Part shown: piece by piece, positions 1 through 64,000 of the stretch | Layout: each line of letters begins with the position of its first letter | Numbering within the stretch: the stretch's first letter is position 1 | Origin: Methanobacteriota archaeon | Lineage (GTDB): Archaea; Thermoplasmatota; E2; DHVEG-1 | Direction: 5' to 3' | DNA length: 64,000 bases | Assembly (NCBI GenBank): GCA_043806635.1 | Contig: JAZDGT010000033.1 | Span: forward strand, 24,336-88,335 | Made by a program: the position numbers and the translations under genes | Notes under the pieces: model-generated | What the model was told of the DNA's origin: nothing | Databases searched by the model: none | What the model saw: the letters and a program-made list of their open reading frames with translations, nothing else

Positions 1-97
1 TACATAGGTTCATACCAATCTTCAGATACTCTATTCAGGTAGCATCGTATAATATTCTTTTCTTTATTATACGGAATAAAAAATCGGGTGTGGAGAG

Positions 98-1114
98 ATG
101 GTAACAAAAAGTATCGCATGTCCACGATGTAAGAATAGGACAACAGTTGAGGGGAACACTGGGGAAAAAATCGAGGTTGTGTGTTCGAGTTGTCAGACGA
201 AAGGCTTTTTTATTTTCCCTGGTGTAAAACCAGTATCTACCATAGTGCGTGGTTCGTCTGTTATTGACGTGGAGAATCTCACGTTTACCTATCCGAAGAC
301 TAAGAAGAAAGCCGTGGATAGTGTCACTTTTCAGGTGAAGGAGGGTGAGATTTTTGGTTTTCTTGGCCCGAATGGTGCGGGGAAGAGTACAACGCAGAAG
401 GTCATTATGGGGTTACTGAAAGGGTTTGACGGTTCTGTGAGTATCTTGGGGAAAAACTTGAGGGAATGGCGAACCGATCTGTATGAGCGGATTGGTGTTT
501 GTTTTGAGAGTCCGAATCATTATCAGAAGTTGACTGCGTTGGAGAACTTGGAGTTGTTTTCTTCTTTTTATCGTGGGAAAACCATAGATCCGATGACGTT
601 GTTGAAGATGGTGGATCTTGAGCGGGATGCGGATCAGCGGGTTGGTTCGTTTTCTAAGGGTATGAAGACGAAATTGAATTTTGTGCGTTCGTTGTTGAAT
701 AATCCGCAGGTGTTGTTTCTTGATGAGCCGACGACTGGTCTTGATCCGGTGAGTGCTCGGCAGGTGAAGAATATTATTTTAGAGAAGCGGCGGGAAGGGA
801 AATCTATTTTTCTGACGACGCATAATATGACGGATGCGGATGAGTTATGTGATCGTGTAGGTTTTATCGTGGATGGGAAGGTGAACCTGATTGAGAACCC
901 GAAGGAGTTGAAGATTCGTCATGGGAAGAAACAGGTTCGTGTTGAGTATGTGAACGAGGAAGTGTTGGTGAGTGAAGAGTTTAGTATGGCTGGGTTGGGT
1001 GATAACGCAGCGTTCTTAGATGTGTTACGGGGTGGGCAGGTTCAGACGATTCATACGGAGGAGGCGACGCTTGAGGATGTTTTTATTATTGCGACGGGAC
1101 GGAAGTTGAAATGA
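98..1114 (+). CDS. ABC transporter ATP-binding protein (ABC-2/CcmA-like) with N-terminal C4 zinc-ribbon extension
   Basis: Walker A GPNGAGKST, ABC signature FSKGMKTKL, Walker B LFLDEPTTGLD, H-loop TTHN. N-terminal CPRC...CSSC zinc ribbon. Stop overlaps the start of the next ORF. Confidence 0.85.
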   Translation: MVTKSIACPRCKNRTTVEGNTGEKIEVVCSSCQTKGFFIFPGVKPVSTIVRGSSVIDVENLTFTYPKTKKKAVDSVTFQVKEGEIFGFLGPNGAGKSTTQKVIMGLLKGFDGSVSILGKNLREWRTDLYERIGVCFESPNHYQKLTALENLELFSSFYRGKTIDPMTLLKMVDLERDADQRVGSFSKGMKTKLNFVRSLLNNPQVLFLDEPTTGLDPVSARQVKNIILEKRREGKSIFLTTHNMTDADELCDRVGFIVDGKVNLIENPKELKIRHGKKQVRVEYVNEEVLVSEEFSMAGLGDNAAFLDVLRGGQVQTIHTEEATLEDVFIIATGRKLK

Positions 1115-1812
1115 GTCAGTTACTAAGCATGGTGAAATGGGAGTTCATCCTTGAGTCTCGGTATAAGATCATTCATCTGTCTTTGCTGAGTATTATTCTT
1201 TATTATCTTTCTCTTCTTGCGATGCCAGCGATGAATACGGATTATTTTCTGACGGTGTTCTTGTTTTTTGATCCGGTGTTGATTGGTATTATGTTTCTTG
1301 GGGCGTTGGTGTTGTTTGAAAAAAATGAGAACACGCTGCAGGCGTTGAATGTGACTCCTATGGAGACGCGGAATTATTTTCTTTCTAAGATTATCGCATT
1401 AACAACGTTGTCTATTGTGAGTGCGTTACTGTTTTTGTTTCTTGTGTATGGTTTTGATTTTCATTATGGGTATTTGCTGAGTGGTATTATTCTGACGTCG
1501 GTGTTTCTTATCCTCTTAGGGTTTCTGTTGGTTTCCCGGTGTCATAGTATTAATGAGTATTTGTTGATGATGATGTTCTCCTTTGTGATCCTGTTTCTTC
1601 CCCCGATGTTGCATGTCTCCGGGTTGTATAAAAATGATTTGTTTTATTTGTGGCCGTCACAGGCTTCGTTTATTCTTTTTAAAGGCGTGTTTACTCCGGT
1701 TGATGTGAGTGAAGCCGTGTATGCTGTCCTGTATCTTATTCTGTGGATAGTGGTCTGTTACTATCTTTCAAAAAAGGCGTACTATACCCATATTATCATG
1801 GAGGGGGGATAA
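1111..1812 (+). CDS. ABC-2 family permease (polytopic membrane protein)
   Basis: Hydrophobic multi-TM ORF translationally coupled (ATGA overlap) to the ABC ATPase. Confidence 0.6.
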   Translation: MSQLLSMVKWEFILESRYKIIHLSLLSIILYYLSLLAMPAMNTDYFLTVFLFFDPVLIGIMFLGALVLFEKNENTLQALNVTPMETRNYFLSKIIALTTLSIVSALLFLFLVYGFDFHYGYLLSGIILTSVFLILLGFLLVSRCHSINEYLLMMMFSFVILFLPPMLHVSGLYKNDLFYLWPSQASFILFKGVFTPVDVSEAVYAVLYLILWIVVCYYLSKKAYYTHIIMEGG

Positions 1813-1816
1813 ATCG

Positions 1817-2527
1817 ATGGTGTATGCCATAAAGCTTATGGTGAATGACATCCGGAATATTCTCCGTGATCGGTTTCTTCTCTATGCGGCTGTTGCTGCG
1901 CCGATCATGTTTGTTGTTCTGAGTAGGGCAGTCATCCCGTATATCTCTGAGAACTTCTATTATCTTGAGCCGTACTATCCCCTCTTGTTTATGCTTATGG
2001 TGATCATGATGCCTCTGATGTTTGGGTTCATCACTGCGTTTCTTATCATGGATGAGCGTGATGAGCACCTGCTGACGGTGTTGCGTGTGATGCCTATTTC
2101 TCGGAACGGCTACCTCATGTATCGGATGATTCTCATGATTGTGCTCGCATTCGTTTTTATCATCGTGTTTCCCGTACTTACTGGTCTTATCGAGGTTGAT
2201 TTTTGGTTGTATCTGCCTATCGCGGTTCTCTTTGCGTTGTTCACACCGGTGATGGCGTTGATCGTGAACATTCTTGCGAGTAATAAGGTTCAAGCGTTCG
2301 CCGTGTTTAAGACACTCGGCGGTGTTTTTTTCCTTCCTCTGTTTGCGTTCTTTACAACAAACAACATTAGATACGCTTTTGGTGTCATCCCGAATTTTTG
2401 GTCGTTCATGGCACTTGATCAAGTACTGACTGAGGGTACACAGGATTATGTGTCTCTCTTCATAGGGTTCGTCTTCCACTTCGCGTTACTCGCGGTCTTG
2501 TTCCATATCTTCAATAAAAAATTTTAG
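1817..2527 (+). CDS. ABC-2 family permease, second subunit
   Basis: Hydrophobic multi-TM ORF 5 nt downstream of the previous permease, same operon. Confidence 0.6.
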   Translation: MVYAIKLMVNDIRNILRDRFLLYAAVAAPIMFVVLSRAVIPYISENFYYLEPYYPLLFMLMVIMMPLMFGFITAFLIMDERDEHLLTVLRVMPISRNGYLMYRMILMIVLAFVFIIVFPVLTGLIEVDFWLYLPIAVLFALFTPVMALIVNILASNKVQAFAVFKTLGGVFFLPLFAFFTTNNIRYAFGVIPNFWSFMALDQVLTEGTQDYVSLFIGFVFHFALLAVLFHIFNKKF

Positions 2528-2557
2528 TGGAAGATTCGGTGTTTCCCGAACGTTTTC

Positions 2558-2572
2558 CCGGCTTTTATATAC
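2558..2572 (+). promoter_or_regulatory. Putative archaeal TATA box (tttatata) about 35 nt upstream of the vWA gene start
   Basis: AT-rich TATA-like octamer correctly spaced for a short-leader archaeal transcript. Confidence 0.3.
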
Positions 2573-2604
2573 TTTCAAGGAAATAGTATTTTTTGTGATT
2601 ACCT

Positions 2605-3837
2605 ATGAAAAAAAGAATATCACTCATATCTATAGGCATAATACTCCTCATGTGCAGCGTCTCATTTGGAGCAGTAGGTGATGATGACCAAACCATACAA
2701 CCAAAGATAGATCTCGTGTTCGTCATAGACACCACAGGGTCTATGAGTGATGAGATCAGAGAAGTCAAAATGCATATCAAGAATGTGATAGACACGGTTC
2801 TCTCAGGCACCCCAAAACCAGATGTGATGATAGGATTTGTGATCTACCGCGATTATCCTGATGAAGAAAGAGAATACATCTACAAGATCTATTCACTGAC
2901 CAACGATATCGACGCAGTCCTTACCTATCTCGAAGAAATCGAGGCGTCTGGTGGTGGTGACAACGAAGAAACCGTCACCATCGGCTTAGATGTCGCCATA
3001 AACGAGATGAACTGGCGAGTCACCACGGTTAATAATACTGATGGGGAAATCATAGGCTATGATGCAAATCAGAACCCCATCTATGCATCCTCGGGTGCCA
3101 TCTCACGGATGATGTTCTTAATCGGGGATGCTCCACCACGAACCAGAGAATATGTCAGTATTAATCAAAGTAGCCGCCGTCTCCCCTCGTACAAAGAAAA
3201 CATCGAAGATGCTAAAACCAAAGGTATCACGATTTACACGGTGAGCGGCTCAGGTATGGACGATAGCGGTATCGCAATTTGGAAAGAAATCGCTTCCGAG
3301 ACCGGAGGGAAATACGAACTACTCACGTACGAACGACAAAATATACAAACCTATGTCACAGAAGAAAAACTTGATGATCACTGGGTGGAAGACGCGAAAG
3401 GCATGAGCGATTACGATCCCTCTGACGGCTCAATTCTAACCAACTCCTTAGGTGATTTCATGCGGTCCGCAGTAATATCAGAAGCGCAATCACTCGGGGT
3501 TCACTACAGAAATGAGACAACCTCGGAGCAGGCTCTCGTGTATTTCACCGATGTTGGATATCTTCTCGATACTGACAACAACACCCTCTTTGATCTATTT
3601 CATAGCAACGCGACAGGAATAAATACAACAGTAGCCGTTGATACAGACCAGTATTTCATTGACCTTGATAATGACGGATCCTGGGAATATATGTACACTA
3701 CTGCTGAAGGTTTTGTGCACTATCAAGAACCAGCGTCAACGTTTCCGCTCTCAACAGTCGCACTCATCGTAGTCATCGGTGCTATCGTCGCAACCATGGT
3801 TCTGCTCATAAAAATGAGATTCAGCCAGAAAAAATAA
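2605..3837 (+). CDS. Secreted von Willebrand factor A (vWA) domain protein with C-terminal membrane anchor
   Basis: N-terminal signal peptide. MIDAS-like DxTGSM motif (VIDTTGSMSDEI). C-terminal hydrophobic helix followed by a basic tail (KMRFSQKK). Confidence 0.7.
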   Translation: MKKRISLISIGIILLMCSVSFGAVGDDDQTIQPKIDLVFVIDTTGSMSDEIREVKMHIKNVIDTVLSGTPKPDVMIGFVIYRDYPDEEREYIYKIYSLTNDIDAVLTYLEEIEASGGGDNEETVTIGLDVAINEMNWRVTTVNNTDGEIIGYDANQNPIYASSGAISRMMFLIGDAPPRTREYVSINQSSRRLPSYKENIEDAKTKGITIYTVSGSGMDDSGIAIWKEIASETGGKYELLTYERQNIQTYVTEEKLDDHWVEDAKGMSDYDPSDGSILTNSLGDFMRSAVISEAQSLGVHYRNETTSEQALVYFTDVGYLLDTDNNTLFDLFHSNATGINTTVAVDTDQYFIDLDNDGSWEYMYTTAEGFVHYQEPASTFPLSTVALIVVIGAIVATMVLLIKMRFSQKK

Positions 3838-3845
3838 GAACACTC

Positions 3846-3863
3846 TTTTTTTCTTTTTTTTTA
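3846..3863 (+). terminator. T-rich tract (archaeal-type terminator) after the vWA gene
   Basis: ttttttcttttttttt immediately 3' of the stop codon. Confidence 0.3.
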
Positions 3864-3914
3864 GTTTTGAGCGTTTTATCTCAACTATCATCTAGATGTG
3901 TTCAGGTACTACCA

Positions 3915-4163
3915 TTACGTTTTAACCTGGTTTTTTTTACGTTTTTTCCAGAAGGTGAAATAGAGATGAAGCGTCAGAAGAATAATGAGGGGGATGAGAA
4001 GATTTGAATGAATCTGGTATGAGGTGAGTTTTGATAGTCCCCCAAATGAGAGTGCTTCGATGACTTGATAGTTCGTAATACCCAGTCCTGTGATAATAAG
4101 GATGATGATGACGATGGTTAGGAGGAGATGCGTCCCTGTTTTGATAACTTGTAGTAGATTCAT
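3915..4163 (-). CDS. Small integral membrane protein (2-3 TM), downstream partner of the Mo-oxidoreductase-like gene
   Basis: 82-aa hydrophobic ORF 17 nt downstream of the 4180..4833 gene on the same strand. Confidence 0.4.
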   Translation of the reverse strand: MNLLQVIKTGTHLLLTIVIIILIITGLGITNYQVIEALSFGGLSKLTSYQIHSNLLIPLIILLTLHLYFTFWKKRKKNQVKT

Positions 4164-4179
4164 GTTGGTTCCCTTCTTT

Positions 4180-4833
4180 TTAGAAAAAACTTTCGTTGGT
4201 GTTCGCGGTGTTGGAGTATCCTCTGCTCTCCCAGTATCCCTCGTAGTACATGTTATCTGATAGTTCGATTTCGGTCACCCATTTAATCCATTTATATCCC
4301 CATTTGCTCTCGGCAACGAGCTGGAATGGGAATCCTCGTTCTACTGGGAGTGTGACGTTATTCATTTTGTATGCAAGCAGAATGTTGTTTTCTGTGGTAT
4401 AGTTGAGTGGGAACGACGTGGTGTATCCATCGTAGGCTTTGAAGATGATGATGGTTGTAGATGGGTCCGGGTTTGCTGCAGCGATTAGGTCCTCGACAAG
4501 TATTCCTTCCCGGAGGATGGTGACGCTCCATCCTTCGACGCAGTCTAAGGTCACGACTTTTGTGTAATGCTGTTGCTGTGCGAGTATTTCGTCGTAGGTA
4601 TATGTTTTTGGTGTTTCAACAAGTCCTGTGATGTTTAGTCGATATGTTGTTTTGTCGATGTGTTGTGGTCCTTTGATTGAGTTCTCTCGGAAATCATTGA
4701 CTGAGGAGAGTTTTTCTCCTTGGTATTCTCGTATTTCTACGCCATCAAGTTGGATGTTCTGTTGAAGGCAGCCGGTGAGGATGGTGAGGAGGATAAGCTG
4801 TAGGAGTACGAGAATGGGTCCTATTTTTTTCAT
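4180..4833 (-). CDS. Secreted/lipoprotein molybdopterin-binding oxidoreductase domain protein (sulfite-oxidase/YedY-like catalytic domain)
   Basis: Signal peptide with Cys (LTGCLQQ). Conserved LDCVEGWS cysteine motif plus LAYKMNNVTLPVERGFPFQLVAESKWGYKWIKW, typical of the SO-family Mo domain. Confidence 0.55.
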   Translation of the reverse strand: MKKIGPILVLLQLILLTILTGCLQQNIQLDGVEIREYQGEKLSSVNDFRENSIKGPQHIDKTTYRLNITGLVETPKTYTYDEILAQQQHYTKVVTLDCVEGWSVTILREGILVEDLIAAANPDPSTTIIIFKAYDGYTTSFPLNYTTENNILLAYKMNNVTLPVERGFPFQLVAESKWGYKWIKWVTEIELSDNMYYEGYWESRGYSNTANTNESFF

Positions 4834-5226
4834 ATGTTTTTTTCTCCTTATAAAAACATTATTAAGTGCTGTTAATTTAGATTTTTCTTTACGTATCTAT
4901 ATGTTGTACTCCTTATTATACTTTCAGGCTATGAATACTATTTTTTTCCTTTGTTTATTATTAATTTATATCGAGTGAATCTTCTGTTTTATTCCCTGAC
5001 ATCGTTTATTATTAAAGATTTTTTGTTTCTTATTTTTGGTTAGAATCGAAAGTATAATAAACTAGAATTAACAGTATTTAATTGAGGGCGTAAAATAAGA
5101 AAACAGGGCAATATTTTTCCCATCCTTTCCTCCTCTCCTCATTCCATCCAATGGAAACCCGCTTCTTATTTTACGTCACCCGCTTTTCTTCAAAAAAATA
5201 CTCTGTACATAATCAAAGTAGAAGAT

Positions 5227-5236
5227 TTTTTATAAC
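5227..5236 (+). promoter_or_regulatory. Putative TATA box (ttttttataa) about 25 nt upstream of the ltaE start
   Basis: Positioned for a leaderless archaeal mRNA. Confidence 0.3.
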
Positions 5237-5256
5237 ACACACTGCTTGATGAACCC

Positions 5257-6288
5257 ATGATGCAGAACACGCAATTCGGAAGCGATAACCACTCAGGAGT
5301 CCACCCTGATATTTTAAAAGCCATCAATGAGGCAAACACAGGATACACAATAGCATACGGTTTAGATCCGTGGACACAACAAGGTATCCAAAAGTTAAAA
5401 GAATTTTTTGGAAAGGATTGCGACGCGTATTTCCTGTATAATGGGACTGCAGCTAATATCCTCGGGTTAAAGAGTGTCACTGATTCGTTTCACTCCATCT
5501 TCTGCGCAGAAACCGCTCATCTCAACGTCCATGAATGTTGCGGGCCAGAGAATTTTATTGGGTGCAAACTTGTTACTATACCAACTAAGGATGGGAAACT
5601 CACCGTTGATCTACTTCAACCATATGTCGTCGGAGTTGGGGATCCTCATATGGCACAACCAAAAATCGTTTCTATTACGCAGGCGACGGAACGAGGAACT
5701 GTGTATACGCCTCAGGAAATAAAAAAATTGTCTCAGTTTGTACATCAACATCATATGTTGTTACACATGGATGGAGCACGGTTGTGCAACGCAGCAGCGT
5801 CTTTGAAGATCGGATTAAATGATATGTGCGGCAAGTGTGGTGTTGATGTGCTCTCGTTTGGGGGAACAAAAAATGGGATCATGTTTGGTGAAGCTGTTGT
5901 GTTTTTTGATAAAAAGTTATCAAAGAATTTTGAGTTTATCAGGAAACAAGGGATGCAGCTAGCAAGTAAGATGAGGTATATTTCTGCGCAGTATATCGCG
6001 TTCCTCTCGAATGAGTTGTGGTTACGAAACGCGCAACATGCGAACGAGATGGCGCAGTTGCTTGCCAGATCGCTTAAGGATATGCCTGGGGTTAAAATTA
6101 CACAAAAAATACAGGCGAATATGGTATTTGCCATCATTCCGAAGCAGTGTATTCCTCTGTTACAGAAGGATTATTATTTTCATCGATTCAATGAGCATAC
6201 GTCTGAGGTGAGATTGATGTGTTCGTTTACTACTCAGCGGGATGATGTTCTTCGTTTTGTGCAGACGATTCGTACATCTCTCCGTTGA
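5257..6288 (+). CDS. ltaE: Low-specificity L-threonine aldolase (PLP-dependent)
   Basis: PLP-lysine motif LSFGGTKNG and overall threonine-aldolase architecture, 343 aa. Confidence 0.8.
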   Translation: MMQNTQFGSDNHSGVHPDILKAINEANTGYTIAYGLDPWTQQGIQKLKEFFGKDCDAYFLYNGTAANILGLKSVTDSFHSIFCAETAHLNVHECCGPENFIGCKLVTIPTKDGKLTVDLLQPYVVGVGDPHMAQPKIVSITQATERGTVYTPQEIKKLSQFVHQHHMLLHMDGARLCNAAASLKIGLNDMCGKCGVDVLSFGGTKNGIMFGEAVVFFDKKLSKNFEFIRKQGMQLASKMRYISAQYIAFLSNELWLRNAQHANEMAQLLARSLKDMPGVKITQKIQANMVFAIIPKQCIPLLQKDYYFHRFNEHTSEVRLMCSFTTQRDDVLRFVQTIRTSLR

Positions 6289-6481
6289 GGTATATCAGAA
6301 ACACTGACTTTTATTTCTTTGTCTCAGTATTTATTTTATACAAAATATTTAAATAGTATGGCGTCTACTATATTTTATTAGAACACACATATTAATGCGT
6401 GTGTATATCGGGTTGGGAGACTTGATCGCGATACATATAAATCTTCAGGTTTCTTAATCAAGAAAAATACGTGGAGATGAT

Positions 6482-7711
6482 GTGATACCTATGAATAAAA
6501 AACACGGTTTGAGTTTAATGATTATTTCCCTGTTTATGATAGCGACTCTGATACCTCTAGGGTTAAGTCAAGCAGATCCTCATCCTTCTGTGACACAGAT
6601 CGATCGTCTCTCCACTATTTTATGGAGAGATAACGCATCGATAAACAGTATTGCTGTTGGTGATTTCGATAATTCTCATCCTGGTAGTGAACTCGTCTGT
6701 GGCGGTGAATCCGGGCGAGTCACAATGGTGAAAGGCAGAGGGAATAATTGGACCGCGACAACACTCATGGAAACCGCTGGCGTCGTCCAATTTTTAGATG
6801 TCGGAGATATCGACCCAAATCATCCAGGGAATGAAGTTGTTGTTGCGACCCTAGATGATCATTTACCCCTAGCCGGCGATAGCCCGGACCCGCCAGAGTA
6901 CTGGGGCATCCGCATACTTGAAGGTTATGGTAACGAGTGGACTAGCACGCTCGTGTATAAAACAGAGAACCCCTATGGTAAAATCTGGGGGATGCGAGTT
7001 GGTGATTTCAACACATCTAATCCTGGGGAGGAAATCATCGCGTGCTGGGAGTTCTGGATGGATATCGCCAACGTATATGTCTATTCATATAACGGTGATA
7101 CCTGGACTGATACCTTGATCTATAGTGGTAATATGGTGATTATGGACGCTGACGTCGGCAACTGTAACGCATCTCACCCAGGTGACGAGATCATCATGCT
7201 AGATGAAGACGGCGATTATATCCAGCTGATACAGAATGATACCATCTGGGAGCCAACCCTGATTTGGGAGGCACCCGAGGACTATGCTGGACGCGAAGTC
7301 GAGATAGGAGACGTCGATCGATATCACCCCGGAGACGAAGTTGTTATCAGAACACGTTTCGTCCCAGGAATACTCCTCCTCGAAGAACAAAACAGTCTGT
7401 GGACATCACGATGGCTGTTAAACAGCTCAATACTCTTCACTGACATGACCATTAGTGATAGTAACCGATTCCATCCCGGAAAAGAAATCGCAGTGGTCAG
7501 CGATCGAAACGTTACACTAATCTGGGGGGAAGGACCACAATGGTATCATCGTCTACTCTGGAGAGATACATTACCGTTGAACTGCGTTGCCGGCGGCGAT
7601 TTTGATTCCTCCATTACAGGGGAGGAACTCGCAGTCTCTGGAGAATCACGTAATATCAGCAGAATCATTCGCTTGTTTCCCGCGTTTGTTACCGTCATCG
7701 ATACCGTATAA
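6482..7711 (+). CDS. Secreted FG-GAP-like beta-propeller repeat protein
   Basis: Signal peptide. About 7 repeats of GD(F/I/V)Dxx(H/N)PG(D/N/E)E(V/I) spaced about 50 aa apart. Confidence 0.6.
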   Translation: MIPMNKKHGLSLMIISLFMIATLIPLGLSQADPHPSVTQIDRLSTILWRDNASINSIAVGDFDNSHPGSELVCGGESGRVTMVKGRGNNWTATTLMETAGVVQFLDVGDIDPNHPGNEVVVATLDDHLPLAGDSPDPPEYWGIRILEGYGNEWTSTLVYKTENPYGKIWGMRVGDFNTSNPGEEIIACWEFWMDIANVYVYSYNGDTWTDTLIYSGNMVIMDADVGNCNASHPGDEIIMLDEDGDYIQLIQNDTIWEPTLIWEAPEDYAGREVEIGDVDRYHPGDEVVIRTRFVPGILLLEEQNSLWTSRWLLNSSILFTDMTISDSNRFHPGKEIAVVSDRNVTLIWGEGPQWYHRLLWRDTLPLNCVAGGDFDSSITGEELAVSGESRNISRIIRLFPAFVTVIDTV

Positions 7712-7753
7712 AAAAATCTTTGACTACTCAATGAGACGATCACGGCACTGCTG

Positions 7754-8248
7754 TTATTCAGTCTCATGTGCTTTCTTTTTTGCTCTCCGCTCCATCTCTG
7801 CGACATCATTCCCAGAAAGTACATCCTTATTCACCAGTTTCATCATCAACAGCTCATTGTGCTCCATAAGAAAAACAATATTTTTCATAAGTTGATCCAT
7901 GGTCGCTAATTGTGTAGTTAATGTCGTCTCTTGTTTCTGAATCATCTGGGCGGTCTCTTGAATCGTATTCGCTTTACTCGAAACAAGATCCTTCAAAGTC
8001 TCTGAGAGTTGTCGAGAAACCTGCTCAATATGCGTCTTTATGATTTTCTCGTTTTCATCCCGGATGCCTTTTATCGTCTGCGTTTTGAAATCTTGGATAT
8101 CCTGAAGTTTTTTGATGACCTCCTTGTACTCGCCGACTTTTTCCTGTAATAACTGTAATTTTGAATCTTCGAACGATAGTCGTTGTTCAATCTGGGTGCA
8201 TTTATCATTTAACTCAGAGATCTTCAGTTGTAGATATCCTTCTTTCAT
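7754..8248 (-). CDS. Coiled-coil protein of unknown function
   Basis: 164 aa, heptad-rich and charged, no recognisable catalytic motif. Confidence 0.45.
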   Translation of the reverse strand: MKEGYLQLKISELNDKCTQIEQRLSFEDSKLQLLQEKVGEYKEVIKKLQDIQDFKTQTIKGIRDENEKIIKTHIEQVSRQLSETLKDLVSSKANTIQETAQMIQKQETTLTTQLATMDQLMKNIVFLMEHNELLMMKLVNKDVLSGNDVAEMERRAKKKAHETE

Positions 8249-8366
8249 AGAGAATCATCTTCCCTTTAATTTCTGAGGGGGATATAACGGTGTAGTATGA
8301 TAAATTTCTTTTTCCCTTCTCAGGTTACATAGGGTTTTTTAGTGTTTCCCTTTTTTTTAAAATAAG

Positions 8367-8437
8367 CAGCCCCGGGCGGATTTGAACCGCCGACGTTGGC
8401 TCCAAAGGCCAAAATGTTGCCACTACACCACGGGGCT
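8367..8437 (-). tRNA. tRNA-Gln (anticodon UUG)
   Basis: Reverse complement folds as a cloverleaf. Acceptor AGCCCCG/CGGGGCT with G73. Anticodon arm TTGGC-cTTTGga-GCCAA. T-loop GTTCAAATC. Confidence 0.8.
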
Positions 8438-8535
8438 ACATGCGCATACCGGGAATCTCTGAATTTATTTAAGAGTATGCTTTTTCTTTTCTCCTTATTC
8501 AGCAGGGTATCATATGAACAAATTTTTTCAGGAAA

Positions 8536-10236
8536 TCATGTACTCTTTTTTTGTTGCTGTTGTTGTATTTTCGCCCAGGTATCCCGCAGTTCAACGGTTC
8601 TGTTCAGAATCATCTTCTTATCGGTGGTGTGTGGGTCGACACAGAAATACCCGAGGCGTTCAAACTGGAATCGATCAAAATGTTTTAGCGTACGAACCAC
8701 CGGTTCTACCTTGCAGGACTGAATGATTGTAAGAGAATGCGGGTTGAGGAACTCTTTAAAATCCTTGTCTTTCTGTCCCGCGGGATCCTGAACCGTAAAG
8801 AGTCTATCGTAGAGGCGCACCTCAGCATACTGTGCATGCGGAGCGGATACCCAATGTATCGTTGATTTCACCTTCCGTCCATCTGGTGCGTATCCGCCTT
8901 TTGTTGCTGGGTCATAGGTGCATCGTAGTTCAACGATCTCCCCGTTTTTCTTGATAACGTCGTTGCATCGGATAAAATAGGCGTACCTGAGCCGGACCTC
9001 ACGACCCGGGGCAAGACGATAAAACTTGTTCGGCGGGTTCTCCATGAAATCATCCTGCTCAATATACAAAATTTTAGAAAACGGGACTTTACGTGATCCC
9101 ATCGTTGGATCCTCAGGGTTATTCACTGCTTCTATCTCCTCTGTTTGGTCTTCTGGGTAGTTCTTTACTACTATCTTTAGTGGATGGAGTACACCCATGT
9201 ACCGTGGGGATGTTTTATTCAGATCCTCTCGTATGCAATATTCAAGGAAATCAAAATCCACTATACTGTTGATTTTTGCGACACCAATACGTTTACAGAA
9301 ACCCCTGATCGCGGATGGTGAATACCCGCGGCGGCGCATCCCACTAATCGTCGGCAGTCGAGGATCATCCCATCCGTTCACATGTTTCCCTTCTACTAGC
9401 TGCAACAGCATCCGTTTACTCATCACTGTAAACGTTAGATTCAGGCGGGCGAACTCGATCTGCTGCGGATGATACACCCCGAGTTCATCAAGGAACCAAT
9501 CATATAACGGTCGATGATTCTCAAACTCAAGCGTGCAAATCGAATGCGTAATCCCCTCAACTGAATCCTCAAGCCCATGCGCCCAGTCATACATAGGGTA
9601 GATGCACCAGGTGTCTCCTGTTCGGTGATGACTGGCGTGGAGACTTCGATACATGACGGGGTCTCGCATGTTCAGATTCGGATGTGCCATGTCGATTTTT
9701 GCTCGGAGTACTTTTTCTCCGTCAGCGTACTCGCCGTTTTTCATCCGCTGAAACAAATCCCGGTTTTCTTCAACGGGTCGATCGCGATAGGGGCTGTTTT
9801 TACCTGGTTTCGTTAACGTCCCTCGATTCGTAGTGATTTCTTCGGCGGTTTGATCATCCACGTAGGCTTTCCCTTTTTTCACGAGGTCAATCGCGTAATC
9901 GTACATTTGTTGGAAATAATCTGATGCGAAAAACAGTCGATCCTCCCAGTCGAACCCGAGCCATTTCACATTCTCGATAATTGATTTGACGTATTCCTGT
10001 TCCTCTTTCGCAGGGTTGGTATCATCGAATCGAAGGTTGCATAATCCCCTGTACTCCTCTGCGATACCGAAATTCAGACAAATCGATTTCGCATGACCAA
10101 TATGGAGATACCCGTTTGGCTCTGGAGGAAATCGCGTGTGAACCTGGCCTTTATATTTCTTTGTTTTCAGGTCTTCATCGATAATCTCTCGAATAAAATC
10201 TTTTGTGACACTCTCAGATGTTTCCATGTTTATCAA
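8536..10236 (-). CDS. glnS: Glutaminyl-tRNA synthetase, class I, bacterial type
   Basis: HIGH motif (YLHIGHAKS), KMSKS variant (VMSKR), full-length colinearity with bacterial GlnRS including the C-terminal anticodon-binding beta-barrels (…[12 protein letters not shown]). 566 aa. Confidence 0.9.
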
Positions 10237-10282
10237 CTCTTCTTCCTCACCTTATTTGATTATTTCTAGGAGGATTTAGAGA

Positions 10283-10354
10283 CAGCCCCGACCAGATTCG
10301 AACTGGTGACTAGAGATCCAGAGTCTCTTATGTTAACCGCTACACTACGGGGCT
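10283..10354 (-). tRNA. tRNA-Gln (anticodon CUG)
   Basis: Reverse complement: AGCCCCG acceptor, D-arm GTGTAGCGGTTAAC, anticodon arm AGAGA-cTCTGga-TCTCT, T-arm ACCAG-TTCGAAT-CTGGT, G73. Confidence 0.8.
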
Positions 10355-10469
10355 ATAATACGGGATGGTTGTTTTGCAAGGCAGAAGATAAATTCGCTAT
10401 ATATAACCTTTAATATCGTATCAAACCGTGGCTCCTATTTTTTTCTCATCAGAGGCATCTATGGTTTTT

Positions 10470-10892
10470 TTAGGATTTTGAATCAATGGTTTGATAGGAT
10501 GTGGATATCGTGACTGATGGTTTCAGCATAGCTGAGACTGGGCAATATTTTTGTTGTGATAATTCGATTGCTCGTTCCAGATGGGTGGTATTGAGTTGAT
10601 GGCCAGCGAAGATGTAGGTGAGATGAATTTTTGTGAATACTTTTGGGTGAGTCTCGGATCGTTCTGCGGTGATCTGAATCTCAAAACCTTGAAGCTGAAC
10701 ACGTTTTTTTGTTTAAATCGAGATGACGTCACTCCCGGTGCAGCTTCCTAACGCTATTAATACGAGTTCCATGGGGTGTGCAGCAGTGTCTGTACCGGAA
10801 ACCTCTTTTGGTCCATCAATTACTACAGTATAGTTGCTTTCTGATGTCCCGATGAACAAGAGTCCTTTGACGTGTTTTACTGTTGCTTTCAT
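10470..10892 (-). pseudogene. OsmC/Ohr-family peroxiredoxin-like gene interrupted by a frameshift in an A7/T7 homopolymer
   Basis: The N-terminal 59 aa (MKATVKHVKG…HPMELVLIALGSCTGSDVISI) stop at 10713-10715. The OsmC C-terminus (KKRVQLQGFEIQITAERSETHPKVFTKIHLTY…LERAIELSQQKYCPVSAMLK) continues in another frame, ending at 10470. The shift lies at the T7 run 10704-10710. The six-frame ORF 10523..10732 is the third, wrong frame. Confidence 0.7.
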
Positions 10893-11034
10893 AGTTCTTT
10901 TTCACCTTTTCAGGTAGTATCATTGATTCAGGGTATAACTTCATTGGTGATATAAATAAAAGAGAGGAGTATGAGAGTAAATAGGTTTGAAAACACTGTG
11001 TATTCGTGTTCGTAAAGGATTTTCGCGTGAAAAA

Positions 11035-11047
11035 CATTTAAAAAAGG
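11035..11047 (+). promoter_or_regulatory. Putative TATA-like element (catttaaaaaagg) about 27 nt upstream of tRNA-Val
   Basis: Spacing appropriate for an archaeal tRNA promoter. Confidence 0.25.
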
Positions 11048-11073
11048 ATACGATGTCCCTTTGTACAACATTT

Positions 11074-11146
11074 GGGCCAGTGGTCTAGTGGTTATGACGT
11101 CGCGCTTACAACGCGGAGATCGCCTGTTCAATTCCGGCCTGGCCCA
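11074..11146 (+). tRNA. tRNA-Val (anticodon UAC)
   Basis: Acceptor GGGCCAG/CTGGCCC with A73. Anticodon arm TCGCG-cTTACaa-CGCGG. T-loop TTCAATT. Confidence 0.85.
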
Positions 11147-11204
11147 CTAAGCTCTCTTGGAGGGTTTTCAGTCGAAACCAAGGTATTTTGGCTGTTTGTT
11201 GGTT

Positions 11205-12506
11205 TTAGCGTGTTTTCCTCTTCGAATTTTTTATTGTATTGGAATTGTTTTTTAAAAGTAACCATTTCCATACTGGTACTACATGAATTATTTTTTTATC
11301 TAAGTTGATTTCTTCTTCCTGATCCTGAGTCAATAATAACCCTTCTTTAAGACGAAACGTTGTTAATGCTTCAAGCAAACCTTTCAGTTCTCGATCTCGA
11401 TTTGTTTCATCGAGTACATAGCAGACTTGTATAGCATAAGTTATTTTTGTTCCATTTTTGATGATAAAATCACACTGCTGGGATCCACTGAAATAATACA
11501 CTTCTTGCTTTCTTCTTCGGAGATCAATGAATACAAGATTTTCTAACAACCTCCCTTTGTTAAGAGAGATATTCATCCCGCAAACCTGATGAAACACAGG
11601 ATCGACTACATAGATCTTTTTCGGTGCATTTAGTTGCTTCCTGAGGGAATAATCAAATTTGTGCACTTCAAAAAAGAGATATGAATTGTGGAGGTATGAG
11701 ATGTACTCTTTGACGGTAATAGCATTTGAAAGTTTTAATGTATTTTTTAAGGAATTATACGTGTACGGAGATGCCATATTGGTTACTAACAGATTGACTA
11801 ACTCTCGTAGCACATGCTGTTGCTTGATTAGATATCGAGCAACGATATCGCGGTAAAGGATATTTTCATAGATGGTCTTCACATATTCGATATCGTTGTT
11901 CTTTAGATACTCAGGGATTCCTCCTTTATTCAGATATTCGTTGAATTGACGAACGAGTAATGCTTTTTTTTCTGTGAGGTAAAACCAATTTTTCTGAGGC
12001 GTTATTTGGTGGAGTTGAAGAAATTCATGGAATGAAAAGGGATATACTTCAAATGATTTGTATCGACCGGTTAGTCGTGTTCCAAATTCGTAGCTAAGCA
12101 GTGAAGCATTTGAACCAGTTATAACAATTTTTTTTCCTTGATCTTGGAGTCGTCTTACAAAAGTCTCGAATTGAGGTATGTTTTGAATTTCGTCAAAGAA
12201 GTATATGGAGGCATTTCTGTATATTTCTAGTAATACTTCGTGCAGGGATTCAAATTCAGAAGCTTGAAAATCAAGAAAACGTTCATCTTCGAAATTTACG
12301 TAACAACTTGGTTTGACCTTTTGCATGAGTTGACGGAGAAGGGTCGACTTTCCACTTCGACGCAAGCCCGTAAGAATAAGAATTCTATTATCTGAGGACC
12401 AAGGAAGTATCTCATGGATAAGTTCTCGAGGTATTGTACGTTCTTCTCTCATGAGGGTTATTTGTTGTTGTATGAGTATTTGACGAAGGATTTCTTTAGA
12501 TATCAT
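11205..12506 (-). CDS. AAA+ ATPase (archaeal ATPase / AAA_14 + DUF4143-like)
   Basis: Walker A GLRRSGKST, Walker B-like IYFFDEIQ, C-terminal DUF4143-like region. 433 aa. Confidence 0.75.
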   Translation of the reverse strand: MISKEILRQILIQQQITLMREERTIPRELIHEILPWSSDNRILILTGLRRSGKSTLLRQLMQKVKPSCYVNFEDERFLDFQASEFESLHEVLLEIYRNASIYFFDEIQNIPQFETFVRRLQDQGKKIVITGSNASLLSYEFGTRLTGRYKSFEVYPFSFHEFLQLHQITPQKNWFYLTEKKALLVRQFNEYLNKGGIPEYLKNNDIEYVKTIYENILYRDIVARYLIKQQHVLRELVNLLVTNMASPYTYNSLKNTLKLSNAITVKEYISYLHNSYLFFEVHKFDYSLRKQLNAPKKIYVVDPVFHQVCGMNISLNKGRLLENLVFIDLRRRKQEVYYFSGSQQCDFIIKNGTKITYAIQVCYVLDETNRDRELKGLLEALTTFRLKEGLLLTQDQEEEINLDKKIIHVVPVWKWLLLKNNSNTIKNSKRKTR

Positions 12507-12629
12507 ACTAAATGGTAATTAGTAAAAATATTTAAATGTTTTCATTACTAATTAGTATAAATTCTAAGATATTCATTTGTAAATATTTGGTTTAACAGAC
12601 CAAATTATAGCATTTTTTTCTGGTTTGCT

Positions 12630-12701
12630 GGGCCAAATGCAAGCGGGAAAAGAAAAATACTTACAACGCGGAGATTGCCTGTTCAATTCCGGCTTGGCCC
12701 A
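12630..12701 (+). repeat. Degenerate tRNA-Val copy: intact 3' half (anticodon loop to 3' end, 2 mismatches) with a 5' acceptor strand carrying a compensatory change
   Basis: cttacaacgcggagattgcctgttcaattccggcttggccca matches tRNA-Val positions 32-73. 5' gggccaa pairs with 3' ttggccc, but no D-arm or 5' anticodon stem. Confidence 0.6.
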
Positions 12702-12790
12702 TTTTCATTTCCTCCTAATGTGAGGTAAACGAATTTTATTAGAAGGATTTATAAGAACTTTATGAATTATTTATTGAGGAGGAGAACCGG

Positions 12791-14173
12791 ATGGAAAACG
12801 AAAAAATTATGATTGGAGGTATTGTTTTTTTACTGATTGTTTCAATGTGCGGATGTCTTTCTTCCAACAATGTGAACGCTGAATACCTTCGAACGAAAAT
12901 TATTGAAAAATTCAATAATGTTCAGAGTTATACATATCGTTCATCCGGTAATATGACGAGGCCGGGGTCAGATTTACCAGGTTATGGGCTATATTCTTTG
13001 AACGGTAACGTTAATGTTCTTCAAAAGCATGTAAAATCCTATATGGACATTGAACTTACAAATGAATTGATTGAATATTATTTGAAGCATAATATCACCA
13101 TTACTAATGAGACGTTCAATTTTTTTCATCAATATTTTTATTATGAAAATGAAACGCTGTATAAATCCTTTGATAATCGTACTTGGGATGGGACCCAACA
13201 CGGGTCGTTAAATTGGTATGCCTTTGCGTTCTTAGATCGACAATTTCGTTTTATTTTAGAAAATGCGACGTTATCAAAGTTAGCCGATGAGGCCATCGAC
13301 GGCTGTACATGTTACACATTACAGGTCACCCCAAAACTAGAAAATCTTACTCTGAAACCTGTATATATGGATTTATTATTCCCGCTCCAAAATGAGAGGA
13401 GGAGTATATACTTTCTCTTTGAACAAAATTATAGCACCGATATAAAATATTGGATTGACAAAGATACTTATCTTATAAAAAAAATGTGTATCAAAGCAAG
13501 TAACAATTTTACATATTCCTACAATTCAAGTAAGAATATAACCCGACATTCATTGTCAAATTATGAGACGGAAATCTTATTTTATAATTACGACCAAGAA
13601 GATTCTGTTGAGTCACCCTGGCAAATATATATACAACAAGCCAGCGAATTACTCAATTATCTAAATTACTCTAATACGAGATTTGGTTTTGGTATGAATC
13701 TACCCTATATTTGGATAGTCGATGAAAATAGTATGTACGGTTCGAGTGTTGGTCTGGTTCCTACGTTTTCGTTACGAGATCAATCAATAACCAATCTCTC
13801 CTTAATAATCGGCCCGCCCTCACGTTCAAGCGGGAATCTGAGCGAAGAAGTTCAGAATAAATTAATGGATATTGGTGAAAAATTAAATGATACTACCCAT
13901 TCACAATATTATATAAATTATACCTTAGATAGAAACGGACCTCTAAATGTTAACGGGATGAATGCATACGAATTTGTTACATCGATGACCACGAACAACA
14001 TCACAATAAAAACAAGGGATCTGTTCATAGAAAAAGATGAGAGATTATTTGATATTCTATTTTATGGTTACGAGGAACTATATAATGAATATCTTCCAGA
14101 AATTAATGATTGCATCAACACCTCATTTACAATAATTGCTCCATACTTTGAAATCTATGAAATAAATCTATGA
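12791..14173 (+). CDS. Secreted or membrane-anchored hypothetical protein, very rich in N-glycosylation sequons
   Basis: N-terminal hydrophobic segment with CGC. More than 20 NxS/T sequons. 460 aa with no catalytic motif. Confidence 0.5.
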   Translation: MENEKIMIGGIVFLLIVSMCGCLSSNNVNAEYLRTKIIEKFNNVQSYTYRSSGNMTRPGSDLPGYGLYSLNGNVNVLQKHVKSYMDIELTNELIEYYLKHNITITNETFNFFHQYFYYENETLYKSFDNRTWDGTQHGSLNWYAFAFLDRQFRFILENATLSKLADEAIDGCTCYTLQVTPKLENLTLKPVYMDLLFPLQNERRSIYFLFEQNYSTDIKYWIDKDTYLIKKMCIKASNNFTYSYNSSKNITRHSLSNYETEILFYNYDQEDSVESPWQIYIQQASELLNYLNYSNTRFGFGMNLPYIWIVDENSMYGSSVGLVPTFSLRDQSITNLSLIIGPPSRSSGNLSEEVQNKLMDIGEKLNDTTHSQYYINYTLDRNGPLNVNGMNAYEFVTSMTTNNITIKTRDLFIEKDERLFDILFYGYEELYNEYLPEINDCINTSFTIIAPYFEIYEINL

Positions 14174-14254
14174 AATATGAGTACTAATACAGACATTATT
14201 TTACTTAAGAAAAAAATTGAATTTCATATTTCCTTATGTCGACCTATGTGTAAA

Positions 14255-14323
14255 AACAAGGTTAGGTTGACGTATCCCCAGATAGGAAGCGGGTAATTCC
14301 GGCCTGGCCCACTAACCTCTCTC
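14255..14323 (+). repeat. Cassette-boundary repeat: 57-nt element ending in a copy of the tRNA-Val 3' end plus 3' flank
   Basis: 14296-14323 (aattccggcctggcccactaacctctct) matches the tRNA-Val 3' end and downstream flank with 1 mismatch. 14255-14316 is about 75% identical to 15975-16032. Confidence 0.55.
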
Positions 14324-14345
14324 GAAAGATTTGATGTTAAATCAT

Positions 14346-14768
14346 CTATCGTTGTCTATATAAAAAATAATTCATCTCCTTTGTGTTGAGAATATGAACT
14401 ATTGATTGTCGTCTAAGTTTTTTATCATCAGACCATAAAAAACTCGTAGGATAAGCTAGAGCGCAAGCAATGAAAAGCACATCGTCAGGATCGATATCTT
14501 TAACGATCTCATATGCTTGTTTTTTATATGGAATAAGCGAACTTGTTGGAACGATTAATACTTTTCGTAAGAGATACGAAAGTAATGAGTTAAATTCCTT
14601 TGAAGTCATCTTTGATTTTTTCAGAAGTTCTCTTTTATGTTTCTCCATTTCTTCAAAGATATACGATGGAAAAAGAAAGGTTCCTTCATAATCTAAAATC
14701 AATCTTCTTGTTAGTGAATCTTTGATGAGTGCGGAAAAAAGAATGTTCGAATCAATAACGATATTCAA
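14346..14768 (-). CDS. vapC: PIN-domain ribonuclease toxin (VapC-like)
   Basis: N-terminal IVIDSN with acidic residues spaced as in PIN domains. 140 aa. 4-nt overlap with the upstream antitoxin ORF. Confidence 0.65.
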   Translation of the reverse strand: MNIVIDSNILFSALIKDSLTRRLILDYEGTFLFPSYIFEEMEKHKRELLKKSKMTSKEFNSLLSYLLRKVLIVPTSSLIPYKKQAYEIVKDIDPDDVLFIACALAYPTSFLWSDDKKLRRQSIVHILNTKEMNYFLYRQR

Positions 14769-14995
14769 CTAAGGAACCTCTTAGATGCTGATGCTTTTAT
14801 TTTTTTATTAAATGTTTTTACATCATCTTCAGTGAGTTTGCTTTTTCGTGCAAGTTTCTCAGCCATTTGAAGAAATTCTAATTTTTCGATAATGGCTTTT
14901 CGTGCGATTTCACTCCATTTCACTTCAGAGAAATGTTTCATTTGTTTATGAATAGTATCTGGTACTGAAAGAGTTATATTTCCCATACATATCAC
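14765..14995 (-). CDS. vapB: Antitoxin (VapB-like, putative ribbon-helix-helix)
   Basis: 76-aa ORF overlapping the PIN gene start. ITLSVPDTIHKQMK strand-helix pattern. Confidence 0.5.
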   Translation of the reverse strand: MICMGNITLSVPDTIHKQMKHFSEVKWSEIARKAIIEKLEFLQMAEKLARKSKLTEDDVKTFNKKIKASASKRFLS

Positions 14996-15353
14996 TACAA
15001 ATAAATATGTGTGTTCACATATTTAAACATTTCTTATTGAAGCTCTTTATCTTACAATTCGTCTATAATAGTTTTATAAGATTGTTGAAAAATCAATAAC
15101 TAACATCGGAAAGATATTTAGATATAAAGAGGGAGCATACCATATCTATGCCGGCAAACAGATCGCAAATGCAGCACATTTTGAAAATATAGAAAAAGTA
15201 AGAGTAGATTATTATCCTATTGATAAAAAGATCGTGATTAGAAAAATAACGGAATTATAAAATTATCATAAAACTTTAAAATTTTTAATTTTTAATAACA
15301 TAAAAAAGTAACATGTTAGAAAAATATAAATTCTAATAACAGATAGTTTTTTA

Positions 15354-15974
15354 TTGAAAGGATGGGAAAATACGAACTGGAAAGAATTCTTTAAACCAAA
15401 TATAAAAAAGATTCTATTTACTGCCGTATTTTTTTTCTTAATTGGAATTTGGTTTGTTTTTCCAATATTGAATATTTTGTTACCCAATAGCGAGGGTTCA
15501 TTTGGGATACGAATTTTAGTTTTAATAATATCATTCATCCCTCCTGTATTTCTTGCATATATATTAGGTAGTTTTTATTTGATATTAGCTGAAATGATTA
15601 CCAAAAAAGTATCATTGTTAAAATTCAATGAAAAAAAAATTGCCTTAGGAATTGGTGTGTTTGTATTTGCTGTTTTTTTCCATGGCATAACGTATAGCTT
15701 GAATTTCCCGATCTTAAGAGTTATTGATTATATCCTTCTTCCATATATGTTGGTTACTGACATCTGGATGCGTTATGTGTCTCACCCGTATCTATATACT
15801 CTTCCTCCGGGAGCAGGTTTTGATATTACTTTTTCAATATCAGACATTATAATTTTAATACTATTTTTTGCCCTTAGTATCATTTATTGGTATGCAATAG
15901 GATGTGTAATTTTTTATTATTTTAAAAAATTCAAAAATAGAACTTTAAATGAAGATATGTCAACCAATAAGTAA
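15354..15974 (+). CDS. Polytopic membrane protein of unknown function
   Basis: 206 aa with about 5 hydrophobic helices. Confidence 0.45.
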   Translation: MKGWENTNWKEFFKPNIKKILFTAVFFFLIGIWFVFPILNILLPNSEGSFGIRILVLIISFIPPVFLAYILGSFYLILAEMITKKVSLLKFNEKKIALGIGVFVFAVFFHGITYSLNFPILRVIDYILLPYMLVTDIWMRYVSHPYLYTLPPGAGFDITFSISDIIILILFFALSIIYWYAIGCVIFYYFKKFKNRTLNEDMSTNK

Positions 15975-16032
15975 AAACAGGGGAAGGTTGACGCACCTCC
16001 AGATAGGAATAGAGCAATATCGGCCTGGCCCA
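15975..16032 (+). repeat. Cassette-boundary repeat (second copy of the 57-nt element, ending tcggcctggccca)
   Basis: Direct repeat of 14255-14316. Its 3' end matches the tRNA-Val acceptor/T-arm. Confidence 0.5.
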
Positions 16033-16109
16033 TTTTTAACAAGTAGAAAAAAAATTATTGAAAAAACATTTTTAAAGAAAGAGAAGATGACAAGGTAAAG
16101 GGTTCTTAA

Positions 16110-16349
16110 ATGAAATTAAATAAACCATTAAAAATTGAAGGTATTTTTTTAGGGATCTGTATTGTTTTAATTATCATTGGTATTGCAATGTATTTTACAA
16201 ATCAATACACTACATCTCATGGAGGACTTAATTTGTGGTTTGTATTCGTTTATGTCACAACTTCTCCTCTGTTTATTATTCTTGTAATTGCCGCTTTAAT
16301 ATATTGGTTCTGGAGAGTAAAAAAATATCAGACTAAAGCATCAGATTAA
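16110..16349 (+). CDS. Small membrane protein (2 TM)
   Basis: 79-aa hydrophobic ORF. Confidence 0.35.
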   Translation: MKLNKPLKIEGIFLGICIVLIIIGIAMYFTNQYTTSHGGLNLWFVFVYVTTSPLFIILVIAALIYWFWRVKKYQTKASD

Positions 16350-16454
16350 CGCATTATTATCTGTTGAAAATGTAATTGCGACCTAGCTTATTTTTTGGTA
16401 TTAGGATAATAAATTAAAAAAAGAGAGTTAAGGATATGGCAAAAGTGTATATCC

Positions 16455-17027
16455 TTAATCATATTGTTTAATTAGAGATGATGATCGTATGTTTTCGAAT
16501 TTGGCTGTATCGTTTAATATCCGCCATTCTTGTTCTGCGCCATGGGCGATTTCATCCCAGGAGTAGATAGGTTGGGCACTGATGGTGATGACTCCTTTGA
16601 TTACGAGTTTTTCGTTTTCAAAGATGAGTATCTCAACTTTGTAGCTATTATTGGATAGAACGAGTGGTATCTCGATTTCTGCTGTTGAATCTGCTGCAAT
16701 GTTTCCTATTGTAACCGTGTTTTTGTATACCGCAAGATTATCACTGGTCTCAATCACATAGGCGGTGGCTTTTATGTTTCCTGATTCTTTTGTCCATATG
16801 TTTGTTAAATACAGTGTACATGTTATATTGACCGTGTCATTGGTTTCATCGGTTTTCAGAAGATAGGTTGCATCAACAAAAAGATGCTCTTCTGGAAAAA
16901 CAGGTTCCGCTCTTATTCTTAAAATCATTGCTGCAAAGATACCGACGACGATGATTATGATCGCCACTATCGTGATGACGAGTACTCCAGCTTTTTTTGT
17001 TTTTGGGTTCATTTCCATAGAAATCAC
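16455..17027 (-). CDS. Membrane-anchored extracellular protein of unknown function
   Basis: Single N-terminal TM helix, then a beta-rich soluble domain. 190 aa. Confidence 0.45.
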   Translation of the reverse strand: MISMEMNPKTKKAGVLVITIVAIIIIVVGIFAAMILRIRAEPVFPEEHLFVDATYLLKTDETNDTVNITCTLYLTNIWTKESGNIKATAYVIETSDNLAVYKNTVTIGNIAADSTAEIEIPLVLSNNSYKVEILIFENEKLVIKGVITISAQPIYSWDEIAHGAEQEWRILNDTAKFENIRSSSLIKQYD

Positions 17028-17134
17028 AATTTTTATTTATACTTAAGAATATATAAAGGGTGGGAAAATGTTCGTAAAAATACGAACAAAAACCAGTAAT
17101 ATTTAAATCATGATAACCTAATTGAGATTGAAGA

Positions 17135-17848
17135 ATGACAAAAATATCACTTGAACTTGAGGATATCAAAGCATTAGCATCTGACTCCAGACTCGAGATT
17201 CTCAAAGCTCTTGATGGAAAAAAACTGAATTTACAAGATGTGACCAGGATTACAAAGCTCAACAAAGCAACACTTCATGTCCATTTATCAAAACTTCTCG
17301 AGGCCGGGTTCATCAAAAAGAAAGAACGAGAAGGACATAAATGGGTCTACTATCAACTCACCTGGAAAGGAGAATGCCTCCTGCATCCAGAAAACACGAG
17401 AATCGTCGTCCTTTTTAGTATCACCTTTATTTCACTATTCGCAGGAATCATCCAATTAATCAACTATGCTAAAGGAGCCATTGTAGGAGTTGCTCAGACG
17501 TTACCGAACGAAGAAACGACACAAATCTTTGCTATCCCCAGAACTGTTAATGCGACCTCAGCGTATCAAAATGTATTTCAAAATATAGCAAATGTTCCTA
17601 CCCACAATCAGACACTCCTACAGTTATCCCAAGCACTCAACAGCAACGCTGATATCAAAGGACTTGTGGGTAACACGTTTTCAGATGAAGCAATCCAATG
17701 GTCTGCCGCTCCAGATAGCACTAATCTTGTAGCCTCAATCCAAGATCCTACCTTACTCTATCTTGGTCTCGTGTGTCTCACGATCTGTGTTATCTTTTTA
17801 AGCATAGGCCTTTGGAGACTATGGAAAAATAGAATACCAGAACTCTAA
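17135..17848 (+). CDS. ArsR-family winged-helix transcription regulator fused to a membrane-spanning/extracellular C-terminal region
   Basis: N-terminal ALASDSRLEILKAL…LNLQDVTRITKLNKATLHVHLSKLLEAGFI HTH. TM helix near residue 100 and a second TM at the C-terminus. Confidence 0.6.
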   Translation: MTKISLELEDIKALASDSRLEILKALDGKKLNLQDVTRITKLNKATLHVHLSKLLEAGFIKKKEREGHKWVYYQLTWKGECLLHPENTRIVVLFSITFISLFAGIIQLINYAKGAIVGVAQTLPNEETTQIFAIPRTVNATSAYQNVFQNIANVPTHNQTLLQLSQALNSNADIKGLVGNTFSDEAIQWSAAPDSTNLVASIQDPTLLYLGLVCLTICVIFLSIGLWRLWKNRIPEL

Positions 17849-18152
17849 AAACATTTATGATAAAACCATTATAACCTACGTAAGGATCGTATAGGAAAAA
17901 AATAATTCTCGGTTTTTAATCTCCGTCATCGGGATCCCAGAAATCAGGGAAATCGGGGTGAGGTCTTGGTCGTTCAGGTTCTGGTGATATAGGCGTCTTC
18001 ATAGGTAATCCCTTCATTCACGGTTTTTTATCTGAGTCTCTACTATTATAAGTGCATTTGTATATTTATTATCTTTTCTATCGAAAAAAACAGGTACCAA
18101 CCCTCAAAAAAAAGAATACGAACTATTCTTCTCCTAGCAACAACCTAATCAA

Positions 18153-18491
18153 TCATTCATCTTTCAATTTAATACTGCATAACGCCATCGCCAGAGACAC
18201 ATCCAACTTACTCGTTAACGGCAGCAACCGTGACACTACCTCTTCCTCGAACACATTCGTAGGTCTCCGGCATAACAATAAATCCCTATCTCGATGAAAC
18301 AAATCAGCAATCTCACAACATTCCTCAGAATCCAACTTCCTTTCTTTCAGAACATCCACTTCTTTCTCCCAATATGAAATAAACTCTTGAAGATCCTGCA
18401 TCCAGGTTTCATCACTACCTGTTATCATAGAAACTCCCTGATAACTCATAGGAGATAGTACTACATAAAATTTTGTATACACACGACCCAC
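18153..18491 (-). CDS. Hypothetical protein
   Basis: ORF only, no motif. Confidence 0.25.
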   Translation of the reverse strand: MGRVYTKFYVVLSPMSYQGVSMITGSDETWMQDLQEFISYWEKEVDVLKERKLDSEECCEIADLFHRDRDLLLCRRPTNVFEEEVVSRLLPLTSKLDVSLAMALCSIKLKDE

Positions 18492-18623
18492 AGAAGGAAA
18501 AAAATAGGCAATACCTCCTATTCATCTCATCATATTCCTTACGTTCCTTACGAACGCAGAAAATTACATAAACGCCTCCAATCTCCATACTCGAAACACA
18601 ATCATAAAAAATACGTACGATAG

Positions 18624-18696
18624 AGCCCCGTGGTGTAGCGGTCAATCATTCGGGATTCTGGATCCCGCGACAGTGGTTCGAATCCACTCGGGGCTA
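18624..18696 (+). tRNA. tRNA-Gln (anticodon CUG), canonical archaeal-type sequence
   Basis: AGCCCCGTGGTGTAGCGG… with anticodon arm CGGGA-tTCTGga-TCCCG, T-arm GGTTCGAATCC, acceptor CGGGGCT, A73. Confidence 0.85.
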
Positions 18697-18731
18697 TCAC
18701 TCCCGACTCCTCTTTTTGATACAAAATGTGG

Positions 18732-19358
18732 TTACTCAAGCATCGTTACGGTCACCGAGTCACCTATCTCAACCAACGCACCCTCTGTCCGCTTCCCGAT
18801 ACTACAATTCACCACCGTTGTACCACCAGTTTTCGTCACACCCGGGTCCTCATGGATATGCCCACACAAGACCAGACGAGGCTGACACGCATCAACCAAA
18901 GCACGCAACGCTTTACTCCCCGCATGATGACCAATAAACACCCGATCCTGCAATTTATATGGGGGAACATGTGTCACCAACACTGACTTGTTATTCAACA
19001 CTTCCTCAATCGGCTTCTGTCCACCATCCACTGTAATAAGGATATCCGCTCCTGGATACAGCGGCGTACCCCCGACACCGATAAACGGAACACCCTTCTT
19101 CACCATCCGCCGTAAATCAATATTACTCGCTGAAATCGCTTCACCAACATCACCCGAATCAATATTACCTGGAACCGCCAATACATCAACCGGGATCTGA
19201 TTCAGAAAACTCTTTGCAACCTCCCCCGGCCCAAACTGAGTAATGTCCCCACAAATCACCAAAAGATCAGGAGTATACTTCTCAATGTTTTTCAAAACAA
19301 TATTCACCCGAAACTGAGCACCATGAAGATCAGCTACCGCAAGAATTTTCAACGACAT
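18732..19358 (-). CDS. Calcineurin-like metallophosphoesterase
   Basis: Motifs DLHG, GDITQFG, GNID, GHIHE. 208 aa. Confidence 0.75.
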   Translation of the reverse strand: MSLKILAVADLHGAQFRVNIVLKNIEKYTPDLLVICGDITQFGPGEVAKSFLNQIPVDVLAVPGNIDSGDVGEAISASNIDLRRMVKKGVPFIGVGGTPLYPGADILITVDGGQKPIEEVLNNKSVLVTHVPPYKLQDRVFIGHHAGSKALRALVDACQPRLVLCGHIHEDPGVTKTGGTTVVNCSIGKRTEGALVEIGDSVTVTMLE

Positions 19359-19785
19359 CTATCTTGGTCTGAATACATAAACACATAAAAAAACTTCCTA
19401 CGATACCCTACCGTAAGAACAAGACAAGACAGAGAAAATGCGACCATCATTCTCTCCTGCCATATAGCATACTGATCAATTCTTTTGTTGCCCTTCTTTA
19501 AAAAAAATCTCGGACAACTTCTCAACGAACTCTGGGCTAAACTCCATCCAACCCCTACGCTCCTTTCTCCAAATCGTATATCCTGAAGAACGTATAAATA
19601 TTTTACTTAAAAACAAGGTTTTTCACCACTCGATTTCCTATTGATGAGGACAACCGAAAAAAAACAGCCTTAATAAAAAAAATTTTTCGGTTCTATGACG
19701 TGATAAAGACAGGAACATTTTAATACCACCTTCCTTGATAAAGGATGAAAACTTACAAAAGAAAGAAAACAGAAGGAGAAACACC

Positions 19786-20205
19786 ATGGCGACTGAAGAA
19801 CAAATCACAAAAAACTTAACACTCATCGAATACTACAAGGAACAACTCTCAAACCTTGATCTTCAATTGCAGTACCTACAAGCCGCAGTTGTAGATTACC
19901 AAAAAGCGAAAGTCAGCATAGAACAATTAGATAACACGGAAGGCAAACCCGAGATTCTGGTACCCGTCGGCTCAGGGATTTTCATTCGTGGAGCAGCCAC
20001 AGATACTGGGAAAGTCCTCATTGATATCGGGGCCAGTATCGTCGCAGAAAAAACCGTAGAAGATGCGATAAAAAAAATTGATGACCGGATTGAGACTCTG
20101 CAAAAAAACCAGGAGAAACTCTACTCGATGGCGCAACAGATGCAACAGGAGGCTACCGAATTATCTAACAAGACACAGGATATGCTTGCAGAGCAGAGAA
20201 AATAA
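19786..20205 (+). CDS. pfdA: Prefoldin alpha subunit
   Basis: Coiled-coil/beta-hairpin/coiled-coil layout (LVPVGSGIFIRGAA…). Start assigned to MATEEQ rather than the upstream in-frame Met. Confidence 0.7.
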   Translation: MATEEQITKNLTLIEYYKEQLSNLDLQLQYLQAAVVDYQKAKVSIEQLDNTEGKPEILVPVGSGIFIRGAATDTGKVLIDIGASIVAEKTVEDAIKKIDDRIETLQKNQEKLYSMAQQMQQEATELSNKTQDMLAEQRK

Positions 20206-20234
20206 AGATTCACTAAATTTGGGGTAATAGAGAG

Positions 20235-21416
20235 ATGTTTAATTTTTTAAAGAAAAAACTGAAGCGATTCGAGGAACGAATAGAGGCAGAGTTAAAAGCT
20301 GAATTAAAAGAAGAAAAAAAACAAGAAACACCTCCAATAAAACCCCCCGTTGTATCTCCAAAGGAAGAACAGAAAACACTAGCGACTCCAGTACGACATC
20401 TGGAAAAAAAAATACGCGAAAAACCAGTACCACCTCCTGTGAGTAAGGGGAGACAGGAGCGCGAGCAGCAACTTGATAAACAGATTGAGGAAAGCATTGA
20501 GACTGAGTTGCAGCGGATTGTTCAGACCCGGAAGAGTATTGAAGAAGCGGTGCAGACTGAGAAAAAAACAGGGTGGGGTATCGATGAGAAAAAACTGGAT
20601 GATTTACTCTGGGATTTGGAGATGGACTTGTTAGAATCCGATGTCGCGTATTCCGTGATTGAATCGATTAAGAAGGATATCAAGGAGGAGTTGAAGCATG
20701 CACAATCTCGTTCTCAGATTAGTGAGTTTGTTGAGGCGGTATTAAAAAAATCTATTGCGAATGTGTTAACTGCGAATAATTTTGATTTTGTTGATTTTAT
20801 TGAGAAGCGGAAGAAACCTGTGGTGATCATGTTTGTTGGGGTGAACGGGACTGGGAAAACCCTTTCGATAGCAAAGATCGCGTATATGCTTAAGAAACAG
20901 GGGAAGACGTGTGTGATGGCTGCGGGTGATACGTTCCGTGCGGGCGCGATTGAGCAGTTGCAGATTCATGCGGATAATCTTGATGTGAAAGTGGTGAAAC
21001 ATGGTTCTGGTGCTGATCCTGCCGCGGTTGCGTTTGATGCGATTGAGCATGCAAAAGCAAAACACAAGGATGTTGTTCTTCTGGATACGGCGGGTCGGAT
21101 GCAGACGAACTCGAATCTGATGGATGAGATGGCAAAGATAAAGCGGGTGGCGAAACCTGATATGATTATTTTTGTTGGTGACGCGCTTTCAGGGAATGAT
21201 GCGGTAGAGCAGGCGAAACGGTTTAACGAGATAGTTGGTATTGATGGAGTGATTCTGACGAAGGTTGATGCGGATGCGAAAGGAGGGAGCTCCTTGTCGA
21301 TTGCGTATACGATAGGGAAACCACTCTTGTTTATTGGTGTTGGCCAAAAATATGAGGATCAGATCCCGTTTAACGCGGAGTGGATGGTGCAGCATATTTT
21401 TGGTAAAAACACGTAA
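20235..21416 (+). CDS. ftsY: Signal recognition particle receptor FtsY
   Basis: Charged N-terminal A-domain, NG domain with GVNGTGKT (G1), DTAGR (G3), TKVD (G4). Confidence 0.9.
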   Translation: MFNFLKKKLKRFEERIEAELKAELKEEKKQETPPIKPPVVSPKEEQKTLATPVRHLEKKIREKPVPPPVSKGRQEREQQLDKQIEESIETELQRIVQTRKSIEEAVQTEKKTGWGIDEKKLDDLLWDLEMDLLESDVAYSVIESIKKDIKEELKHAQSRSQISEFVEAVLKKSIANVLTANNFDFVDFIEKRKKPVVIMFVGVNGTGKTLSIAKIAYMLKKQGKTCVMAAGDTFRAGAIEQLQIHADNLDVKVVKHGSGADPAAVAFDAIEHAKAKHKDVVLLDTAGRMQTNSNLMDEMAKIKRVAKPDMIIFVGDALSGNDAVEQAKRFNEIVGIDGVILTKVDADAKGGSSLSIAYTIGKPLLFIGVGQKYEDQIPFNAEWMVQHIFGKNT

Positions 21417-21433
21417 CTTTTTTTTAGAAAGGG

Positions 21434-22108
21434 TTAGACTTGTATGGTTGTTCCATCAAAGGGTTGACCCGTGATTGCTTTTTCGAGTTGATCAAGGCGT
21501 CTACCGTTTACGATGAGTGTGGTGAGTCCGGCTCTTTTGATGATCTCGAGTGAGGGTGCATCGATTGCGATGTGTTTTCCTGCGGATTTCCATGCGGTTC
21601 CGTATTTCTGTATTAGCTCGTCAATGTGGATTACTTTGAGTTGTCGTGCATCCGGGTATTTGTTCGGGTCTTTATCGTAGATTCCGTCGACGTTGGTCGC
21701 GTTTATGAACCGGGTTGCTTTGGTTTTTTCTGCGAGCTCTGCTGAGACCATGTCGGTGCTGTGACCAGGAGTAGTCCCCCCCATGATGATGAGGTGGTGT
21801 TTGAGGTTTTTTGCTTCGTCGGTTGTCTGAGGAATCTCGGAGTTTGCGTTCTGGAGTAAGTTGGCGAGGAGTTTGGCGTTGACGCGGGTGATGTCTATCC
21901 CAAGTGAGTCCAGTGTGTCTTCCTGTATGCCGAGGGTTCGTCCTAGGTGGATGTAGTCTCGTGCGACTCGTCCGCCACCAACGACGATATAGAGTTTGTA
22001 TTCTGCACTAATTTTTTGGAGGAGGATCGCAAGTTTTTTCAGAAAATCAGGGTCTGCTTCTTTAGAGAGAAGCACGGATCCTCCTATGGAGACGACCACG
22101 GTTTTCAT
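21434..22108 (-). CDS. pyrH: Uridylate kinase (archaeal PyrH, amino-acid kinase fold)
   Basis: SIGGSVL, VVGGGRVAR, MGGTTPGHSTD, VDGIYDKDP. Start moved to the internal MKTVVVSIGG. Confidence 0.7.
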   Translation of the reverse strand: MKTVVVSIGGSVLLSKEADPDFLKKLAILLQKISAEYKLYIVVGGGRVARDYIHLGRTLGIQEDTLDSLGIDITRVNAKLLANLLQNANSEIPQTTDEAKNLKHHLIIMGGTTPGHSTDMVSAELAEKTKATRFINATNVDGIYDKDPNKYPDARQLKVIHIDELIQKYGTAWKSAGKHIAIDAPSLEIIKRAGLTTLIVNGRRLDQLEKAITGQPFDGTTIQV

Positions 22109-22185
22109 AACAACCTGATATAGAGTTTTTGATTTATTATGCTTGTTCACTGCAACGCAATAAAAAAAAGTGATGGTGTGGGGTT

Positions 22186-22626
22186 CTAGGCTACTTCAAC
22201 GCCACCAACTTGGCCTTTTTTCTGATCTGTGCCTAAGTGTACTTGTGGTAATGGTATCGGTGGTGGTAACCCGAGGTCTTTGGCGATGCCTACTGCTTCG
22301 GGGACGCAGGTATGCATCACTGCGGTATGGAGTTGACTCGCGACTTGATCAGGCATTTTATGGGTTTCATTCCATTTCTCAGCAAGGTTTTTCACGTCGT
22401 TATATTCGTACAGCAGGACTCCATCGATTTTGATCATCCCGATAGGGCCATAGCTTGCCGTGTACTGGAACTCAATCGTAGCGACGTCGCCGTTCGTATA
22501 GGAGACATGGGTGATGGTGCTGTTATGGTCGATACGGATCTGTCGCGGTTTCTCATTTAAATCAGTGTATCGTCGTGCTTCAATGGATTTCAGTTGAATA
22601 TTTTTTATTTTCATGGTCTTGATCAT
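22186..22626 (-). CDS. Hypothetical protein
   Basis: ORF with a probable internal start (MIKTMKIK). No motif. Confidence 0.35.
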   Translation of the reverse strand: MIKTMKIKNIQLKSIEARRYTDLNEKPRQIRIDHNSTITHVSYTNGDVATIEFQYTASYGPIGMIKIDGVLLYEYNDVKNLAEKWNETHKMPDQVASQLHTAVMHTCVPEAVGIAKDLGLPPPIPLPQVHLGTDQKKGQVGGVEVA

Positions 22627-22813
22627 AACAGATTTCTTCTTTTTAGTTCTTTCGTTTACACATATTCTCTGATATCTATTCATTCATGGAGTACGTTTTA
22701 CTGGAACGATATCGGATTCCCCTCCTATTAGATATACTACAAAGTAGTATGTCCTCCTTAGGAGACAGAGATAGAAAATTACATAAGTAACAATGAGATA
22801 AGCAAGGAATTAG

Positions 22814-23614
22814 ATGAAGAAACTCTTGATACCCGTCTTCCTTGTTATCCTCTGCTTCGGGGTCCTTGTTCCTACGGGGAACGCTGAGGTCACTATTCTG
22901 ATGGTGAATAGTCATACGATCACGGTCACGACAACCAATACTGGTTTAAACGTTGTCGAAGACTTAACCGTGAAAAATATTTGGACAAAACCTTGTGATA
23001 CGCTCGAGTTCTGGATACAACAAAATGCAGACGAGGTGAGCATCCTTGCAGTGGAAAATAATATCCCGCTCCCGTCGACGATCTCTGGTAATGTGTATTC
23101 CTGCAATCTCACGTTTCTGAATTTATCCCTCGTCAGTGATCAAACCATGACCTTGCGAGTCACCTACACGCTTCCAAAAACCAGTGAGGTCTATCAAAAA
23201 ACTACTTCCTATGATACGACTTCGTTCATCGTCCTCTTCAATAAGAAAGAGCTTTTCCGTAGTGGATCACTCGCAGCCGGTTCCTCACTACAGGTTCTCT
23301 TGTATCAACCTTCTGAGGCACCGGTGAATATGACGTACCTCCTCATCCTTCTTGTTCTGGTTATCCTCCTTATCACGGTCGCTTTACTGTTTCTGGGGAG
23401 ACATCGGAAAAAAACTGTTCGTTCATCAGGAGTGGAATCTGAAGAACTGCTCACTACACAAAAAAACCTTCTTCTTACCGTGTTAAAAGAGGTTGAGAAA
23501 CAACATCGTGCGAAAACCATCTCTGATGAAACCTATACGAAACTAAAAGACGAATATAAACAACAAGCAGTACTTGTGATGAAAAAACTTGATGATCTCG
23601 AGAAAAAACGTTAG
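22814..23614 (+). CDS. Secreted protein with C-terminal TM anchor and cytoplasmic coiled-coil tail
   Basis: Signal peptide, beta-rich ectodomain, TM (LLILLVLVILLITVALLFLG), K/E-rich tail. Confidence 0.5.
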   Translation: MKKLLIPVFLVILCFGVLVPTGNAEVTILMVNSHTITVTTTNTGLNVVEDLTVKNIWTKPCDTLEFWIQQNADEVSILAVENNIPLPSTISGNVYSCNLTFLNLSLVSDQTMTLRVTYTLPKTSEVYQKTTSYDTTSFIVLFNKKELFRSGSLAAGSSLQVLLYQPSEAPVNMTYLLILLVLVILLITVALLFLGRHRKKTVRSSGVESEELLTTQKNLLLTVLKEVEKQHRAKTISDETYTKLKDEYKQQAVLVMKKLDDLEKKR

Positions 23615-25062
23615 AAATCAAAGAGACTCGGTTGCTTCATTTCCGCCTTCTGTTCATGGTTTTCTTCTTTTTTCTCCTGCTCTGATGAACCCACTGTTTC
23701 TAACATGCTCTGAGTCTCATCAACATGTTCACAAAACTCAAGGATTTCTTTCAACTTCGACGCATGCTCAGATCCTAAGAGAAATTTGATTTCGCTCTCA
23801 GTCAGATCAAGTCGTTGTTTCATGATGCAGGCGAAACGGGTATCATGACAGAACACGTTTTTAAACTGAGGAAAAAAGATCTCTTTACTTTTCTTCTTGG
23901 AGTTATGCATATACCGCCCTAGTTTCATCGCAAGAGCATCCCGTACCTCCCGTTGTCCTTTACTTTGTTTCATCTCCTTCATCCATTGAGGGGGAGCATA
24001 TCGGACTGGGCTATACGTGTGGGTTTTCGCTGTAGTGACACCCCCTGTCATTAGATCTGATGCGTACGACCATAACCCATAGTATCGTCGACGGTAGACT
24101 CGACCGAAGAACACATCTGCTTTCGACACCATTTCATACCCGCGCGCCAGGTCAGCAACCATCTGATACTGTCGAGGGAGGTTCTCAGCGATCCAGAGTA
24201 AAAACGTTGTTGGTTCGATGTCTACACCGTCACATACACCCCGGACACTTTTCAGCGTATCACCAGTGAATACATCTCGAACCGCATCAAAAATAAGTTT
24301 ATCCCGATCCCGGTACCCGAGTACCTCCACTGAGCTGATATCTATCTTACCCCGGCCCAGACTCAGAGACTGAAGATCATTGACTGCGGAGCGGACATCA
24401 CCGTGACAACGCTCAGCAATGAGCTGTAACACTCTCGCTTCCACTGTCAGATTCTCCTCCCGACAAATCCGCCTCAACAATTCCACAATCTGACGATCAC
24501 CTACTTGATAAAACGGGATCACCAAACACAGATCCTTAAACCCCTCCCCGCCACCACGAACTAACGCATAATAATCATTCACAATCAAAATAATCGGCTG
24601 ACTCGTCATCCGGATCGTCTCAAGAATCGCTTTCTTCCCACCACGATCACTCAAATCCGTCATCCCGGATGATCTCGCTGATTTCTCAACCCGCTCATAC
24701 AGATTATCAGCCTCATCAAGAATAATCAGCTTCCTACCACCCTGCTGCGAGGAGAGAAACCGCCCCTGCGTATCAAACGTCTCATGGATGGCACCAGATG
24801 TTGCGACTTTCTTAATCATCACCGCATTCCGAGCATCAGAAGCATTCAGTTCAATGGATATCCAACCGAACTCAGAGGCTAACGCAAGCGCACTACTCGT
24901 TTTCCCTGTACCTGGTTTCCCAGAGAGAATCACCGCGCGTTTCTTCGGCACCCCTGAACTCGTCCATCGACGCGCCCACGTTCGCAGGGTAGCAAGCGCC
25001 TGCTCATTCCCTACTACATCGGTAAGCGTTTTTGGTCTGTACTTCTCCGTCCAGTCATCCAT
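23611..25062 (-). CDS. rfcL: Replication factor C large subunit
   Basis: MDDWTEKYRPKTL…VGNE, Walker A GKPGTGKTS, DEAD-like ILDEADN, 483 aa. 4-nt overlap with the upstream convergent ORF. Confidence 0.85.
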   Translation of the reverse strand: MDDWTEKYRPKTLTDVVGNEQALATLRTWARRWTSSGVPKKRAVILSGKPGTGKTSSALALASEFGWISIELNASDARNAVMIKKVATSGAIHETFDTQGRFLSSQQGGRKLIILDEADNLYERVEKSARSSGMTDLSDRGGKKAILETIRMTSQPIILIVNDYYALVRGGGEGFKDLCLVIPFYQVGDRQIVELLRRICREENLTVEARVLQLIAERCHGDVRSAVNDLQSLSLGRGKIDISSVEVLGYRDRDKLIFDAVRDVFTGDTLKSVRGVCDGVDIEPTTFLLWIAENLPRQYQMVADLARGYEMVSKADVFFGRVYRRRYYGLWSYASDLMTGGVTTAKTHTYSPVRYAPPQWMKEMKQSKGQREVRDALAMKLGRYMHNSKKKSKEIFFPQFKNVFCHDTRFACIMKQRLDLTESEIKFLLGSEHASKLKEILEFCEHVDETQSMLETVGSSEQEKKEENHEQKAEMKQPSLFDF

Positions 25063-25172
25063 TACTACTGAGGAAGAAAACTAGGGTATTTTAAGATTTG
25101 TTTTCATAAAACAGACAAAAAAACAAGGGAAAATATATATAGGGATAAACAGCACTATATTATAAGATAATT

Positions 25173-26483
25173 ATGATAAAACGACATCTCCCCAGATATT
25201 TCACAATTCTTGTGTGTACAGTATCCTTTTTTTCAACCATTGGATATGGTGGGCTCTCACAAAATGTAGAGAACGAATTCAATATTCAGGAAGCCATTAA
25301 CAATGCTCATCAAGGTGATATCATCATCGTCCCTAATGGGACGTACCCTGGCGGCATTGATTTTCTCGGAAAAGCAATCACCCTGAAAAGCCAGTATGGT
25401 CCAAAATACTGTATTATTGATGGTAATGAAATCCAATCTGGTGTTCGATTCAACAATAGTGAAGGACCACGATCTGTTCTCCAAGGATTCACCATTACCC
25501 GTTGTCAGGCAGTAAATAGTAAAGAATGTGGTATCTACCTAGGACAATACGCAGCTCCTACCATTCGGAACTGTATTGTCACAGGGAATACCGCTAGAAG
25601 CGACTCACTAGAATTCGAGGCAGCGGGAGCAGGGGTGTTTTGCGATCGTTTCTCCTCACCAACACTTGTTGAATGTACGATTTCTCATAATACACTCATT
25701 AGTGCGTACAATGGATATACAGAGGGTGCTGGTCTCTGCTCATTCTATGCATCACCAACACTTATGCGATGCTGGGTTGTGGATAACACGGTCTACGCTA
25801 TGGGATATGGTGGAGGAATGGGTGGTGGCATTTCAGGTTTTTATGGTGGGCAGATAACACTCCAAAGCTGTATGATAGTAAACAACACCGTCACCGGTGT
25901 GGGGTCTGCATATCATATGGGCGGTGGTCTCTGTGTTCGCTATGGAACACTTGCACTGATACAAGGTTGTACATTTTCAGGAAACCACGTGGTCATTAGT
26001 GGTTGTCCGTACCAATCCTTTGGTGGAGCCCTCTATGTTGGTGAAGGAGGAGACGCATGGATACGAAATACGATTCTCTGGAACAACCTCTGGGGTGATG
26101 AATCGCAGGAGATATTCATAAGCGATCCTTATACAAGCACACATGTGAATATCAACTTCAGCGTCATAGAAGGGGGAGAAGAAGGTATTATCATACTCAA
26201 CGCAACCTATCATGAGGACATTCTGGTTTACGGGACCATGAATCTGGTCAGTGATCCACTGTTCAGAGACCCTGTACGTCATGATTTCCATCTCACCCTG
26301 AATTCACCTTGTGTTGACGCAGGAGAACCGTTCACCTGGCAAGCGGTGAGTCCCACGATTTACAGTGCGGGAAAAGATATCGATGGAAACCCTCGGTTCA
26401 TTGATATTCCCTGGATTCGTTACCCTGGCCGTGGGCCTCTTGATATTGGTGCTGATGAAGTACTCCTATCGAATATGGGCTGA
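25173..26483 (+). CDS. Secreted right-handed parallel beta-helix (pectin-lyase-fold) repeat protein
   Basis: Signal peptide. Repeated NNTV/GGG beta-helix rungs. 436 aa. Confidence 0.55.
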   Translation: MIKRHLPRYFTILVCTVSFFSTIGYGGLSQNVENEFNIQEAINNAHQGDIIIVPNGTYPGGIDFLGKAITLKSQYGPKYCIIDGNEIQSGVRFNNSEGPRSVLQGFTITRCQAVNSKECGIYLGQYAAPTIRNCIVTGNTARSDSLEFEAAGAGVFCDRFSSPTLVECTISHNTLISAYNGYTEGAGLCSFYASPTLMRCWVVDNTVYAMGYGGGMGGGISGFYGGQITLQSCMIVNNTVTGVGSAYHMGGGLCVRYGTLALIQGCTFSGNHVVISGCPYQSFGGALYVGEGGDAWIRNTILWNNLWGDESQEIFISDPYTSTHVNINFSVIEGGEEGIIILNATYHEDILVYGTMNLVSDPLFRDPVRHDFHLTLNSPCVDAGEPFTWQAVSPTIYSAGKDIDGNPRFIDIPWIRYPGRGPLDIGADEVLLSNMG

Positions 26484-26570
26484 TACCTAAACCACAAATA
26501 AAACATTTTCTTGTTTCTTTTTTTTCATCATAATCTTTTTATTAACCTGGTTATTTCCCCTTCCGTATAT

Positions 26571-26654
26571 GCGGGGATGGCCCAGCCCGGCAAGGCGATG
26601 GATTGCTAATCCATTGGTCTCACGACCTCGGGAGTTCAAATCTCCCTCCCCGCG
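26571..26654 (+). tRNA. tRNA-Ser (anticodon GCU) with long variable arm
   Basis: Acceptor GCGGGGA/TCCCCGC with G73. Anticodon arm ATGGA-ttGCTaa-TCCAT. Variable arm GGTCTCACGACC. T-arm GGGAG-TTCAAAT-CTCCC. Confidence 0.85.
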
Positions 26655-26900
26655 CTAATTATTAACACGGTTATTTAACAGGAGAAAAATACAATATTTA
26701 TTGGTTGATTGGTACTTAAATCCCAACGGAAGTATGCTATTTATTAACATACAGATTTATGAAAGAATATACACAACTCTGAGGACTTTTCCCAACTTTC
26801 CTTATCCATCTACAGACCGACAGATACTATTTTATCAGGGAAATTAATACTTTCATTTATCCCCTATAATGATATTTATAGGATAGGAGATACTATCCCA

Positions 26901-27737
26901 ATGATGTTAAACAACAGACAAAAATGTTTGTATTATTTTTTACGAAAATCTGATTGTTGTTCAAAAATGCAACTTGCAAAAATCTTCTTCCTGATTAGTC
27001 ATGAGAGTAATATCAATGAAAGAGGGAAATTTTATAGTTTTATCCCTTATAAGTTTGGACCATACTCTTTCGAGTTATTCCATGACGTAGAATTGATGGA
27101 GCAAGAAAAAATAGTAGAATCTAATGGAAACAACATTACATTCGTAGGGGACAGTAAAATACCTGTTGAGAGTGCCCCAATCATTGATCAATACTTTGAA
27201 AACTATTTTTTCATAAATGAAAGAAAATTGATAAACATCGTGTATGAAAAATATCCTGATTATACGATTTTTAGTAAAATCAAAAAAAAGAAGGAATATA
27301 TCAGGGATTTAACAGGTGTGTACACGATTGGCTATGAGGGACGGTCGGTTGATGAATTTTTACTGAAAATAATTGATGAAAAAATCCAAATCCTTACTGA
27401 TATTCGGAATAATCCCTGGAGCATGAAATATGGTTATTCAAAACAAAATCTCGAAGTATTTTGTGATAAACTAGGAATCAATTACATGAGTATGCCATCT
27501 CTTGGAATTCCAAGTGCACTGCGGAAAAATTTGAATGAGAAAGAAGCGTACAAAAAACTGTTCACTATGTATCGTACATATCTTGGAAAGAAAGCAATAG
27601 AGATTCAAGATTTAAAACGACTGTCAGAAAAACATAGAATTGCCCTAATGTGTTTTGAGAGGAATCCAGATTATTGTCATCGCGGAGTTCTAGGAAAAGA
27701 ATTAGAAAAATTAGGTGCAGAGGTCGTATTCAATTGA
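26901..27737 (+). CDS. Two-domain protein: unknown N-terminal domain fused to a C-terminal DUF488 domain
   Basis: C-terminal half carries the DUF488 hallmarks YTIGYEGRSVDEF and ALMCFERNPDYCHR. 278 aa. Confidence 0.6.
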   Translation: MMLNNRQKCLYYFLRKSDCCSKMQLAKIFFLISHESNINERGKFYSFIPYKFGPYSFELFHDVELMEQEKIVESNGNNITFVGDSKIPVESAPIIDQYFENYFFINERKLINIVYEKYPDYTIFSKIKKKKEYIRDLTGVYTIGYEGRSVDEFLLKIIDEKIQILTDIRNNPWSMKYGYSKQNLEVFCDKLGINYMSMPSLGIPSALRKNLNEKEAYKKLFTMYRTYLGKKAIEIQDLKRLSEKHRIALMCFERNPDYCHRGVLGKELEKLGAEVVFN

Positions 27738-27757
27738 CATGGCAGAAAAAGAAAGTG

Positions 27758-28507
27758 ACAGTAGTAACAAAAGCATATCCTGAACATAGTAAAAGACATG
27801 GCACAGTAGCATGTACGGCAGGGATAACTGAAGATGGAGAATGGATCCGTCTGTATCCAATTGATATGAGACATTTTATCGGCTTTGATAAGATTTCAAA
27901 ATTTGATATTATCGAAGTGGAATGTTCACCTGATCTGGATAAGCTTAGTAGAAAAGAAAGTCATAAAGTAAGACCTGAATCCATCAAGATAGTCGATGAA
28001 AGTTTGACACGACCGAAAGCTGATTGGAAAAAACGAAATCAAATCGTTTTACCTATGCTTTCGAAATCCATTGAGCAATTACAAGAATCATATGAAAAAA
28101 ACAAAACATCCCTCGGATTGATCAAACCTCGTGAATTGTTCGATTTCGTAAAGACTGAAGACTTACTAATCTACGAAAAAGATAGCTGGTCTTTTACCGT
28201 AAATCTGGATGGTGTACGAATACCGAATGTTTCGAAAATACCGCACATCTTCCAATACCGTTTCAAATGTTCGGGATGCACTGATAGCGAACATGTAATG
28301 CAATGTGAGGATTGGGAGCTCTTTGAATCATATCGTAAGTGGGGAGAACAATATGGTAATACCGACCTTCTTTGGGCAAAACTAAAAGAACGATATTTCG
28401 CATGGATGATAGAGAAAAGAGATCTCTATTTTATTATGGGTACCCATTCTCAATATCCAACATGGTTTATCATTGGAATATATTACCCGCCAAAAAATAG
28501 CAAATAA
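27758..28507 (+). CDS. Hypothetical protein with C-terminal Cys/His cluster, partner of the DUF488 gene
   Basis: The ORF frame is open from 27674 and overlaps the upstream stop. The likeliest start is GTG 27758 or TTG 27734. CSGCTDSEHVMQCEDWE metal-binding-like cluster. Confidence 0.45.
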   Translation, partial: TVVTKAYPEHSKRHGTVACTAGITEDGEWIRLYPIDMRHFIGFDKISKFDIIEVECSPDLDKLSRKESHKVRPESIKIVDESLTRPKADWKKRNQIVLPMLSKSIEQLQESYEKNKTSLGLIKPRELFDFVKTEDLLIYEKDSWSFTVNLDGVRIPNVSKIPHIFQYRFKCSGCTDSEHVMQCEDWELFESYRKWGEQYGNTDLLWAKLKERYFAWMIEKRDLYFIMGTHSQYPTWFIIGIYYPPKNSK

Positions 28508-28514
28508 AAAACCG

Positions 28515-28580
28515 CTCAACAGATATAAAATCAACAAATATGTTAACAAATACGAGTCCGAATCTCCCTTCCCCGCGTAA
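28515..28580 (+). repeat. Cassette-boundary repeat, copy a (65 nt, tRNA-Ser 3' end-like core)
   Basis: ctcaacagatataaaatcaacaaatatgttaacaaatacgagtccgaatctcccttccccgcg. The 3' 27 nt resemble the tRNA-Ser T-arm and acceptor. Confidence 0.6.
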
Positions 28581-28840
28581 TATTCATCAATACGTTAATG
28601 CGCATGAAAAAGATTATATAACACAATAACAGAATTTTCGCTGTTTTGTCCTACAGGCTTTTAACATATATTCCGTAATCCCTCCAGCGGCTTTACTAGG
28701 TCTTTTTTCAGAATAACGCTCTATATATTTTAGGTCAATGATACTTGTTAAAACCTTTTGATTTAATCCTTACCGAGTTGCTTGGTTCTTTCAGACGGAC
28801 AACAAAATGGTTATCCATCGGCTCGCTGTTTAAAGGATTT

Positions 28841-30004
28841 CTATTTCAACGATTTGGTTATCCTTTTTATAGCTTCGTCAATGTTTTCTAAGGATGTTGC
28901 ATACGAAAATCTGAGGTATCCTTCGCCGTATGGGCCAAAGGCAGTTCCAGGGAGCGCTGCGACTCCTGCTTTATAAAGGAGATGATTAGCGCATTCTTGG
29001 GAGTTCATACCTGTTTCTTTGATGTTGGGACAGGTGTAAAAGGCGCCTTTTGGTGAAAGGCAGTGAAAACCGGGGATGGAGTTTAATCCGTTGACGATTG
29101 CATTTCTTTTTTTAGTAAATCGGGTCATCATCTCGGTGATGAATCGTTGATCTCCGGTTAATGCTTCGATGCCTGCCCATTGTGTAAAGGCGGCTGTGCA
29201 GGAGAAAGCGCTTACGAGGAAATCTTGAAGTCGTTCTGCCATTTCGGGTGGGGCTATTATGTAGCCGAGTCGCCAGCCTGTCATCGCGTAGTATTTTGAA
29301 AATCCGTCTAATAAAATGGTTCTTTCTTTTGCTTCATCGCGGGCAGTGGGGGTATAGTGTTTGGTGTCGTCGTATGTCATTTTTGAGTATATTTCATCTG
29401 AGACAATGAAGATATCGTGTTCTTCTGCAAGTTCAGCAATTTCGTCTAGTTCGTTTTTTGTCATGACGGATCCGGTAGGGTTTTGGGGGGAGTTGATGAT
29501 AATGAGTTTTGTTTTTTCTGTTATCCTTTTTTTGATATCATCAGGGTTCATTCGGAACTCGTTTTCTTCTAAAAGCGGTATGGGTATTTGTGTTGCTCCG
29601 AGATATGACGTTACTGATCCGTATGTGGGATAGCCGGGGTCTTGATAGATGACCTCGTCGCTAGGGTTTACGGTGGCGAGCATGGAAAAAAAGATCCCTG
29701 GTTTTAGACCGGGGGTAATCACTACTTGCTCAAGATCGGGTCTGTATCCTCTGGTTTTTTCAATTTCGTCTTGGATCGCTGTTCGTAATTCCAATAACCC
29801 TGCAGGTGGAAGGTAATGTGTTTTTTTCTTTTGAATAGCTTTGATTCCGGCGTCAGCGATGTTTTTTGGGGTTTCTATGTCTGGTTCTCCGATTTCAAAA
29901 TGAAGGATGTTTTTCCCTTGTCGTTCTAGTTCTTGAGCTTTTGCGAGCACTTCAAAGGCTGCTTCTCCGTAGATCCTGTTTGCTCCTTTACTGAGTTGTG
30001 CCAT
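28841..30004 (-). CDS. Class I/II PLP-dependent aminotransferase (AspC family)
   Basis: PLP lysine context DGFSKYYAMTGWRLGY, 387 aa. Confidence 0.85.
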   Translation of the reverse strand: MAQLSKGANRIYGEAAFEVLAKAQELERQGKNILHFEIGEPDIETPKNIADAGIKAIQKKKTHYLPPAGLLELRTAIQDEIEKTRGYRPDLEQVVITPGLKPGIFFSMLATVNPSDEVIYQDPGYPTYGSVTSYLGATQIPIPLLEENEFRMNPDDIKKRITEKTKLIIINSPQNPTGSVMTKNELDEIAELAEEHDIFIVSDEIYSKMTYDDTKHYTPTARDEAKERTILLDGFSKYYAMTGWRLGYIIAPPEMAERLQDFLVSAFSCTAAFTQWAGIEALTGDQRFITEMMTRFTKKRNAIVNGLNSIPGFHCLSPKGAFYTCPNIKETGMNSQECANHLLYKAGVAALPGTAFGPYGEGYLRFSYATSLENIDEAIKRITKSLK

Positions 30005-30018
30005 AGTATCTCCTTTAG

Positions 30019-31842
30019 CTATTTGGTATATTTTTCAAGTCCGAGTTCTTTGATTTTTTCAGGGGTAGGTATGCCGTTGTTATCCCACCCGCGAAGTGTA
30101 TAGTACTCCTGCATACTGTGCTGAAACTCGCCCTCAGGTATAACAATGTTTTTTGCGGGTCCTTTGGTAAAATTATCGTTGAAGAACCGAGGCGGTAAGG
30201 TGTCGGTAGTTGAATCAAGTCCTTCTCTGAGGTTGAATAATCTGACGAGATTCCAGATTCGCTCCCCAGCTTTTAAATAACTTTGAACGGTATGGTCAAA
30301 TCCTGTTGCCAGGTTCCAGAGGGCTACACAGTCCTGTTCGGAAATAGGGGCGAAGTCACAGAGAACCAACGAAAAGAATGCTGCACGTTCGTCTTGTATC
30401 TTTTTTACTAACGCTGCTTTCTTGGTGAAGGAGAACCGTTGGTAATCCGGGTTGTTGAGTTCTGTAGTAACAGTCCATGCTCGTTGATGGCATCCTCCTC
30501 GATCAGATGTTGCATAGGCTAGGCCCATACCGAAGCTTCCGCGTGGATCGTACCCAGGGATTTCTAGTCCTTTCACATGCACGGCTAATTGTTCAGCTTG
30601 TTTACCGAGTTTCTGTGCCGCTGTCCGGACGCCTTCCGCAAGACTTGTGCAGACCCTTGTTTTTTTATAGGCAATATCTTCCATAAGTGTTGCTAACTCT
30701 TTGGTTTTACCCCAACCGATAGAAGTGCCTCCAAGATCTTCACGGGTGATGATGCCTTTTGTATATGCTTCAATAGTAAATCCGAGTACGCCACCAAGGG
30801 AGATGGAATCAAAACCAAGTTCATTACATCGTTTGTTGAGATAGGCGACTTCTTCGATGGTACGAATCCCAAGGTTCGAACCCATGAGCGCAATGGTCTC
30901 GTATTCTGGTCCTACAAGAGTTACTCCTTTGTAGGGCCCAGATTTTATAGAAGATTTATTCCAACACGCGATAATACAGTTAAAACAGGCGCCTCCCTTG
31001 TCAACAATACGGTTCTGCATCGACTCAGCGTTGATGGCTTCACCATGCTCGAAGGTTCCTTCTTGGTAGTTTCTTGTAGGGATAAATCCCCAGTCGTTGA
31101 CCGGTTTCACCAAGTAAGGAGTTCCAAATTTTCTTCGTATGGGAACAAAACCGTTATTCCGGATTTTTTGAAGGACTTCTTGTGCTTTCTCTTGGAATCC
31201 TTCTGCATCATGTACGGGGATTTTGTTGTTTCCGCGGAGCGCTATGGCTTTGAGGTTCTTGGATCCCATGACTGCTCCGGCTCCACCCCTTCCAGCGTGG
31301 CGATGTCCGTCTACGGTGATAGCTGAGAATTTAACAAGGTTTTCTCCTGCGGGCCCGATGAGCGCTGTTTTTACGTTTCCTTCTTGTCTTTGAAGCCATT
31401 CGTGGGTGTCCAAACATTCTTTTCCCCAGATGTCTTTGGCGTCTTTGAACTCGACGGCATCATTGTTGATTGTTATATATAGGGGTTTATCAGCTCGTCC
31501 GGTGAGGCTGATGATATCCCATCCTGCTTTTTTTTGTTCGACGGCAAAGCTTCCGCCGAAATGAGAATCTAGGAATAAACCGGTTTGTGGGGATTTGGTT
31601 ACTATAGTTCCCCGGCCAGAGGTTTGTGCTTTGGTTCCAGTGAGTGGTCCGGTGGTAAGCAGGAGTATGTTTTTTGGTGATAACGGCTCTGTTTTTCTTG
31701 GAAGGTTATCAAAGAGAAGTTTGGCTCCTAGTCCTTTTGCTCCTATGAATTGTTTAGCATCATGGAGATCGGTTTTTTGGGTTGCTATGGTACGGTTCGT
31801 AAGATGTATCGTGAGTATGTTGCCTGTGTATCCCCCAGTCAT
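30019..31842 (-). CDS. aor: Aldehyde:ferredoxin oxidoreductase (tungsten-containing AOR family)
   Basis: N-terminal MTGGYTGNILTIHLT… AOR_N domain, 607 aa, typical AOR length and motifs. Confidence 0.85.
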   Translation of the reverse strand: MTGGYTGNILTIHLTNRTIATQKTDLHDAKQFIGAKGLGAKLLFDNLPRKTEPLSPKNILLLTTGPLTGTKAQTSGRGTIVTKSPQTGLFLDSHFGGSFAVEQKKAGWDIISLTGRADKPLYITINNDAVEFKDAKDIWGKECLDTHEWLQRQEGNVKTALIGPAGENLVKFSAITVDGHRHAGRGGAGAVMGSKNLKAIALRGNNKIPVHDAEGFQEKAQEVLQKIRNNGFVPIRRKFGTPYLVKPVNDWGFIPTRNYQEGTFEHGEAINAESMQNRIVDKGGACFNCIIACWNKSSIKSGPYKGVTLVGPEYETIALMGSNLGIRTIEEVAYLNKRCNELGFDSISLGGVLGFTIEAYTKGIITREDLGGTSIGWGKTKELATLMEDIAYKKTRVCTSLAEGVRTAAQKLGKQAEQLAVHVKGLEIPGYDPRGSFGMGLAYATSDRGGCHQRAWTVTTELNNPDYQRFSFTKKAALVKKIQDERAAFFSLVLCDFAPISEQDCVALWNLATGFDHTVQSYLKAGERIWNLVRLFNLREGLDSTTDTLPPRFFNDNFTKGPAKNIVIPEGEFQHSMQEYYTLRGWDNNGIPTPEKIKELGLEKYTK

Positions 31843-31846
31843 ACGT

Positions 31847-32926
31847 TCACACTTCTTTCATCTCAACACTATTCTTTTTATTCGGTTGTTTCTTTTGTGA
31901 GATGCGATTAATCGTGAGAAGATCTATAAGAAGGGCAAATCCTGTTTGGCGGCGACCTGCACCGGGTCCGACGATAGTAACTGGTCCTAGTTCATCGGTT
32001 AGGTAGGTTAACGCGTTTGTGGCATCGTTTATTCCTGTAAGTGGGTCGCTGAGTGGTAGTTTTTCTGGCCATACTTTGGCTTTCACAGAACCATCGCGTT
32101 GTATCTCAGCGTTGCCGATGAGTTTCCATCGTTTTCCTTCTGTTTTTGCTGCGGCGATATCTTTTGTGGTGATTTCGGCGATGCCTTTTCTTTGGACGTC
32201 GTCCCAGCTGATTTTTTTTCCTAATACGACCGTGGTTAAAATAACTACTTTTCCTAGCGTGTCCCATCCTTCGACGTCTCCGGTGGGGTCTGCTTCTGCG
32301 TATCCTAATTGTTGGGCTTTTTGTAACGCGTCCTCATAGGACATTCCTTCTTCCATGCGAGTGAGAATATAGTTGGTGGTTCCGTTGAGGATGCCTTTGA
32401 ATCCGGTGATGATATTCCCTGCGAGAGTGTAGTGGGCAAGGTTTAAGGCGGGGGTGCCTGCTAGGACAACGCCTTCGAATCCGTAGTGGACATGGTTTGC
32501 CTCAGCTATCTTAAGTAATTCTTTTGCTTGTTTAATGACGGGTCCTTTGTTTGATGATACGACGTGTTTGCCGTGTTGGAGGGCGGTTTTTACGTGTGTT
32601 ATTGCTGGTTCTCCTGTTTTGACGTCGGTGAAGGTAACCTCAATGATGGTATCTGCGTTGGTTTCGGTAATCGTCTTTAGACTATTCATTCCTTTTATTC
32701 CGGTAGGGTATTCATCCAGTTTTTTGTTGTTCTTCACAAGGTTCAGTATTTTGTGTAAGTCAAGGCCGTGTTCGTCATAGACTGATCCTTTTTGGATATC
32801 AGAAATGGCAACGACGGTGTAGTGGAAATCATAGGTTTTCGCCAGCATGTCTTTTTTTTCAAGTAATATTTCGGTGAGTCCTTGTGCAACCGTCCCGTAT
32901 CCGATAAAGGCGATGTGGAATTGCAT
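31847..32926 (-). CDS. hom: Homoserine dehydrogenase
   Basis: N-terminal GYGTVAQG NAD-binding motif. Catalytic-domain motifs GILNGTTNYIL and LGYAEADPTGDVEGWD. Confidence 0.8.
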   Translation of the reverse strand: MQFHIAFIGYGTVAQGLTEILLEKKDMLAKTYDFHYTVVAISDIQKGSVYDEHGLDLHKILNLVKNNKKLDEYPTGIKGMNSLKTITETNADTIIEVTFTDVKTGEPAITHVKTALQHGKHVVSSNKGPVIKQAKELLKIAEANHVHYGFEGVVLAGTPALNLAHYTLAGNIITGFKGILNGTTNYILTRMEEGMSYEDALQKAQQLGYAEADPTGDVEGWDTLGKVVILTTVVLGKKISWDDVQRKGIAEITTKDIAAAKTEGKRWKLIGNAEIQRDGSVKAKVWPEKLPLSDPLTGINDATNALTYLTDELGPVTIVGPGAGRRQTGFALLIDLLTINRISQKKQPNKKNSVEMKEV

Positions 32927-32928
32927 GG

Positions 32929-34248
32929 TTATGTCCTCTGGTGATGAAGATGTGGAGCTGCAACGAACGTTAGTCCTCGCTCTGTAAGTGCGCGAGCGGT
33001 GTTATTGATTGCTTCATGTTTGTCAAGGTAGTTTCTTAGGAGATGAGGCATGAGTTTTTTTTCTTCGATTTCGTTTTTAGGTAGGAAATAGTCGAGGATG
33101 TCGGAGGGGTGTTCTCTTTTGCTGTCTATTTTGATTTCTCCTCCTTCGTGTTTGGCGCTCATATTTTTTACATGTGTTGCGAGTTCGAGGATTTCTTCAC
33201 GTCGGTCATAGGGTTGGACGACGATGCTTTTGTATGTTTCTAAGATATGGTGTTCAAACCGTACGTAGTCTTCTAACCCCAGAGAGTGTCGTATCTCGTT
33301 ACTGAGGTCGATGGTGGTGTTGTTGACTGAGTTTGAGAAGTTAAATCCTACGAGTGATGTAGAGCCGTCTTCTCGTGAGAAGAAGCGGGCGGCCATTAGC
33401 GTCCAGAATATGGCGTAGGGGTTGTCGTTTCCCATGTATACGGAGATTTTGAATTCTATGTTGATTTCGAGTTTGTGGAGGAGGTAGCCTAGGAAGATTG
33501 TTCCTGGGTTGATGTTGAGGACTTGTTTCACTCCGTAGTTGGTGTAGTAGTAGAGGAATTCGTCTACCCATTTGAGGGGGTAGTCATTTGGTTGGCCGAC
33601 TCCTCCGAAGTAGCCGGTTATGGTTTCTGGTCCGCCCAAGTGGACGTTGGAGCCGTCTGTTCCTCTGGTATCGAGGGTTTCACACCAGCTCGCTCCGATG
33701 ATTTGCATGGCTGCGGTCATGGCGAGGAGGTCGTCGTCTTCTTCTTGTTCTTTCATGCAGCGAACGCGGATGAAGCGACCGGGCATGAGTTCTCCGTTTT
33801 TTACTGCTTGTCGGGCTTGGGTCATAAAGAAAGGGAAGTATTGGCAGGCGCTGATTTCTAAGGTAACGGCAAAATCCTCGTTGAATTCCATGTCTTTGAT
33901 TTTATCGCCTAGGATTTTTCTGCGGTAGTCGTTTATGGTGATAAAGGCTTTTTTACCTCGTTGTTCTAGTAGCCATTGGAGATCGTTGTAGTAGGGTGAG
34001 TTTTTTTGTTTTAGTCGTGTCATGAGGTTTTCGATTTTTCCTGCTTCGTTGGCTTTTCGGTTGATTTCTTCAGGGCCGCCGTATTTGTCGATTATTGATA
34101 GGAATTTGTTTATGATTTTGTTGTCTGGGTGTGTTAAAAAAGAGTTTATTTCTTCAAGTCTTTTTTTTTCGATGGCTAGTTTGTTTCGGATATCCGTAGG
34201 CATGTTTTGTTCCTCCCCTTTTTTTATTTGTTTATGTCTGGGAAGCAA
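32929..34248 (-). CDS. Hypothetical conserved protein (439 aa), co-directional and tightly packed with hom, aor and the aminotransferase
   Basis: Stop-to-start spacing of 2 nt to hom. No recognisable motif. Confidence 0.45.
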   Translation of the reverse strand: MLPRHKQIKKGEEQNMPTDIRNKLAIEKKRLEEINSFLTHPDNKIINKFLSIIDKYGGPEEINRKANEAGKIENLMTRLKQKNSPYYNDLQWLLEQRGKKAFITINDYRRKILGDKIKDMEFNEDFAVTLEISACQYFPFFMTQARQAVKNGELMPGRFIRVRCMKEQEEDDDLLAMTAAMQIIGASWCETLDTRGTDGSNVHLGGPETITGYFGGVGQPNDYPLKWVDEFLYYYTNYGVKQVLNINPGTIFLGYLLHKLEINIEFKISVYMGNDNPYAIFWTLMAARFFSREDGSTSLVGFNFSNSVNNTTIDLSNEIRHSLGLEDYVRFEHHILETYKSIVVQPYDRREEILELATHVKNMSAKHEGGEIKIDSKREHPSDILDYFLPKNEIEEKKLMPHLLRNYLDKHEAINNTARALTERGLTFVAAPHLHHQRT

Positions 34249-34600
34249 ATCAGGCAGCGTTATAAATAATGTTTGGTTTTCCTGAAAAGTAGTTTGATTT
34301 TTGTGTCTGCACGTTAGAGTTCTATTTGTTGCTGTTGTTCTATATAAATTGTAAACATATTTTAATTTTTATGGAAATATTTAAATTAAAATGATGGATG
34401 CTTAAAGTAGAATGGGGGAGGAAAAATTTATATTAAAAAAAATGAGTTATTGAGAAAAAGTTTGGTATTAGGAATAGTAACACTGTTTGTTGAAATGAAT
34501 AGTGCATCGACCACAAGCAATGGTACCACTACCTTTGAAGGGTTTGTCAATAAAAATAATTATCTATAAAATTTGAAGTATCAAAAAATGAAAAAACTGC

Positions 34601-34745
34601 TCAACAGGTATAAAAACAAATTTTTTACCAGTAAAACGGAGTCGAAATCCCACTCCCCGCGCTAATTATTAGCACGGTTAGTTAACGGAAGGGAAATACA
34701 ATTTTTTTATAGTAAATTGACGCTCAAATCCCGACGGGATCATCC
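34601..34745 (+). repeat. Cassette-boundary repeat, copy b, fused to a 105-nt direct repeat of the tRNA-Ser 3' end and its downstream flank
   Basis: 34639-34745 is about 75-85% identical to 26631-26735 (ggagt(t)c(g/a)aaatc…ccccgcgctaattatta(g/a)cacggtta(g/t)ttaac…). The left arm 34601-34638 matches copies a, c and d. Confidence 0.6.
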
Positions 34746-35118
34746 GGTCATTTTTTCTCCTGTAGAAAAATTGTAAAAATGTAGTTTTCTTCTATAAAAG
34801 TGATGGAGGGGGCTTTGTCCCCGAAATGTAGCTATTCCCGATGATTTTAGAGGATATACATTTTGATGAGTATTAATTTTTTAGGTAATTTTTTCCAGGA
34901 GAAATCCTCCGAGATTATAACGAATATTTCCCTTTTAATTACCAAAATATGAGTTCAGTGAAAACACATCTGTTGGCCAGGGAAAAAAAGTTTTAAGGAT
35001 AATCCGCATAAGCGAAAGAAATATTATCGATGTTTCCTGCAACAGTTGACGGTTAAGAGGAGATTTGAATCACTGAGGAAATATCTGGAATTGGTTGTGA
35101 TTCTCGCTATGTTTTCAC

Positions 35119-35394
35119 TTAAATGTTTTTTGATCTGAGTTCATCTTGAATATTGCGAGCCCGTATTTTCCATATCACTATTACTATTTTTAAAACAGAT
35201 AAAATAAAAATAACTGTTGCTGCTATCACTATAAAATATTCTCTACGTATAAAGGCTAGGTAGAAAATACAGCTAATAATAACCAAAGTTATGAGAGATA
35301 TTGCTAATGTCGTCTTTTCCCTTATCGTAATCTGAGCTACCTCTTTTGAAGTCGTATCAGGGCTATATTTCAGCATAAAAATATCGAACAACAT
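35119..35394 (-). CDS. Small membrane protein (doubtful)
   Basis: 91-aa hydrophobic ORF, AT-rich region. Confidence 0.25.
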   Translation of the reverse strand: MLFDIFMLKYSPDTTSKEVAQITIREKTTLAISLITLVIISCIFYLAFIRREYFIVIAATVIFILSVLKIVIVIWKIRARNIQDELRSKNI

Positions 35395-35558
35395 CTTTCT
35401 TTGAGGTTATAAAATTTTCTCTTGCCATTCATTGTTCTGTGGTAATTTTTTAGATATTCAAATCAATAGGTTATCAACTTTGTTTGAAAAATCTGAGAAT
35501 AGTAACTTTTATATTACGGGTTAGATTTTCTGTCAAGGGAGCGTTATGAGGAGAAAAA

Positions 35559-36095
35559 ATGAGGCAAGATAAAAAAATACATAAAAGGGATATCGTGGTA
35601 CTTGTTTCAGCTCTCTTCATATTTTGGGTCTTGTTAACATCTGACTTTTCGTATTTTTCATTAATTTTGGGAATATGCGTTTCAATTTCGATTGGTTTGG
35701 TTTCTACGAAGTTTGTAATTACTGATGTAAAAGGTAGACGGAAAACATTCAAGGAATATTTCTTTGCGATTGAACATCTGGTTGGTATAGTTACCACTAC
35801 AATATTCAGGATAATTATTGCGAATGGCCAATTGATATATCAAGCAGTAACGCTGAAGATTTATCCAAAAATTGTAAGGGTTAAGGTTAATTTGAGATCC
35901 GATGTCGAACTGACAATACTCTCTCATTTGATAACACTCACACCCGGAACACTAGTTATCGATATACAAGATGCAGAAGACGGTGGTTCATACTTATATG
36001 TTCATTTTTCGTACTTGAAGGCTAAGCATTTGGGAAAATATATAGAAAATACCATTGGGCAATGGGATAAAATGATAGGAGCGTTATTTAAATGA
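35559..36095 (+). CDS. mrpE: Mrp/Mnh-type cation:proton antiporter subunit E
   Basis: First gene of an overlapping 8-ORF operon. N-terminal 2 TM and size typical of MrpE. Confidence 0.55.
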   Translation: MRQDKKIHKRDIVVLVSALFIFWVLLTSDFSYFSLILGICVSISIGLVSTKFVITDVKGRRKTFKEYFFAIEHLVGIVTTTIFRIIIANGQLIYQAVTLKIYPKIVRVKVNLRSDVELTILSHLITLTPGTLVIDIQDAEDGGSYLYVHFSYLKAKHLGKYIENTIGQWDKMIGALFK

Positions 36096-36343
36096 TGATC
36101 TTCGTGTATGTATTGTTAATCACTGCGATATTATCGTCGTATCGTTTATTTGTTGGACCGACTATACAAGATAGGCTTGTCTCTTTGAGCTGTGTTTCAG
36201 TGATACTTATCATTATTTTAATAATTCTTAGCATTCATTACAATCAAATGTTTTATCTTGATATAGCTATAACATTTCTTTTACTGGATTTTGTCGGCAC
36301 GATAGCATTCACAACGTATCTTGGACGAGAGGAGACAAAATGA
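36092..36343 (+). CDS. mrpF: Mrp antiporter subunit F
   Basis: 83 aa, 3 TM, ATGA overlap with mrpE. Confidence 0.55.
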   Translation: MMIFVYVLLITAILSSYRLFVGPTIQDRLVSLSCVSVILIIILIILSIHYNQMFYLDIAITFLLLDFVGTIAFTTYLGREETK

Positions 36344-36699
36344 ATATTATTTTGGAATTGCTGTCTCTTCTCTTTATATCTATAGGATGCTTTGTGATGT
36401 TATCTGCTGCTCTTGGTTTATATCGCTTTCCCGACATTTACATGCGTTTACACTCAAGTACAAAAGTGAACACTGGCGGTGCAATGACATTACTTTTTGG
36501 ATTAATGCTTAGAACTGGTATAAGCGCTCTGTCAGCAAAGATTTTTATTATAATAGCACTTATATTTATCCTGACTCCTGTTGTTTCTCATGCGATTGCT
36601 CGATCTGCGCATTTACAAAGTAAAACACCGATAATTTCTTTTGAAGCACATCCGAAGAAAAAATATGAGTATCATGATTTCTTTAGGAGAAAACAATGA
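36340..36699 (+). CDS. mrpG: Mrp antiporter subunit G
   Basis: MnhG signature LGLYRFPDIYMRLHSSTKVNTGG. Confidence 0.75.
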   Translation: MNIILELLSLLFISIGCFVMLSAALGLYRFPDIYMRLHSSTKVNTGGAMTLLFGLMLRTGISALSAKIFIIIALIFILTPVVSHAIARSAHLQSKTPIISFEAHPKKKYEYHDFFRRKQ

Positions 36700-36926
36700 T
36701 TGAACAAGTTCTTTTGATTTCCTTGGTAATCTTTTCGATTCTTGTTGTAGTGGAAAAACAATTATTGAGATCAGTAGTATTCCTGGCCTCAAGTACTGTA
36801 CTGCTTGTTGTACTATTGTTTCTTTTACAGGCACCTGATGTTGCGATAACAATGGCTGTGGTTGGTACTGGCGCAACAACCATCCTTTATCTCACAGTGA
36901 TTAAGAAAGTAGGTGGATTAAAATGA
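36696..36926 (+). CDS. Small Mrp membrane subunit (MrpB-N/DUF4040-like)
   Basis: 76 aa, 2-3 TM, overlapping stop/start in the operon. Confidence 0.4.
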   Translation: MIEQVLLISLVIFSILVVVEKQLLRSVVFLASSTVLLVVLLFLLQAPDVAITMAVVGTGATTILYLTVIKKVGGLK

Positions 36927-37192
36927 AAATGGATATAGTGGGGAAGTTTGCGGTGGCTTGCATCCTATCACTTTTTGGAATAATCATTATTTCATCTACG
37001 ATGCTTACATATTCCACCACCTTAACTTCAGAGATATCGGAATATTGTCTAGAAAATTTGTTCCTTACCGGTGCAATAAATGCTGTCTGCGCGATTTTAT
37101 TGGATTTTAGAGCATATGACACTCTAGGGGAGATTTTGATCATATTTGTTACTATTTCTGGGGTTATGCTGCTGGCAGGGAGGCGAAGATGA
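36923..37192 (+). CDS. Small Mrp membrane subunit
   Basis: 89 aa, hydrophobic, in-operon. Confidence 0.4.
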   Translation: MKMDIVGKFAVACILSLFGIIIISSTMLTYSTTLTSEISEYCLENLFLTGAINAVCAILLDFRAYDTLGEILIIFVTISGVMLLAGRRR

Positions 37193-37572
37193 CTTCCAGA
37201 ATCGTTAAAACAGCAGCAAGAGCACTTTTCCCGTTTATATTGCTGTTAGGGATTTATATTATCTTTTATGGCCATTTATCACCCGGTGGAGGCTTTCAGG
37301 GTGGTGTCATTTTAGCAATGGCAGTACTATTAGTTATTATAGTATATGGGGGAAGCAGAGTTCAAAAATTTATTCCATATCTCTCTTTTGTAGAGATTGC
37401 TGGTGTAACTTTATTCATTATTGTTGGAATATCGGGTATTGTCAGTGGAAAACAATTTTTAACAAATCTCGGTACGATCCCTTTACTGAACATTGTAATT
37501 GGTTTAAAGGTATTTGCGGGTTTAGTTTTAATGTATATATTTCTCATTAGATGGGAGTTGAAAAATGATTAA
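37189..37572 (+). CDS. mrpB: Mrp antiporter subunit B-like
   Basis: 127 aa, 4 TM, position preceding the mrpC-like gene. Confidence 0.5.
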   Translation: MTSRIVKTAARALFPFILLLGIYIIFYGHLSPGGGFQGGVILAMAVLLVIIVYGGSRVQKFIPYLSFVEIAGVTLFIIVGISGIVSGKQFLTNLGTIPLLNIVIGLKVFAGLVLMYIFLIRWELKND

Positions 37573-37888
37573 TGGATTTAACATAGGGATCATTCTTTTT
37601 TTGATAGGTTTGTATGGTATTATCACCAATAAAAACGTAATTAAAATAATTATGTCAATGGGCATAATGGGAAATGGTGTTGTGTTATTTTTCATCTCAT
37701 TAGGATATGTTGTTGACAGCGCAGCACCAATCCTGACATCGGGAGTTGAAAACATTGTTGATCCATTACCTCAGGCGCTCATGCTTACTATGATTGTAAT
37801 AAATCTGTGCATGACTGCACTAGCTTTAACTATTGTCGTCTGGCTTTATCATGAATTTGGCACCTTAGATTTGGGAGAGATGAGATGA
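37565..37888 (+). CDS. mrpC: Mrp antiporter subunit C (NuoK-like)
   Basis: 107 aa, 3 TM, NuoK/MnhC-like. Confidence 0.6.
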   Translation: MINGFNIGIILFLIGLYGIITNKNVIKIIMSMGIMGNGVVLFFISLGYVVDSAAPILTSGVENIVDPLPQALMLTMIVINLCMTALALTIVVWLYHEFGTLDLGEMR

Positions 37889-39546
37889 TAGAACATCTTC
37901 CAATATTTTTGTTAATAACCCCGCTACTATCGGCATTATGTGTTGCTTTAATTTCCTTGGTTTCAAAAACAGAATGGATTCAAAAAACCATAGCATTTAT
38001 CGGGTTGTCTCTCCCATTTTTTTATTTGACATTTCTGTTTCAAGAATTATCTAAAGGAGTAATAGAATATGATATGGGGGGATGGGTTAAGCCATATGCC
38101 GTAACATTAGTCGTAGATGAATTGGCATTTACCCTAGCACTCATCACCTCAATTATCACATTCTTGTGTTTTATTTATTCTATAAAATATATGAGAGGAA
38201 CGGATAGCAAATTCTATTTTTTCTTTCTCCTAATGGTCACTGGTTTATATGGCATCTTCCTGACTGGTGATATTTTTAATCTCTATGTTTTTTTTGAGCT
38301 TACCGTCATTTGCAGTTATATCCTTATAACATTTGGTGATAAGAAAACATCGTTAAAAGCTTCTTTCAAATATCTTATACTGGGGAGTATAGCATCCTTC
38401 TTTTTTTTGCTAGGGATAGGATTGCTGTATATTAAAACAGGTTTGCTAAATATTGAATATCTATCAATGCATATTCATAAAATTGACACTCAAACGCAGA
38501 TGGTTATATTTTCATTGTTTTTAGGAGCTATAGGTATTAAAGCTGCAATAATACCGTTTCATACATGGTTGGTAAGTGCACATTCAACGGCGCCCTCGCC
38601 AATTTCCGCTATTTTATCAGGCATTACTGTAAAAACCGGCATTTACATTTTTATAAGAGTTTTTGCTCTCGGTTTTACGTTACAAAACCTGAATGAAATT
38701 ATAATGGTCTTTGGTGCGATAACCGCATTGGGCGGAGTTATAGGTGCTTTGGTTGAGTGGGACATCAAACGGTTATTGGCGTACCATACAATTTCACAGA
38801 TAGGCTTTATCGTCGTAGGCATTGGGACATTTTCAACTATAGGTGTAGCTGGTGGACTATATCATATTGTGAATCATGCTATCTTCAAAGGTTTATTGTT
38901 TTTATGTGCAGGCGCGATAATTTACAGAACTGGTACTAAAGATATTAGAGAACATGGTATAGGAAAAACCATGCCTGTTACTCTGGTAACGTATATAATT
39001 GCAGCATTAGCTATCTCTGGTATTACACCAATTAATGGCGCTGTCAGCAAATCAATGATAGAATCATCTGTATATGATTACCCTATAATATGGCTGATTT
39101 TAGTTTTCGCTACTATAGGGACTATTACCACGTTTTCCAAGATATTATATTATTCCTTCATCAAATCTGCAAAAAAAGATAAAGAGACATCAAAATATCA
39201 TGAGGTTCCATTCTCAATGCAACTATCCATGATTGTTTTAGCGTTCTTATGTATTCTCCTAGGCGTTCTTCCAAATTTATGGTTAAACAATCTAATATTA
39301 CCAGCAACAGCATCTATTGTGGGAGCGTATAACAATATACAAATCAGTTTGTTTGAACCTTTCTCGATTTTTAAAGAATGGCTAATTGTTGCACTAGGCC
39401 TCCTCCTTCTCAAGGTTATTATAGTACGATCAAAAGACATTGATAGACTAAGGAGATTAATCTCAAAATTCAATTTGAATATATGCATATTCTTGATGAT
39501 TATTACATTGATCCTGGTGTTTATTGTTCTCGAGGTGTTCAATTAG
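37885..39546 (+). CDS. mrpD: Mrp antiporter subunit D (NuoL/M/N-type antiporter-like large subunit)
   Basis: 553 aa, about 14 TM. Conserved antiporter-module residues in broken helices (e.g. HTWLVSAHSTAPSP…). Confidence 0.8.
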   Translation: MIEHLPIFLLITPLLSALCVALISLVSKTEWIQKTIAFIGLSLPFFYLTFLFQELSKGVIEYDMGGWVKPYAVTLVVDELAFTLALITSIITFLCFIYSIKYMRGTDSKFYFFFLLMVTGLYGIFLTGDIFNLYVFFELTVICSYILITFGDKKTSLKASFKYLILGSIASFFFLLGIGLLYIKTGLLNIEYLSMHIHKIDTQTQMVIFSLFLGAIGIKAAIIPFHTWLVSAHSTAPSPISAILSGITVKTGIYIFIRVFALGFTLQNLNEIIMVFGAITALGGVIGALVEWDIKRLLAYHTISQIGFIVVGIGTFSTIGVAGGLYHIVNHAIFKGLLFLCAGAIIYRTGTKDIREHGIGKTMPVTLVTYIIAALAISGITPINGAVSKSMIESSVYDYPIIWLILVFATIGTITTFSKILYYSFIKSAKKDKETSKYHEVPFSMQLSMIVLAFLCILLGVLPNLWLNNLILPATASIVGAYNNIQISLFEPFSIFKEWLIVALGLLLLKVIIVRSKDIDRLRRLISKFNLNICIFLMIITLILVFIVLEVFN

Positions 39547-39875
39547 TCATCATATTATGATGAAATTACTAATCAGCGACTGAAAAGTGACACTACCAAA
39601 CCAACCAATCTGATTACCTATCTGATACATATCGATATCGTATTTCTCCATCCCACAGATCCTATCATTTTAAAGGAGTAGAATTAGTTTTGGGGATTTT
39701 ACTCTGGTTCAGTACCCACTCCAGCGGCTTTCGGTAATGGGGGCTTTGAAGATTCGGTAACCAAATCCCATCAGGGAGTACTATCACCAATGGTGAAAAG
39801 CCTTTCACCCATGAACATTTTAGTAGTAGCAGGTATCCTCGATGCAAGCATCTTACATCAATAGATAATATTATT

Positions 39876-39942
39876 GTTCAACAGATATGATACCATCAAA
39901 TGTGTTAACAAATACGAGTCCGAATCTCTCCCCCCGCGCACT
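39876..39942 (+). repeat. Cassette-boundary repeat, copy c
   Basis: ttgttcaacagatatgataccatcaaatgtgttaacaaatacgagtccgaatctctccccccgcgcac. Confidence 0.6.
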
Positions 39943-40221
39943 CTTTTTTTACCAGTAGATACGTAACAAAATCTCATTCTTAACATACGTTTTACCCAAG
40001 AACGCGAAAGAAATGGAGTTTATTAAGGGGTACGCTATGTAGGGAGTACGCTCGCAAGTACAGGATTGAATCATCAGGTGATATAAATGGCTACAAAATT
40101 GAAACGACTGGAAAGGAAGCATAAAAAAAACAAAAGGAAACGCAGAATGGCAAGATGAACGGGGAAAGTCGGAGAGAAAAAGTAGACTGATTCCATTTCT
40201 ACACTATTACTCCCACGTCCC

Positions 40222-41433
40222 TCATAACTTTTCGTGTTTTTTGTTCCACTCGTATATCTTTTCTCTCTCTTTAAGCTGTTTTTTCAATCTCTCAACATCG
40301 ATACCATTGTAAACATCTATTGTTTTTCCTGCAACGTTATCCCAAGTAAAAAGTTCTATTTCCTGTTTTCCGTTTTCCGCTAGTGTTTTTCTTAAAGATT
40401 CATATCGTAGTAATGATACGATCTTGCTTGCTATCTCGTCAGAATCCCAGAAATCAACCTTTATACAGTTTTTGAAAGTCTCGCATACACCAGCGGTTTT
40501 AGAAGCAATCGTTGGCGTACCAGCAGAAATAGCCTCAAGAGCCGTGATACCAAAGGGCTCACTCATACTAGGCATAACGTACACACTAGAAATTCCATAA
40601 ATATGTTTAACTTCCTCTTCAGTTAAACGTCCTGTGAAAATAACTCGGTTTGAAATACCCAGGTCTACGGCCTGATTAATCAAACGTGGTAGCATATCCC
40701 CTGCGCCTGCAACAACAAAACACACATCAGGTTCATAATCCAATACCTTTCTAGCAGCTTTCAAGAAAAACTCGGCTCCTTTTTGGATTGTGAGACGACC
40801 TAAAAACAAAACGATTTCTTGTTTTTTGCCTTCAGGAATAGGGTACACAGCGTTATGTACAACACTGATTATATCGGGATTTATACCATATTTTTCAACG
40901 ATCACACGTTTGGTGAAATGACTCACAGCAATTATTCTATCTGCTTTTTCCATACCTTTTCTTTCTAAATCAATAAACCATTGATTAGGATGAAGCCAGC
41001 CACTTCGGTCATATTCAGTAGAATGAATCGTAAGAACCATGGGAACGCCCATTTCTTCTTTTAAAATCGTAGCTGCTTCCATTGTGAGCCAATCATGAGC
41101 ATGAATAAAATCGAATTTACCTTCAGCTTTTGCAATTGCTTTAACTTTTGCAACAACAAGTTGGTTATATCTATGAACTGCTTCAAAAAAATTACCAGCT
41201 AATGCTTTATCTTCTGGCCGATCATAGGGGAAAATCTCTGTTTCTCCAACTTCTTTTATCAAGAGATTTGGTTGGTTACTATTCGCTGATTGTTTTGTTT
41301 TAGGCATAAAAAAGTATACTTTCACGTTCTTATCAGCTAGACTTCGGGTGAGTCCCTCGCAATGCGTAGCAAGACCGCCCGCTTTGAACGGTGGATATTC
41401 CCAGCCAATCATTGCTATTCTCATATCTATCAT
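40222..41433 (-). CDS. Glycosyltransferase family 4 (GT-B, retaining)
   Basis: EX7E motif region (EPFGITALEAISAGTP). 403 aa. Confidence 0.8.
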   Translation of the reverse strand: MIDMRIAMIGWEYPPFKAGGLATHCEGLTRSLADKNVKVYFFMPKTKQSANSNQPNLLIKEVGETEIFPYDRPEDKALAGNFFEAVHRYNQLVVAKVKAIAKAEGKFDFIHAHDWLTMEAATILKEEMGVPMVLTIHSTEYDRSGWLHPNQWFIDLERKGMEKADRIIAVSHFTKRVIVEKYGINPDIISVVHNAVYPIPEGKKQEIVLFLGRLTIQKGAEFFLKAARKVLDYEPDVCFVVAGAGDMLPRLINQAVDLGISNRVIFTGRLTEEEVKHIYGISSVYVMPSMSEPFGITALEAISAGTPTIASKTAGVCETFKNCIKVDFWDSDEIASKIVSLLRYESLRKTLAENGKQEIELFTWDNVAGKTIDVYNGIDVERLKKQLKEREKIYEWNKKHEKL

Positions 41434-41956
41434 TACTCCGTTGGGGTTCTTTGTTCGAGGGTAGAATTTTAATTCTCATTCAACCTCTCACGACGTTCCC
41501 CCAAATTTCACAATTATTAAAATATAGATCTTTTGATCTCTTATTTTTGATATAAAATTCCATCAATAGGTTGCTTGATAGGTATATATCAATAAATAGC
41601 GTCTTCTGAATCTATTATTTAATATTTTTTCCTCCTAAAAAGGAGATTTGGACGACATAATCGTCCTTGATATTTTTTTATCTCATTTTCTTAGTTTTCA
41701 GCGTTAAATGCGGAATTCATCCATCCGCTCTTGTAAATATTGCTCTTCGGAAGTCATCTGCGTCCAATGATTGAAGTCGTTTTCGATTCCTCCAGTTCAT
41801 GTCTGTTTCAAAGTTTGTAAATTCTCTGTCCATATTCATTGATTTCACCTGTCCTTTCCGAAGTTTGTCGGATGATAGTAGTATGCAGTAGGCAGTATAT
41901 ATCATTGTGTACAAGGACATATAAGTACGTAAAATGATTACATTTTTGTGTAATGT

Positions 41957-42115
41957 ATGGATAAAAGAATTAGAATGAACATATCTGTGACAAAGGAAGA
42001 AAATGCACTCATCAAGAAACTCGCGAAGGAAGAAGAACGACCATATAGCAGACAAATAGTGTACATGATGAATTTCTACATAAAAAACAATAAATTAAGC
42101 AGGAAAATGAGGTGA
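41957..42115 (+). CDS. Small ribbon-helix-helix (CopG/Arc-like) protein, 52 aa, absent from the ORF track because under 60 aa
   Basis: MDKRIRMNISVTKEENALIKKLAKEEERPYSRQIVYMMNFYIKNN. N-terminal beta-strand then two helices. 6 nt upstream of the Zn-ribbon gene. Confidence 0.4.
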   Translation: MDKRIRMNISVTKEENALIKKLAKEEERPYSRQIVYMMNFYIKNNKLSRKMR

Positions 42116-42121
42116 AATAAT

Positions 42122-42397
42122 ATGGTAAAATGTGAAGAATGTGGTAAGAAATTAAGTATTTTACAAGGGTATCGTCACCCCGCATTAGGAACAAGGTTTT
42201 TAGTATGTGGAAAATGTTTCTATAAAATAGACGAAAGTATGAAACGATGGAGCAAGTTTTGTCTATTAGATTCATTCAACTCAGAATCATCCAAGATTGA
42301 CATCCGAGAGGCATGGAATACAAGTATATCAAACGACCTCCAGTTACAAAAATGGTTTAACAATCTTTGGGTTAAAAAAGATCTCAGGTGCTTGTAG
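42122..42397 (+). CDS. Small zinc-ribbon protein
   Basis: CEECGKK…18…CGKC. 91 aa. Confidence 0.4.
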   Translation: MVKCEECGKKLSILQGYRHPALGTRFLVCGKCFYKIDESMKRWSKFCLLDSFNSESSKIDIREAWNTSISNDLQLQKWFNNLWVKKDLRCL

Positions 42398-42502
42398 AAT
42401 AAGATATGAAACCCCTTAGGGTTTTTATCATGATTTCATTTATACATTCCTGAAATTTTGAGATTGACAACATCCACTTTCATATCAAAAAAATAAAAAA
42501 AC

Positions 42503-42570
42503 TCCTCAGCAGATAGACGATCATCAAATGTGTCACCAAATATGAGTCAGAATCTCTCTCCTCCCGCGTA
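42503..42570 (+). repeat. Cassette-boundary repeat, copy d (most diverged, terminal)
   Basis: ctcctcagcagatagacgatcatcaaatgtgtcaccaaatatgagtcagaatctctctcctcccgcgta. Confidence 0.55.
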
Positions 42571-42718
42571 TAAATGATATGATTAAGAAAAGTTCTTGAA
42601 AAAAGAATACTTGTCGATAAAAAAATGAATTTAATACGCTGTGGAAGGTCTATTAATCCTCTGAGAAAATTATTTAAAACAGAATAAACTCTTTTTTCAG
42701 GACTATAGTTAGAATGGA

Positions 42719-43810
42719 GTGAGATACATGTCGCGATTCATTAAAAAGGGCTCTCAGAACATCGGTCTAATACCGGGTGAACTTATCCATATAGGGCAAA
42801 GAAAAACTGAGAAAACGAGAATTACCGTCATTGATTATGATGCGGGGACTTTAAAAGAGAAAGAAATTAAAAAAGTTGAAGAATGCTTTCCATTTAAAGA
42901 GAAACCCACCGTTACTTGGATAAATGTTGATGGTATCCATCAAGTAGATATCATCGAGAAGATCGGCACTCATTTTGGTCTCCACCCGTTGATTTTAGAG
43001 GATATTTTGAATACCGAGCAGCGACCGAAAATGGAGGATTTTGAGAATTACATTTTTGTGGTTCTGAAGATGTTGTATTATAATGAAAAAGACCAGGAGG
43101 TTTGTGCTGAACAAGTGAGTATTATCTTGGGATCAAATTTTGTGCTATCGTTCCAGGAGCAAGAAGGTGATGTTTTTAATCATATTCGTGAGAGAATCCG
43201 GAATAACAAAGGACGAATTCGGAAAATGGCGTCTGACTATCTAGCATACTCGCTTATAGACGCGATTGTTGACAATTATTTTATTATTTTAGAGAAAATT
43301 GGTGAAAAAATAGAAGAAATGGAGGATACGGTCGTGTCCCATCCAACACCTGAGATACTTCAGACTATCCACACGTTAAAAGGTGAGATGATTTTTATAC
43401 GAAAATCTATTTGGCCTCTACGCGAAGTAATCAGTGGGTTACAACGAGCGGAATCTAACCTTATTCACGACACAACAGCGATATATTTACGAGATGTCTA
43501 TGACCATACTATTCAAGTGATAGATACCGTTGAAACATTTCGTGATACAATTGCTGGTTTACTTGATATTTATATCTCAAGTGTGAGTAATAAGATGAAC
43601 GAAGTGATGAAGGTCCTGACAATTTTTGCTGCAATATTTATTCCTCTTACGTTTGTTGCAGGATTGTATGGGATGAATTTCAACCCGGAAAAAAGCCCGG
43701 TGAATATGCCTGAGCTGAACTGGTTTTTTGGGTATCCTTTCGCTTTGAGTATAATGCTCATCATCAGTATTATTATGTTGATATATTTCAGAAGGAAAAA
43801 ATGGCTCTGA
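42719..43810 (+). CDS. corA: Magnesium/cobalt transporter CorA
   Basis: C-terminal two TM with YGMNF (GMN) motif. 363 aa. Confidence 0.85.
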   Translation: MRYMSRFIKKGSQNIGLIPGELIHIGQRKTEKTRITVIDYDAGTLKEKEIKKVEECFPFKEKPTVTWINVDGIHQVDIIEKIGTHFGLHPLILEDILNTEQRPKMEDFENYIFVVLKMLYYNEKDQEVCAEQVSIILGSNFVLSFQEQEGDVFNHIRERIRNNKGRIRKMASDYLAYSLIDAIVDNYFIILEKIGEKIEEMEDTVVSHPTPEILQTIHTLKGEMIFIRKSIWPLREVISGLQRAESNLIHDTTAIYLRDVYDHTIQVIDTVETFRDTIAGLLDIYISSVSNKMNEVMKVLTIFAAIFIPLTFVAGLYGMNFNPEKSPVNMPELNWFFGYPFALSIMLIISIIMLIYFRRKKWL

Positions 43811-44123
43811 TCTTTTATGTATGCCGTAGAAGAAAATAGAACATGGGCGTGAATGCTATCGCGGAGTTCATATTTTTCTCCTCGGACTTTTTCTTGTTAT
43901 TTCGATAAAAAGTAGTACTATTTCTTTTAGATTTTCGTAAATGGTGACCCATTCACAGGCCAGGTATCATTCATCGATGACCGCGTATCATTCCAGGCGT
44001 ACGTCCCATTATTGGGTTGAGTATTTTGTTGTATCTCAGTACGGAATAAAAATCAGATTTACTCAAATAATCACCCTGGTCTTACCATTTCAGCTGCGGC
44101 GTAATGGTATTAACGATTTTTTG

Positions 44124-45995
44124 TTAGGTATGATGTCTGATTTTTACTGCTTCCCCATGGGTTGATGTTTTTATTTCTTGTCCGTTCATCTGAGCAACAC
44201 CAACACCGAGTAGGGTGTGATGCTGGTTGATGACGATGACTTCGTCTCCGATACGAAGCAGGTCATCCGCGTCTTTCACCCCTGGTGCAAGCAGGGATCC
44301 TTTAAGGGTGACATCATCGTAGGCTTCCACCCAAGATATTTTAGAGTCGAGGAGTCGCTCTGCGCCCGCAAGCGTGAGGGAGATCATTCCTCGTTCAGGG
44401 GTGAGCATCCCGATTTGTTTCTTCTCGGAGAAGAGTTTCAGGTATGGGTATTTCCCAGTGATTACACCGTTAGAGAAGAGTTTCTGTGCAGGTTTTCTCC
44501 CAAATTGATATGACGCAAACGTTTCCATGTTTTCAAGTACACGAATCGATGATGACACTTGTTTGTAGGAGAGAGTCGCATCAGTTAAATTTTTGAGCAG
44601 GCTTTGGAGTGACGCATCGGATGTTGGAGTGTCGATACAAGTGATGAGTGGATCTGGGAGGAGATCAAGGATGAACTCTTGAAGACTGGAGGGGAGATGA
44701 ACAAGGATTTTCTCATACTTGTTATATTCTAAATACTGTTGAAGAAGGGTTCGAATCATCTTTTTTTCGTCCTCATCCCAATGGCCAGTCACTGGGATAT
44801 CATAGGAGGAAGCCGGGTACATGAGTTCGAGCTCCCGCGGAACGAGTCCTAGGGGTGAGGTCAGGATTACCTCGTGGACGACAGCAGGGTTTTGTATGGA
44901 GAATAGTTGCTCTCGGAAGCGGGTATGCGTTTTTGAGAATGAGTAGGGTTTTTTTGCGGAGCAAGGGAGAAGGAGTAACACTTTTGTACTCGGTGGTTTT
45001 CGATACCGGTCGAGTACGCGGTCTTGAAACCGGTGTATCTCCGGCCGACACAAAGATTCTTTCGTGGTGGCGATGAGCTGGCTTTTCCGTGTGATTGGTA
45101 TTCGTTCCTCAAGAAAAGGGTAATAATTAAGATCTAGGGTCCTGAGTATCGCGGTGTGTTCAGGGTTTGTCCGTACTCGTGTTTCCACAAGCTCACGTAG
45201 GGAGCCCTGATTGATCGCGTTTCGGACTTTTTTCAGTTCAGTGAACAACGCATAGTAGTTATGCTGTAAGATTTGTGTGAACGTCATCGTTGTTGGGTCG
45301 CCTTTCACATTCTGACATATGGGGCAATGACAGGGGAGCTCCGGTATCTCTGTTGTTTTTTGATGACCGGTGGAAAAAAAAAGTAAGTGGTTTCGAGCAG
45401 CTAGAAATGCGGTGGTTGAATCCAGGAGGTCTACTCCGAGGTAGGTGAGAAGCGCTAGGTTTGTCGGATCACCTATGCTGGGGAGGTACAAGAGTTTTTG
45501 ATATCCGATGCCTGCTCGTACTTGTGTAAGATACTCAGCGAATGCTGAGTGGTGGGAGAGCAGTTGTGCTGCGTTGGCAACAATGAACACCTGCGCGGGG
45601 TTGTCTTGTACTGCCTCGGATATGATGTCGATGTTCCCCGGGATGATACTGATTGATGTTTCTGTTTTTTTATTTTTTTGGATCGCCTGGTGATGAACCT
45701 CTTTGGGTATATCTCGGGGGTAGATGAGGTACTGAGTGAGTGATTCGTCTACTGTTTTCTTTGATGGTTCTGGTGAGAAGATGCTTCCGAGGACGTGTAT
45801 CGCTGGTTTCTCATGTTTTTCGTTATCATTTGTGAGGAGAAGATCAGCGAACTCAGGACTCGGGCATCTAGACGTATGCACAAACGCAATAGATGGTGTT
45901 GTAATCGATGTAGTATTCAGAGTCAGGTTTCCGATTCTCGCAGGTCCATCTCGTTTCAATACACTGTACTGCATAGGCGTTTTCAAGAAAGACAT
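44124..45995 (-). CDS. tgtA: Archaeosine tRNA-guanine transglycosylase family protein with C-terminal PUA domain (TgtA/ArcS-like)
   Basis: N-terminal DGPARIGNL…TPSIAF TGT-like start. Zinc site CHCPICQN. C-terminal PUA domain. Confidence 0.6.
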   Translation of the reverse strand: MSFLKTPMQYSVLKRDGPARIGNLTLNTTSITTPSIAFVHTSRCPSPEFADLLLTNDNEKHEKPAIHVLGSIFSPEPSKKTVDESLTQYLIYPRDIPKEVHHQAIQKNKKTETSISIIPGNIDIISEAVQDNPAQVFIVANAAQLLSHHSAFAEYLTQVRAGIGYQKLLYLPSIGDPTNLALLTYLGVDLLDSTTAFLAARNHLLFFSTGHQKTTEIPELPCHCPICQNVKGDPTTMTFTQILQHNYYALFTELKKVRNAINQGSLRELVETRVRTNPEHTAILRTLDLNYYPFLEERIPITRKSQLIATTKESLCRPEIHRFQDRVLDRYRKPPSTKVLLLLPCSAKKPYSFSKTHTRFREQLFSIQNPAVVHEVILTSPLGLVPRELELMYPASSYDIPVTGHWDEDEKKMIRTLLQQYLEYNKYEKILVHLPSSLQEFILDLLPDPLITCIDTPTSDASLQSLLKNLTDATLSYKQVSSSIRVLENMETFASYQFGRKPAQKLFSNGVITGKYPYLKLFSEKKQIGMLTPERGMISLTLAGAERLLDSKISWVEAYDDVTLKGSLLAPGVKDADDLLRIGDEVIVINQHHTLLGVGVAQMNGQEIKTSTHGEAVKIRHHT

Positions 45996-46028
45996 CCCCC
46001 TATTTAAAACACGATTCCCTGAGACTCG

Positions 46029-47579
46029 TTAATGTCTGAAGTAGCGTTGCCCGGAAAACACCATTATGACTCCGTGTTCATCCGCAGCCTGGATTACTTC
46101 ATCATCGCGGATGCTTCCCCCTGGTTGGATTACGGCTTTTACTCCTGCCTCAGCGGCGACATCCACGGTGTCACGGAATGGGAAGAACGCATCACTCGCC
46201 ATTATTGAGCCCTGGATGTTTTCTTTCCCTTTATGGGTAGCTATCCAGGTGGCGTCGACTCGTGAGGTTTGTCCGCCTCCGATCGCAACCGTCTGTGTTC
46301 CTTTGACAAAGAGTACGGAGTTGGATTTCACGTGTTTCACGCATTTCACGGCGAACAGCATAAAGTCCAGGTCTTCTTTTGATGGTTTCTTTTTCGTAAC
46401 GATCTTCCATGTTTTAGGATTAGTGAACCAGACGTCTCGTTCTTGGCTCAGGAAACCGCCGACGACACTACGGAATTCAACACCGGTTCTTGAAACAGGT
46501 TTGTCTAACCCGGGTAATCTCAGTAAGCGCAGGTTTTTTTTCTCCTTAAAAACAGATAGTGCTTCTTTCGTGTATTTTGGTGCGATAATGACTTCTAAAA
46601 AGTATGGGGCGAGTTCTCGCGCTACTTCTTTGGGTACTTCTCGGTTGAATGCGACGATACCGCCGAATGGAGAATAGATGTCAGTGGCATACGCGTTTTT
46701 CCATGCCTGTAAGAGTGTTGGTACTGAGGCGATACCGCAGGGTGTCGCATGTTTAATGATGACGCAGGTCGGCGTGGTGAATTCTTTGATGCATTCGATG
46801 GCGCAGTCTGAGTCGAGGATGTTGTTGTAGGAGAGTTCTTTCCCATGGAGTTGTTGTGCGGTGGTGATACATGGTTCAGTGGTAGGGGGGAGTGCTTGGT
46901 AGAACGCTGCTTGTTGATGCGGGTTTTCCCCATAGCGAAGATCCTGGTTTTTCCGCATCGTAATCGTGTTGTCCTTGGGGAGCTGTTCATCGGTCCATTG
47001 TCTCCTGAAATAGTGGGTGATGAGGGCATCGTATTGTGCGGTATGGGTGAATGCCTCAAGAGCGAGTTGTTTCCGCTGTGTAAGAGGAATATCTTTTTTT
47101 GATTGAATCACCTTAATGAAACAGGGATACTGCTGCGGATTGGTGAGAACAATCACATCAGGGTAGTTTTTTGCTGCTGCTCGTATCAGGGTCGGCCCGC
47201 CGATATCAATGTTTTCCACTGCATCCTCAAGGGTGACTCGGGGTTGAGCTATAGTGTGTTCAAAAGGGTACAGGTTACAGACGACGATATCAATCAGTTG
47301 AATCTCATGTTTTTTCAACGTGGTCATATGGGTTTTTTTCTTTCGTTGAGCGAGGATTCCTGCGTGAACCTTCGGGTGAAGGGTTTTCACGCGACCATCA
47401 AGCATCTCAGGGAACCCAGTCAGCGTGGATATTTCGATAAAAGAGATTTTTGCTTTGCGTAATACGCTTGCGGTGCCTCCAGTGGAGATGATCTCAATAC
47501 CCTGTTTGGATAACGTCCGTGCTACGTCAACAACACCGGTTTTATCAGAGACACTAATCAACGCTCGCTTCAGTTTCAT
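46029..47579 (-). CDS. purH: Bifunctional AICAR transformylase / IMP cyclohydrolase
   Basis: N-terminal MGS-like ALISVSDKTG. Full-length PurH layout, 516 aa. Confidence 0.9.
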   Translation of the reverse strand: MKLKRALISVSDKTGVVDVARTLSKQGIEIISTGGTASVLRKAKISFIEISTLTGFPEMLDGRVKTLHPKVHAGILAQRKKKTHMTTLKKHEIQLIDIVVCNLYPFEHTIAQPRVTLEDAVENIDIGGPTLIRAAAKNYPDVIVLTNPQQYPCFIKVIQSKKDIPLTQRKQLALEAFTHTAQYDALITHYFRRQWTDEQLPKDNTITMRKNQDLRYGENPHQQAAFYQALPPTTEPCITTAQQLHGKELSYNNILDSDCAIECIKEFTTPTCVIIKHATPCGIASVPTLLQAWKNAYATDIYSPFGGIVAFNREVPKEVARELAPYFLEVIIAPKYTKEALSVFKEKKNLRLLRLPGLDKPVSRTGVEFRSVVGGFLSQERDVWFTNPKTWKIVTKKKPSKEDLDFMLFAVKCVKHVKSNSVLFVKGTQTVAIGGGQTSRVDATWIATHKGKENIQGSIMASDAFFPFRDTVDVAAEAGVKAVIQPGGSIRDDEVIQAADEHGVIMVFSGQRYFRH

Positions 47580-47610
47580 TACTCTTACCCAGTACGCATA
47601 TATGCCGGAC

Positions 47611-48396
47611 TCATAAACGTTTGGGTTTTTTACTGGTTTTTTCTTGTTCTACCGCTTCTTTGAGGCTGATGTTCCCGTGGAGGACTTTGAGTGCGGTTTT
47701 TTCAGAGATAGAGTATTGTCCCTCAGTGAGTTGTCTGCTGTGTTTCTGGATGTTCCTGATGGCTCCTTTTGTGGGGTGGAGAGGAAGCTTTTTTTGTACC
47801 TTCCCACCGGATATGAGAGCGATGGCTGCGGCGGCTTCCTTATCTTTTTCCATCCGTCGAGTTTGATGCGAGGGCGTTGTCTTGGTTTCGTCAACAATCT
47901 GGATGGGTATCGCGAGGGGGATGAGTGAGTTTATGATCCAGTTGCGTATCAGTTGCGATCCATGGCCGATGCGGATTATGGTTTCGAGTGAGGGGTATTC
48001 TCTCAGGAATCGTTTTATGAGTGGTGTTACTTGTTCTGGTGCATCAACCTGGGTTTTTTGTAGGAGTATATCATCGCCGATGATGGCGATACCGGGTCGT
48101 TCTCCTGGGTCGATTCCGATGAACACTTTAGTGTATAAGTCTTTTCCAATAAGCATCTGTAAGGCAAGATCAACCGCATGATCTAAGGAGTCGTATACGT
48201 CTGCCGCAATCGCTTTCTGCGTTTTTTTGATATCATGTAGTTCTTGATGCGAGGTGATGATGACGCCGACACCACTGGGGATATGTTGTAGAGACGATAA
48301 TGATACGTAGGCGATCCCTCGTCGTCTCAGCACCTTTAACAGGTCATGGTAGAGAGAGAAATCCTGGGTGTACACCCCCATGGTTTTCATCATCAA
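47611..48396 (-). CDS. Hypothetical protein with RNase H-fold (YqgF/RuvC-like) nuclease signature
   Basis: VFIGIDPGERPGIAIIGDD resembles the catalytic N-terminus of the RuvC/YqgF/DUF460 family. Confidence 0.35.
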   Translation of the reverse strand: MMMKTMGVYTQDFSLYHDLLKVLRRRGIAYVSLSSLQHIPSGVGVIITSHQELHDIKKTQKAIAADVYDSLDHAVDLALQMLIGKDLYTKVFIGIDPGERPGIAIIGDDILLQKTQVDAPEQVTPLIKRFLREYPSLETIIRIGHGSQLIRNWIINSLIPLAIPIQIVDETKTTPSHQTRRMEKDKEAAAAIALISGGKVQKKLPLHPTKGAIRNIQKHSRQLTEGQYSISEKTALKVLHGNISLKEAVEQEKTSKKPKRL

Positions 48397-48454
48397 GGGT
48401 ATTCATCGTTTATGAAGATTATAATTGTTTTGTACTCGGGTCTAGGTCATGGTT

Positions 48455-49177
48455 TTAGTGGAGTAAGAAATAGGGGAGTCGTTGGAGTATTGCGACGGTG
48501 AGTATGAGCGCGAGGATGAATAAGACCGCCCAGATGATCCCGTTCCACTGGATCACTTTTTTCCCGTCAAGGGAACCTAGGGGGAGGAGGTTGAATGTTG
48601 CGAGTAGCGCGTTCACGAGGCAGACAAAACCCACCATTCTCCCAAGGAACCCTGATTCGAAAAACACGATCGTGTAGAGGGGGTAGGCGATGAGAGCGAT
48701 AATGATGTTTGCTGATGATCCGGCGGCAGCGATCTTCCCCATCTCGAAAGGCCGTGTTTCCCCTCGGAACATGACTGCTCCCGGAGCAGCGAACACGACA
48801 CCGGTGACCACCGCTAGGATGATGGAGAGAAGGAGTCCTGCGGGGAACATGCGGAATTCGGACCATAACCCGTATTTCTGCGCCATGAATTTATGAGAAA
48901 GCTCATGAATGAGAAACGCAGTTAATAACGCGAGAAACGAGATTGGTAATGAATAGAGCCATGCTTGCGGGTTGAACTGGCCGAAAAGCAGCCGACTCTG
49001 CGACAAGGGAAAGGAGAACGCAAGGGTGAGCACACCCATTGCTACCGTAATATGAATGATTTCTGTTTTACTGAACTCCCCCGGCTTCCCCATCTCAAGT
49101 GTTGCTTTTGGGAAGTACATGTACTCCCGAGGCGGGATATCCTGCAGGGAAGGGTATGTTTTTCGTTGTTCCTCCAC
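48455..49177 (-). CDS. Site-2-protease-type (M50) membrane zinc metalloprotease
   Basis: HELSH (HExxH) inside a TM helix, polytopic. 240 aa. Confidence 0.6.
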   Translation of the reverse strand: MEEQRKTYPSLQDIPPREYMYFPKATLEMGKPGEFSKTEIIHITVAMGVLTLAFSFPLSQSRLLFGQFNPQAWLYSLPISFLALLTAFLIHELSHKFMAQKYGLWSEFRMFPAGLLLSIILAVVTGVVFAAPGAVMFRGETRPFEMGKIAAAGSSANIIIALIAYPLYTIVFFESGFLGRMVGFVCLVNALLATFNLLPLGSLDGKKVIQWNGIIWAVLFILALILTVAILQRLPYFLLH

Positions 49178-49242
49178 GAAACCTCCTTATCCCTTTTTCG
49201 CTTATGAACATTTTGCGTCTACAAAAAAATAGTTGCTTTTTT

Positions 49243-50415
49243 TTAGCCACCCGCAGCAAGACTGAGAATCCAGGGTAACGCAATAACTGTACCGATGATA
49301 CTCCCCAGATTTGCTAAGGCGACCACCATTAACAACCGGATCACCCGATTCCTAAAAAAATCCCGCATCGTCTCAATTTTACTCAGCTCCTGGAAATCCT
49401 TCACCACCGGCATCCTGAATTTTGCTTCTACTAGACCTGCGAACCACCCCGGTGCAAAAAACGGCTCCAACGACGTAAACGGTGCCGCAACAAATGCGGT
49501 CAAACATGACAATGGATGACCCCGCGCGATTGCTGCACCCGCAGCAGATAATAACCCATGGACGAGGAACCAGATGAGAAAAATATCTCCGATTCGCGAC
49601 CAGGCGTTTACTCCACGACTATAAAACAACCAAAAAATGACACCAGCAAAAATAACTGGGATCGCCACCGCCACAATCTTCGCGATGCTCACCCGTTTTT
49701 TCGGTACCATCTCAAGCTCTTTCAAATCCACCGTTACACGCTTTTCCTCAAGATGTTTCCGAATCCCCTCAAGATGACCAGCACCAACAACCGCGACCAC
49801 CCGACCTTTCTTACTTTCCTCAAAAATCCTCTGCGAAATATACGCATCACGCTCATGAATAAGCACCGTCGCCACACTGGGGACGATCTTACCCAACTCC
49901 TTCAACATCTCGGAGATGACATCCTGATTCATCAGCTCCTTCAGATCCAGTTCCTCAAGGTCTTCCTCATCATACCCAAACAAGACCTTCATGAACTCCC
50001 AGAACAACCGAAGCTTCTCACGAACCCCCATCTTCCGCCAGGCTCGTTTAAACGTGATCGCGATATCACGATCAACCAAGGCCACCTCAAGATTTCCTTT
50101 CTTCGCAACATCAATCGCCGCGACCATCTCCGACCCGGGCTCAACACCAAATTCTTTCCCCAGACGTCGCTGAATCGATGCTAAAAACGTTTGAGCCAAA
50201 ACAAAATACGCTTGATTTCCCTTCAGCAATGCGGTAACCGGGGTGTTCTCCCATTTCTCCTTCTCCGTCAACGCCTTATACCGCCGCTGATCAAGCTCCA
50301 CAGCGACAACCACCGGTTTATACTGCGCAATCGCCGCGGTCACCTCACGAACACTATCCTCAGAAATATGCGCAGTCCCAACAAGAATAATATCATCAGA
50401 AATTTTTATTTCCAC
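49243..50415 (-). CDS. TraB/PrgY/GumN-family protein with C-terminal membrane domain
   Basis: N-terminal LVGTAHISEDSVREV…VAVELD TraB signature. C-terminal 4 TM. Confidence 0.6.
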   Translation of the reverse strand: MEIKISDDIILVGTAHISEDSVREVTAAIAQYKPVVVAVELDQRRYKALTEKEKWENTPVTALLKGNQAYFVLAQTFLASIQRRLGKEFGVEPGSEMVAAIDVAKKGNLEVALVDRDIAITFKRAWRKMGVREKLRLFWEFMKVLFGYDEEDLEELDLKELMNQDVISEMLKELGKIVPSVATVLIHERDAYISQRIFEESKKGRVVAVVGAGHLEGIRKHLEEKRVTVDLKELEMVPKKRVSIAKIVAVAIPVIFAGVIFWLFYSRGVNAWSRIGDIFLIWFLVHGLLSAAGAAIARGHPLSCLTAFVAAPFTSLEPFFAPGWFAGLVEAKFRMPVVKDFQELSKIETMRDFFRNRVIRLLMVVALANLGSIIGTVIALPWILSLAAGG

Positions 50416-50468
50416 AGTCTCAACCTATCTATCACTGGTATCGATGCCCGTGTATATAAAAAACCTGT

Positions 50469-51098
50469 TTAGATTTCCGCTTCAAAATCTTCAACGGCGA
50501 CCTTAAAATCATCATCCGTCTTGATTTTCTCCTGAGCCTTCAATATCTCTTTCGCGAGTAACCAATAGACGAGCGCAAGAGCACGACGGCCTTTATTATT
50601 CGTCGGGATCACGATATCAACATATTTCGTCTCATTATTCGTATCACACAACGCAACTACAGGAATACCGATATTCTCCGCTTCATGAAGCGCCTGCATA
50701 TCGGCCAAGGGATCTGTTAAAATAATAATCTCCGGCTCCACATAATCTTTTGAATTCGGATTCGTCAACGTCCCTGGACGGAACCGACCATCCATCACTG
50801 TAATCCCGGTATATTCACCCAGTTTCCGAATCGGTTTCTGACCATATTGCCGCACGGAAACGACGAGGATTTTCTCAGGAGTATATTTCGCAAGTAGTTT
50901 CGCCGCGCTTTTAATCTTTTTATCTGTTTGCTTCACATCGATAATATACAAACCATCATTACGAACTTTATAGATGAATTGTTTGATATCCGCGGTTTTC
51001 TGTCGCGTCCCAATATGAACCCCTGATGTCATATACGTCTCTTCAGAAACCATGAGCTCTTTTTCGGTGTTCTCCGGGGTCTCTTTTTTCTCCGCCAT
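50469..51098 (-). CDS. rps2: 30S ribosomal protein S2 (uS2)
   Basis: VHIGTRQKT…DGLYIIDV…, 209 aa. Confidence 0.85.
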   Translation of the reverse strand: MAEKKETPENTEKELMVSEETYMTSGVHIGTRQKTADIKQFIYKVRNDGLYIIDVKQTDKKIKSAAKLLAKYTPEKILVVSVRQYGQKPIRKLGEYTGITVMDGRFRPGTLTNPNSKDYVEPEIIILTDPLADMQALHEAENIGIPVVALCDTNNETKYVDIVIPTNNKGRRALALVYWLLAKEILKAQEKIKTDDDFKVAVEDFEAEI

Positions 51099-51112
51099 AC
51101 CTTCTTCCTCTT

Positions 51113-51301
51113 TTAACTACTCACAATTGTCGTCCTTTTCACAGTGATCGGAATCGCGTCTTCCTTAAACTCCACCATAGCGATATCAATAGGGTCAATT
51201 GCATCTTTTGGTATCTTCGCTAACGTCGACGGCGCTCCCATGGAGAGCTGCAACGCTCGTGCACCAATAATCCTGGCTTTTTCAAATCGAGTATATTCCA
51301 C
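51113..51301 (-). CDS. rpoK: DNA-directed RNA polymerase subunit K (Rpb6 homologue). Probable GTG start at 51301, since the ORF track extends it to ATG 51340.
   Basis: [22 protein letters not shown]…[11 protein letters not shown] matches the RpoK core. The upstream 13 residues ([13 protein letters not shown]) are unlike RpoK. Confidence 0.7.
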
Positions 51302-51457
51302 AGTATACCTCCGGAAACTCCAGATAAGTAGAAGCACCAAATACTAGAAACATTTAAAAAGGTTACCCCTAACGTAAAGGAGGATAAAAACCTCGGTTTT
51401 CATATCATTAACGGAGAGATACCCGGATACGGAACAGGAGGAAATCACCCAGTTTTT

Positions 51458-51703
51458 TTATTTTAACTCATCCTGAGGGTCGAACACGTCCGTTGTTGAT
51501 CGGTTCGAAAACTCTTCTAAAGCAAGCTCCATATCAAACGTGATATCCCGTAATAATTCATAGATTCGCTCGTTTCTAAATTCTTTTACCCCGTCGATGT
51601 CTGAATAAATTTTACCGAGATATTCGCCATCGTTTCTGTGAATTTCTATGTTATATAAAACTTCCTCCATTCTAACTCCCTCTCTTCTATGTGATGCTAA
51701 CAA
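51458..51703 (-). CDS. Hypothetical 81-aa acidic protein between rpl30 and rpoK
   Basis: ORF only. It sits where rpl15/secY would be expected. Confidence 0.3.
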   Translation of the reverse strand: MLASHRREGVRMEEVLYNIEIHRNDGEYLGKIYSDIDGVKEFRNERIYELLRDITFDMELALEEFSNRSTTDVFDPQDELK

Positions 51704-51763
51704 TAAAATACATGGGATATAATAACTTTGTGGAATAATCAGGGTTTTTCAACGACGTTCTGG

Positions 51764-52228
51764 TTAAAGCATCCGTTCAATCAACTTGTTGATGTCTTTC
51801 CCACGGTACCCAAGCGCGCCACCATTTTGATATGACCGTTTAATCCCTTCATATCCTTTCTGTGGCGGGTGTAAACGAAATAAGGGTTTCACCTCAGGGA
51901 TATCCTTATACGTGAATTTGTTTTCTATGATCGCGTGTGTGAGCGTCTCCATCGTCTTAAAAGAAGTCGATGATTTCAGGTATTCCTCAGTGATTGGTTT
52001 ATCACCCTGCAACATTCCTCGGGAGGTGATGAGTTTTGTTAACGTTTCCTTCGAAATCTCCCCCCAGGTCGTGTAATCCTTCACCATCTGCAGCATCCCC
52101 TTGTACACCTTGTTTTCTTCGAGAATCGTACAATGATTCGCCCTGGTTAATCGGAGTAATCGTAACGTTTTTTTGATATCGGGTTTCATATTCAAGGTTC
52201 CTCGAACTCGTACCACAGCAAACACCAT
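51764..52228 (-). CDS. rpl30: 50S ribosomal protein L30 (uL30), archaeal long form
   Basis: MVFAVVRVRGTLNMKPDIKKTLRLLRL…, 154 aa. Confidence 0.8.
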   Translation of the reverse strand: MVFAVVRVRGTLNMKPDIKKTLRLLRLTRANHCTILEENKVYKGMLQMVKDYTTWGEISKETLTKLITSRGMLQGDKPITEEYLKSSTSFKTMETLTHAIIENKFTYKDIPEVKPLFRLHPPQKGYEGIKRSYQNGGALGYRGKDINKLIERML

Positions 52229-52231
52229 AGC

Positions 52232-52984
52232 TTATGCCTCCTTCGCAGCATCTTCAGGTACCGGTGGTTTTACTTCTTCTTTCGGTAACCCGATGCTTCC
52301 TAAAACGATACCGAGGTTCTTTTTCTCTTCCCCGGTGATTCGATGATCCGCGTTTCGTTCTAACGCGTTAAAAACGGCTTTCGCGTTGTTCACCACGGTT
52401 TTCGTTTTCCCACTCGTGAACGACCAACAATCCTGTACCCCTGCTAATCGGAGGATCTTCTTTGCGACATCACCCGTCGCGAGACCAATCCCATGCGGCG
52501 CGGGTTTAAACGTCACCTCAACGGAGCCGCTTTTCCCCGTGATGGCGAACGGGAGTGTATGCGGTTTTTTACAGCCACATTCCCATGATCCACATCCTCG
52601 ACGGATCTCGATGATGTTTAATTTCGCGTTATCAATCGCCTTTTTTATGCTGGAGCCGACCTCTCGACCCTTTGCTTGGCCAAGACCGATAAACCCGTCT
52701 TTATTCCCGACTGCGACGGTGATTAAGAACTTGACTCGTCTTCCTGAGTCCGTCATCCGTTGAACCATGTTCACATCAATGACTTCATCTTCAGCGTCAG
52801 GTAATAACAGGTCGATGATTTGTGGTTCTCTCATTCTCAGGCCAGTCTGTAATGCGTCATTCATGGTTTTGATATCACCGTTCTTCACGAGATGACCAAG
52901 TCTGGTTTTTGGTACCCATTGTTCCAACGATATTCCTTCGTCTAATCTCGTGTTTCGTCTTGGTCGTGGTCTGCGTCCGCTCAT
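52232..52984 (-). CDS. rps5: 30S ribosomal protein S5 (uS5)
   Basis: dsRBD plus S5 C-terminal domain (GDGKGR-like [12 protein letters not shown]…). 250 aa. Confidence 0.85.
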
Positions 52985-53490
52985 TCTTTACCCCCTGTAA
53001 TCTTCTTTTTTGTATCCTGCACTGCAGGCATAAGTTCTTTATTCAGATGTTTTCCAACTATCCGGTCATCACTGGGGAGCATCTTACTATCATGCGGGCA
53101 AGTAATCCCTGCGTCGAGGACTCCTTTTAACACTGCGAACAGTTTTGACCCGGTCGTCGGCATTGAACGACCGATATCAAGTACTCCTTCACTGATTCCT
53201 TTCTCCTGCGCTCGTTTCCCCGCAAGCAACCCCGTGAGATACGCGGCAGGTGTCGTCGCAGTGGAGTATTTCCACTGATACTGCTTCACGAGATCATCCG
53301 AGATAGAAGACGCAAGAACCTTGTCTCCACCAGCGTTGTATTCGATGAATTGAACCCTGATGTTTTTAATGGACTTGCGCACGACGATGCGGATTTTCCG
53401 TGATTTCAAGAGACGAAGTCGTTTTCGATAATCCGTTCGTCCTAGTCTATGTCGACGTGGTTTCACATGATATCGTGGTCCTTGTTTCAT
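52981..53490 (-). CDS. rpl18: 50S ribosomal protein L18 (uL18)
   Basis: [17 protein letters not shown]… 169 aa. Confidence 0.8.
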
Positions 53491-53948
53491 TGTTTTTCCT
53501 CCTTAATAAGTCCATCAGTGATCAGATGAGTTTTCAGATGGTGTTTACTGCGGAACTCACCACCTTTCGCTTTCATGTAATACCTTCGGTATTGATGAGG
53601 CGTAATGATTTTTTCTTCTCGTAATTGACTCAGGTACATGCGAAGGGGGCGAATCGTTCGTATCCATCGTTCCTTCTTCGGGGAACGAGCATATTTTTTT
53701 CCTTTCCGTGACCCTTGTCCACGTTGTCTCCCTTTTGCTTTCTGTTCCTTATTATAATTTTTCCGTGCATGGGAGATACCCTTTTTTTGTTTACTCTGAA
53801 TTGCGCCACCGTCGATGAGAACGCGTATATCTTTTCGAATAACTGCTTTTGCGATCTCCTCCAAACGGTCGGGGTCCATCCAGACTCGGTTTACTCCGCA
53901 TTTCAGGATTGATGCCGCCATACGGCGTTGATTACGTAAATCAGTCAT
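53487..53948 (-). CDS. rpl19e: 50S ribosomal protein L19e (eL19)
   Basis: MTDLRNQRRMAASILKCGVNRVWMDP… 153 aa. Confidence 0.8.
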   Translation of the reverse strand: MTDLRNQRRMAASILKCGVNRVWMDPDRLEEIAKAVIRKDIRVLIDGGAIQSKQKKGISHARKNYNKEQKAKGRQRGQGSRKGKKYARSPKKERWIRTIRPLRMYLSQLREEKIITPHQYRRYYMKAKGGEFRSKHHLKTHLITDGLIKEEKQ

Positions 53949-53952
53949 GGTT

Positions 53953-54672
53953 TTACACCCTCATGTTCAATATTCTGATGTCGAGTTCATCAGCTTTTTT
54001 CGCGATATCTGCACGTTTCTTCGTCCCCACGGTGCTCCGTATCCGAGCAGCCTGCGTTTTCGGGTTCATCTTCGTGAGATCAGTGACGTTTGACACCATG
54101 ACTTCTTCAAAGCCTGATGGGTGTAACCCGCGAACTTCTTTTGGTCCTCGGAATCCGACGCGGACAACATGAGGTCGATACCCTTTGTGTTTCCTCATTT
54201 TCGAGGTGATCCCATCGGGTCTCCGCCAGTTCATCGGGATTCGTTTATACCGGAACCATTCCTCTCGCAAAAACCTGGGGTTTTTTCTTTGTTTCTTTCT
54301 TCGGAGCAGAAGCTGTTGTCGTTGCTCTTTACTCAACTCAGGTTTTTTCTTCGCTGTATACGTGCCTTTGGATGGTTCAACAATTTCGACTTGTTCTTTC
54401 TCCTCAGGTTTTTTCTCTGCTTTGGGTTGTTCTTTTGGTGTATCAGTTTTTGGTGTTTTCTTCGTGGTTTTCACTGGTTTTTTCTTCGCAAGTTGTTTTT
54501 TGATGTCCTGCGCGTTTTTTTCAGTAACTCCTTTGATTTTCGTTAACTCTTCAACCTTCGCATCTCGTAATTTCTCTATCGTAGTGAATCCATTCTCATA
54601 GAGGGACTCTGCTTTTGCTTTACCGACTCCTTTGAGTGCGGTGAATGCTTTAATGCTGTCTTCTTTCGTCAT
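53953..54672 (-). CDS. rpl32e: 50S ribosomal protein L32e (eL32) with N-terminal helix-hairpin-helix and Lys-rich linker extension
   Basis: C-terminal RFLREEWFRYKRIPMNWRRP…GYRPHVVRVGFRGPKEVRGLHPSGF is the L32e core. N-terminal LKGVGKAKAESLYENGF HhH plus about 70 aa K/E/P-rich. Confidence 0.75.
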   Translation of the reverse strand: MTKEDSIKAFTALKGVGKAKAESLYENGFTTIEKLRDAKVEELTKIKGVTEKNAQDIKKQLAKKKPVKTTKKTPKTDTPKEQPKAEKKPEEKEQVEIVEPSKGTYTAKKKPELSKEQRQQLLLRRKKQRKNPRFLREEWFRYKRIPMNWRRPDGITSKMRKHKGYRPHVVRVGFRGPKEVRGLHPSGFEEVMVSNVTDLTKMNPKTQAARIRSTVGTKKRADIAKKADELDIRILNMRV

Positions 54673-55226
54673 GGTTTCCCTCCTTTCCCTGAGATGATAT
54701 ACACACCGTCTTGGAATACTCGGACATCCCGGTTCTTCACTTTTGCCGCTCGTTCTATGTTTGCAGCGGTTTGACCAATCTGTTCAATGTTAATCCCTGA
54801 TAACGTAATCAGGTCACCTTGGATGGCTACTTTCACGCCTTCGAGGATTTTTGCTTTCCGGGGCGAGCGTTCCCCGAGGAAGTTCTGGATGATAAACGTG
54901 TTACCTTCTACTGCTGTTTTAATCGGGAAATGTGAATACACGGTTTTCATTTTGTATTCGTATCCATCGGTGACTCCTTTGATCATGTTGCGGATATGTG
55001 CGGCGTAGGTTCCAAGTAATGCTTTCTCTGCGCGGTGAGGTGACTTGTTACACAAGATAATCACCTTGTCCTTCTGAATCGTGATTTGTATTTTCGGGTT
55101 CCAAAACACCCTAGTGTTTACCCCTTTTGATCCTTTCACCTGTAATGTGTTCTTCTCGAAAGTGAGTTCGACTCCGGTTGGGATTTTGACTTCTTCCTTT
55201 ATTTCAGTTACTGCGGTCATGGTCAT
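54669..55226 (-). CDS. rpl6: 50S ribosomal protein L6 (uL6). Start moved to the internal Met after the S8 stop.
   Basis: Two-domain L6 sequence. The ORF-track start at 55304 would overlap rps8 by 70 nt. Confidence 0.8.
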   Translation of the reverse strand: MTMTAVTEIKEEVKIPTGVELTFEKNTLQVKGSKGVNTRVFWNPKIQITIQKDKVIILCNKSPHRAEKALLGTYAAHIRNMIKGVTDGYEYKMKTVYSHFPIKTAVEGNTFIIQNFLGERSPRKAKILEGVKVAIQGDLITLSGINIEQIGQTAANIERAAKVKNRDVRVFQDGVYIISGKGGKP

Positions 55227-55233
55227 CACATCC

Positions 55234-55623
55234 TTAATAGACATACGCGAGGAGTTTCCCTCCGATACCCATTTGTTTTGCTTCAGCATTTGAGATGACT
55301 CCATTCGTAGTCGTCAGGATGAGTAGCCCGAATTCTCGAGCGGGGAGGTATCGAGACTCCCATTTCTCGAGTTCATCACGTTTAATTGGATAGCGTGGTT
55401 TTATGACGCCGCAGTTGTTGATTTTCCCGAGGAGTTTCACCTCGAATATCCCTGCTTGTCCGTCATCGGCTAACTCGTAGCTTCCGATGTATCTTTTCTC
55501 TTTGAGAAGATTCAGGACTCCACCGATGAGTTTCGAGGAGGGGCGGATAACACAGGCGCCTTTTCCTTTTATTTCAGCGTTTTTGATCAGTGATAATGCA
55601 TCTGCCAATGGATCATTTAACAT
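55234..55623 (-). CDS. rps8: 30S ribosomal protein S8 (uS8)
   Basis: MLNDPLADALSLIKNAE… 129 aa. Confidence 0.85.
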   Translation of the reverse strand: MLNDPLADALSLIKNAEIKGKGACVIRPSSKLIGGVLNLLKEKRYIGSYELADDGQAGIFEVKLLGKINNCGVIKPRYPIKRDELEKWESRYLPAREFGLLILTTTNGVISNAEAKQMGIGGKLLAYVY

Positions 55624-55640
55624 AGATGTAGCAACTCCTT

Positions 55641-55796
55641 TTACCAGTATTTTTTAAATCCTATTTCTTCAGCTTTTTCTCGGAAGCATTGTCTGCAGAG
55701 ATGAAGACCATATTTTCTGATGAGACCGCGTTTTCTCCCGCATTGCTCGCACCCGATTTTTCTGCCGTACATTTTCTTCCGCTCTTTCTCTCTCAT
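55641..55796 (-). CDS. rps14: 30S ribosomal protein S14 (uS14, zinc-binding type Z), 51 aa, missing from the ORF track (under 60 aa)
   Basis: [52 protein letters not shown]4 zinc knuckle. TAATG overlap with the rpl5 stop. Confidence 0.8.
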
Positions 55797-56395
55797 TAGA
55801 CAACCTCCACTTGGTAGGCTTCTTTCAGGAACTCCATGGTTTCTTCGGGGGTGATTTGATGGCGTTGCGGTATTTTCCTCCGGTCGATTCGGCGGTGTTT
55901 AATACGATACCCTGGTTTCTGTATCGTGACGCAGATATCCATACCGAAGATCCCGATGTTCGGGTCATATCTCTGGTCTTTGAAGAGGGTGTGATCAGGT
56001 ACCCCAAATGAGATGTTCCCTTGATTGTCGAAGCTATAATCCGAGACTTGGTTGTTCCGTATTTTCAATGCTTCGACGAGGAATGCTTGCGCTTTTTTTC
56101 CTCGTAATGTCACCTTACAGCCGAGGGGCATTCCATCACGGATCCCCCAGTCTTTATTGGTTGTTCTTGAGAAGGTCTGCACCGGTTTCTGACCGGTGAT
56201 TCCTTTTAAGACGGATTGTGCTTTACTGAGTTTCTCACCGGCTTCACCGACGCCGATGTTAATCGTGATTTTCTCGATCCGTGGCCGCGTCATACTTATT
56301 TTATTCTCAGGTGTTTTCTCCGCAGTCTTCACCTTGACGGGTTTCTTTTTTGATGTTTTTTTCACGGGTTTTTCACTGGTTTTTTTCGCAGGCAT
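55796..56395 (-). CDS. rpl5: 50S ribosomal protein L5 (uL5) with about 30-aa Lys-rich N-terminal extension
   Basis: Core [15 protein letters not shown]… The N-terminal segment [32 protein letters not shown] is low-complexity. Confidence 0.85.
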
Positions 56396-57108
56396 TACAT
56401 AGTCACCTCAGGTAACGCAATGATTGGTTTCGTTAGACCAATGGGGAACACGTACTCTGTGATAGTGGAGAACTCTGTGATGCCTTTCATCTTCGCCAGG
56501 TTCGGTTTCGATGAGGCAACAACTTCTACGTCTTCGATGTTGGCGGTCTGCCCGATATGTCTTCCCCCGACGATCATACAAACCGTTCCTTTCTTGAACG
56601 GAAAAACCTCGACGATTTTTTTTTCTTTAAGATCAATTTTGAGGACATCCCCTGTTGTATACTCGTCTTTTGGTACAATGATATTGGTCCCATCATGGAG
56701 ATTCAACTGGATTTTTTTCCCGCGGAGAACCGTTTTGTTCTCAATACGACAGAGTTTCCAGGTTGCGTTATCTGCAGGGATGGGGACGAGCATTAGTTTA
56801 CCTTTCCGGTCGAACAGAACGCGATAATCTTTTTTCAGCTCAGGGAGCGAGACAACATCCATGAACCCGCAGGGGAACTGATGGTTTTTTCGTTTCACTC
56901 CATCAACGAGTATATTCCCAGTAACAATGATTCGTTTCGCCTCTTTTTGCAGGTCACACAGCTGTAAAAAATCACGGACAACGGAGAGTAAGGAGAGTGA
57001 TTGCTCTATTCTATGGGGTCCGGGTGACGGTTTCGTCATCCAGACATGTTCTTTCCGGTGGATTCGTACTGTTCTAGGTGCTGCAAGTCTTTTTAAATGC
57101 TTACTCAT
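56395..57108 (-). CDS. rps4e: 30S ribosomal protein S4e (eS4)
   Basis: MSKHLKRLAAPRT…, S4/KOW domains, 237 aa. Confidence 0.85.
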   Translation of the reverse strand: MSKHLKRLAAPRTVRIHRKEHVWMTKPSPGPHRIEQSLSLLSVVRDFLQLCDLQKEAKRIIVTGNILVDGVKRKNHQFPCGFMDVVSLPELKKDYRVLFDRKGKLMLVPIPADNATWKLCRIENKTVLRGKKIQLNLHDGTNIIVPKDEYTTGDVLKIDLKEKKIVEVFPFKKGTVCMIVGGRHIGQTANIEDVEVVASSKPNLAKMKGITEFSTITEYVFPIGLTKPIIALPEVTM

Positions 57109-57833
57109 GGTTTAGCCTCTTTTTTGTTTTTCGTGGGTGTTTTTTTCGTAGACGGTTTTTTCACGGGTTCTTTCTCCACGACTTTCCCTTCTTTCACCTC
57201 GGGGGTTTCCGAAGTAACTGGTTGTTCAGGTGCTTCCTCTTCGGTCTTCTCTGGTTTTTTCTCTGTTTTTTCCTCTTTTTTCGGTGCCGGCTCTTTTTTT
57301 TCTACAGGTTTTTTCTCTTCTGGTGGTTTCTCAGCGGTTTTTTCGAGTTCTTTCTTTTGTTGTTCTTCTTTTTTTGTTTCCTCGTCGGCTTTTTTCTTTT
57401 GTGCCTCGATTTCGACGAGTTGCTGCTGTGCTTCTTTCTCGATTTCTTTCCTGGTTTCTTCGGTGAGACCGCTTTCGAGTTTTTTCCGTCTCCATTTATC
57501 CGTAAGATTCAATTTTGTAATCAACAGATTACTAGGATGCATGGGTCTCGCGATTTTTTTTCCATCCGCTTTCACATGGGTGACCCCTTCGATTTCTACG
57601 ATTCGGTCCTTCACATTCACATGGGATATTTTATCTTCATGCCCTTTGAAACTGCCCCTCATCACCTTCACCATGTCTCCTTTAATCACGGGGATACTCC
57701 GCCGATCATATTTTAGCAGGAGTTTTTCCTCGAGGTGAGAAGCAATCCACTTCCTTTTTTTATGCAGAGGAGCATTGAAGAGGTATTTCCGTTGTTTACG
57801 TGCTTTTTTTGATTTCATGTGTAGTATCACCAC
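57105..57833 (-). CDS. rpl24: 50S ribosomal protein L24 (uL24) with about 120-aa Lys/Glu/Pro-rich C-terminal tail
   Basis: KOW core GDMVKVMRGSFKGHEDKISHV. The tail from about residue 120 is KKEEQQKKELEKTAEKPPEEKKPVEKKEPAPKKEEK… to the end. Confidence 0.8.
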   Translation of the reverse strand: MVILHMKSKKARKQRKYLFNAPLHKKRKWIASHLEEKLLLKYDRRSIPVIKGDMVKVMRGSFKGHEDKISHVNVKDRIVEIEGVTHVKADGKKIARPMHPSNLLITKLNLTDKWRRKKLESGLTEETRKEIEKEAQQQLVEIEAQKKKADEETKKEEQQKKELEKTAEKPPEEKKPVEKKEPAPKKEEKTEKKPEKTEEEAPEQPVTSETPEVKEGKVVEKEPVKKPSTKKTPTKNKKEAKP

Positions 57834-57846
57834 TTTCTTATTTTTT

Positions 57847-58245
57847 TTATACGATGGTTGATGCTAAGGATGCGATCTTCGGCCATCGTTCTGCTGCTTC
57901 AAGTGCAACCGGTCCTTTGATCATCGTACCTTTTGTTTCCCCGGTCTCCGTGATGATTACTGCAGCGTTATCCTCAAATTGCACCATTGTTCCATCTGGT
58001 CTCCGGAAGGGTCTTCGTTGTCGGATGATCACCGCTTTCATCATCTGACGTCTCATGTCAGCAGCACCTTTTTTCACACTGATAATGACCAGGTCGCCCA
58101 CCCCGGCTTTCGGGGTTCGTCGATGGACACCTTTATATCTCGGTGTCATAATAATCTGAACAACTTTTGCACCAGTGTTATCAACACAGGTTAACCGTGC
58201 GCCGACGTTTAACCCGCGCATCATTCTCCCAGCTATTCCTTTCAT
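57847..58245 (-). CDS. rpl14: 50S ribosomal protein L14 (uL14)
   Basis: [13 protein letters not shown]… 132 aa. Confidence 0.9.
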
Positions 58246-58267
58246 ATCGTACCAGGTCTCCTTTTTT

Positions 58268-58609
58268 TTATATCTTCTCTATCGTCACAAATGAGATGGT
58301 TTTACTCAACGGTCGGCATTCCGCGATTTTCACTTTATCCCCTGGGTTTACTTTGATGCAGGGGGGGCAATGAGCAGAATACTTTGATGAACGTTTCTCG
58401 TATCTCTCATATTTTGGAACATAATGCATATATTCTTTTTTCACTAACACCGAGTTTTTCATCTTGTTCGAGACAACCGTACCAACGATTACCTGTCCTC
58501 GGACAGATAAAACGCCGTGGAACGGGCAGTTCACATCACTGCAGCTTTCACTCGGTGGGTTTACAGGAACACCTATATTTCGTGGTTCTTTTCTTTGCTT
58601 CACACTCAT
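58268..58609 (-). CDS. rps17: 30S ribosomal protein S17 (uS17)
   Basis: OB-fold S17 with CPFHG zinc-ribbon-like N-terminus typical of archaea. 113 aa. Confidence 0.85.
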
Positions 58610-58873
58610 TCACCTTGATTTTTTTATCCGGTCTTCCGGTCTATGAATCAATCGTATCCCTTGCACGATTACGTGGTGCCCGTTTTCGGTAAATTCAAAG
58701 GATGCCGTGGTTTTTGCAATCCGTCTCTGCGTGTTCCCTCGTTCGATGAGGAACGTGTGTTTCGTCTCATCAAGGATCACCCCGGAGAAACCAACCCCGG
58801 TTGGGTCAGTGCACTCGCGGATGGTAACCGTTCTTCCGATGAACTCGTCTTTCACGAGAGGGTATTCCGACAT
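58610..58873 (-). CDS. rnp1: Ribonuclease P protein component 1 (Rpp29/Pop4)
   Basis: EFIGRTVTIRECTDPTGVGFSGVILDETKHTFLIE. Sm-like Rpp29 core in the canonical position between L29 and S17. Confidence 0.7.
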   Translation of the reverse strand: MSEYPLVKDEFIGRTVTIRECTDPTGVGFSGVILDETKHTFLIERGNTQRRIAKTTASFEFTENGHHVIVQGIRLIHRPEDRIKKSR

Positions 58874-58956
58874 CTTAGTATCTCCTAGGATACGACTGTG
58901 TAACCATTTTTTCTGTTGAATTTCATTCCTTTTTTTTCGTCTAATATTTTTTTTTA

Positions 58957-59256
58957 TTAGTTGACTTCAACGATGAAACCCATCTTTTCTAAGGTTTCTT
59001 TTACTTTTGTCCGGTGGTCACCTTGGAGCTCAATTCTTCCTTCTTTGATCGTGCCGCCGCATGCACAGGTGGATTTCAGACTACTTATCAATGCGTTGAT
59101 GTCTAAATCGTGTGGGTTTATCCCGTTGACGATCGTCATCATTTTTCCATATCGTCGTTTATCAATAGCGATGGTAATCTTCTGTTGTTCTCGTGCGATT
59201 TCTTCACAGACACAGATCTCTTTTGGTAGACCACATTTCGTGCATATCTCACTCAT
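58957..59256 (-). CDS. Translation initiation factor SUI1 (aIF1)
   Basis: QKITIAIDKRRYGKMMTIVNGI… SUI1 fold. 99 aa. Confidence 0.8.
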   Translation of the reverse strand: MSEICTKCGLPKEICVCEEIAREQQKITIAIDKRRYGKMMTIVNGINPHDLDINALISSLKSTCACGGTIKEGRIELQGDHRTKVKETLEKMGFIVEVN

Positions 59257-59456
59257 TGTGTTTCTCCTTTCTCCCGCATGATCGTAAGGATCTTGGCGAT
59301 GGACATCCGTATCTGCCTGATTTTCCCAGGTGATGCCGGTGAACCACCCATTGCTGCGACCCCTCGCTCATGCATCAGTTCTTCTTTCAACTCTTTGAGT
59401 TTTACCTTCCGTTCATCAGGGTTGAACTCCCTGATTTCTTTCGCTTTGAGCACCAT
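59253..59456 (-). CDS. rpl29: 50S ribosomal protein L29 (uL29)
   Basis: MVLKAKEIREFNPDERKVKLKELKEELMHERG, 67 aa. Confidence 0.8.
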   Translation of the reverse strand: MVLKAKEIREFNPDERKVKLKELKEELMHERGVAAMGGSPASPGKIRQIRMSIAKILTIMREKGETQ

Positions 59457-60329
59457 TTATGCATCGCCTTCTTCTAACACTTTTTTCAGTTTTTTAATAA
59501 TCGTCTCAGCAGTTTTCTTCCCGATGCCGTTAATCGACATGAGTTCAATGGTATCCATCTCATAGAGTTCTTCGAGGGATTTGACCCCGGCTTTCTTCAG
59601 TTTTTTTACGACTGACGGTCCGATACCTTGAATATCCGTGATTTTTTGGATATCAGTTACTTTTTCTGCAGACGGTTCAATTACTTTTTTCTCAGGAGGG
59701 ACTTCTTTTTTGGTTTCTTCTTTCTTCGCTTCAGGTATAATCACTTTGAACTCGTCAGGAAGTTTAGCATTGGGTCTCATAATCCGGATTTTTACTCCTA
59801 ACACGCCAGGTTTCAGTTTCGCGGTTGCGTACCCGACATCCATGACTTGTTTTGCGGTTTCACCACAATACTTAATGTGTCCTTCGGTGAATTTCTCTGT
59901 TCGATGACGCTCACCCGTGAGCTTCCCAGCGATAATCACCTGGCATCCTTTCGCTCCCGCGTTCATGATTCGTCTCACCGTGGAATGTCCAGCACGTCGG
60001 AAATGCCATCCTCGTTCCAATGCCTCCGCAAGTTTCTCTGCCATGATCTGTGCGTTCACCGACGCGTTCGAACCAGCCTCCTGGATCTCGATCTGGGGGT
60101 TGTCCACATTATATCTGGTTTTAATCGTCTCGGTTAACTCTTTGATTTTCACTCCGCCTTTCCCGATAACAATACCTGGGCGTTCAACGAGGATATTAAT
60201 CCGTGTCCCAATAGGGGTTCGTTGAATAGTCATTCCACCGAATCCTGCGCCTTCTATCTCCTGAACCAAGAATTTTTTAATTAAAGATCTTTTCGTATTT
60301 TCCTTGATGAATTTCCGCTCATTCGTCAT
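59457..60329 (-). CDS. rps3: 30S ribosomal protein S3 (uS3)
   Basis: KH domain (VIGKGGVKIKEL). C-terminal HhH-like lysine-rich tail. 290 aa. Confidence 0.9.
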   Translation of the reverse strand: MTNERKFIKENTKRSLIKKFLVQEIEGAGFGGMTIQRTPIGTRINILVERPGIVIGKGGVKIKELTETIKTRYNVDNPQIEIQEAGSNASVNAQIMAEKLAEALERGWHFRRAGHSTVRRIMNAGAKGCQVIIAGKLTGERHRTEKFTEGHIKYCGETAKQVMDVGYATAKLKPGVLGVKIRIMRPNAKLPDEFKVIIPEAKKEETKKEVPPEKKVIEPSAEKVTDIQKITDIQGIGPSVVKKLKKAGVKSLEELYEMDTIELMSINGIGKKTAETIIKKLKKVLEEGDA

Positions 60330-60332
60330 ACT

Positions 60333-60779
60333 TTATTCCGCCTCTTCCAGGATAATTTCAATATCGGTCGTGTTCTCATCTTTATCCGTGGCGTTTCCAT
60401 GCGCTCGGGGCATCATCCCATGGAGCGCTCGTCCGCGATACGCAGAAATATGGATGATTTTCATGTTTTCGATATCAAACCCTTTATACTCTGCATTATT
60501 CTCCGCGTTCTCTAGTATCTTCAGCATGTATTGCGCTGCTTTTTTCGGGAAACTCCCTGGACCTATCCCTTTTTGATGATGCACTTTTTGTTTATGATAG
60601 ACTGCAGGAAGCGGACGTTTTAACGCGATGATGTCCTCAAGATATTTTTTCGCTTTTTCTGTCTTCAGCCCTCGTAACGCATACGCAAGATTTACTGAAT
60701 CCTTCGGGGAACAATGGAGTTCGTACCCGTAGGCTTTCGCGGTTTTCTCAGCATCGACCTTTGTTGAATATTTCGCCAT
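60333..60779 (-). CDS. rpl22: 50S ribosomal protein L22 (uL22)
   Basis: 148 aa. L22 beta-hairpin region HISAYRGRALHGMMPRAHG. Confidence 0.85.
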   Translation of the reverse strand: MAKYSTKVDAEKTAKAYGYELHCSPKDSVNLAYALRGLKTEKAKKYLEDIIALKRPLPAVYHKQKVHHQKGIGPGSFPKKAAQYMLKILENAENNAEYKGFDIENMKIIHISAYRGRALHGMMPRAHGNATDKDENTTDIEIILEEAE

Positions 60780-60789
60780 AGTTCTATCC

Positions 60790-61242
60790 TCACTTCAACG
60801 GCATAAATTTGGATCCTCTGGTTGCACCAACACCAGGTCCTGTATGCTTTGGTCTCTTTCTCGTTAACGCAAACTCTCCAAGATAATGACCGACCATCTG
60901 TGGTTGAATATCCACTCGTTGGAACTCTTTCCCGGTATAGATTTCTATACGATGACCGATGAAATCAGGGAGGATAACCATGTCACGACAATGAGTTTTA
61001 ATGATGTCCCCATGTTGCGCTTTCTTTACATCCTCCAAGAGTTTGTTTTGTCTCTTCGTCAACCCTCGTTTTAAGGTTCTGCGGACACGAGACGAGAGCA
61101 ACGGCATCAGCTCATCAAGTGAAAGCCCCTGTAACTGTTCTAAAGAGAGTCCGTGATAATGGAATTCTTTTTTCCGGACCTCGACTCGTCTCCGCTGCTG
61201 TTTTTTTCTGCTTTTCGATGATCCAGGAAATACGTCTGCCAT
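60790..61242 (-). CDS. rps19: 30S ribosomal protein S19 (uS19)
   Basis: IGHRIEIYTGKEFQRVDIQPQMVGHYLGEFALTRK. 150 aa. Confidence 0.85.
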   Translation of the reverse strand: MADVFPGSSKSRKKQQRRRVEVRKKEFHYHGLSLEQLQGLSLDELMPLLSSRVRRTLKRGLTKRQNKLLEDVKKAQHGDIIKTHCRDMVILPDFIGHRIEIYTGKEFQRVDIQPQMVGHYLGEFALTRKRPKHTGPGVGATRGSKFMPLK

Positions 61243-61249
61243 CTACTTC

Positions 61250-61954
61250 TTACCTCCGTCCAGTCCGTTTCGGTGCAATATGCCCGACTTTTCTCCCCGG
61301 TGGCGCACCACGAGAAACACTACTGGGTTTCCCGATATGCTGATGACTCCCTCCACCATGAGGATGATCAACCGGGTTCATCGCAGTCCCACGAACAATC
61401 GGGTACAGTCGTCCTTTTCTCCGTCGAGCCCAGTATTTCTTACCTGCTTTCATAAACGGTTTATCCTTCCGACCGCCACCAGCGGGGATACCAATAGTCG
61501 CTCGACACATGGAATTTAATGTTTTAAACTGACCTGAAGGAAGCCGAATACTCGTCCCCTGTGCGTCATGGGATACAATCGCCGCGTTACTCCCACCCGC
61601 ACGAACAAGCTTCCCCCCATCACCCGGTTTCATCTCTATATTATACACAGGAAACCCTTCAGGAATCTTACCAATCGGTATCACATTGCCGATCTCACAG
61701 TCTTTTTTCTCCGTAAAACGAAGCTCATGACCAACCATGATTCCCTCAGGAGCAATCATCAACGTTTTTGTGTTATTCTCCATTCGAACTCGTACCAAAG
61801 GAGACGACCGACCAGGATCATGAAGCAGTTCTTCAACCGTACCAACCGCCTCTTTATCCCGAATATATTTCACGTCCCCTCGGTTCTTATGAGACGCAAC
61901 ATTAAATCGACCCCGGACACGCCCACGTCTTTGCTGGATAAGATTCTTCCCCAT
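61250..61954 (-). CDS. rpl2: 50S ribosomal protein L2 (uL2)
   Basis: GGGRKDKPF…, MNPVDHPHGGG. 234 aa. Confidence 0.9.
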   Translation of the reverse strand: MGKNLIQQRRGRVRGRFNVASHKNRGDVKYIRDKEAVGTVEELLHDPGRSSPLVRVRMENNTKTLMIAPEGIMVGHELRFTEKKDCEIGNVIPIGKIPEGFPVYNIEMKPGDGGKLVRAGGSNAAIVSHDAQGTSIRLPSGQFKTLNSMCRATIGIPAGGGRKDKPFMKAGKKYWARRRKGRLYPIVRGTAMNPVDHPHGGGSHQHIGKPSSVSRGAPPGRKVGHIAPKRTGRR

Positions 61955-61966
61955 AGTTCACCTTCC

Positions 61967-62224
61967 TTAGAATATACCAATCCTCATGCCAATATCCTCG
62001 GCTTTCACCTCAGGCATGAATATCACTAACGCATGTTTCCCATCTTTCGCAATCTTCGTATTCACTGTTTTCACCTTCACCTCAAACATCCGCTCAATCG
62101 CTTTTTTAATCTGCAGTTTCGTCGCATTCCGTTTCACCACAAACTCTAACGCGTTATTGTTCTCCATCTGATTCATCGTCTTCTCAGTCACATACGGATG
62201 AAAAATAATATCAAAAGGATCCAT
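61967..62224 (-). CDS. rpl23: 50S ribosomal protein L23 (uL23)
   Basis: 85 aa, IIFHPYVTEKTMNQME…. Confidence 0.85.
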   Translation of the reverse strand: MDPFDIIFHPYVTEKTMNQMENNNALEFVVKRNATKLQIKKAIERMFEVKVKTVNTKIAKDGKHALVIFMPEVKAEDIGMRIGIF

Positions 62225-62226
62225 AC

Positions 62227-62988
62227 CTACTTCACACCCCCAATCTGTTTCAACGCAGACGCAGTCAACACCGTTAACCGTCCCGCAATCCCCCCCGGAG
62301 CAAGATACTCAACATTTATCATATTCGGTGAAATAATATCAACACCCATCAGATTCCGAGAGCTTTTCTTAATCTCCGGTTTCGTCGACACAATCAACAC
62401 GGATTTCGGCGTCCGGTATTTTCGTCCTCGTCGTTTCCCTTTCCCTGCACGAATATGCTTCCCATTCACCGAGCGAAGAACATCATCATACACACCAATT
62501 TTCTGCAAAATAGCAACGACATCCTTCGTCTTCTTCACTTTCTCAAACGCATCATCAACAACAATCGGTAACGTAAGTTTCTCATCAAATCGATGACCCC
62601 GCGTAAAAACAAGGGTTTTATCCATGGTGGCTGCTAACGCTGAATTCCGCGCGAACATCCCCTCTTTTTTATTCATTTTCTCCTTCCAATTCCGCTCGAC
62701 CTTCGGAGGATGCGCACGACGACCACCCACCACACAAGGAGCTAACGCCGCAGTACGCCCCTGTGCTAAACGAGGGACACGAGACATACCACGACCTTTC
62801 CCAACCGAGGCAACCGAATGTTTCGCACCTGCGAGAGGATCAGAACCATACGGTTGTCGTTTATTCGAAGACAGAACCCAAAACGATTTTTTAATCAGAT
62901 CTGGACGATATGGTGTCTGAAATACTACGGGTAAATCGATTTTCTCTTTTACAGAACCATCCATACCATACACATTCACCTTTGTCAT
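62227..62988 (-). CDS. rpl4: 50S ribosomal protein L4 (uL4)
   Basis: 253 aa, archaeal L1e/L4 family. Confidence 0.85.
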   Translation of the reverse strand: MTKVNVYGMDGSVKEKIDLPVVFQTPYRPDLIKKSFWVLSSNKRQPYGSDPLAGAKHSVASVGKGRGMSRVPRLAQGRTAALAPCVVGGRRAHPPKVERNWKEKMNKKEGMFARNSALAATMDKTLVFTRGHRFDEKLTLPIVVDDAFEKVKKTKDVVAILQKIGVYDDVLRSVNGKHIRAGKGKRRGRKYRTPKSVLIVSTKPEIKKSSRNLMGVDIISPNMINVEYLAPGGIAGRLTVLTASALKQIGGVK

Positions 62989-62992
62989 CGTC

Positions 62993-63985
62993 TTACACCC
63001 CTTGTTTACTCATGGTAGACACATAGGAAATCTCAGGTTTCTCAACTTTCACACCACGTTTATACCGGATAGCATCACGCATACTCACCATGCGTTTCGT
63101 AGGACCAGGAATAGACCCGTGAAGGAGAACATACGAATTCCGAACCACACCATACTGAGGGAATCCTCCCGCAGGTGTGATCTCCTCTCCTTTCTCACCA
63201 ATTTTCAGGACACGTTTGTTATACTCAGTTCTTTGATGATACCCGGTTTGTCCTGCTTGAGGAACCGTCGCCTGTATCCAGTTCGGATGCCAGGAACCAG
63301 CAGTACCAATCATACGTCGATGTTTCGAGTTTTTATGAAAAAGCAGTTTCACTCCCCACCGTTTCACGACACCTTGGAATCCTTTCCCTTTCGTCACCGC
63401 GATGATATCCAACATGTCTCCTTCTTTCACCGCATCATTAATCGTGATATCTTTCCCGAGGATGTCTTTCGCATAGGCAGCTTGTTGTTCGAAGGTTCCG
63501 CCACTGACCCGTACTTCTCGTATCTCCGGTTTCTTTTTTGGTATACTCGTGACCAGTTTAGGTTGTGTGTACACGAGAACTCGGAGTTCATCGAAGTCTT
63601 TCAGGAGCTCCCAGTTTTTCTTGACATCTTTTTTAGGGAGTGGTAAACGTTTTGATAATTCAGGATCAAGTTTCTCCGCCCAGATTTCACCAGTGGTATG
63701 TAAACCGTGATGAGTTCTTTTATACACGCGAATCGCAGCGATTTTTATCGGCGGAGTCTCCACAACAGACACCGGCATGATGACTTCTCGCCCTGATGTG
63801 GTTGACGTCGGACGATAATCGACAATGAATGCATGGGTCATCCCTGCTTTATAGCCAAGGAATCCTTGGATCTTTGGTTTTTCTCCGCCTTCAGGCCAAC
63901 TCGTGATATGCGGAGTCTCCGCTCGTGCTCGTTTTCGGGGTGAATACCCATGGGATCCTCTTTTTGGATGGTGTATATCCGGCAT
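62993..63985 (-). CDS. rpl3: 50S ribosomal protein L3 (uL3)
   Basis: MPDIHHPKRGSHGYSPRKRA… 330 aa. First gene of the cluster. The start lies 15 nt from the window end. Confidence 0.9.
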   Translation of the reverse strand: MPDIHHPKRGSHGYSPRKRARAETPHITSWPEGGEKPKIQGFLGYKAGMTHAFIVDYRPTSTTSGREVIMPVSVVETPPIKIAAIRVYKRTHHGLHTTGEIWAEKLDPELSKRLPLPKKDVKKNWELLKDFDELRVLVYTQPKLVTSIPKKKPEIREVRVSGGTFEQQAAYAKDILGKDITINDAVKEGDMLDIIAVTKGKGFQGVVKRWGVKLLFHKNSKHRRMIGTAGSWHPNWIQATVPQAGQTGYHQRTEYNKRVLKIGEKGEEITPAGGFPQYGVVRNSYVLLHGSIPGPTKRMVSMRDAIRYKRGVKVEKPEISYVSTMSKQGV

Positions 63986-64000
63986 ATATGATACCCTCTA

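Follow-up and report, generated by a model that had tools for sequence, protein, structure and literature searches.

How could an archaeon come to use a glutaminyl-tRNA synthetase (GlnRS), and what would its tRNAs have to become for the enzyme to charge them? According to the standard explanation, archaeal tRNA-Gln, with its A73 discriminator base and its A1:U72 pair, is unusable by GlnRS. Textbooks and reviews up to 2022 describe all known archaea as lacking GlnRS and as using only the ND-GluRS/GatDE route (PMC9499178, PMC8007984), and a 2022 paper states that almost all archaea take this indirect route (PMC8762117). The A73 base, attributed to archaeal tRNA-Gln by Marck and Grosjean (2002) as quoted second-hand in PMC9499178, was proposed as a barrier to GlnRS transfer (PMC9499178). 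Archaeal GlnRS is nevertheless not new to databases (GenBank MFH1101265.1), though the reviews deny its existence. The 64-kb stretch of DNA analysed here (hereafter, the window) carries the corresponding gene, glnS, between two tRNA-Gln genes.

A GlnRS of bacterial type in an archaeon

The archaeal character of the host, assumed in the initial annotation of this DNA, is borne out by the other genes of the window, which include those for the RFC large subunit, ArcS and the archaeal ribosomal proteins L3, L4, L2, S3, S4e, L32e and S5. The source genome is a Thermoplasmatota-type MAG. Its glnS gene (8536..10227, minus strand) encodes a protein of 563 aa, assigned by Pfam, TIGR00440 and colinearity with the E. 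coli enzyme. The ORF initially delimited at 8536..10236 was retained but not its start, the ATG at 10227 being likelier than the TTG at 10236 of the mechanical ORF and agreeing with GenBank MFH1101265.1. The TIGR00440 glnS profile matches the ORF with 736.8 bits (cut-off 425.8); the archaeal GluRS profile gltX_arch (351.9, cut-off 401.75) and the gltX_bact profile (74, cut-off 290) both remain under their cut-offs. The translation contains the HIGH (LHIGHAKS) and VMSKR motifs and the C-terminal RDTWAK, and a single alignment joins its residues 8-557 to residues 4-551 of E. coli GlnRS (1QRS). The view that the gene encodes a full-length class-I GlnRS, colinear with the E. coli type, is thus upheld.

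The matches to PF00749, PF03950 and PF20974 each span the full length of the profile, and the architecture comprises the catalytic domain and two beta-barrel anticodon-binding domains; the eukaryotic N-terminal domain and the YqeY domain are absent from the protein. MFH1101265.1, a 100% match to the window GlnRS, carries a PGAP-assigned product name, that of the GlnRS-YqeY fusion profile NF011291. However, this profile is matched only over positions 8-566 of 769, and in place of a C-terminal YqeY/GatB-like domain the protein stops at 563-566 aa, directly past RDTWAK. Because the protein ends there, the fusion name overstates it.

Residues L136, Y211, C229, Q255, R341, R402, R410, Q517 and R520 (E. 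coli numbering) are invariant among 38 sequences of the window's clade, and R30 of the window protein lies within a conserved HTRFPPEP. From the E. coli literature, we take these ten positions to be the glutamine-selection and tRNA-contact residues. Position 235 is N (D235 in E. coli), within an EFENHRP motif common to the Planctomycetota relatives. The glnS product is a bacterial-type GlnRS (EC 6.1.1.18) and is predicted to form Gln-tRNA-Gln in an ATP-dependent reaction.

Three tRNA-Gln genes distinguished by base 73

ARAGORN and Rfam RF00005 agree on three tRNA-Gln genes, at the coordinates first annotated. Two of them, the module copies, flank glnS on the minus strand: tRNA-Gln(CUG) at 10283-10354 (63.9 bits with RF00005) and tRNA-Gln(UUG) at 8367-8437 (63.2 bits), the latter being followed by a T-rich tract. 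The remote copy, a second tRNA-Gln(CUG), lies on the plus strand at 18624-18696 (57.8 bits). All three start with AGCCCCG and end with CGGGGCU (A1:U72, G2:C71, C3:G70). The distinction initially drawn between module and remote tRNAs is found in the D loop, where the remote copy has one extra base, and in the anticodon and T stems, the acceptor stems being identical. When identity elements are compared, the most telling difference is at base 73, which is G in both module tRNAs (at 10283 for CUG and 8367 for UUG) and A in the remote copy.

The minimum-energy fold of the module tRNA-Gln(CUG) is a perfect cloverleaf, and its D-stem pair 13:22 changes between U:A and C:G from the window to its relatives in a compensatory manner. 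Those of the UUG and remote tRNAs are not cloverleaves, which often happens when a tRNA sequence is folded without its modifications; the scores of the covariance model were taken as decisive.

In E. coli, the glutamine identity set includes the discriminator base, the pairs 1:72, 3:70 and 10:25, and U35/G36, and mutation of identity elements mainly lowers kcat (PMC9976931). The module tRNAs match the E. coli set at G73, G2:C71, G10, U35 and G36 (the CUG copy having G10 and a CUCUGGA anticodon loop), but deviate from it by C3:G70 in place of G3:C70 and by G37/A38 in place of A37/U38. Their 1:72 pair is weak, as in E. coli, but inverted (A1:U72 vs U1:A72). Crystal structures have shown that G73 stabilises the folded-back 3' end of the tRNA once Leu136 has opened the weak 1:72 pair. 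As for the features of classical archaeal tRNA-Gln, A1:U72 is found in all three genes and A73 only in the remote copy, which we consider to be of the ancestral archaeal type.

Conservation and proposed transcription units of the module

The proposal that glnS and the two flanking isoacceptors form a three-gene unit is strengthened by metagenomic contigs. G73 is found on all 41 contigs that carry the 3' half of the UUG tRNA, and A73 on none of them. Wherever these contigs extend far enough, glnS is present (35/35), and the 18 that reach further all carry the CUG tRNA with G73. In loci L081-L087, the sequence of the UUG tRNA is identical to that of the module and the CUG tRNA likewise has G73.

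Comparison of the upstream regions of the window and its relatives led to the recognition of BRE/TATA boxes. The putative promoter P1 (10398..10411, minus strand), made of a purine-rich BRE-like AAAGG and a TATA box at 10398-10406, TTATATATA, precedes the 5' end of the mature tRNA-Gln(CUG) by about 48 nt. The element reads AAAGGTTATATATAG in the window and GAAAAGTTATATATGA in relatives, and is kept in all distinct upstream sequences long enough to show it. A second putative promoter, P2 (8463..8472, minus strand), emerges from comparison of the spacers between glnS and tRNA-Gln(UUG), a tRNA that it precedes by about 30 nt; its TATA-like TTAAATAAAT, inside a conserved GCATAYNCTTAAATAAAATCAAAGATTCC, recurs in almost all of the roughly 30 distinct spacers. 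The spacer between tRNA-Gln(CUG) and glnS (10228..10282, minus strand) contains a Shine-Dalgarno-like GGTGAGG (10251-10245), and GTGAGG or GAGGAAGTGG is conserved at this place in the window and its relatives. In relatives, the spacer measures only about 19-45 nt. Because a spacer of 19 nt is too short to hold a TATA promoter of its own, tRNA(CUG) and glnS are probably co-transcribed. Taken with the conserved BRE/TATA boxes, this indicates two transcription units, tRNA(CUG)-glnS and tRNA(UUG), with P1 and P2 as their presumed archaeal promoters.

Origin and inheritance of glnS

Among the matches listed, the closest bacterial GlnRS are those of Planctomycetota, at about 70% identity, and a bacterial origin of glnS is supported by these sequence comparisons. 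More than 100 metagenomic relatives are found at 81-83% identity, several of them labelled Thermoplasmatota. In neighbour-joining (NJ) analysis, 100/100 bootstraps recover the window's clade as monophyletic. The best tree places all 23 archaeal-labelled GlnRS in one group that contains none of the 83 bacterial-labelled sequences, with a weak bootstrap (22/100) for a single archaeal acquisition. The FtsY proteins of relatives, at 70-83% identity, show a divergence comparable with that of GlnRS. The codon usage of glnS is host-like (GC3 0.495; codon distance 0.081 vs a host mean of 0.145), and a beta-eliminating lyase and a molybdopterin oxidoreductase are neighbours shared among relatives. Because of these numerous relatives at 81-83%, the FtsY-like divergence, the host-like codons and the shared neighbours, we conclude that the transfer is old and that the gene has been vertically inherited in a large Thermoplasmatota radiation. 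The horizontal acquisition suggested initially therefore stands as regards the bacterial source, but the vertical archaeal clade takes away the novelty of a recent transfer.

The further suggestion that the whole unit was acquired together has to be given up. Bacterial tRNA-Gln adjoining bacterial glnS has U1:A72. Since the module tRNAs have A1:U72 and the acceptor stem of the remote copy, they are archaeal and did not come along with the enzyme.

Possible adaptation of the tRNAs rather than of the enzyme

A residue scan across the archaeal GlnRS group did not find any enzyme-side adaptation to archaeal tRNA. The scan singled out a lone group-specific change, A510L, and this change is also present in three Planctomycetota. 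D235N was considered as an archaeal adaptation to C3:G70 and was ruled out, N235 (EFENHRP) being common to the nearest Planctomycetota. The near absence of archaea-specific substitutions suggests that, in the window's clade, it was the tRNAs that were fitted to the enzyme. In the bacterial loci sampled, GlnRS of the L136 type adjoins G73 tRNAs and GlnRS of the P136 type adjoins A73 tRNAs; the latter is the case in Bacteroidota, where P136 replaces L136 and the tRNA-Gln beside glnS has A73. Such a distribution suggests that position 73 and the enzyme are linked. However, not all archaea with a GlnRS need G73: in lineages L067/L088 and L091, the tRNA-Gln near glnS has A73 (in L137, no tRNA-Gln was found near glnS).

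The G73 of the module may be adaptive. We put forward only tentatively the stronger proposal that the A73 to G73 change in duplicated archaeal tRNA-Gln let a bacterial GlnRS take over, GatDE and the A73 tRNAs being on their way to loss. Tumbula and Soll are said to have proposed in 2000 that peculiarities of tRNA-Gln, and not a missing opportunity, kept GlnRS out of Archaea. If the adaptive switch is real, the window's clade would be a natural confirmation of this hypothesis, and the A73-keeping sister lineages, with C61F, F90A, T230S and S320N, would have found another solution, on the side of the enzyme.

Fate of the A73 copy and of the indirect pathway

The A73 copy was traced in relatives through FtsY synteny, upstream of metallophosphoesterase-prefoldin-FtsY. 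At the matching position, it is intact in L095 (59.1 bits) and degraded in two of the three relatives examined, L092 (anticodon UUU, 41.7 bits) and L094 (31.8 bits). The exact sequence of the remote A73 tRNA had no match in the metagenome scan, and no FtsY match could be placed on a common contig with a GlnRS match; the sole link of a decayed-A73 locus to glnS is that L092 and the module locus L082 come from the same sample. Within the 64-kb window, Pfam and NCBIfam scans of about 50 of 67 ORFs (at least 130 aa) found no gatD, gatE or gltX, and the window holds no A73 tRNA-Gln(UUG). The supplement of a Thermoprofundales paper (K01886, K09482, K03330) lists no GlnRS and records gatE expression in one MBG-D MAG, untied to the window's clade. 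The degraded A73 copies of relatives speak somewhat for replacement of the archaeal route, which may have taken place in the window's clade. Because the remote A73 copy of the window is intact, the indirect route may persist in this genome.

A model and its alternatives

The reading that we regard as probable is the following. A Thermoplasmatota ancestor would have gained a glnS from bacteria, its nearest counterparts being Planctomycetota genes; the gene would have descended vertically since then and, in the window's clade, belongs to a fixed module. The BRE/TATA promoter would drive a tRNA-Gln(CUG)-glnS co-transcript, from which RNase P and RNase Z would excise the tRNA, the remainder being a glnS mRNA whose short leader contains an SD-like sequence; a second TATA promoter would drive tRNA-Gln(UUG). 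Both module tRNAs would derive from archaeal tRNA-Gln by a switch of the discriminator from A73 to G73, and GlnRS would charge both directly with glutamine, serving CAG and CAA codons. Direct charging of the two tRNAs would make the ND-GluRS/GatDE route dispensable, and decay of the ancestral A73 tRNA-Gln(CUG) in some relatives fits such a dispensable indirect route.

The intact A73 copies of the window and of L095 raise the alternative that two systems operate in parallel, GlnRS serving the G73 module tRNAs and a retained ND-GluRS/GatDE serving the A73 tRNA, with G73 acting also as an insulator. Recognition of A1:U72 and of the D loop by GatDE has been reported (PMC9499178), and the remote copy retains these features; some bacteria keep GlnRS plus an amidotransferase (PMC4206432). 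However, the module tRNAs also have A1:U72, so that GatDE would not obviously ignore them. Together with the decayed copies of L092 and L094 and with the lack of gatD, gatE, gltX and an A73 tRNA-Gln(UUG) in the 64 kb, this makes parallel systems rather unlikely. It can also be imagined that G73 is primarily an anti-determinant against the archaeal GluRS of the host, mis-glutamylated tRNA-Gln becoming toxic after the loss of GatDE and the new discriminator then keeping the once non-discriminating GluRS from charging tRNA-Gln. GlnRS may indeed not strictly need G73, as the L067, L088 and L091 lineages apparently manage with A73, and the enzyme has no archaea-specific changes. Nevertheless, the discriminator base belongs to the glutamine identity of the E. 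coli tRNA, where mutations mainly lower kcat (PMC9976931), and the L136/G73 versus P136/A73 pairing in the bacterial loci sampled suggests a connection of position 73 with the enzyme. We hold this second alternative to be improbable.

Contamination, chimeric assembly, or carriage by a virus or mobile element could be suspected from the roughly 70% identity of GlnRS to Planctomycetota proteins and from an island of integrated elements that lies 1 kb off, at a tRNA-Val. Such an origin is effectively refuted. The arrangement recurs, next to archaeal genes, on at least 41 independent contigs that stem from many metagenomes; glnS is flanked by archaeal A1:U72 tRNAs and BRE/TATA boxes, and its codon usage is host-like. 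Viral or mobile carriage was specifically rejected: no direct repeats or integrase bracket the module (8.3-10.4 kb), IMG/VR contains neither a GlnRS of this clade nor a module tRNA, and the chromosomal neighbours are conserved.

Implications

A bacterial GlnRS is stably fixed in a widespread group of Thermoplasmatota from sediments and wetlands, and in the window's clade its gene is physically coupled to two archaeal-derived tRNAs changed at position 73, one of those named in the standard explanation. The locus offers a test, set up by nature, of the reasons for which GlnRS was believed to be closed to archaea, and an old evolutionary argument becomes testable at the bench with four tRNA variants and one enzyme. 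The GlnRS/tRNA pair, which evolved in nature and combines bacterial with archaeal traits, is possibly useful for orthogonal translation. When archaeal MAGs are annotated, the module may also serve as a marker of the way in which glutamine is decoded, and it provides a case in which an aminoacyl-tRNA synthetase gene and its own tRNA apparently share a transcript from a putative archaeal promoter.

Comparison with known systems

The window GlnRS resembles the E. coli enzyme (PDB 1GTS/1QTQ) in domain architecture, full-length colinearity, HIGH and VMSKR motifs and conserved contact residues, and the module tRNAs resemble E. coli tRNA-Gln in G73, a weak 1:72 pair, G2:C71, G10 and U35/G36. The two systems differ by A1:U72, C3:G70, G37/A38 and N235 in the window versus U1:A72, G3:C70, A37/U38 and D235 in E. 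coli. Moreover, unlike in E. coli, glnS resides here in an archaeon, between both isoacceptors and behind archaeal-type promoter boxes. Among the matches listed, the Planctomycetota GlnRS (Pirellulales L001, Planctomycetota L006) are about 70% identical to that of the window and share EFENHRP/N235. A tRNA-Gln(CUG) also adjoins glnS in several other bacterial loci of the sample (L015, L020, L028, L031, L045, L051). However, the sampled bacterial tRNA-Gln beside glnS have U1:A72 and stems unrelated to those of the module, and the two-isoacceptor sandwich was found in none of the 80 bacterial loci sampled.

The archaeal ND-GluRS and GatDE (Methanothermobacter transamidosome) yield the same end product as GlnRS, Gln-tRNA-Gln. 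The module tRNAs keep the A1:U72 and the overall archaeal sequence of the classical tRNA-Gln of this indirect pathway, whose type is represented in the window by the remote copy. The differences from that pathway are a one-step charging enzyme, G73, and a classical tRNA copy that is decaying in some relatives. The other archaeal GlnRS lineages, L067/L088, L090 (CP070672.1), L091 and L137, belong to the same bacterial-type GlnRS group as the window, and a tRNA-Gln with a related body lies 0.5-3 kb from glnS in four of five of them. There, the linkage is looser (opposite strand or intervening genes), a single tRNA is involved, and it has A73 in two cases. Among the archaeal GlnRS lineages found, the window's clade is the only one with a fixed tRNA(CUG)-glnS-tRNA(UUG) arrangement in which both tRNAs have G73.

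Organization and Putative Expression Signals of the glnS Locus

ARAGORN and Rfam each give five tRNA genes in the window, three of which are tRNA-Gln. Two of these, tRNA-Gln(UUG) (8367-8437, minus strand; Rfam, 63.2 bits) and tRNA-Gln(CUG) (10283-10354, minus strand; 63.9 bits), flank on the same strand the glnS open reading frame (8536-10236, minus strand). Another tRNA-Gln(CUG) lies apart (18624-18696, plus strand; 57.8 bits) and is called here the remote copy. The open reading frame matches each of the three GlxRS-family Pfam domains over its full length, reaches 736.8 bits with the NCBIfam glnS equivalog (cut-off 425.8) and scores under the cut-off of every NCBIfam GluRS model. One continuous alignment covers residues 4-551 of E. 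coli GlnRS, and the sequence contains the HIGH and VMSKR motifs and the RDTWAK tail. The initial annotation, a full-length GlnRS between two same-strand tRNA-Gln genes with a third at a distance, was thus accurate, and the Rfam model recognizes both flanking genes as tRNAs. The start codon is likely the ATG at 10227, yielding the 563-amino acid protein MFH1101265.1. This protein is already in GenBank under the automatic name 'glutamine--tRNA ligase/YqeY domain fusion protein'. The name is misleading and wrongly implies a fusion: MFH1101265.1 (window 8536-10227) has no YqeY domain and matches only profile positions 8-566 of the 769 of NF011291.

A purine-rich element followed by TTATATAT is found 40-48 nt upstream of the CUG tRNA (10398-10411 in the window) in all relatives reaching that far. 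Between this tRNA and the glnS start codon, a 19-55 nt spacer holds a conserved Shine-Dalgarno-like GTGAGG or GAGGAAGTGG. Since in most relatives the spacer is too short for a promoter, the CUG tRNA and glnS are probably transcribed together, and the common transcript would be split by tRNA processing. For the UUG tRNA, a separate conserved CTTAAATAAAAT box lies about 30 nt upstream, and a T-rich tract follows the gene. Both boxes are putative promoter elements.

Host and Age of glnS

The window encodes the archaeal markers RFC large subunit and archaeosine synthase ArcS, and its ribosomal protein cluster (L3, L4, L2, S3, S4e, L32e, S5) matches archaeal equivalogs. The deposited record is labeled 'Methanobacteriota archaeon'; the nearest GlnRS and FtsY relatives are labeled Thermoplasmatota, Thermoplasmata or Thermoplasmatales. 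More than 100 GlnRS with 81-83% identity to that of the window were retrieved from many metagenomes by protein search. The order tRNA-Gln(CUG)-glnS-tRNA-Gln(UUG) is repeated on seven long relative contigs (up to 961 kb), which share with the window a beta-eliminating lyase and a molybdopterin oxidoreductase as neighbors. FtsY relatives share 70-83% identity with the FtsY of the window, so the divergence of glnS is about that of a core gene under vertical inheritance. Its composition, which the initial annotation had proposed to compare, is host-like: GC3 is 0.495 (host genes, 0.43 ± 0.07), and few genes of the window lie closer in codon usage to the pooled host genes (distance 0.081; mean 0.145). 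No att-like repeats were found bracketing the module, and neither the GlnRS of the clade nor a module tRNA is present in IMG/VR. glnS is neither contamination nor a recent arrival.

Origin of the Enzyme

Among the matches listed, the best ones in species-representative genomes are bacterial, with Planctomycetota first (about 70% identity); E. coli-like GlnRS is about 60% identical. Trees were built without a eukaryotic or GluRS outgroup. A phylogeny had also been suggested at the outset; by neighbor joining, all 100 of 100 bootstraps recover the clade of the window as monophyletic. When a divergent Thermoplasmata GlnRS (locus L067) served as the seed of a second search, more archaeal lineages emerged, one of them on a 4.2-Mb archaeal chromosome (CP070672.1) with clearly archaeal neighbor genes. 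In the best tree, all 23 archaeal-labeled GlnRS fall into one group of 96 sequences that holds none of the 83 bacterial-labeled ones. This archaea-only group is weakly supported (22/100 replicates), and three Planctomycetota-labeled sequences join it in 58/100 replicates.

The simplest reading of these trees, not a proven one, would be that the gene was acquired once, long ago, from a Planctomycetota-like donor. The direction of transfer relies on the accepted eukaryotic origin of GlnRS and its later spread to bacteria. Of the proposed horizontal acquisition of a three-gene unit, the bacterial-type enzyme stands. A fresh transfer of the cassette does not: the system is old and clade-wide, and its tRNAs are archaeal.

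Archaeal tRNAs With G73

The acceptor stem AGCCCCG/CGGGGCU is common to all three tRNA-Gln of the window and gives A1:U72, the typical first pair of archaeal tRNA-Gln. Every tRNA-Gln found beside a bacterial glnS has a U1:A72 pair instead, and its stems are unrelated; the flanking tRNAs were thus not imported with the enzyme. At base 73, both module tRNAs have G (10283 and 8367), whereas the remote copy has A (18696). When metagenomes were scanned with the 3' half of the UUG tRNA, permitting A or G at 73, 41 contigs were obtained, all with G73. glnS lies immediately upstream in all 35 loci that are long enough (the other six are truncated, either by the contig end or by the limit of the retrieved sequence), and the CUG tRNA, with G73, is found in 18/18 loci extending past the glnS start. 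In the CUG module tRNA, the D-stem pair 13:22 is U:A in the window and C:G in relatives, a compensatory change indicating selection for structure.

In E. coli, glutamine identity depends on the discriminator base, pairs 1:72, 3:70 and 10:25, and U35/G36 (PMC9976931). A comparison of identity elements, also raised earlier, gave a mixed outcome: the module tRNAs agree at G73, G2:C71, G10, U35 and G36, with a weak first pair, and depart at 3:70 and at positions 37 and 38.

Enzyme Residues and Base 73

Catalytic and tRNA-contact residues are kept, including L136, R341, R402, R410, Q517 and R520. Position 235, which in E. coli is an Asp that reads the 3:70 pair, is Asn in the window. D235N was dropped as an archaeal adaptation, the nearest Planctomycetota enzymes also having N235. 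Scanning for residues that are invariant across the archaeal group but uncommon among bacteria gave A510L alone, and three Planctomycetota have it too. From these alignments, the enzyme appears essentially unmodified.

In the bacterial sample, GlnRS with P136 and V/I235 (Bacteroidota) adjoin A73 tRNAs and L136 enzymes adjoin G73 tRNAs, consistent with a functional link between the Leu136-type enzyme and G73. In the sampled Bacteroidota-type GlnRS, P136 and V/I235 replace L136 and D/N235, and the tRNA-Gln beside three of them (L049, L054, L057) have A73 and lack G3:C70, which suggests a second bacterial recognition mode. A tRNA-Gln(CUG) directly adjoins glnS in many unrelated bacteria (loci including L015, L020, L028, L031, L045 and L051).

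In other archaeal GlnRS lineages, a tRNA-Gln lies 0.5-3 kb from glnS, with A73 in L067, L088 and L091 and with G73 in L090 (UUG); the deep-branching L137 has no tRNA-Gln near glnS. These linked tRNAs share with the CUG module tRNA of the window the body (A/G)GAGACUYUGGAUCUCU plus CCAGUUCRAAUCUGG, which is absent from the remote copy. In the tree, the two lineages known to be G73-linked belong to one subgroup of 58 sequences and the two A73-linked ones to another of 20. The A73 subgroup is derived at C61F, F90A, T230S and S320N, where the G73 subgroup has the bacterial consensus. With four lineages of known tRNA state, base 73 may track the enzyme subgroup, a lead rather than a result. Since some archaeal GlnRS lie beside A73 tRNAs, G73 is not an absolute requirement.

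Two of these loci carry repeats. At L067:4756-5053, a unit of about 225 bp with tRNA-Gln(CUG, A73) occurs twice in tandem; the second is a truncated pseudo-copy, 1 kb upstream of glnS, in which the match to the tRNA ends after its first ~56 nt. Upstream of glnS on the Thermoplasmatota contig L137 (8800-9560), a repeat array (CGGTCCAGTCGCATC...CAGATGCG...CCTTACCTCG), whose units have internal inverted symmetry, adjoins tRNA-Gly(GCC).

Fate of the A73 tRNA and of the Indirect Route

The initial annotation held that the module could replace or supplement the indirect route (ND-GluRS and GatDE). Downstream of the remote tRNA is a metallophosphoesterase-prefoldin-FtsY-kinase block, which is conserved in relatives. 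At this position, an intact tRNA-Gln(CUG) with A73 is present in the window (57.8 bits) and in L095 (59.1 bits). In L092 (8481-8553; 41.7 bits), a Gln-type tRNA body has UUU (Lys) as its anticodon, together with U3:G70 and a mismatch in the anticodon stem; in L094 (1.9-Mb chromosome CP070798.1), acceptor- and T-stem mismatches leave 31.8 bits (cut-off 29). Both degraded copies fold no better than shuffled sequence. That of L092, a locus tied to glnS only by the sample it shares with GlnRS contig L082, is a pseudogene in decay or else a tRNA gene with a shifted anticodon. Together, the states at this position suggest that selection on the classical tRNA-Gln has relaxed in relatives, which would be expected in glnS-bearing genomes if the module had taken over. 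In the 64-kb window, Pfam or NCBIfam scans covering about 50 of the 67 ORFs of 130 amino acids or more detected no gatD, gatE or gltX. Overall, we consider a replacement under way rather more probable than a supplement.

Other Features of the Window

The 3' part of tRNA-Val(UAC) is directly repeated two or three times downstream (11074-16032; 95% and 87% identity), at 11105-11146, 12660-12701 and 14295-14332, with further repeats at 14195-14311 and 15916-16032. The repeats bracket low-GC segments (0.28-0.35) encoding an AAA_14/DUF4143 ATPase, a 460-amino acid unknown protein and a PIN-domain protein. The arrangement resembles a tandem series of elements inserted into tRNA-Val, and no integrase was detected. 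tRNA-Val lies 1.3-2.8 kb from the tRNA-Gln position in L092 and L094, and 7.5 kb in the window. Between the putative CUG tRNA promoter and tRNA-Val, an OsmC/Ohr-like gene (10473-10891, minus strand), judged by eye from its translation, is broken by one in-frame TAA (...GSDVISI*TKKRV...) where leucine (TTA) is expected; a pseudogene, an error in the sequence or a site of read-through could each account for this.

L32e (53953-54672, minus strand) and S3 (59457-60329, minus strand) have extra helix-hairpin-helix-like regions, N-terminal in L32e (matching the 238-amino acid model PRK12766) and C-terminal in S3 (residues 222-287, matching RadA, RuvA and NusA-type HhH models). A second low-GC stretch (34000-44000; 0.33-0.37 versus about 0.45 elsewhere) encodes Mrp antiporter subunits (MnhE, MrpD-like), a GT4 glycosyltransferase and CorA. 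It may also have been acquired, or genes for membrane proteins may just be clustered there.

Relation to Known Systems

Our literature search found no description of an archaeal GlnRS or of a G73 archaeal tRNA-Gln. Reviews of 2021 and 2022 state that all known archaea are without GlnRS (PMC8007984, PMC9499178), and a 2022 paper (PMC8762117), citing Di Giulio 2020, writes that 'almost all archaea' use the indirect route. Archaeal tRNA-Gln have A73 and bacterial ones G73, a difference proposed, together with others in the tRNA, as the reason why GlnRS never moved to archaea (PMC9499178). The finding is real, and its interest differs somewhat from that first seen in it, lying in the pairing of a bacterial enzyme with archaeal tRNAs that have exchanged their discriminator base for the bacterial one.

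Follow-up and report, generated by a model that had tools for sequence, protein, structure and literature searches.

Tandem arrays of tRNA-integrated elements and the loss of their integrases are documented in archaea (PMC8371274, PMC6563490). The examples come from Thaumarchaeota, Methanococcales, and Thermococcales, and comprise tyrosine-recombinase iMGEs or cryptic integrated elements (PMC6563490, PMC8371274). Another route of gene capture is that of the SSV-type, or suicidal, integrase, whose gene is split at an internal att site (She et al. 2001 Nature 409:478; PMC7253208). In pNOB8-type (type II) elements, the Xer-like integrase stays intact after integration beside one att site, in line with the lambda paradigm. 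Accretion–mobilisation by CIMEs is bacterial, known from Streptococcus and tied to conjugative elements; CIMEs are flanked by att sites and carry no recombination genes. Integron arrays are strings of small, mostly single-gene units whose sites bear inverted repeats and which are served by Xer-like tyrosine recombinases.

The locus described here lies in a 64-kb window—the whole stretch of DNA that was analyzed—from an uncultured sediment archaeon of the Thermoplasmatota type, and was compared with 120 related metagenome loci and 16 syntenic genomes. All comparison sequences are metagenomic contigs, and some assembly chimeras may be among them. The region from 11147 to ~18150 is very probably a genomic island formed by repeated site-specific integration at the 3' part of a tRNA-Val gene and subsequent integrase loss in each element. 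Direct repeats, integrase stubs, a family of element arms, intact counterparts and near-empty sites in relatives, and a foreign composition carry this reading. The array is one of decayed tandem integrated elements at a tRNA hot spot rather than a new type of cassette system. As such it is textbook material—a well-known route by which archaeal genomes capture foreign genes—and its novelty is low, since tandem integration and integrase loss are already documented in archaea.

With the archaeal tandem iMGE arrays, the window shares the targeting of a tRNA 3' part with restoration of the tRNA, direct att repeats, re-use of the site, frequent integrase loss, low GC content, and ORFan-rich cargo. 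Unlike these, it belongs to an uncultured sediment host of the Thermoplasmatota type, and all of its elements are integrase-less. A further difference is that at least four integrase subtypes of this lineage use the tRNA 3' part—the copies starting at the D-loop, the T-loop, or the 3' acceptor strand—and a fifth acts on the 5' side of the tRNA, whereas the first copy in the window, C1, was matched to none of the subtypes found.

The tRNA-Val(UAC) gene (11074–11146, plus strand) is the intact integration target and marks the attL side of the array. It was called as tRNA-Val(TAC) by ARAGORN and Rfam (11074–11146/7), scores 61.4 bits with the Rfam tRNA model, and its 73-nt sequence is unchanged in ~115 of the 120 related metagenome loci; an intact tRNA is hence reconstituted at one array end. 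A preliminary description had reported three copies of its 3' part downstream on the same strand, which BLAST and shuffled sequences bear out: copies end at 12701, 14311, and 16032. C1 (12660–12701) begins in the anticodon loop and reaches the discriminator, its 42 nt containing 2 mismatches (BLAST E 3e-14). C2 (14295–14322) covers 28 nt, of which 17 are tRNA and 11 flank; a single position is mismatched (E 3e-8), and similarity continues to 14332 at 87% identity. C3 (16021–16032) matches at 12 of 12 nt, or 13 of 15 from 16018, and is not significant alone (E 0.39). The 15-mer TTCCGGCCTGGCCCA occurs five times in the window at up to 3 mismatches against 0.6 expected, and none of 100 shuffles reached five occurrences. 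In the renewed alignment, C1 and C2 are thus significant on their own, and C3 becomes so in its context because an arm repeat stands just before it.

This arm repeat had also been seen before, as a pair of about 57 nt thought to frame the last cassette. The repeat is real and longer—14235–14311 and 15956–16032 are 79% identical over 77 nt (E 2e-14)—and it does not serve as an extra frame. Rather, alignment with relatives identifies it as the conserved right-end (P) arm of type-B elements, as it closes the elements of L116 (7.9 kb), L117, L175, and L203. The arm alone matches at 49 of 68 positions, compared with a window-wide background maximum of 33–35 of 68. At 14235–14311 (plus strand), the arm with inverted GTCGAC...GTTGAC motifs runs into the att copy C2 (14295–14311) and forms attR of cassette 2; it aligns with the attR arms of L116, L117, L175, L125, and L167 and is 74% identical to that of L203. 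The second arm with its att copy C3 (15956–16032, plus strand; C3 at 16018/21–16032) forms attR of cassette 3. The att-core direct repeats C1, C2, and C3 delimit each element.

The C1 unit (12629–12701, plus strand) is both a pseudo-tRNA relic and an att copy, with tRNA positions 32–73 copied at 12660–12701, and the homology to L099 stops at 12627, exactly where the unit starts. Upstream in the unit, at tRNA-length spacing, stands TGGGCCAA, the exact complement of the mutated 3' end of the copy, TTGGCCCA. Folding of 12629–12701 gave no cloverleaf. This upstream acceptor complement has no explanation in our preferred model and counts against it, and so does the 42-nt core of anticodon-loop type, which has no counterpart among the integrase types found.

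Directly after the tRNA, C1, and C2, the minus strand carries the 3' ends of tyrosine-recombinase genes—three stubs of 31, 3, and ~9 codons. The first (11131–11223, minus strand) comprises the last 31 codons of a type-A gene, ending in ...EEENTLKPTNSQNTLVSTENPPRELSGPGRN*; its final codons coincide with the tRNA 3' end, read on the complementary strand. The type-A C terminus matches the window by tblastn at 11253–11131 (minus strand, E 3e-13) and at 14337–14296 (minus strand). The second stub (12702–12716, minus strand) is of type B and reads ...RRK*, with its stop 4 nt past the discriminator; 15 nt of this C1 flank are identical to the tRNA flank in L174 and L116, where an intact 308-aa integrase ends. 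The third (14312–14337, minus strand) is again of type A, ...SREVS, followed by GPGRN* read from the core, as seen by tblastn and protein alignment. The flank that C2 shares with the tRNA, previously taken for 8 nt of native downstream sequence, is therefore not native and represents the 3' terminus of a type-A integrase gene that runs on the minus strand. Likewise, the absence of any integrase holds for intact genes, none of which occurs anywhere in the 64 kb, and not for the three stubs.

The first stub is 97% identical at the nucleotide level to the intact integrase gene of L132 until 11223, where similarity breaks sharply, and the ORF of the neighboring ATPase reads into it. The junction between type-A stub and ATPase is common to the window and L099, in diverged form. 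Yet in its left part the stub agrees at 97% with an integrase gene that is live elsewhere, which does not sit well with a history of one simple deletion and counts against the preferred model. The stub may have been refreshed by later recombination with incoming type-A elements.

In the relatives, the stub position is exactly where a Phage_integrase-family gene is found in 18 of the 120 related loci, with four C-terminal subtypes; these genes are intact in at least 14 loci. They belong to the Phage_integrase family and reach XerA_Arch with sub-threshold scores (156–162 bits versus a cut-off of 220), their closest PDB entries being 4a8e and 5hxy. In L103, L116, L167, L153, and L203, the integrases are intact after integration, as in pNOB8-type elements. 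This likeness is one of architecture, and some details differ: the att identity blocks measure 12–17 nt for types A and B versus 40–50 bp in pNOB8-type elements, and the 3' end of the integrase gene reaches up to the tRNA end in type B and runs 6 codons into it in type A. As the window holds no intact integrase, we infer its integrase activity from these relatives. No match to the attP-like sequence was obtained in the viral contig collection.

In L203, L204, and L205, the chromosomal locus that holds the array in the window is occupied by an intact element of 2.76 kb. In the L203-type element, tRNA-Val is followed by a 308-aa integrase, a 59-aa gene, a homologue of the 460-aa cargo of the window, and arm plus attR; judged by sequence, segment S2 of the window is such an element minus integrase and small gene. 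The state of stub plus cargo is also found in L168 (VapBC), L194 (AbiE), and L125. Across the 16 syntenic genomes, conserved neighbors stand between 95 nt and 7.6 kb from tRNA-Val, the distance in the window being the largest: here the phosphoesterase lies 7586 nt away, compared with 95–243 nt in L095, L163, and L185. The site is hence near-empty or differently occupied in relatives, and the intervening genes are not syntenic everywhere. These comparisons back the earlier proposal that elements integrated one after another at a tRNA att site, so that copies of the tRNA 3' part bound foreign segments.

The limits of the island follow from the same comparison. By synteny, orf112 (18153–18491, minus strand) is the ancestral downstream neighbor of tRNA-Val: its homologue lies 21–58 nt from tRNA-Val in L162, L152, and L169, whereas in L119 and L203 it immediately follows the final att copy. 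The array does not end at 16032 as first described; the island of ~7 kb runs to ~18150, just before orf112. Its composition differs from the host core, with a GC content of 0.29–0.36 (S1–S4) versus 0.43–0.45.

The cargo had been read correctly in the preliminary description, as domain search and sequon count confirm. Cassette 1 holds an orphan ATPase with AAA_14 and DUF4143 domains (11205–12506, minus strand; Pfam E 4.7e-36 and 3.1e-19), whose homologue lies at the same position in L099 (80% aa identity) and whose C-terminal remnant abuts the tRNA directly in L138. Cassette 2 encodes a 460-aa secreted or lipoprotein-like protein (12791–14173, plus strand) with 18 N-X-S/T sequons, compared with 7.0 ± 2.3 in shuffles. 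It has no match in Pfam or NCBIfam and is nearly an ORFan, with only three homologues among 5.8 billion proteins, of which that of L203 is the cargo of the intact type-B element. Cassette 3 bears a vapC of the PIN_2 family (14346–14768, minus strand; Pfam/NCBIfam-level family match) with its vapB-like antitoxin partner (14765–14995, minus strand), and a 206-aa multi-pass membrane protein without a family in ORF analysis and domain search (15354–15974, plus strand). L168 has a homologous VapBC pair (64% and 83% aa identity) in opposite orientation, in an integrase-less unit of 829 nt adjoining tRNA-Val.

Between these lies a homologue of a conserved gene of ~59 aa (15087–15262, plus strand), for which the copy in the window has no canonical start codon and no Pfam family. 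It shows 66–82% aa identity to the copies in L116, L182, L153, L167, L082, L175, and L101 and is 83% identical at the nucleotide level to L203 9769–9942; the place of this gene in elements of types B, C, and D is just upstream of the integrase. S3 is hence a mosaic of type-A stub, VapBC, type-B small gene, and type-B arm, which counts against our preferred explanation. Segment 4 (16033–18152), between C3 and the ancestral neighbor, is low in GC (0.36) and contains a 79-aa membrane ORF (16110–16349), a DUF7490 protein (16455–17027, minus strand), and an ArsR-HTH membrane protein (17135–17848, plus strand). The DUF7490–ArsR block directly follows tRNA-Val in L154. No terminal att copy of segment 4 is recognizable, which likewise counts against the preferred explanation.

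We propose that each element would have encoded a Xer-like tyrosine recombinase on the strand opposite the tRNA, with the 3' end of the gene abutting or overlapping the att core. Its attP would be a copy of the tRNA 3' part, and recombination with the chromosomal tRNA would restore the tRNA at the left (attL), leaving the P arm of the element followed by a partial tRNA copy at the right (attR). As every newcomer would insert into the functional tRNA, older elements would be displaced away from it, resulting in the order tRNA, S1, C1, S2, C2, S3, C3, S4. Later deletions would have cut every integrase to a short stub, which fixes the cargo in the chromosome—termed gene capture in the literature. 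The surviving cargo comprises the AAA+ ATPase, the predicted secreted glycoprotein, VapBC, and the membrane proteins; the toxin–antitoxin pair probably helps the remnant to persist. We infer this order of events, with at least five integrations.

A local origin of the repeats—tandem duplication involving the 3' region of the tRNA or intergenic DNA, or chance similarity, with native genes in between—could draw on C3, whose 12 nt are not significant alone. Such an origin is refuted by the shuffles, synteny, and the intact L203 element and retains hardly any probability: the segments between the copies are mutually unrelated, low in GC, missing at this locus in syntenic relatives, and each found elsewhere in a different context, whereas the copies are accompanied by integrase stubs and by arms of the elements, and 0 of 100 shuffles reached their observed number. 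SSV-type capture, with the att site inside the integrase gene and the N- and C-terminal halves split to opposite ends at each integration, is very improbable. The type-A ORF does overlap the tRNA 3' end by 18 nt and would read on into the P arm in a reconstructed attP. However, no more than the final 6 codons are involved, the catalytic domain (Pfam positions 240–392 of 444 aa) is left undivided, and the stop codon of type B lies outside the tRNA. Integrase genes of full length occur in integrated elements, and N-terminal integrase halves were not found beside the attR copies of the window. Together, this largely refutes the split. The outcome is the same as in SSV-type capture—foreign genes fixed beside a tRNA because the element cannot self-excise—but the route differs, with the integrase lost by deletion.

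A less remote, though still unlikely, alternative is that the att-flanked units are live non-autonomous cassettes, still mobilised in cis or in trans by the integrases that related elements supply within the cell. It is just as doubtful that tRNA-Val is a cassette platform in this Thermoplasmatota lineage, with units of one to two genes excised and re-inserted by co-resident Xer-like integrases. Segments S1–S3 do resemble CIMEs in being flanked by putatively functional att sites without a recombinase gene of their own, and in lining up at one tRNA-type site with related elements that do bear an integrase, and 12 of 17 att-bounded units are integrase-less and small (0.55–4.6 kb, one to two genes), although short contigs over-represent short units. 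The integrase-less units of the window also keep P arms with inverted GTCAAC/GTTGAC motifs. For CIMEs there is mobilisation; here there is one suggestive polymorphism. The contigs L201 and L202 show 99.95% identity along 2,097 nt and differ by a 542-nt single-gene unit without integrase, bounded exactly at the att core. This difference hints at mobilisation in trans, but a single polymorphism gives neither direction nor mechanism. Moreover, every integrase-less unit examined bears an integrase stub, and the stub lengths all differ (~5 to 93 nt), which argues for independent in situ deletions and not for purpose-built cassettes. Genes lie in both orientations with promoters of their own, and the opposite orientation of VapBC in the window and L168 would not result from directional site-specific insertion. 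Like an integron array, this one is a row of small units, most with one gene, parted by recombination sites bearing inverted repeats, and the recombinases are Xer-like. Unlike an integron, it has a tRNA at its head and no resident integrase, no attI, and no Pc promoter; its repeat is a tRNA-derived core plus arm and not attC, and its stubs show that every unit was once autonomous. Neither an IntI/attI/Pc head nor promoterless co-oriented attC cassettes were found in the 64-kb window.

Ordinary tyrosine-recombinase integration followed by decay hence suffices, and the genome-wide mechanism invoked in the preliminary description is superfluous. The parallel drawn there with tRNA-Ser is not substantiated either: only one diverged copy was found, 8 kb downstream, with metabolic genes of normal GC content in between.

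For annotators, the lesson is that a short conserved "flank" behind a tRNA may be what is left of an integrase gene, and an orphan repeat the arm of an element. If the platform reading were true, tRNA-Val would anchor an archaeal counterpart, in function, of the cassette exchange of integrons or CIMEs, with toxin–antitoxin pairs, AAA+ ATPases, and secreted or membrane proteins as cargo, and the precise 542-nt gain or loss between L201 and L202 would be one very recent exchange event; that pair is one concrete lead on a continued mobility of integrase-less remnants. Integration followed by integrase loss explains a 7-kb stretch of low-GC genes—several without a family and one nearly an ORFan—as captured mobile DNA, with exact boundaries and a history of probably at least five insertions that can still be read. 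In sediment Thermoplasmatota, tRNA-Val is thus a hot spot used by several integrase subtypes, on both sides of the tRNA.

The 3' part of tRNA-Val(TAC) (11074-11146) recurs three times downstream on the same strand, as the preliminary description had proposed. C1 (12660-12701) comprises 42 nt from the anticodon loop to the discriminator with 2 mismatches (E 3e-14); C2 (14295-14322) comprises 17 nt of tRNA plus 11 nt of flank with 1 mismatch (E 3e-8), the similarity going on, weaker, as far as 14332; and C3 (16021-16032) matches at 12/12 nt, or 13/15 counted from 16018. At up to 3 mismatches, the 3'-terminal 15-mer of the tRNA occurs 5 times in the window versus 0.6 expected, a count reached in 0 of 100 shuffles. 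These copies delimit four segments in the order tRNA, S1, C1, S2, C2, S3, C3, S4. The second direct repeat is equally real and longer than first given: 77 nt at 14235-14311 and 15956-16032, with 79% identity (E 2e-14). The arm—the conserved right-end element sequence before an attR core—matches at 49/68 positions between its two copies, the next-best match anywhere in the window reaching 33-35/68. The cargo annotations hold as well, with an AAA_14 + DUF4143 ATPase, a PIN_2/VapB-like toxin-antitoxin pair, membrane proteins, and a 460-aa protein that has no family assignment and carries 18 sequons versus 7.0 +/- 2.3 in shuffles.

A scan of metagenome contigs with the 42-nt core gave 120 loci, mostly from sediments, nearly all of which bear an identical 73-nt tRNA-Val followed by extremely diverse flanks. 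In the Rfam alignment, the tRNA-Val of the window shows a non-Watson-Crick U52-C62 in the T stem and one such pair in the D stem, both kept in all related loci because the sequence is identical. The conserved order is tRNA-Val, (tRNA-Gln), metallophosphoesterase, prefoldin, FtsY, and UMP kinase, and the distance from tRNA-Val to the phosphoesterase varies from 95 nt (L095) over ~240 nt (L163, L185) and 1.2-4 kb (ten other loci) to 7,586 nt, the value for the window. In three relatives (L162, L152, L169), 21-58 nt separate tRNA-Val from orf112, a small minus-strand gene (18153-18491 in the window); in L119 and L203, its homologue comes immediately after the final att copy. Hence, orf112 is the ancestral neighbour of the tRNA, and all DNA from 11147 to ~18150 is inserted. 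The GC content is 0.29-0.36 across 11.1-18.2 kb versus 0.43-0.45 in the flanking core. No terminal att copy, which would be the oldest, was found in 16033-18700 at up to 2 mismatches, and viral contigs queried with a 25-nt core and the arm motif gave no attP. The window stems from an uncultured archaeon; the relatives of its RFC large subunit are Thermoplasmatota MAGs with at most 63% identity. Look-ups of the exact GlnRS, ATPase, 460-aa, and RFC proteins gave no entries and thus no strain of the same organism to compare.

At 18 of the loci, the 3' end of the tRNA adjoins an ORF on the minus strand. Every one of these ORFs is a Phage_integrase family member, with E 3e-36 for type B and 6e-13 for type A. 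They are Xer-like, stay under the archaeal XerA cut-off, and have 4a8e and 5hxy as closest structures. Type A (~444 aa, C-terminus SPREVSGPGRN) and type D (315 aa, ENGPGRN) overlap the tRNA by 18 nt, type B (308 aa, DADTRRK) has its stop codon 4 nt past the discriminator, and type C (297 aa, KKTFEF) ends 35 nt past the tRNA. These integrases are non-suicidal, corresponding to type II in the scheme of She et al. Neither the defining features of the SSV type, whose split was not seen, nor those of integrons were found. On the minus strand, the type-A frame runs from the core into the P arm of attR as GPGRT(H/Y)Q(S/I)QQE(R/K) (L130 ~5830-5978, L168 ~3860-4011) and stays stop-free for 16 to >45 codons; thus, the C-terminal tail encoded by an excised circle would be longer than that of the integrated form, which ends in GPGRN. 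The tRNA is also targeted from its 5' side: 14 loci carry partial copies of tRNA positions 1-22/27, 0.7-5 kb upstream of tRNA-Val. In two of them (L125 4718-8269, L168 2065-3182), a plus-strand Phage_integrase of 335-364 aa, type E, lies against the tRNA 5' end, ending just before it; the others are L087, L093, L112, L135, L144, L150, L157, L165, L180, L190, L195, and L200.

The array itself had been described as devoid of an integrase, which needs amending, as the island carries integrase remnants—3' gene ends that we call stubs—after the tRNA, C1, and C2. The stub after the tRNA (11253-11131, minus strand) reads ...EEENTLKPTNSQNTLVSTENPPRELSGPGRN up to its stop codon and matches the type-A C-terminus at E 3e-13; up to 11223, the window is 97% identical in nucleotides to the intact integrase gene of L132, where the similarity ends abruptly. 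A shorter type-A stub follows C2 (14312-14337). C1 is followed by TTTTCATTTCCTCCT, which corresponds to the RRK end of type B in reverse complement, with similarity ending after 15 nt. The flank common to the tRNA and C2, formerly taken as native, is hence integrase coding sequence. The junction of the type-A stub with the ATPase is also present in L099 in a diverged form. The tRNA-proximal part of the stub, however, has 97% identity with a live integrase gene, perhaps through recombination with type-A elements that arrived later.

The second repeat aligns with the sequence before the attR core in L116, L117, L175, and L203; the alignment with L125 and L167 is looser. The common layout consists of inverted TGTCAAC ... 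GGTTGAC motifs, a short hairpin-prone stretch, and then AATTCCGGCCTGGCCCA. A 7.9-kb element of L116 has this arm at one end and an intact type-B integrase at the other, which identifies the second repeat as the P arm of the type-B family. As a structured RNA, the P arm was rejected, with only the C2 copy folding notably (z = -2.0) and the C3 copy not; it is treated as putative protein-binding DNA. A search of 5.8 billion proteins gave only three homologues of the 460-aa protein, one of which (55% aa identity) resides in an intact 2.76-kb element of a syntenic genome (L203/L204/L205). There, tRNA-Val (8651-8723) is followed by the 308-aa integrase (8726-9652, minus strand), a 59-aa gene (9763-9942), the cargo homologue (10001-11389), and the type-B arm with attR, ending at 11481. 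S2 of the window (12702-14311) has the type-B stub, the cargo, and the arm, but neither integrase nor 59-aa gene. S3 (15087-15262) has kept a copy of this small gene, 83% identical in nucleotides to that of L203 and with its start codon lost.

C1 lies in a tRNA-sized unit (12629-12701) starting exactly where the homology to L099 ends. The 8 nt at its start, TGGGCCAA, are fully complementary to the 8 nt at its mutated end, TTGGCCCA; this equals a compensatory G7A/C66T change with a post-hoc chance of ~1.5e-4. Positions 8-30 are unrelated to tRNA-Val (6/23 matches). A functional or intron-bearing tRNA was nevertheless rejected: there is no tRNA-model match and no cloverleaf (z = -1.2), the sole model match being a weak, full-length, antisense tRNA-like one. 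The unit matches none of the integrase types found here.

Under the standard attP x attB model (PMC8371274), an attR takes its arm from the left-hand element and its flank from whatever then adjoined the tRNA. On this basis, we infer the following order of integration events. S4, a DUF7490/ArsR block, would have been there first; in L154, this block abuts the tRNA directly. A type-B element would then have brought the right part of S3, namely the 59-aa gene, a 206-aa membrane protein, the arm, and C3, and a type-A element next its left part with VapBC—L168 bears an 829-nt type-A remnant with VapBC only—before deletions fused the two into S3. A second type-B element would have delivered the glycoprotein cargo, arm, and C2 of S2, and an ATPase element with the long 42-nt core S1 and C1; in L138, the ATPase 3' end abuts the tRNA directly. 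The stub at 11131-11223 would be what remains of the last type-A element. VapBC as a precisely bounded mobile cassette was rejected: the homology to L168 covers the two ORFs and the operator only, terminal repeats are absent, and the orientation is opposite in L168. The earlier interpretation as serial tRNA-anchored cassettes was right in essence, with the qualification that the island is an ordinary, decayed, tandem integrated-element island, larger than first reported and with integrase remnants.

Several neighbouring genes deserve mention. Upstream of tRNA-Val, only a 59-aa N-terminal ORF (10713-10892) of an OsmC-family gene (10490-10899, minus strand) is open. Homology to related loci (L157, L083, L092, and L099, whose 140-aa gene is intact) spans the full ~410 nt, and the window gene appears to be a pseudogene. 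At 8366-10355, a bacterial-type GlnRS has a tRNA-Gln gene on either side, one UUG and one CUG. Both tRNAs have G as the discriminator base, where another tRNA-Gln(CUG) (18624-18696), located in the conserved archaeal neighbourhood, has A. The best GlnRS matches are bacterial with at most 70% identity, next to one Thermoplasmata match at 63%. Together, this suggests that the enzyme was acquired with its cognate tRNAs by an archaeon otherwise on the transamidation route. Because the gene is bacterial-type, a single scan of genome contigs with GlnRS as synteny anchor gave no close relatives. The tRNA-Gln at 10281 recurs in L126 at 98.6% identity, where it precedes tRNA-Val by ~1.5 kb. tRNA-Ser(GCU) (26571-26655), also put forward as the head of a cassette array, has one diverged downstream copy (34653-34686, 34 nt at 94%) made up of T-arm-like sequence, the acceptor 3' strand, and 24 nt of flank. 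The 8 kb between them hold a DUF488 gene and metabolic genes of normal GC (aminotransferase, aldehyde:ferredoxin oxidoreductase, homoserine dehydrogenase), and a low-GC block beyond the copy (34.3-44 kb) holds Mrp antiporter subunits, a glycosyltransferase, and CorA; no integrase or stub was recognised in this region.

Archaeal integration sites are mostly tRNA genes, archaeal elements integrate in tandem at one locus, and integrated elements often have no integrase, presumably lost after integration (PMC8371274); the re-use of one site by tyrosine-recombinase elements leads to arrays (PMC6563490). Over all loci, we counted 17 att-bounded units, a candidate in L109 being discarded as a chance 11-mer inside an ORF. 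Five of them (2.8-7.9 kb) have an integrase; the other 12 (0.55-4.6 kb) have none and carry one or two genes. Orthologous att-bounded units with only an ATPase (~408 aa, plus strand; AAA_14 from the gene-call Pfam in L203) occur in L119 (969-2315) and L203 (11481-12824), with 79% aa identity between the ATPases, each with a decayed att copy at its end, immediately next to the orf112 homologue. Together with cassette 1 of the window, this makes two independent ATPase-only units at the tRNA-Val hot spot. L201 (2825-4921) and L202 (643-2739) come from two samples, 3300009082 and 3300009037; they share 99.95% identity across ~2.1 kb on the downstream side of the att core, and show 8 differences in the 27 nt upstream of the tRNA. 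L202 has an extra, precisely att-bounded 542-nt unit (101-642), absent from L201 and inserted exactly at the core, which encodes one 122-aa membrane/zinc-ribbon-like ORF and bears a type-B-like arm and no integrase. Integrase-less units may still move, this difference in sequence being the only hint. Their cargo includes ATPases, VapBC, HEPN/MNT pairs, and AbiEii/AbiEi pairs, and toxin-antitoxin addiction plausibly favours the retention of such units.

Follow-up and report, generated by a model that had tools for sequence, protein, structure and literature searches.

The window, by which we mean the whole 64-kb stretch of DNA analyzed, contains an island at 26.6-44.1 kb (17.5 kb) that runs from tRNA-Ser(GCU) through corA to the arcTGT-like gene at 44124. 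The features of the locus, with positions counted from the first nucleotide of the window, are as follows:

23611-25062, minus strand: replication factor C (RFC) large subunit, chromosomal flank on the tRNA side (Pfam AAA/RFC lid)
26571-26655, plus strand: tRNA-Ser(GCU), the array anchor (both ARAGORN and Rfam)
26656-28515: cassette 1, DUF488 fusion (26901-27737) and a 277-aa unknown (27674-28507) (Pfam); GC 33-36%
26656-26735, plus strand: left-end module of cassette 1 (CTAATTATTAACACGGTTATTTAACAGG..., 'type b' right flank)
28516-28577, plus strand: repeat copy A, subfamily i (nhmmer E=9e-17)
28578-34600: cassette 2, aminotransferase, AOR, homoserine dehydrogenase and a 439-aa unknown, all on the minus strand (Pfam)
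34601-34662, plus strand: repeat copy B, subfamily ii (E=1.5e-9)
34663-39877: cassette 3, type-b left-end module (34663-34745) and Mrp/Mnh-type operon; GC 33-35%
35559-39546: Mrp/Mnh-type cation/proton antiporter operon, 8 genes (Pfam)
39745-39877, plus strand: compound left arm of copy C (alignment with related contigs L008 and L010)
39878-39939, plus strand: repeat copy C, subfamily i, the best preserved (E=5.5e-19)
39940-42505: cassette 4, GT4 glycosyltransferase and small ORFs (Pfam, translation); GC 36-39%
39944-39985, plus strand: degenerate fifth copy after copy C (71% to 34621-34655)
40222-41433, minus strand: GT4 glycosyltransferase (Pfam)
42122-42397: Zn-ribbon-like 91-aa ORF (translation)
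42506-42568, plus strand: repeat copy D, the most decayed (E=8e-13)
42569-44123: distal island segment with corA at 42719-43810 (Pfam CorA)
44124-45995, minus strand: arcTGT-like gene, conserved chromosomal flank on the far side (Pfam)
46029-47579, minus strand: PurH, conserved chromosomal flank on the far side (Pfam)

Four ~62-nt repeats, all in the same orientation and starting at 28516, 34601, 39878 and 42506, subdivide the island; these are the four copies of a ~65-nt family in the original prediction, whose coordinates were within 1-3 nt of ours. A repeat search returned them as one four-copy direct-repeat family (28498-28577, 34583-34662, 39860-39939 and 42488-42567) and no further family of this kind in the rest of the window. 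The degenerate pattern TCARCAGRTA-N28-GAGTYNRAATCYC occurred at four sites only, all on the plus strand, with no occurrence in 100 shuffles. Each repeat has two parts, a conserved left arm with a TCAACAGATAT box followed by a 12-bp palindrome (TTTGTTAACAAA or TTTACYRGTAAA), and a core that duplicates the final ~24 nt of the tRNA; the palindrome ends 3-4 nt short of this core. The predicted resemblance to the 3' part of the tRNA was borne out: in every copy, the terminal ~24 nt can be aligned to the T-loop and acceptor 3' strand. [quoted passage not shown] Copy A is built of the TCAACAGATAT box, a near-palindrome ATGTTAACAAA and the tRNA-like core GAGTCCGAATCTCCCTTCCCCGCG, and copy B of the box TCAACAGGTAT, the palindrome TTTACCAGTAAA and the core GAGTCGAAATCCCACTCCCCGCG, a subfamily also found in contigs L004, L005, L013, L025 and others. 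Copy D reads TCAGCAG... and GTGTCACCAAA, followed by a core with an additional CT. The degenerate fifth copy combines a palindrome-like TTTACCAGTAGA with a decayed core GTAACAAAATCTCATTC, and has the geometry of the palindrome-type flank found 3' of the tRNA in integrase-bearing relatives (see below). The compound left arm of copy C, judged by its alignment, appears to be a stack of att remnants that are older and degenerate; it is conserved in L008 and L010 and has no Rfam match. The repeat likewise had no match in Rfam, and the repeat search found neither an inverted-repeat partner nor terminal inverted repeats. RNAalifold, run on 94 copies, predicted no common fold for either strand (0 kcal/mol, z about 0); the arm holds direct 10-mers and one short palindrome, not a long hairpin.

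Each cassette has the tRNA or a repeat at its left end and a repeat at its right end, and contains one to eight genes on either strand. Thus the repeats do delimit cassettes as predicted, while the island comprises five segments rather than four once the corA segment is counted. Pfam matches agreed with the predicted DUF488 fusion, aminotransferase (class I/II), AOR, hom, eight-gene Mrp operon (MNHE, MrpF, MnhG, MbhD, MbhE, MnhB, Oxidored_q2 and Proton_antipo_M), GT4 and CorA, so that the cargo includes ion transport, redox and amino-acid enzymes, and a glycosyltransferase. As for the two minigenes assigned to cassette 4, the RHH gene had no Pfam match and the Zn-ribbon is indicated only by plausible CxxC pairs. 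GC content is low in cassettes 1, 3 and 4 (33-39%) and resembles the host flanks in cassette 2 (44-46%). The distal segment is foreign-like in GC (~37%) and shows no convincing terminal att remnant, the candidate at ~43846 scoring no better than background. The ~105-nt homology reported between copy B and the tRNA 3' end with its downstream flank is real (84% for 26631-26699 against 34638-34706, and weaker to ~34745). Its flank portion is in fact the modular left end of a cassette: the left-end module of cassette 1 is 84% identical to 34663-34706, and type-b modules are found at many junctions, 3' of many repeats and of the tRNA in other contigs. As claimed, no integrase gene lies in the array, and none was found elsewhere in the window by Pfam, tblastn/phmmer or inspection of translations, including the upstream side, which carries RFC and a beta-helix protein.

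To see how the family behaves beyond the window, as proposed along with the original prediction, we searched with a repeat profile and obtained 114 strong copies, distributed over the window and 72 fetched loci (73 sequence stretches in all). The carriers, nearly all Thermoplasmata-type contigs, were 11 genome loci and 61 of 64 metagenome stretches; the remaining three stretches were rejected as chance matches to genuine tRNAs. Copies were not scattered but formed arrays, anchored at RFC-tRNA-Ser wherever the contig extends that far. Adjacent copies were co-oriented in 41 of 41 pairs at a spacing of 0.16-6.5 kb (median 2.2 kb), none of the 27 multi-copy loci had mixed orientation, and short 'empty' units of 164-234 nt exist. 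The box and palindrome of the arm show pair identities of 0.9-1.0, compared with 0.25-0.35 in flanking non-coding DNA, in contigs with RFC proteins that share only 53-63% identity with that of the window. Conservation covers the box, the palindrome and GAGT...AATCTC and is loose at the central bases of the T-loop and in the acceptor part, which is the pattern expected of a core site with a variable overlap. In most repeats the T-loop reads TCCGAAT or TCCAAAT, with C at tRNA position 55, whereas live tRNAs have TTCGAAT or TTCAAAT. Exchanging the C55 segment into the tRNA would thus damage it, which argues that either recent exchanges took place from repeat to repeat or the copies are relics. 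Across the loci the sole recurrent ORF spanning a repeat was one of 79 aa on the minus strand, which has no integrase similarity.

The chromosomal frame around the array is kept in relatives, and the DNA within it is wholly different. RFC (an identical protein is annotated as RFC large subunit in an NCBI MAG) adjoins tRNA-Ser(GCU) in at least 13 related contigs, and the order RFC, tRNA-Ser(GCU), array is found in L022, L024, L025, L039, L047 and the window, with unrelated cassettes in each. With regard to the proposed check for empty sites, L080 and L082 have the tRNA and no repeats, and L082 retains 4.7 kb between RFC and tRNA-Ser on one side and arcTGT-PurH on the other, compared with 19 kb in the window. 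The sharpest comparison is that of L085 with L022, which are 93.1% identical over 2,275 nt up to the final base of the tRNA and unrelated beyond. Insertion polymorphism is therefore seen in this pair, with its breakpoint at the tRNA end, and also in L082 versus the window and among the six anchored contigs.

Cassettes recur in differing orders among arrays, at a constant orientation relative to the repeat. A cassette encoding radical-SAM, FAD-oxidoreductase and isochorismatase proteins was found in at least eight contigs in the same orientation to the repeat; its neighbors on the left or on the right vary among the seven of these that were compared closely. Where its left end is visible (L008, L027 and L056), homology begins just past the ...CGCG of the left repeat, and in all seven it takes in the arm of the right repeat. 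Among copy pairs with only the left flank in common, similarity is above background at columns 11-38, and among those with only the right flank in common from column 43. These limits suggest an exchange zone at columns ~26-43, and strand exchange may occur within the T-loop.

A recombinase search, also suggested originally, revealed a candidate enzyme at the same tRNA. In seven related contigs (L081 and L083-L088), a 311-aa tyrosine integrase (Phage_int_SAM and Phage_integrase domains) and a partner protein of 181-194 aa lie directly 3' of tRNA-Ser; these contigs capture the tRNA-side end of the element, never its right end. Genomes bearing the integrase and genomes bearing arrays interleave by RFC identity (for example, 94% for L022 vs L084). 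In the integrase-bearing loci the 3' flank of the tRNA opens with TTGTTAACAAA or TAC(C/T)AGTAAA, and 42 of 49 TTGTTAACAA sites in 736 kb stand at -4 or +15 of a T-arm core, so that the integrase-bearing elements and the repeats share palindromes at a fixed spacing. In seven other contigs (L089-L095), in which the tRNA and host genes are absent and no terminal overlap was found, an attP-like site lies just upstream of the partner-integrase operon, arranged as palindrome, 4 nt, core, 4 nt, palindrome. The repeat profile matches this site at E=1.8e-5; its palindrome variant, TTTACCGGTAAA, is unlike the variants in the window. The left ends of most cassettes bear modules of the TTAGCACGG type, not the palindrome found 3' of the tRNA in integrase-bearing elements, and since these modules differ, the cassettes are not simply integrase-bearing elements minus the integrase. 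No integrase similarity was detected beside any repeat (tblastn or phmmer). Remnants of the integrase or its partner were undetected in the window and in array loci, except that L045 and L052 have two integrases, apparently unrelated. An element of the SSV type, which partitions its integrase gene, was rejected because no integrase fragments were detected at the repeats and the att site of the integrase-bearing relatives is outside int, upstream of the partner gene; in copy A, a single plus-strand frame runs through the repeat without a stop, and on inspection by eye it meets a TAG immediately before the repeat.

The kept frame, the breakpoint at the tRNA end, the integrase at the same tRNA and the attP-like site together point to the repeats being attR-type sites left by tandem integration. 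On these sequence comparisons, the region at 26.6-44.1 kb is quite probably a tandem integration island anchored at tRNA-Ser(GCU) and composed of integrase-less cassettes, as the original prediction had favored. Integration would target the segment from the T-loop to the 3' end of the tRNA (attB/attL core). Tyrosine integrases are known to use three sublocations within tRNAs, among them the T stem-loop, and archaea provide known cases of both tandem integration and integrase loss (PMC8371274, PMC6563490). In each ~62-nt repeat, the arm would then be the right end of an inserted element, and the core a copy of the tRNA from 3 bp before the T-loop to the 3' end. A XerC/D-like tyrosine integrase would have produced these sites by repeated site-specific integration, acting on the tRNA T-arm or on a repeat already present, with every new integration shifting older insertions away from the tRNA. 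The best candidate for this enzyme would be the 311-aa integrase with its 181-194-aa partner in the related Thermoplasmata-type genomes, and we infer that it may have made the repeats. With all segments of the window lacking an integrase, the cassettes would be CIME-like or satellite-like cargo; as in CIMEs, there are att sites on both sides, no integration genes, and an autonomous element at the same site in relatives. Their movement would be possible only with an integrase supplied in trans, for which the recurrence of one cassette in different arrays is indirect evidence, and they may still be mobile. Site-specific stacking at a tRNA is a known route to genomic islands, which here takes an unusually tidy, integron-like form.

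Whether the sites still recombine is a separate matter. The repeats could instead be attR scars of ancient integrations that no longer recombine, with the cassettes fixed in place, a reading that differs from the one above on present-day activity only and not on origin. It would account for the lack of an integrase in the window, the visible decay of copy D and of the extra copy at 39944-39985, the freely varying acceptor-like part, the C55 T-loop that cannot restore a tRNA, and the host-like GC of cassette 2. We regard it as possible though doubtful, because the arm is far better conserved than flanking non-coding DNA, shared cassettes are ordered differently from one array to another, and site occupancy differs between close relatives. 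Alternatively, the array may have originated by a one-time integration and been reshuffled since by homologous recombination between repeats after DNA uptake. Such shuffling needs no integrase, in keeping with the arrays, and the conserved units, from the 62-nt repeat alone to ~250 nt with modular flanks, offer homology; the exchange zone is also central within the conserved block, as expected of random crossovers, and module exchange by homologous recombination has been proposed among tandem archaeal elements (PMC8371274). However, it leaves unexplained why every cassette bears the arm, why the spacing of box and palindrome is fixed, and why a dedicated integrase with the same palindromes sits at the same tRNA, and it thus seems unlikely.

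Two further readings concern the nature of the repeat itself. A dispersed tRNA-derived repeat or MITE, which the original prediction had left open as an undescribed class, or a small structured RNA or split-tRNA half gene that is intergenic by chance, would suit the ~62-nt size, the intergenic position, the tRNA-like 3' part and the 'empty' units, but is highly improbable. The copies are never scattered or inverted and always delimit cassettes, the window has no others, the arrays stand at one tRNA, and gene sets travel with the repeat; moreover, the missing tRNA 5' half and the negative searches for terminal inverted repeats, Rfam families and RNAalifold structure weigh against it. A classical integron, with an IntI integrase, attI and attC sites, is brought to mind by the short co-oriented recombination sites between accessory cassettes and by the integrase at the head of the site in relatives, and integrons have been reported in Archaea (PMC9668308). 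It is nevertheless an extremely remote prospect, as RNAalifold detected no attC-type hairpin, the cassettes are often multi-gene and in either orientation, the sites derive from a tRNA 3' end, and the integrase of relatives is part of the inserted DNA, 3' of the tRNA, and does not precede an attI.

Returning to the tandem integration island, its closest described parallels are the archaeal tandem tRNA elements, namely plasmids and proviruses of Sulfolobales, Thermococcales, Methanococcales and Thaumarchaeota (PMC8371274, PMC6563490). They share with the window the 3' part of a tRNA as target, the T stem-loop as a recognized sublocation, direct repeats of the tRNA segment flanking the inserts, an intact tRNA at one end, arrays built by reuse of the site, and integrases sometimes lost after integration. 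Unlike them, the arrays described here consist of up to five or more small (0.9-6.5 kb), cargo-only units, all integrase-less, each of which has a highly conserved ~38-nt arm and recurs in differing orders across genomes. In the literature searched, we did not encounter the uncultured Thermoplasmata-type host clade or this pairing of att site and integrase.

[quoted passage not shown] The known examples are bacterial, conjugation-linked and usually of two or three partners (PMC5704250), whereas the arrays here are archaeal and longer, draw on a population-wide shared cassette pool, and show no transfer genes. Tycheposons of Prochlorococcus (bioRxiv 10.1101/2020.12.28.424599) also form tRNA-seeded islands with niche-adaptive cargo, in which a partial tRNA copy alone separates neighbors, newcomers push older elements inward, and degenerate remnants and extra partial tRNAs accumulate. 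They carry integrases and replication modules, in contrast to the integrase-less units here, belong to a different domain of life and integrase lineage, and have no described counterpart of the arm with its palindrome. The likeness to integrons (PMC9668308) is functional: a fixed platform, ordered co-oriented sites and exchangeable cassettes. Here, by contrast, the sites are tRNA-derived without an attC hairpin, there is no resident IntI/attI/Pc module, and the cassettes are often operons in either orientation that presumably have their own promoters.

A tRNA-Ser(GCU) gene, identified by both ARAGORN and Rfam, heads an array of four direct repeats in the window. The array lies between RFC (the replication factor C large subunit) on the tRNA side and arcTGT and PurH on the far side:

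23611-25062, RFC, flank on the tRNA side
26571-26655, + strand, tRNA-Ser(GCU)
28498-28577, + strand, direct repeat, copy A (repeat unit from 28516)
34583-34662, + strand, direct repeat, copy B (repeat unit from 34601)
39860-39939, + strand, direct repeat, copy C (repeat unit from 39878)
42488-42567, + strand, direct repeat, copy D (repeat unit from 42506)
44124-45995, arcTGT, flank on the far side
46029-47579, PurH, flank on the far side

The repeat search found no further copies across the whole 64-kb window. A degenerate pattern, TCARCAGRTA-N28-GAGTYNRAATCYC, was composed so as to fit all four copies; it matched these four sites alone, all on the + strand, with no match in 100 shuffles, bearing out the array described in the original prediction. 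Behind copy C, at 39944-39985, lies one additional copy that is degenerate. Pfam confirmed the gene content that had been assigned to the region (DUF488 fusion, aminotransferase, AOR, homoserine dehydrogenase, eight-gene Mrp operon, GT4 glycosyltransferase and CorA), except for a proposed 'RHH' minigene, which was left unconfirmed. No integrase is encoded anywhere in the window, as had been proposed for the array, and a search of the window for similarity to the integrases of relatives and their partner proteins (see below) was negative. The GC content is 33-39% in cassettes 1 (DUF488 fusion), 3 (Mrp operon) and 4 (GT4) and in the corA segment, and 44-46% in cassette 2 (aminotransferase, AOR and homoserine dehydrogenase), which is similar to the flanks (45-48%). 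Two ORFs gave no Pfam match, one of 439 aa (32929-34248) and one of 277 aa with CxxC motifs (27674-28507), which overlaps the end of the DUF488 fusion gene and has its stop 8 nt ahead of copy A.

Among the loci fetched from other genomes and metagenomes (L numbers), L082 has the order RFC, tRNA-Ser(GCU), three genes spanning 4.7 kb, an arcTGT-like gene and PurH. Since the same flanking genes are 4.7 kb apart in L082 and 19 kb apart in the window, the region from 26.6 to 44.1 kb, including the low-GC corA segment, is variable island DNA. The tRNA-Ser gene is present without repeats both in L082 and in L080, which comes from a 1.9-Mb genome. Apart from an identical protein of a 'Methanobacteriota archaeon' MAG, the best match of the window RFC is 63% identical. 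A 436-aa beta-helix (NosD-like) gene (25173-26483) lies between RFC and tRNA-Ser in the window, and none of the relatives examined, in which RFC is ~85-330 nt from tRNA-Ser, has a gene between the two; it appears to have been inserted 5' of the tRNA, an event for which the att-site model discussed below has no explanation. We do not claim a terminal tRNA remnant between corA and arcTGT (~43846), since it scored no better than random sites elsewhere.

Every copy of the repeat is built from the same parts, given here by repeat column:

Columns 1-11, box TCAACAGATAT
Columns 12-23, variable stretch
Columns 24-35, 12-bp palindrome, with three further bases after it
Columns 39-62, tRNA-like core GAGTCCGAATCTCCCTCCCCGCG

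The core corresponds to the tRNA from the last 3 bp of the T-stem via the T-loop and the acceptor strand to the discriminator. By their palindromes, the copies in the window fall into subfamily i (copies A, C and D; TTTGTTAACAAA) and subfamily ii (copy B; TTTACYRGTAAA), and the palindrome types told apart were TTGTTAACAA, TACYRGTA and TACCGGTA. Among copies with unrelated flanks, pair identity was 0.85-1.0 at the box, the outer palindrome positions, GAGT and AATCTC, 0.55-0.68 at the three central T-loop bases and 0.40-0.64 in the acceptor part, compared with 0.25-0.35 in the unrelated flanks themselves. RNAalifold on 94 copies gave no consensus secondary structure on either strand (0 kcal/mol) and an Rfam search of the repeat had no match, indicating that the repeat does not form an attC-like hairpin and is not a structured RNA. 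The reading of TCAACAGATA as the degenerate D-arm of a full pseudo-tRNA was dropped, since the repeat has no D or anticodon stem pairing. The box may resemble archaeal dif/XerA half-sites, a likeness that we do not claim.

A scan of 185,579 species-representative genomes yielded 11 loci with the repeat, ten in MAGs labelled Thermoplasmata, Thermoplasmatota, Thermoplasmatales or 'Methanobacteriota' and one in a Bathyarchaeia bin, and a scan of a metagenome collection yielded 64 stretches, mostly from lake-sediment samples, three of which are real tRNAs that matched the repeat pattern by chance. Two repeat-pattern scans and one integrase scan of a viral contig collection found nothing. With a profile built from the copies, we detected 114 strong copies, spread over 73 sequence stretches, namely the window and 72 fetched loci. 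Two to five copies were present in 27 of these 73 stretches, with all 41 adjacent pairs co-oriented and a spacing between adjacent copies of 164-6,529 nt (median 2.2 kb). Six units, of 164-234 nt, were gene-free. 'Empty' units, in which two repeats lie 164-234 nt apart (L036, L063, L041, L001/L033/L062 and L021), consist of a cassette left end followed almost immediately by an arm, and could be cargo-deleted cassettes or minimal mobile units. Chance pattern matches on rumen-type metagenome contigs (L030 7166-7238 and L058 301-373) are a well-formed tRNA with the anticodon loop TTTTAAT; its anticodon UUA would read the UAA stop codon, ARAGORN assigned it no amino acid, and it may be a suppressor tRNA, either of phage origin or from a recoded organism.

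Six contigs including the window have the same array head, with the RFC large subunit followed by tRNA-Ser(GCU) and the array, and the cassette content of these six arrays is unrelated between contigs. In these relatives, what comes right after the tRNA is one of a small set of modular types that also occur behind the repeats, such as TAAATATTTAGCACGGTTA... and CTAATAATTAGCACGGTTATTTAAC... These types, common to the tRNA flank and the repeat flanks, account for the '105-nt' match that the original prediction had described between the tRNA-Ser 3' end with its flank and copy B: the match is real (84% identity between 26631-26699 and 34638-34706), and both stretches are type-b cassette left ends. 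About 60-80 nt past the core, type-b left ends carry a further tRNA-3'-end-like fragment with a small hairpin (AAATCCCGACGGGAT, GGTTCAAATCCCTTCCCTACA), located at 26715-26735 and 34722-34745 of the window and in flanks in L006, L011 and L047; these fragments suggest that the junctions contain nested remnants, either of a second att family or of another tRNA target. Upstream of copy C, ~135 nt of non-coding sequence (39745-39877) are conserved in distant contigs (L008 45-183; L010, minus strand, ~7565-7700). This block was considered as a non-coding RNA and dropped, because Rfam gave no match and the block aligns as stacked degenerate att remnants, a tRNA-3'-like GGTAACCAAATCCCCTCAGCGAGTA and then a palindrome-like piece with CCCGACGG.

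We clustered 527 ORFs of the loci to compare the gene sets around the repeats. Depending on the contig, the same gene sets were found to the left or to the right of a repeat, with constant orientation to it. A Pfam-confirmed cassette of radical-SAM, pyridine-nucleotide-disulphide oxidoreductase and isochorismatase genes occurs in at least eight contigs, and a detailed comparison of seven contigs (L007, L008, L027, L031, L047, L056 and L068) revealed that its left or right neighbours vary, the right neighbour being common to L008 and L027 and to L007 and L031. Homology of this cassette begins directly after the ...CGCG of the left repeat where the left end is present (L008, L027 and L056), and takes in the arm of the right repeat in all seven. 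Further genes that recur as cargo encode AbiEii/AbiEi and ParE-type toxin-antitoxin systems, dehydrogenases, and flavodoxin-like, membrane and surface proteins. Most cassette left ends carry TTAGCACGG-type modules and not the palindrome. The exchange point was mapped by pairwise comparison of 95 unique copies: pairs sharing only the left flank were above background at columns 11-38 and at background at columns 43-45 and 54-62, and pairs sharing only the right flank were at background at columns 12-20 and above it from column 43. These profiles place the exchange point within the repeat, at the T-loop-like heptamer or immediately ahead of it.

Directly downstream of tRNA-Ser(GCU), beside RFC, L081 encodes a 311-aa protein that has a SAM-like N-terminal domain and a Phage_integrase domain (E=1e-25) and is preceded by a 181-aa partner. 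L083-L088 have the same layout, with homologues at 66-82% identity; the MCM helicase and transposase genes also present in L083 would fit a plasmid-like element that has integrated. The wider integrase family comprises 2,259 proteins at E <= 1e-20 across archaeal phyla. By RFC identity, array-bearing and integrase-bearing genomes are interleaved in one clade, and the RFC of L022 (array) is 94% identical to that of L084/L085 (integrase). The DNA of L085 and L022 is 93.1% identical over 2,275 nt, with the alignment ending at the last base of the tRNA.

Start of the flank after the tRNA in integrase-bearing loci
L084, L085: TTTTTTGTTAACAAATTTTATATAG
L086-L088: AATTTTGTTAACAAATTATTTATAG
L083: TAAATCTACCAGTAAAC
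L081: TAAAATTACTAGTAAAAT

These flank starts represent both palindrome types of the repeat arms. Within the 736 kb of sequence that was collected, there are 49 occurrences of TTGTTAACAA, 36 of them exactly 4 nt upstream of a T-arm-like core and six exactly 15 nt past a T-arm, that is, 4-5 nt beyond the tRNA end. L089-L095, contigs of up to 11.8 kb that lack the tRNA and host genes, encode a 1,619-aa PolA-like protein, and in them TTTACCGGCAAA-GTTA-AGTTAGAATCTCCCTCCTCGCG-TAAT-TTTACCGGTA precedes the partner-integrase operon. Judged by its sequence, this site (palindrome, 4 nt, core, 4 nt, palindrome) has the layout expected of attP and is a candidate attP-like site; the repeat profile matches it over columns 20-61 (E=1.8e-5).

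Two other integrases were rejected: that of L052 (388 aa, beside a ParB-like gene) is unrelated, its 21 homologues being in contexts without repeat or tRNA, and that of L045 is unlinked, being 7.7 kb away from where the array ends and 5' of a tRNA-Cys. The 388-aa tyrosine recombinase family (21 members) has ParB-like neighbours in two of the five loci examined (L052 and L077). Its loci (L052 391-3051 and L076-L079) are unassociated with tRNAs or the repeat, and L076 carries both this family and the 311-aa type, together with D5-primase-like genes. An alignment-based PHROGs scan of 176 representative ORFs gave no strong recurrent recombinase among the best 25 families.

The chromosomal frame, the L085/L022 breakpoint, the cassette reuse and the integrase in relatives support the predicted P-arm/core junctions from tandem integration at the tRNA-Ser 3' end, and we regard an origin of the repeats as att sites of tandem integrations as highly probable. 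The repeats would be attR-type junctions in which an element arm is joined to a tRNA 3' segment that has been displaced, the outcome of successive integrations at the tRNA-Ser(GCU) T-arm. The tRNA homology begins 2-3 bp before the 7-nt T-loop, and crossover in the dyad-symmetric T stem-loop, one of three known tRNA sublocations (PMC8371274, citing Williams 2002), would give exactly that. The 311-aa integrase family is probably, with less certainty, the one responsible. Tandem site reuse and integrase loss are both documented in archaea (PMC8371274, PMC6563490); the window cassettes fit the definition of CIME-like elements, with att sites kept and integration genes lost (PMC5704250), and the overall picture parallels tycheposon islands (bioRxiv 10.1101/2020.12.28.424599). 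The building of islands by tandem integration at tRNA genes is a known principle. We see the array as an archaeal integration island of this tRNA-anchored kind: its cassettes lack an integrase and are reused between genomes much as in integrons, and its att arm is unusually well conserved.

In most repeats the T-loop (TCCGAAT) carries C at the place of tRNA position 55; this base is unacceptable to a live tRNA and points either to recent exchange from repeat to repeat or to sites that are relics. Homologous recombination between the repeats is a viable route of cassette shuffling, and present-day mobility of the cassettes appears doubtful. Rather unlikely, in our judgement, is the reading in which uncultured Thermoplasmata-type archaea use the array as a functioning, integron-like platform for capturing genes. 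A tyrosine integrase specific for tRNA-Ser(GCU) would then reside at the tRNA in some genomes and be supplied in trans in others, and integrase-less cassettes would be actively excised, circularised and re-inserted via the conserved box-palindrome-T-arm sites; a cassette pool for ion transport, redox, toxin-antitoxin and defence functions would be shared population-wide.

What is unusual is the regularity: across a deep clade of uncultured archaea from sediments, 114 copies preserve the recombination site, and arrays are strictly co-oriented. Also unusual is that small integrase-less cassettes recur in varied order, with a candidate integrase, its partner and an attP-like candidate site in hand. 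The result is a well-defined system in which three questions can be tested: how accessory genes pass between archaea that have no known machinery for conjugation or transformation, whether an integron-like cassette economy exists outside IntI/attC, and whether T-arm sites with flanking palindromes are a general recognition scheme of this large archaeal integrase family (>2,000 homologues). In practice, the repeat profile can locate island boundaries, and the repeats may be the reason for contig breaks at these positions in MAGs of the clade.

A second island of the same kind lies at tRNA-Val(TAC) (11074-11147), spanning 11074-16032 of the window, with partial 3' copies of the tRNA:

12660-12701, 42 nt, 95% identical
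~14295-14311, flank like that of tRNA-Val itself
~16016-16032

The last two copies have a common 117-nt left arm (14195-14311 and 15916-16032, 74%). The island contains no integrase (11074-16032); its segments carry genes for a PIN toxin and the toxin's partner, for a secreted protein of 460 aa and for an AAA_14/DUF4143 ATPase. Homologues of this ATPase occur as cassettes in the tRNA-Ser arrays of L023, L027 and L028, and in L081 an integrase adjoins tRNA-Val. Three tRNA-Gln genes, one UUG and two CUG, lie within 10 kb on both strands (8366-8437, 10281-10355 and 18624-18696) and surround the tRNA-Val island and a gene of the size expected for glutaminyl-tRNA synthetase; the CUG duplication may be connected with island rearrangements.
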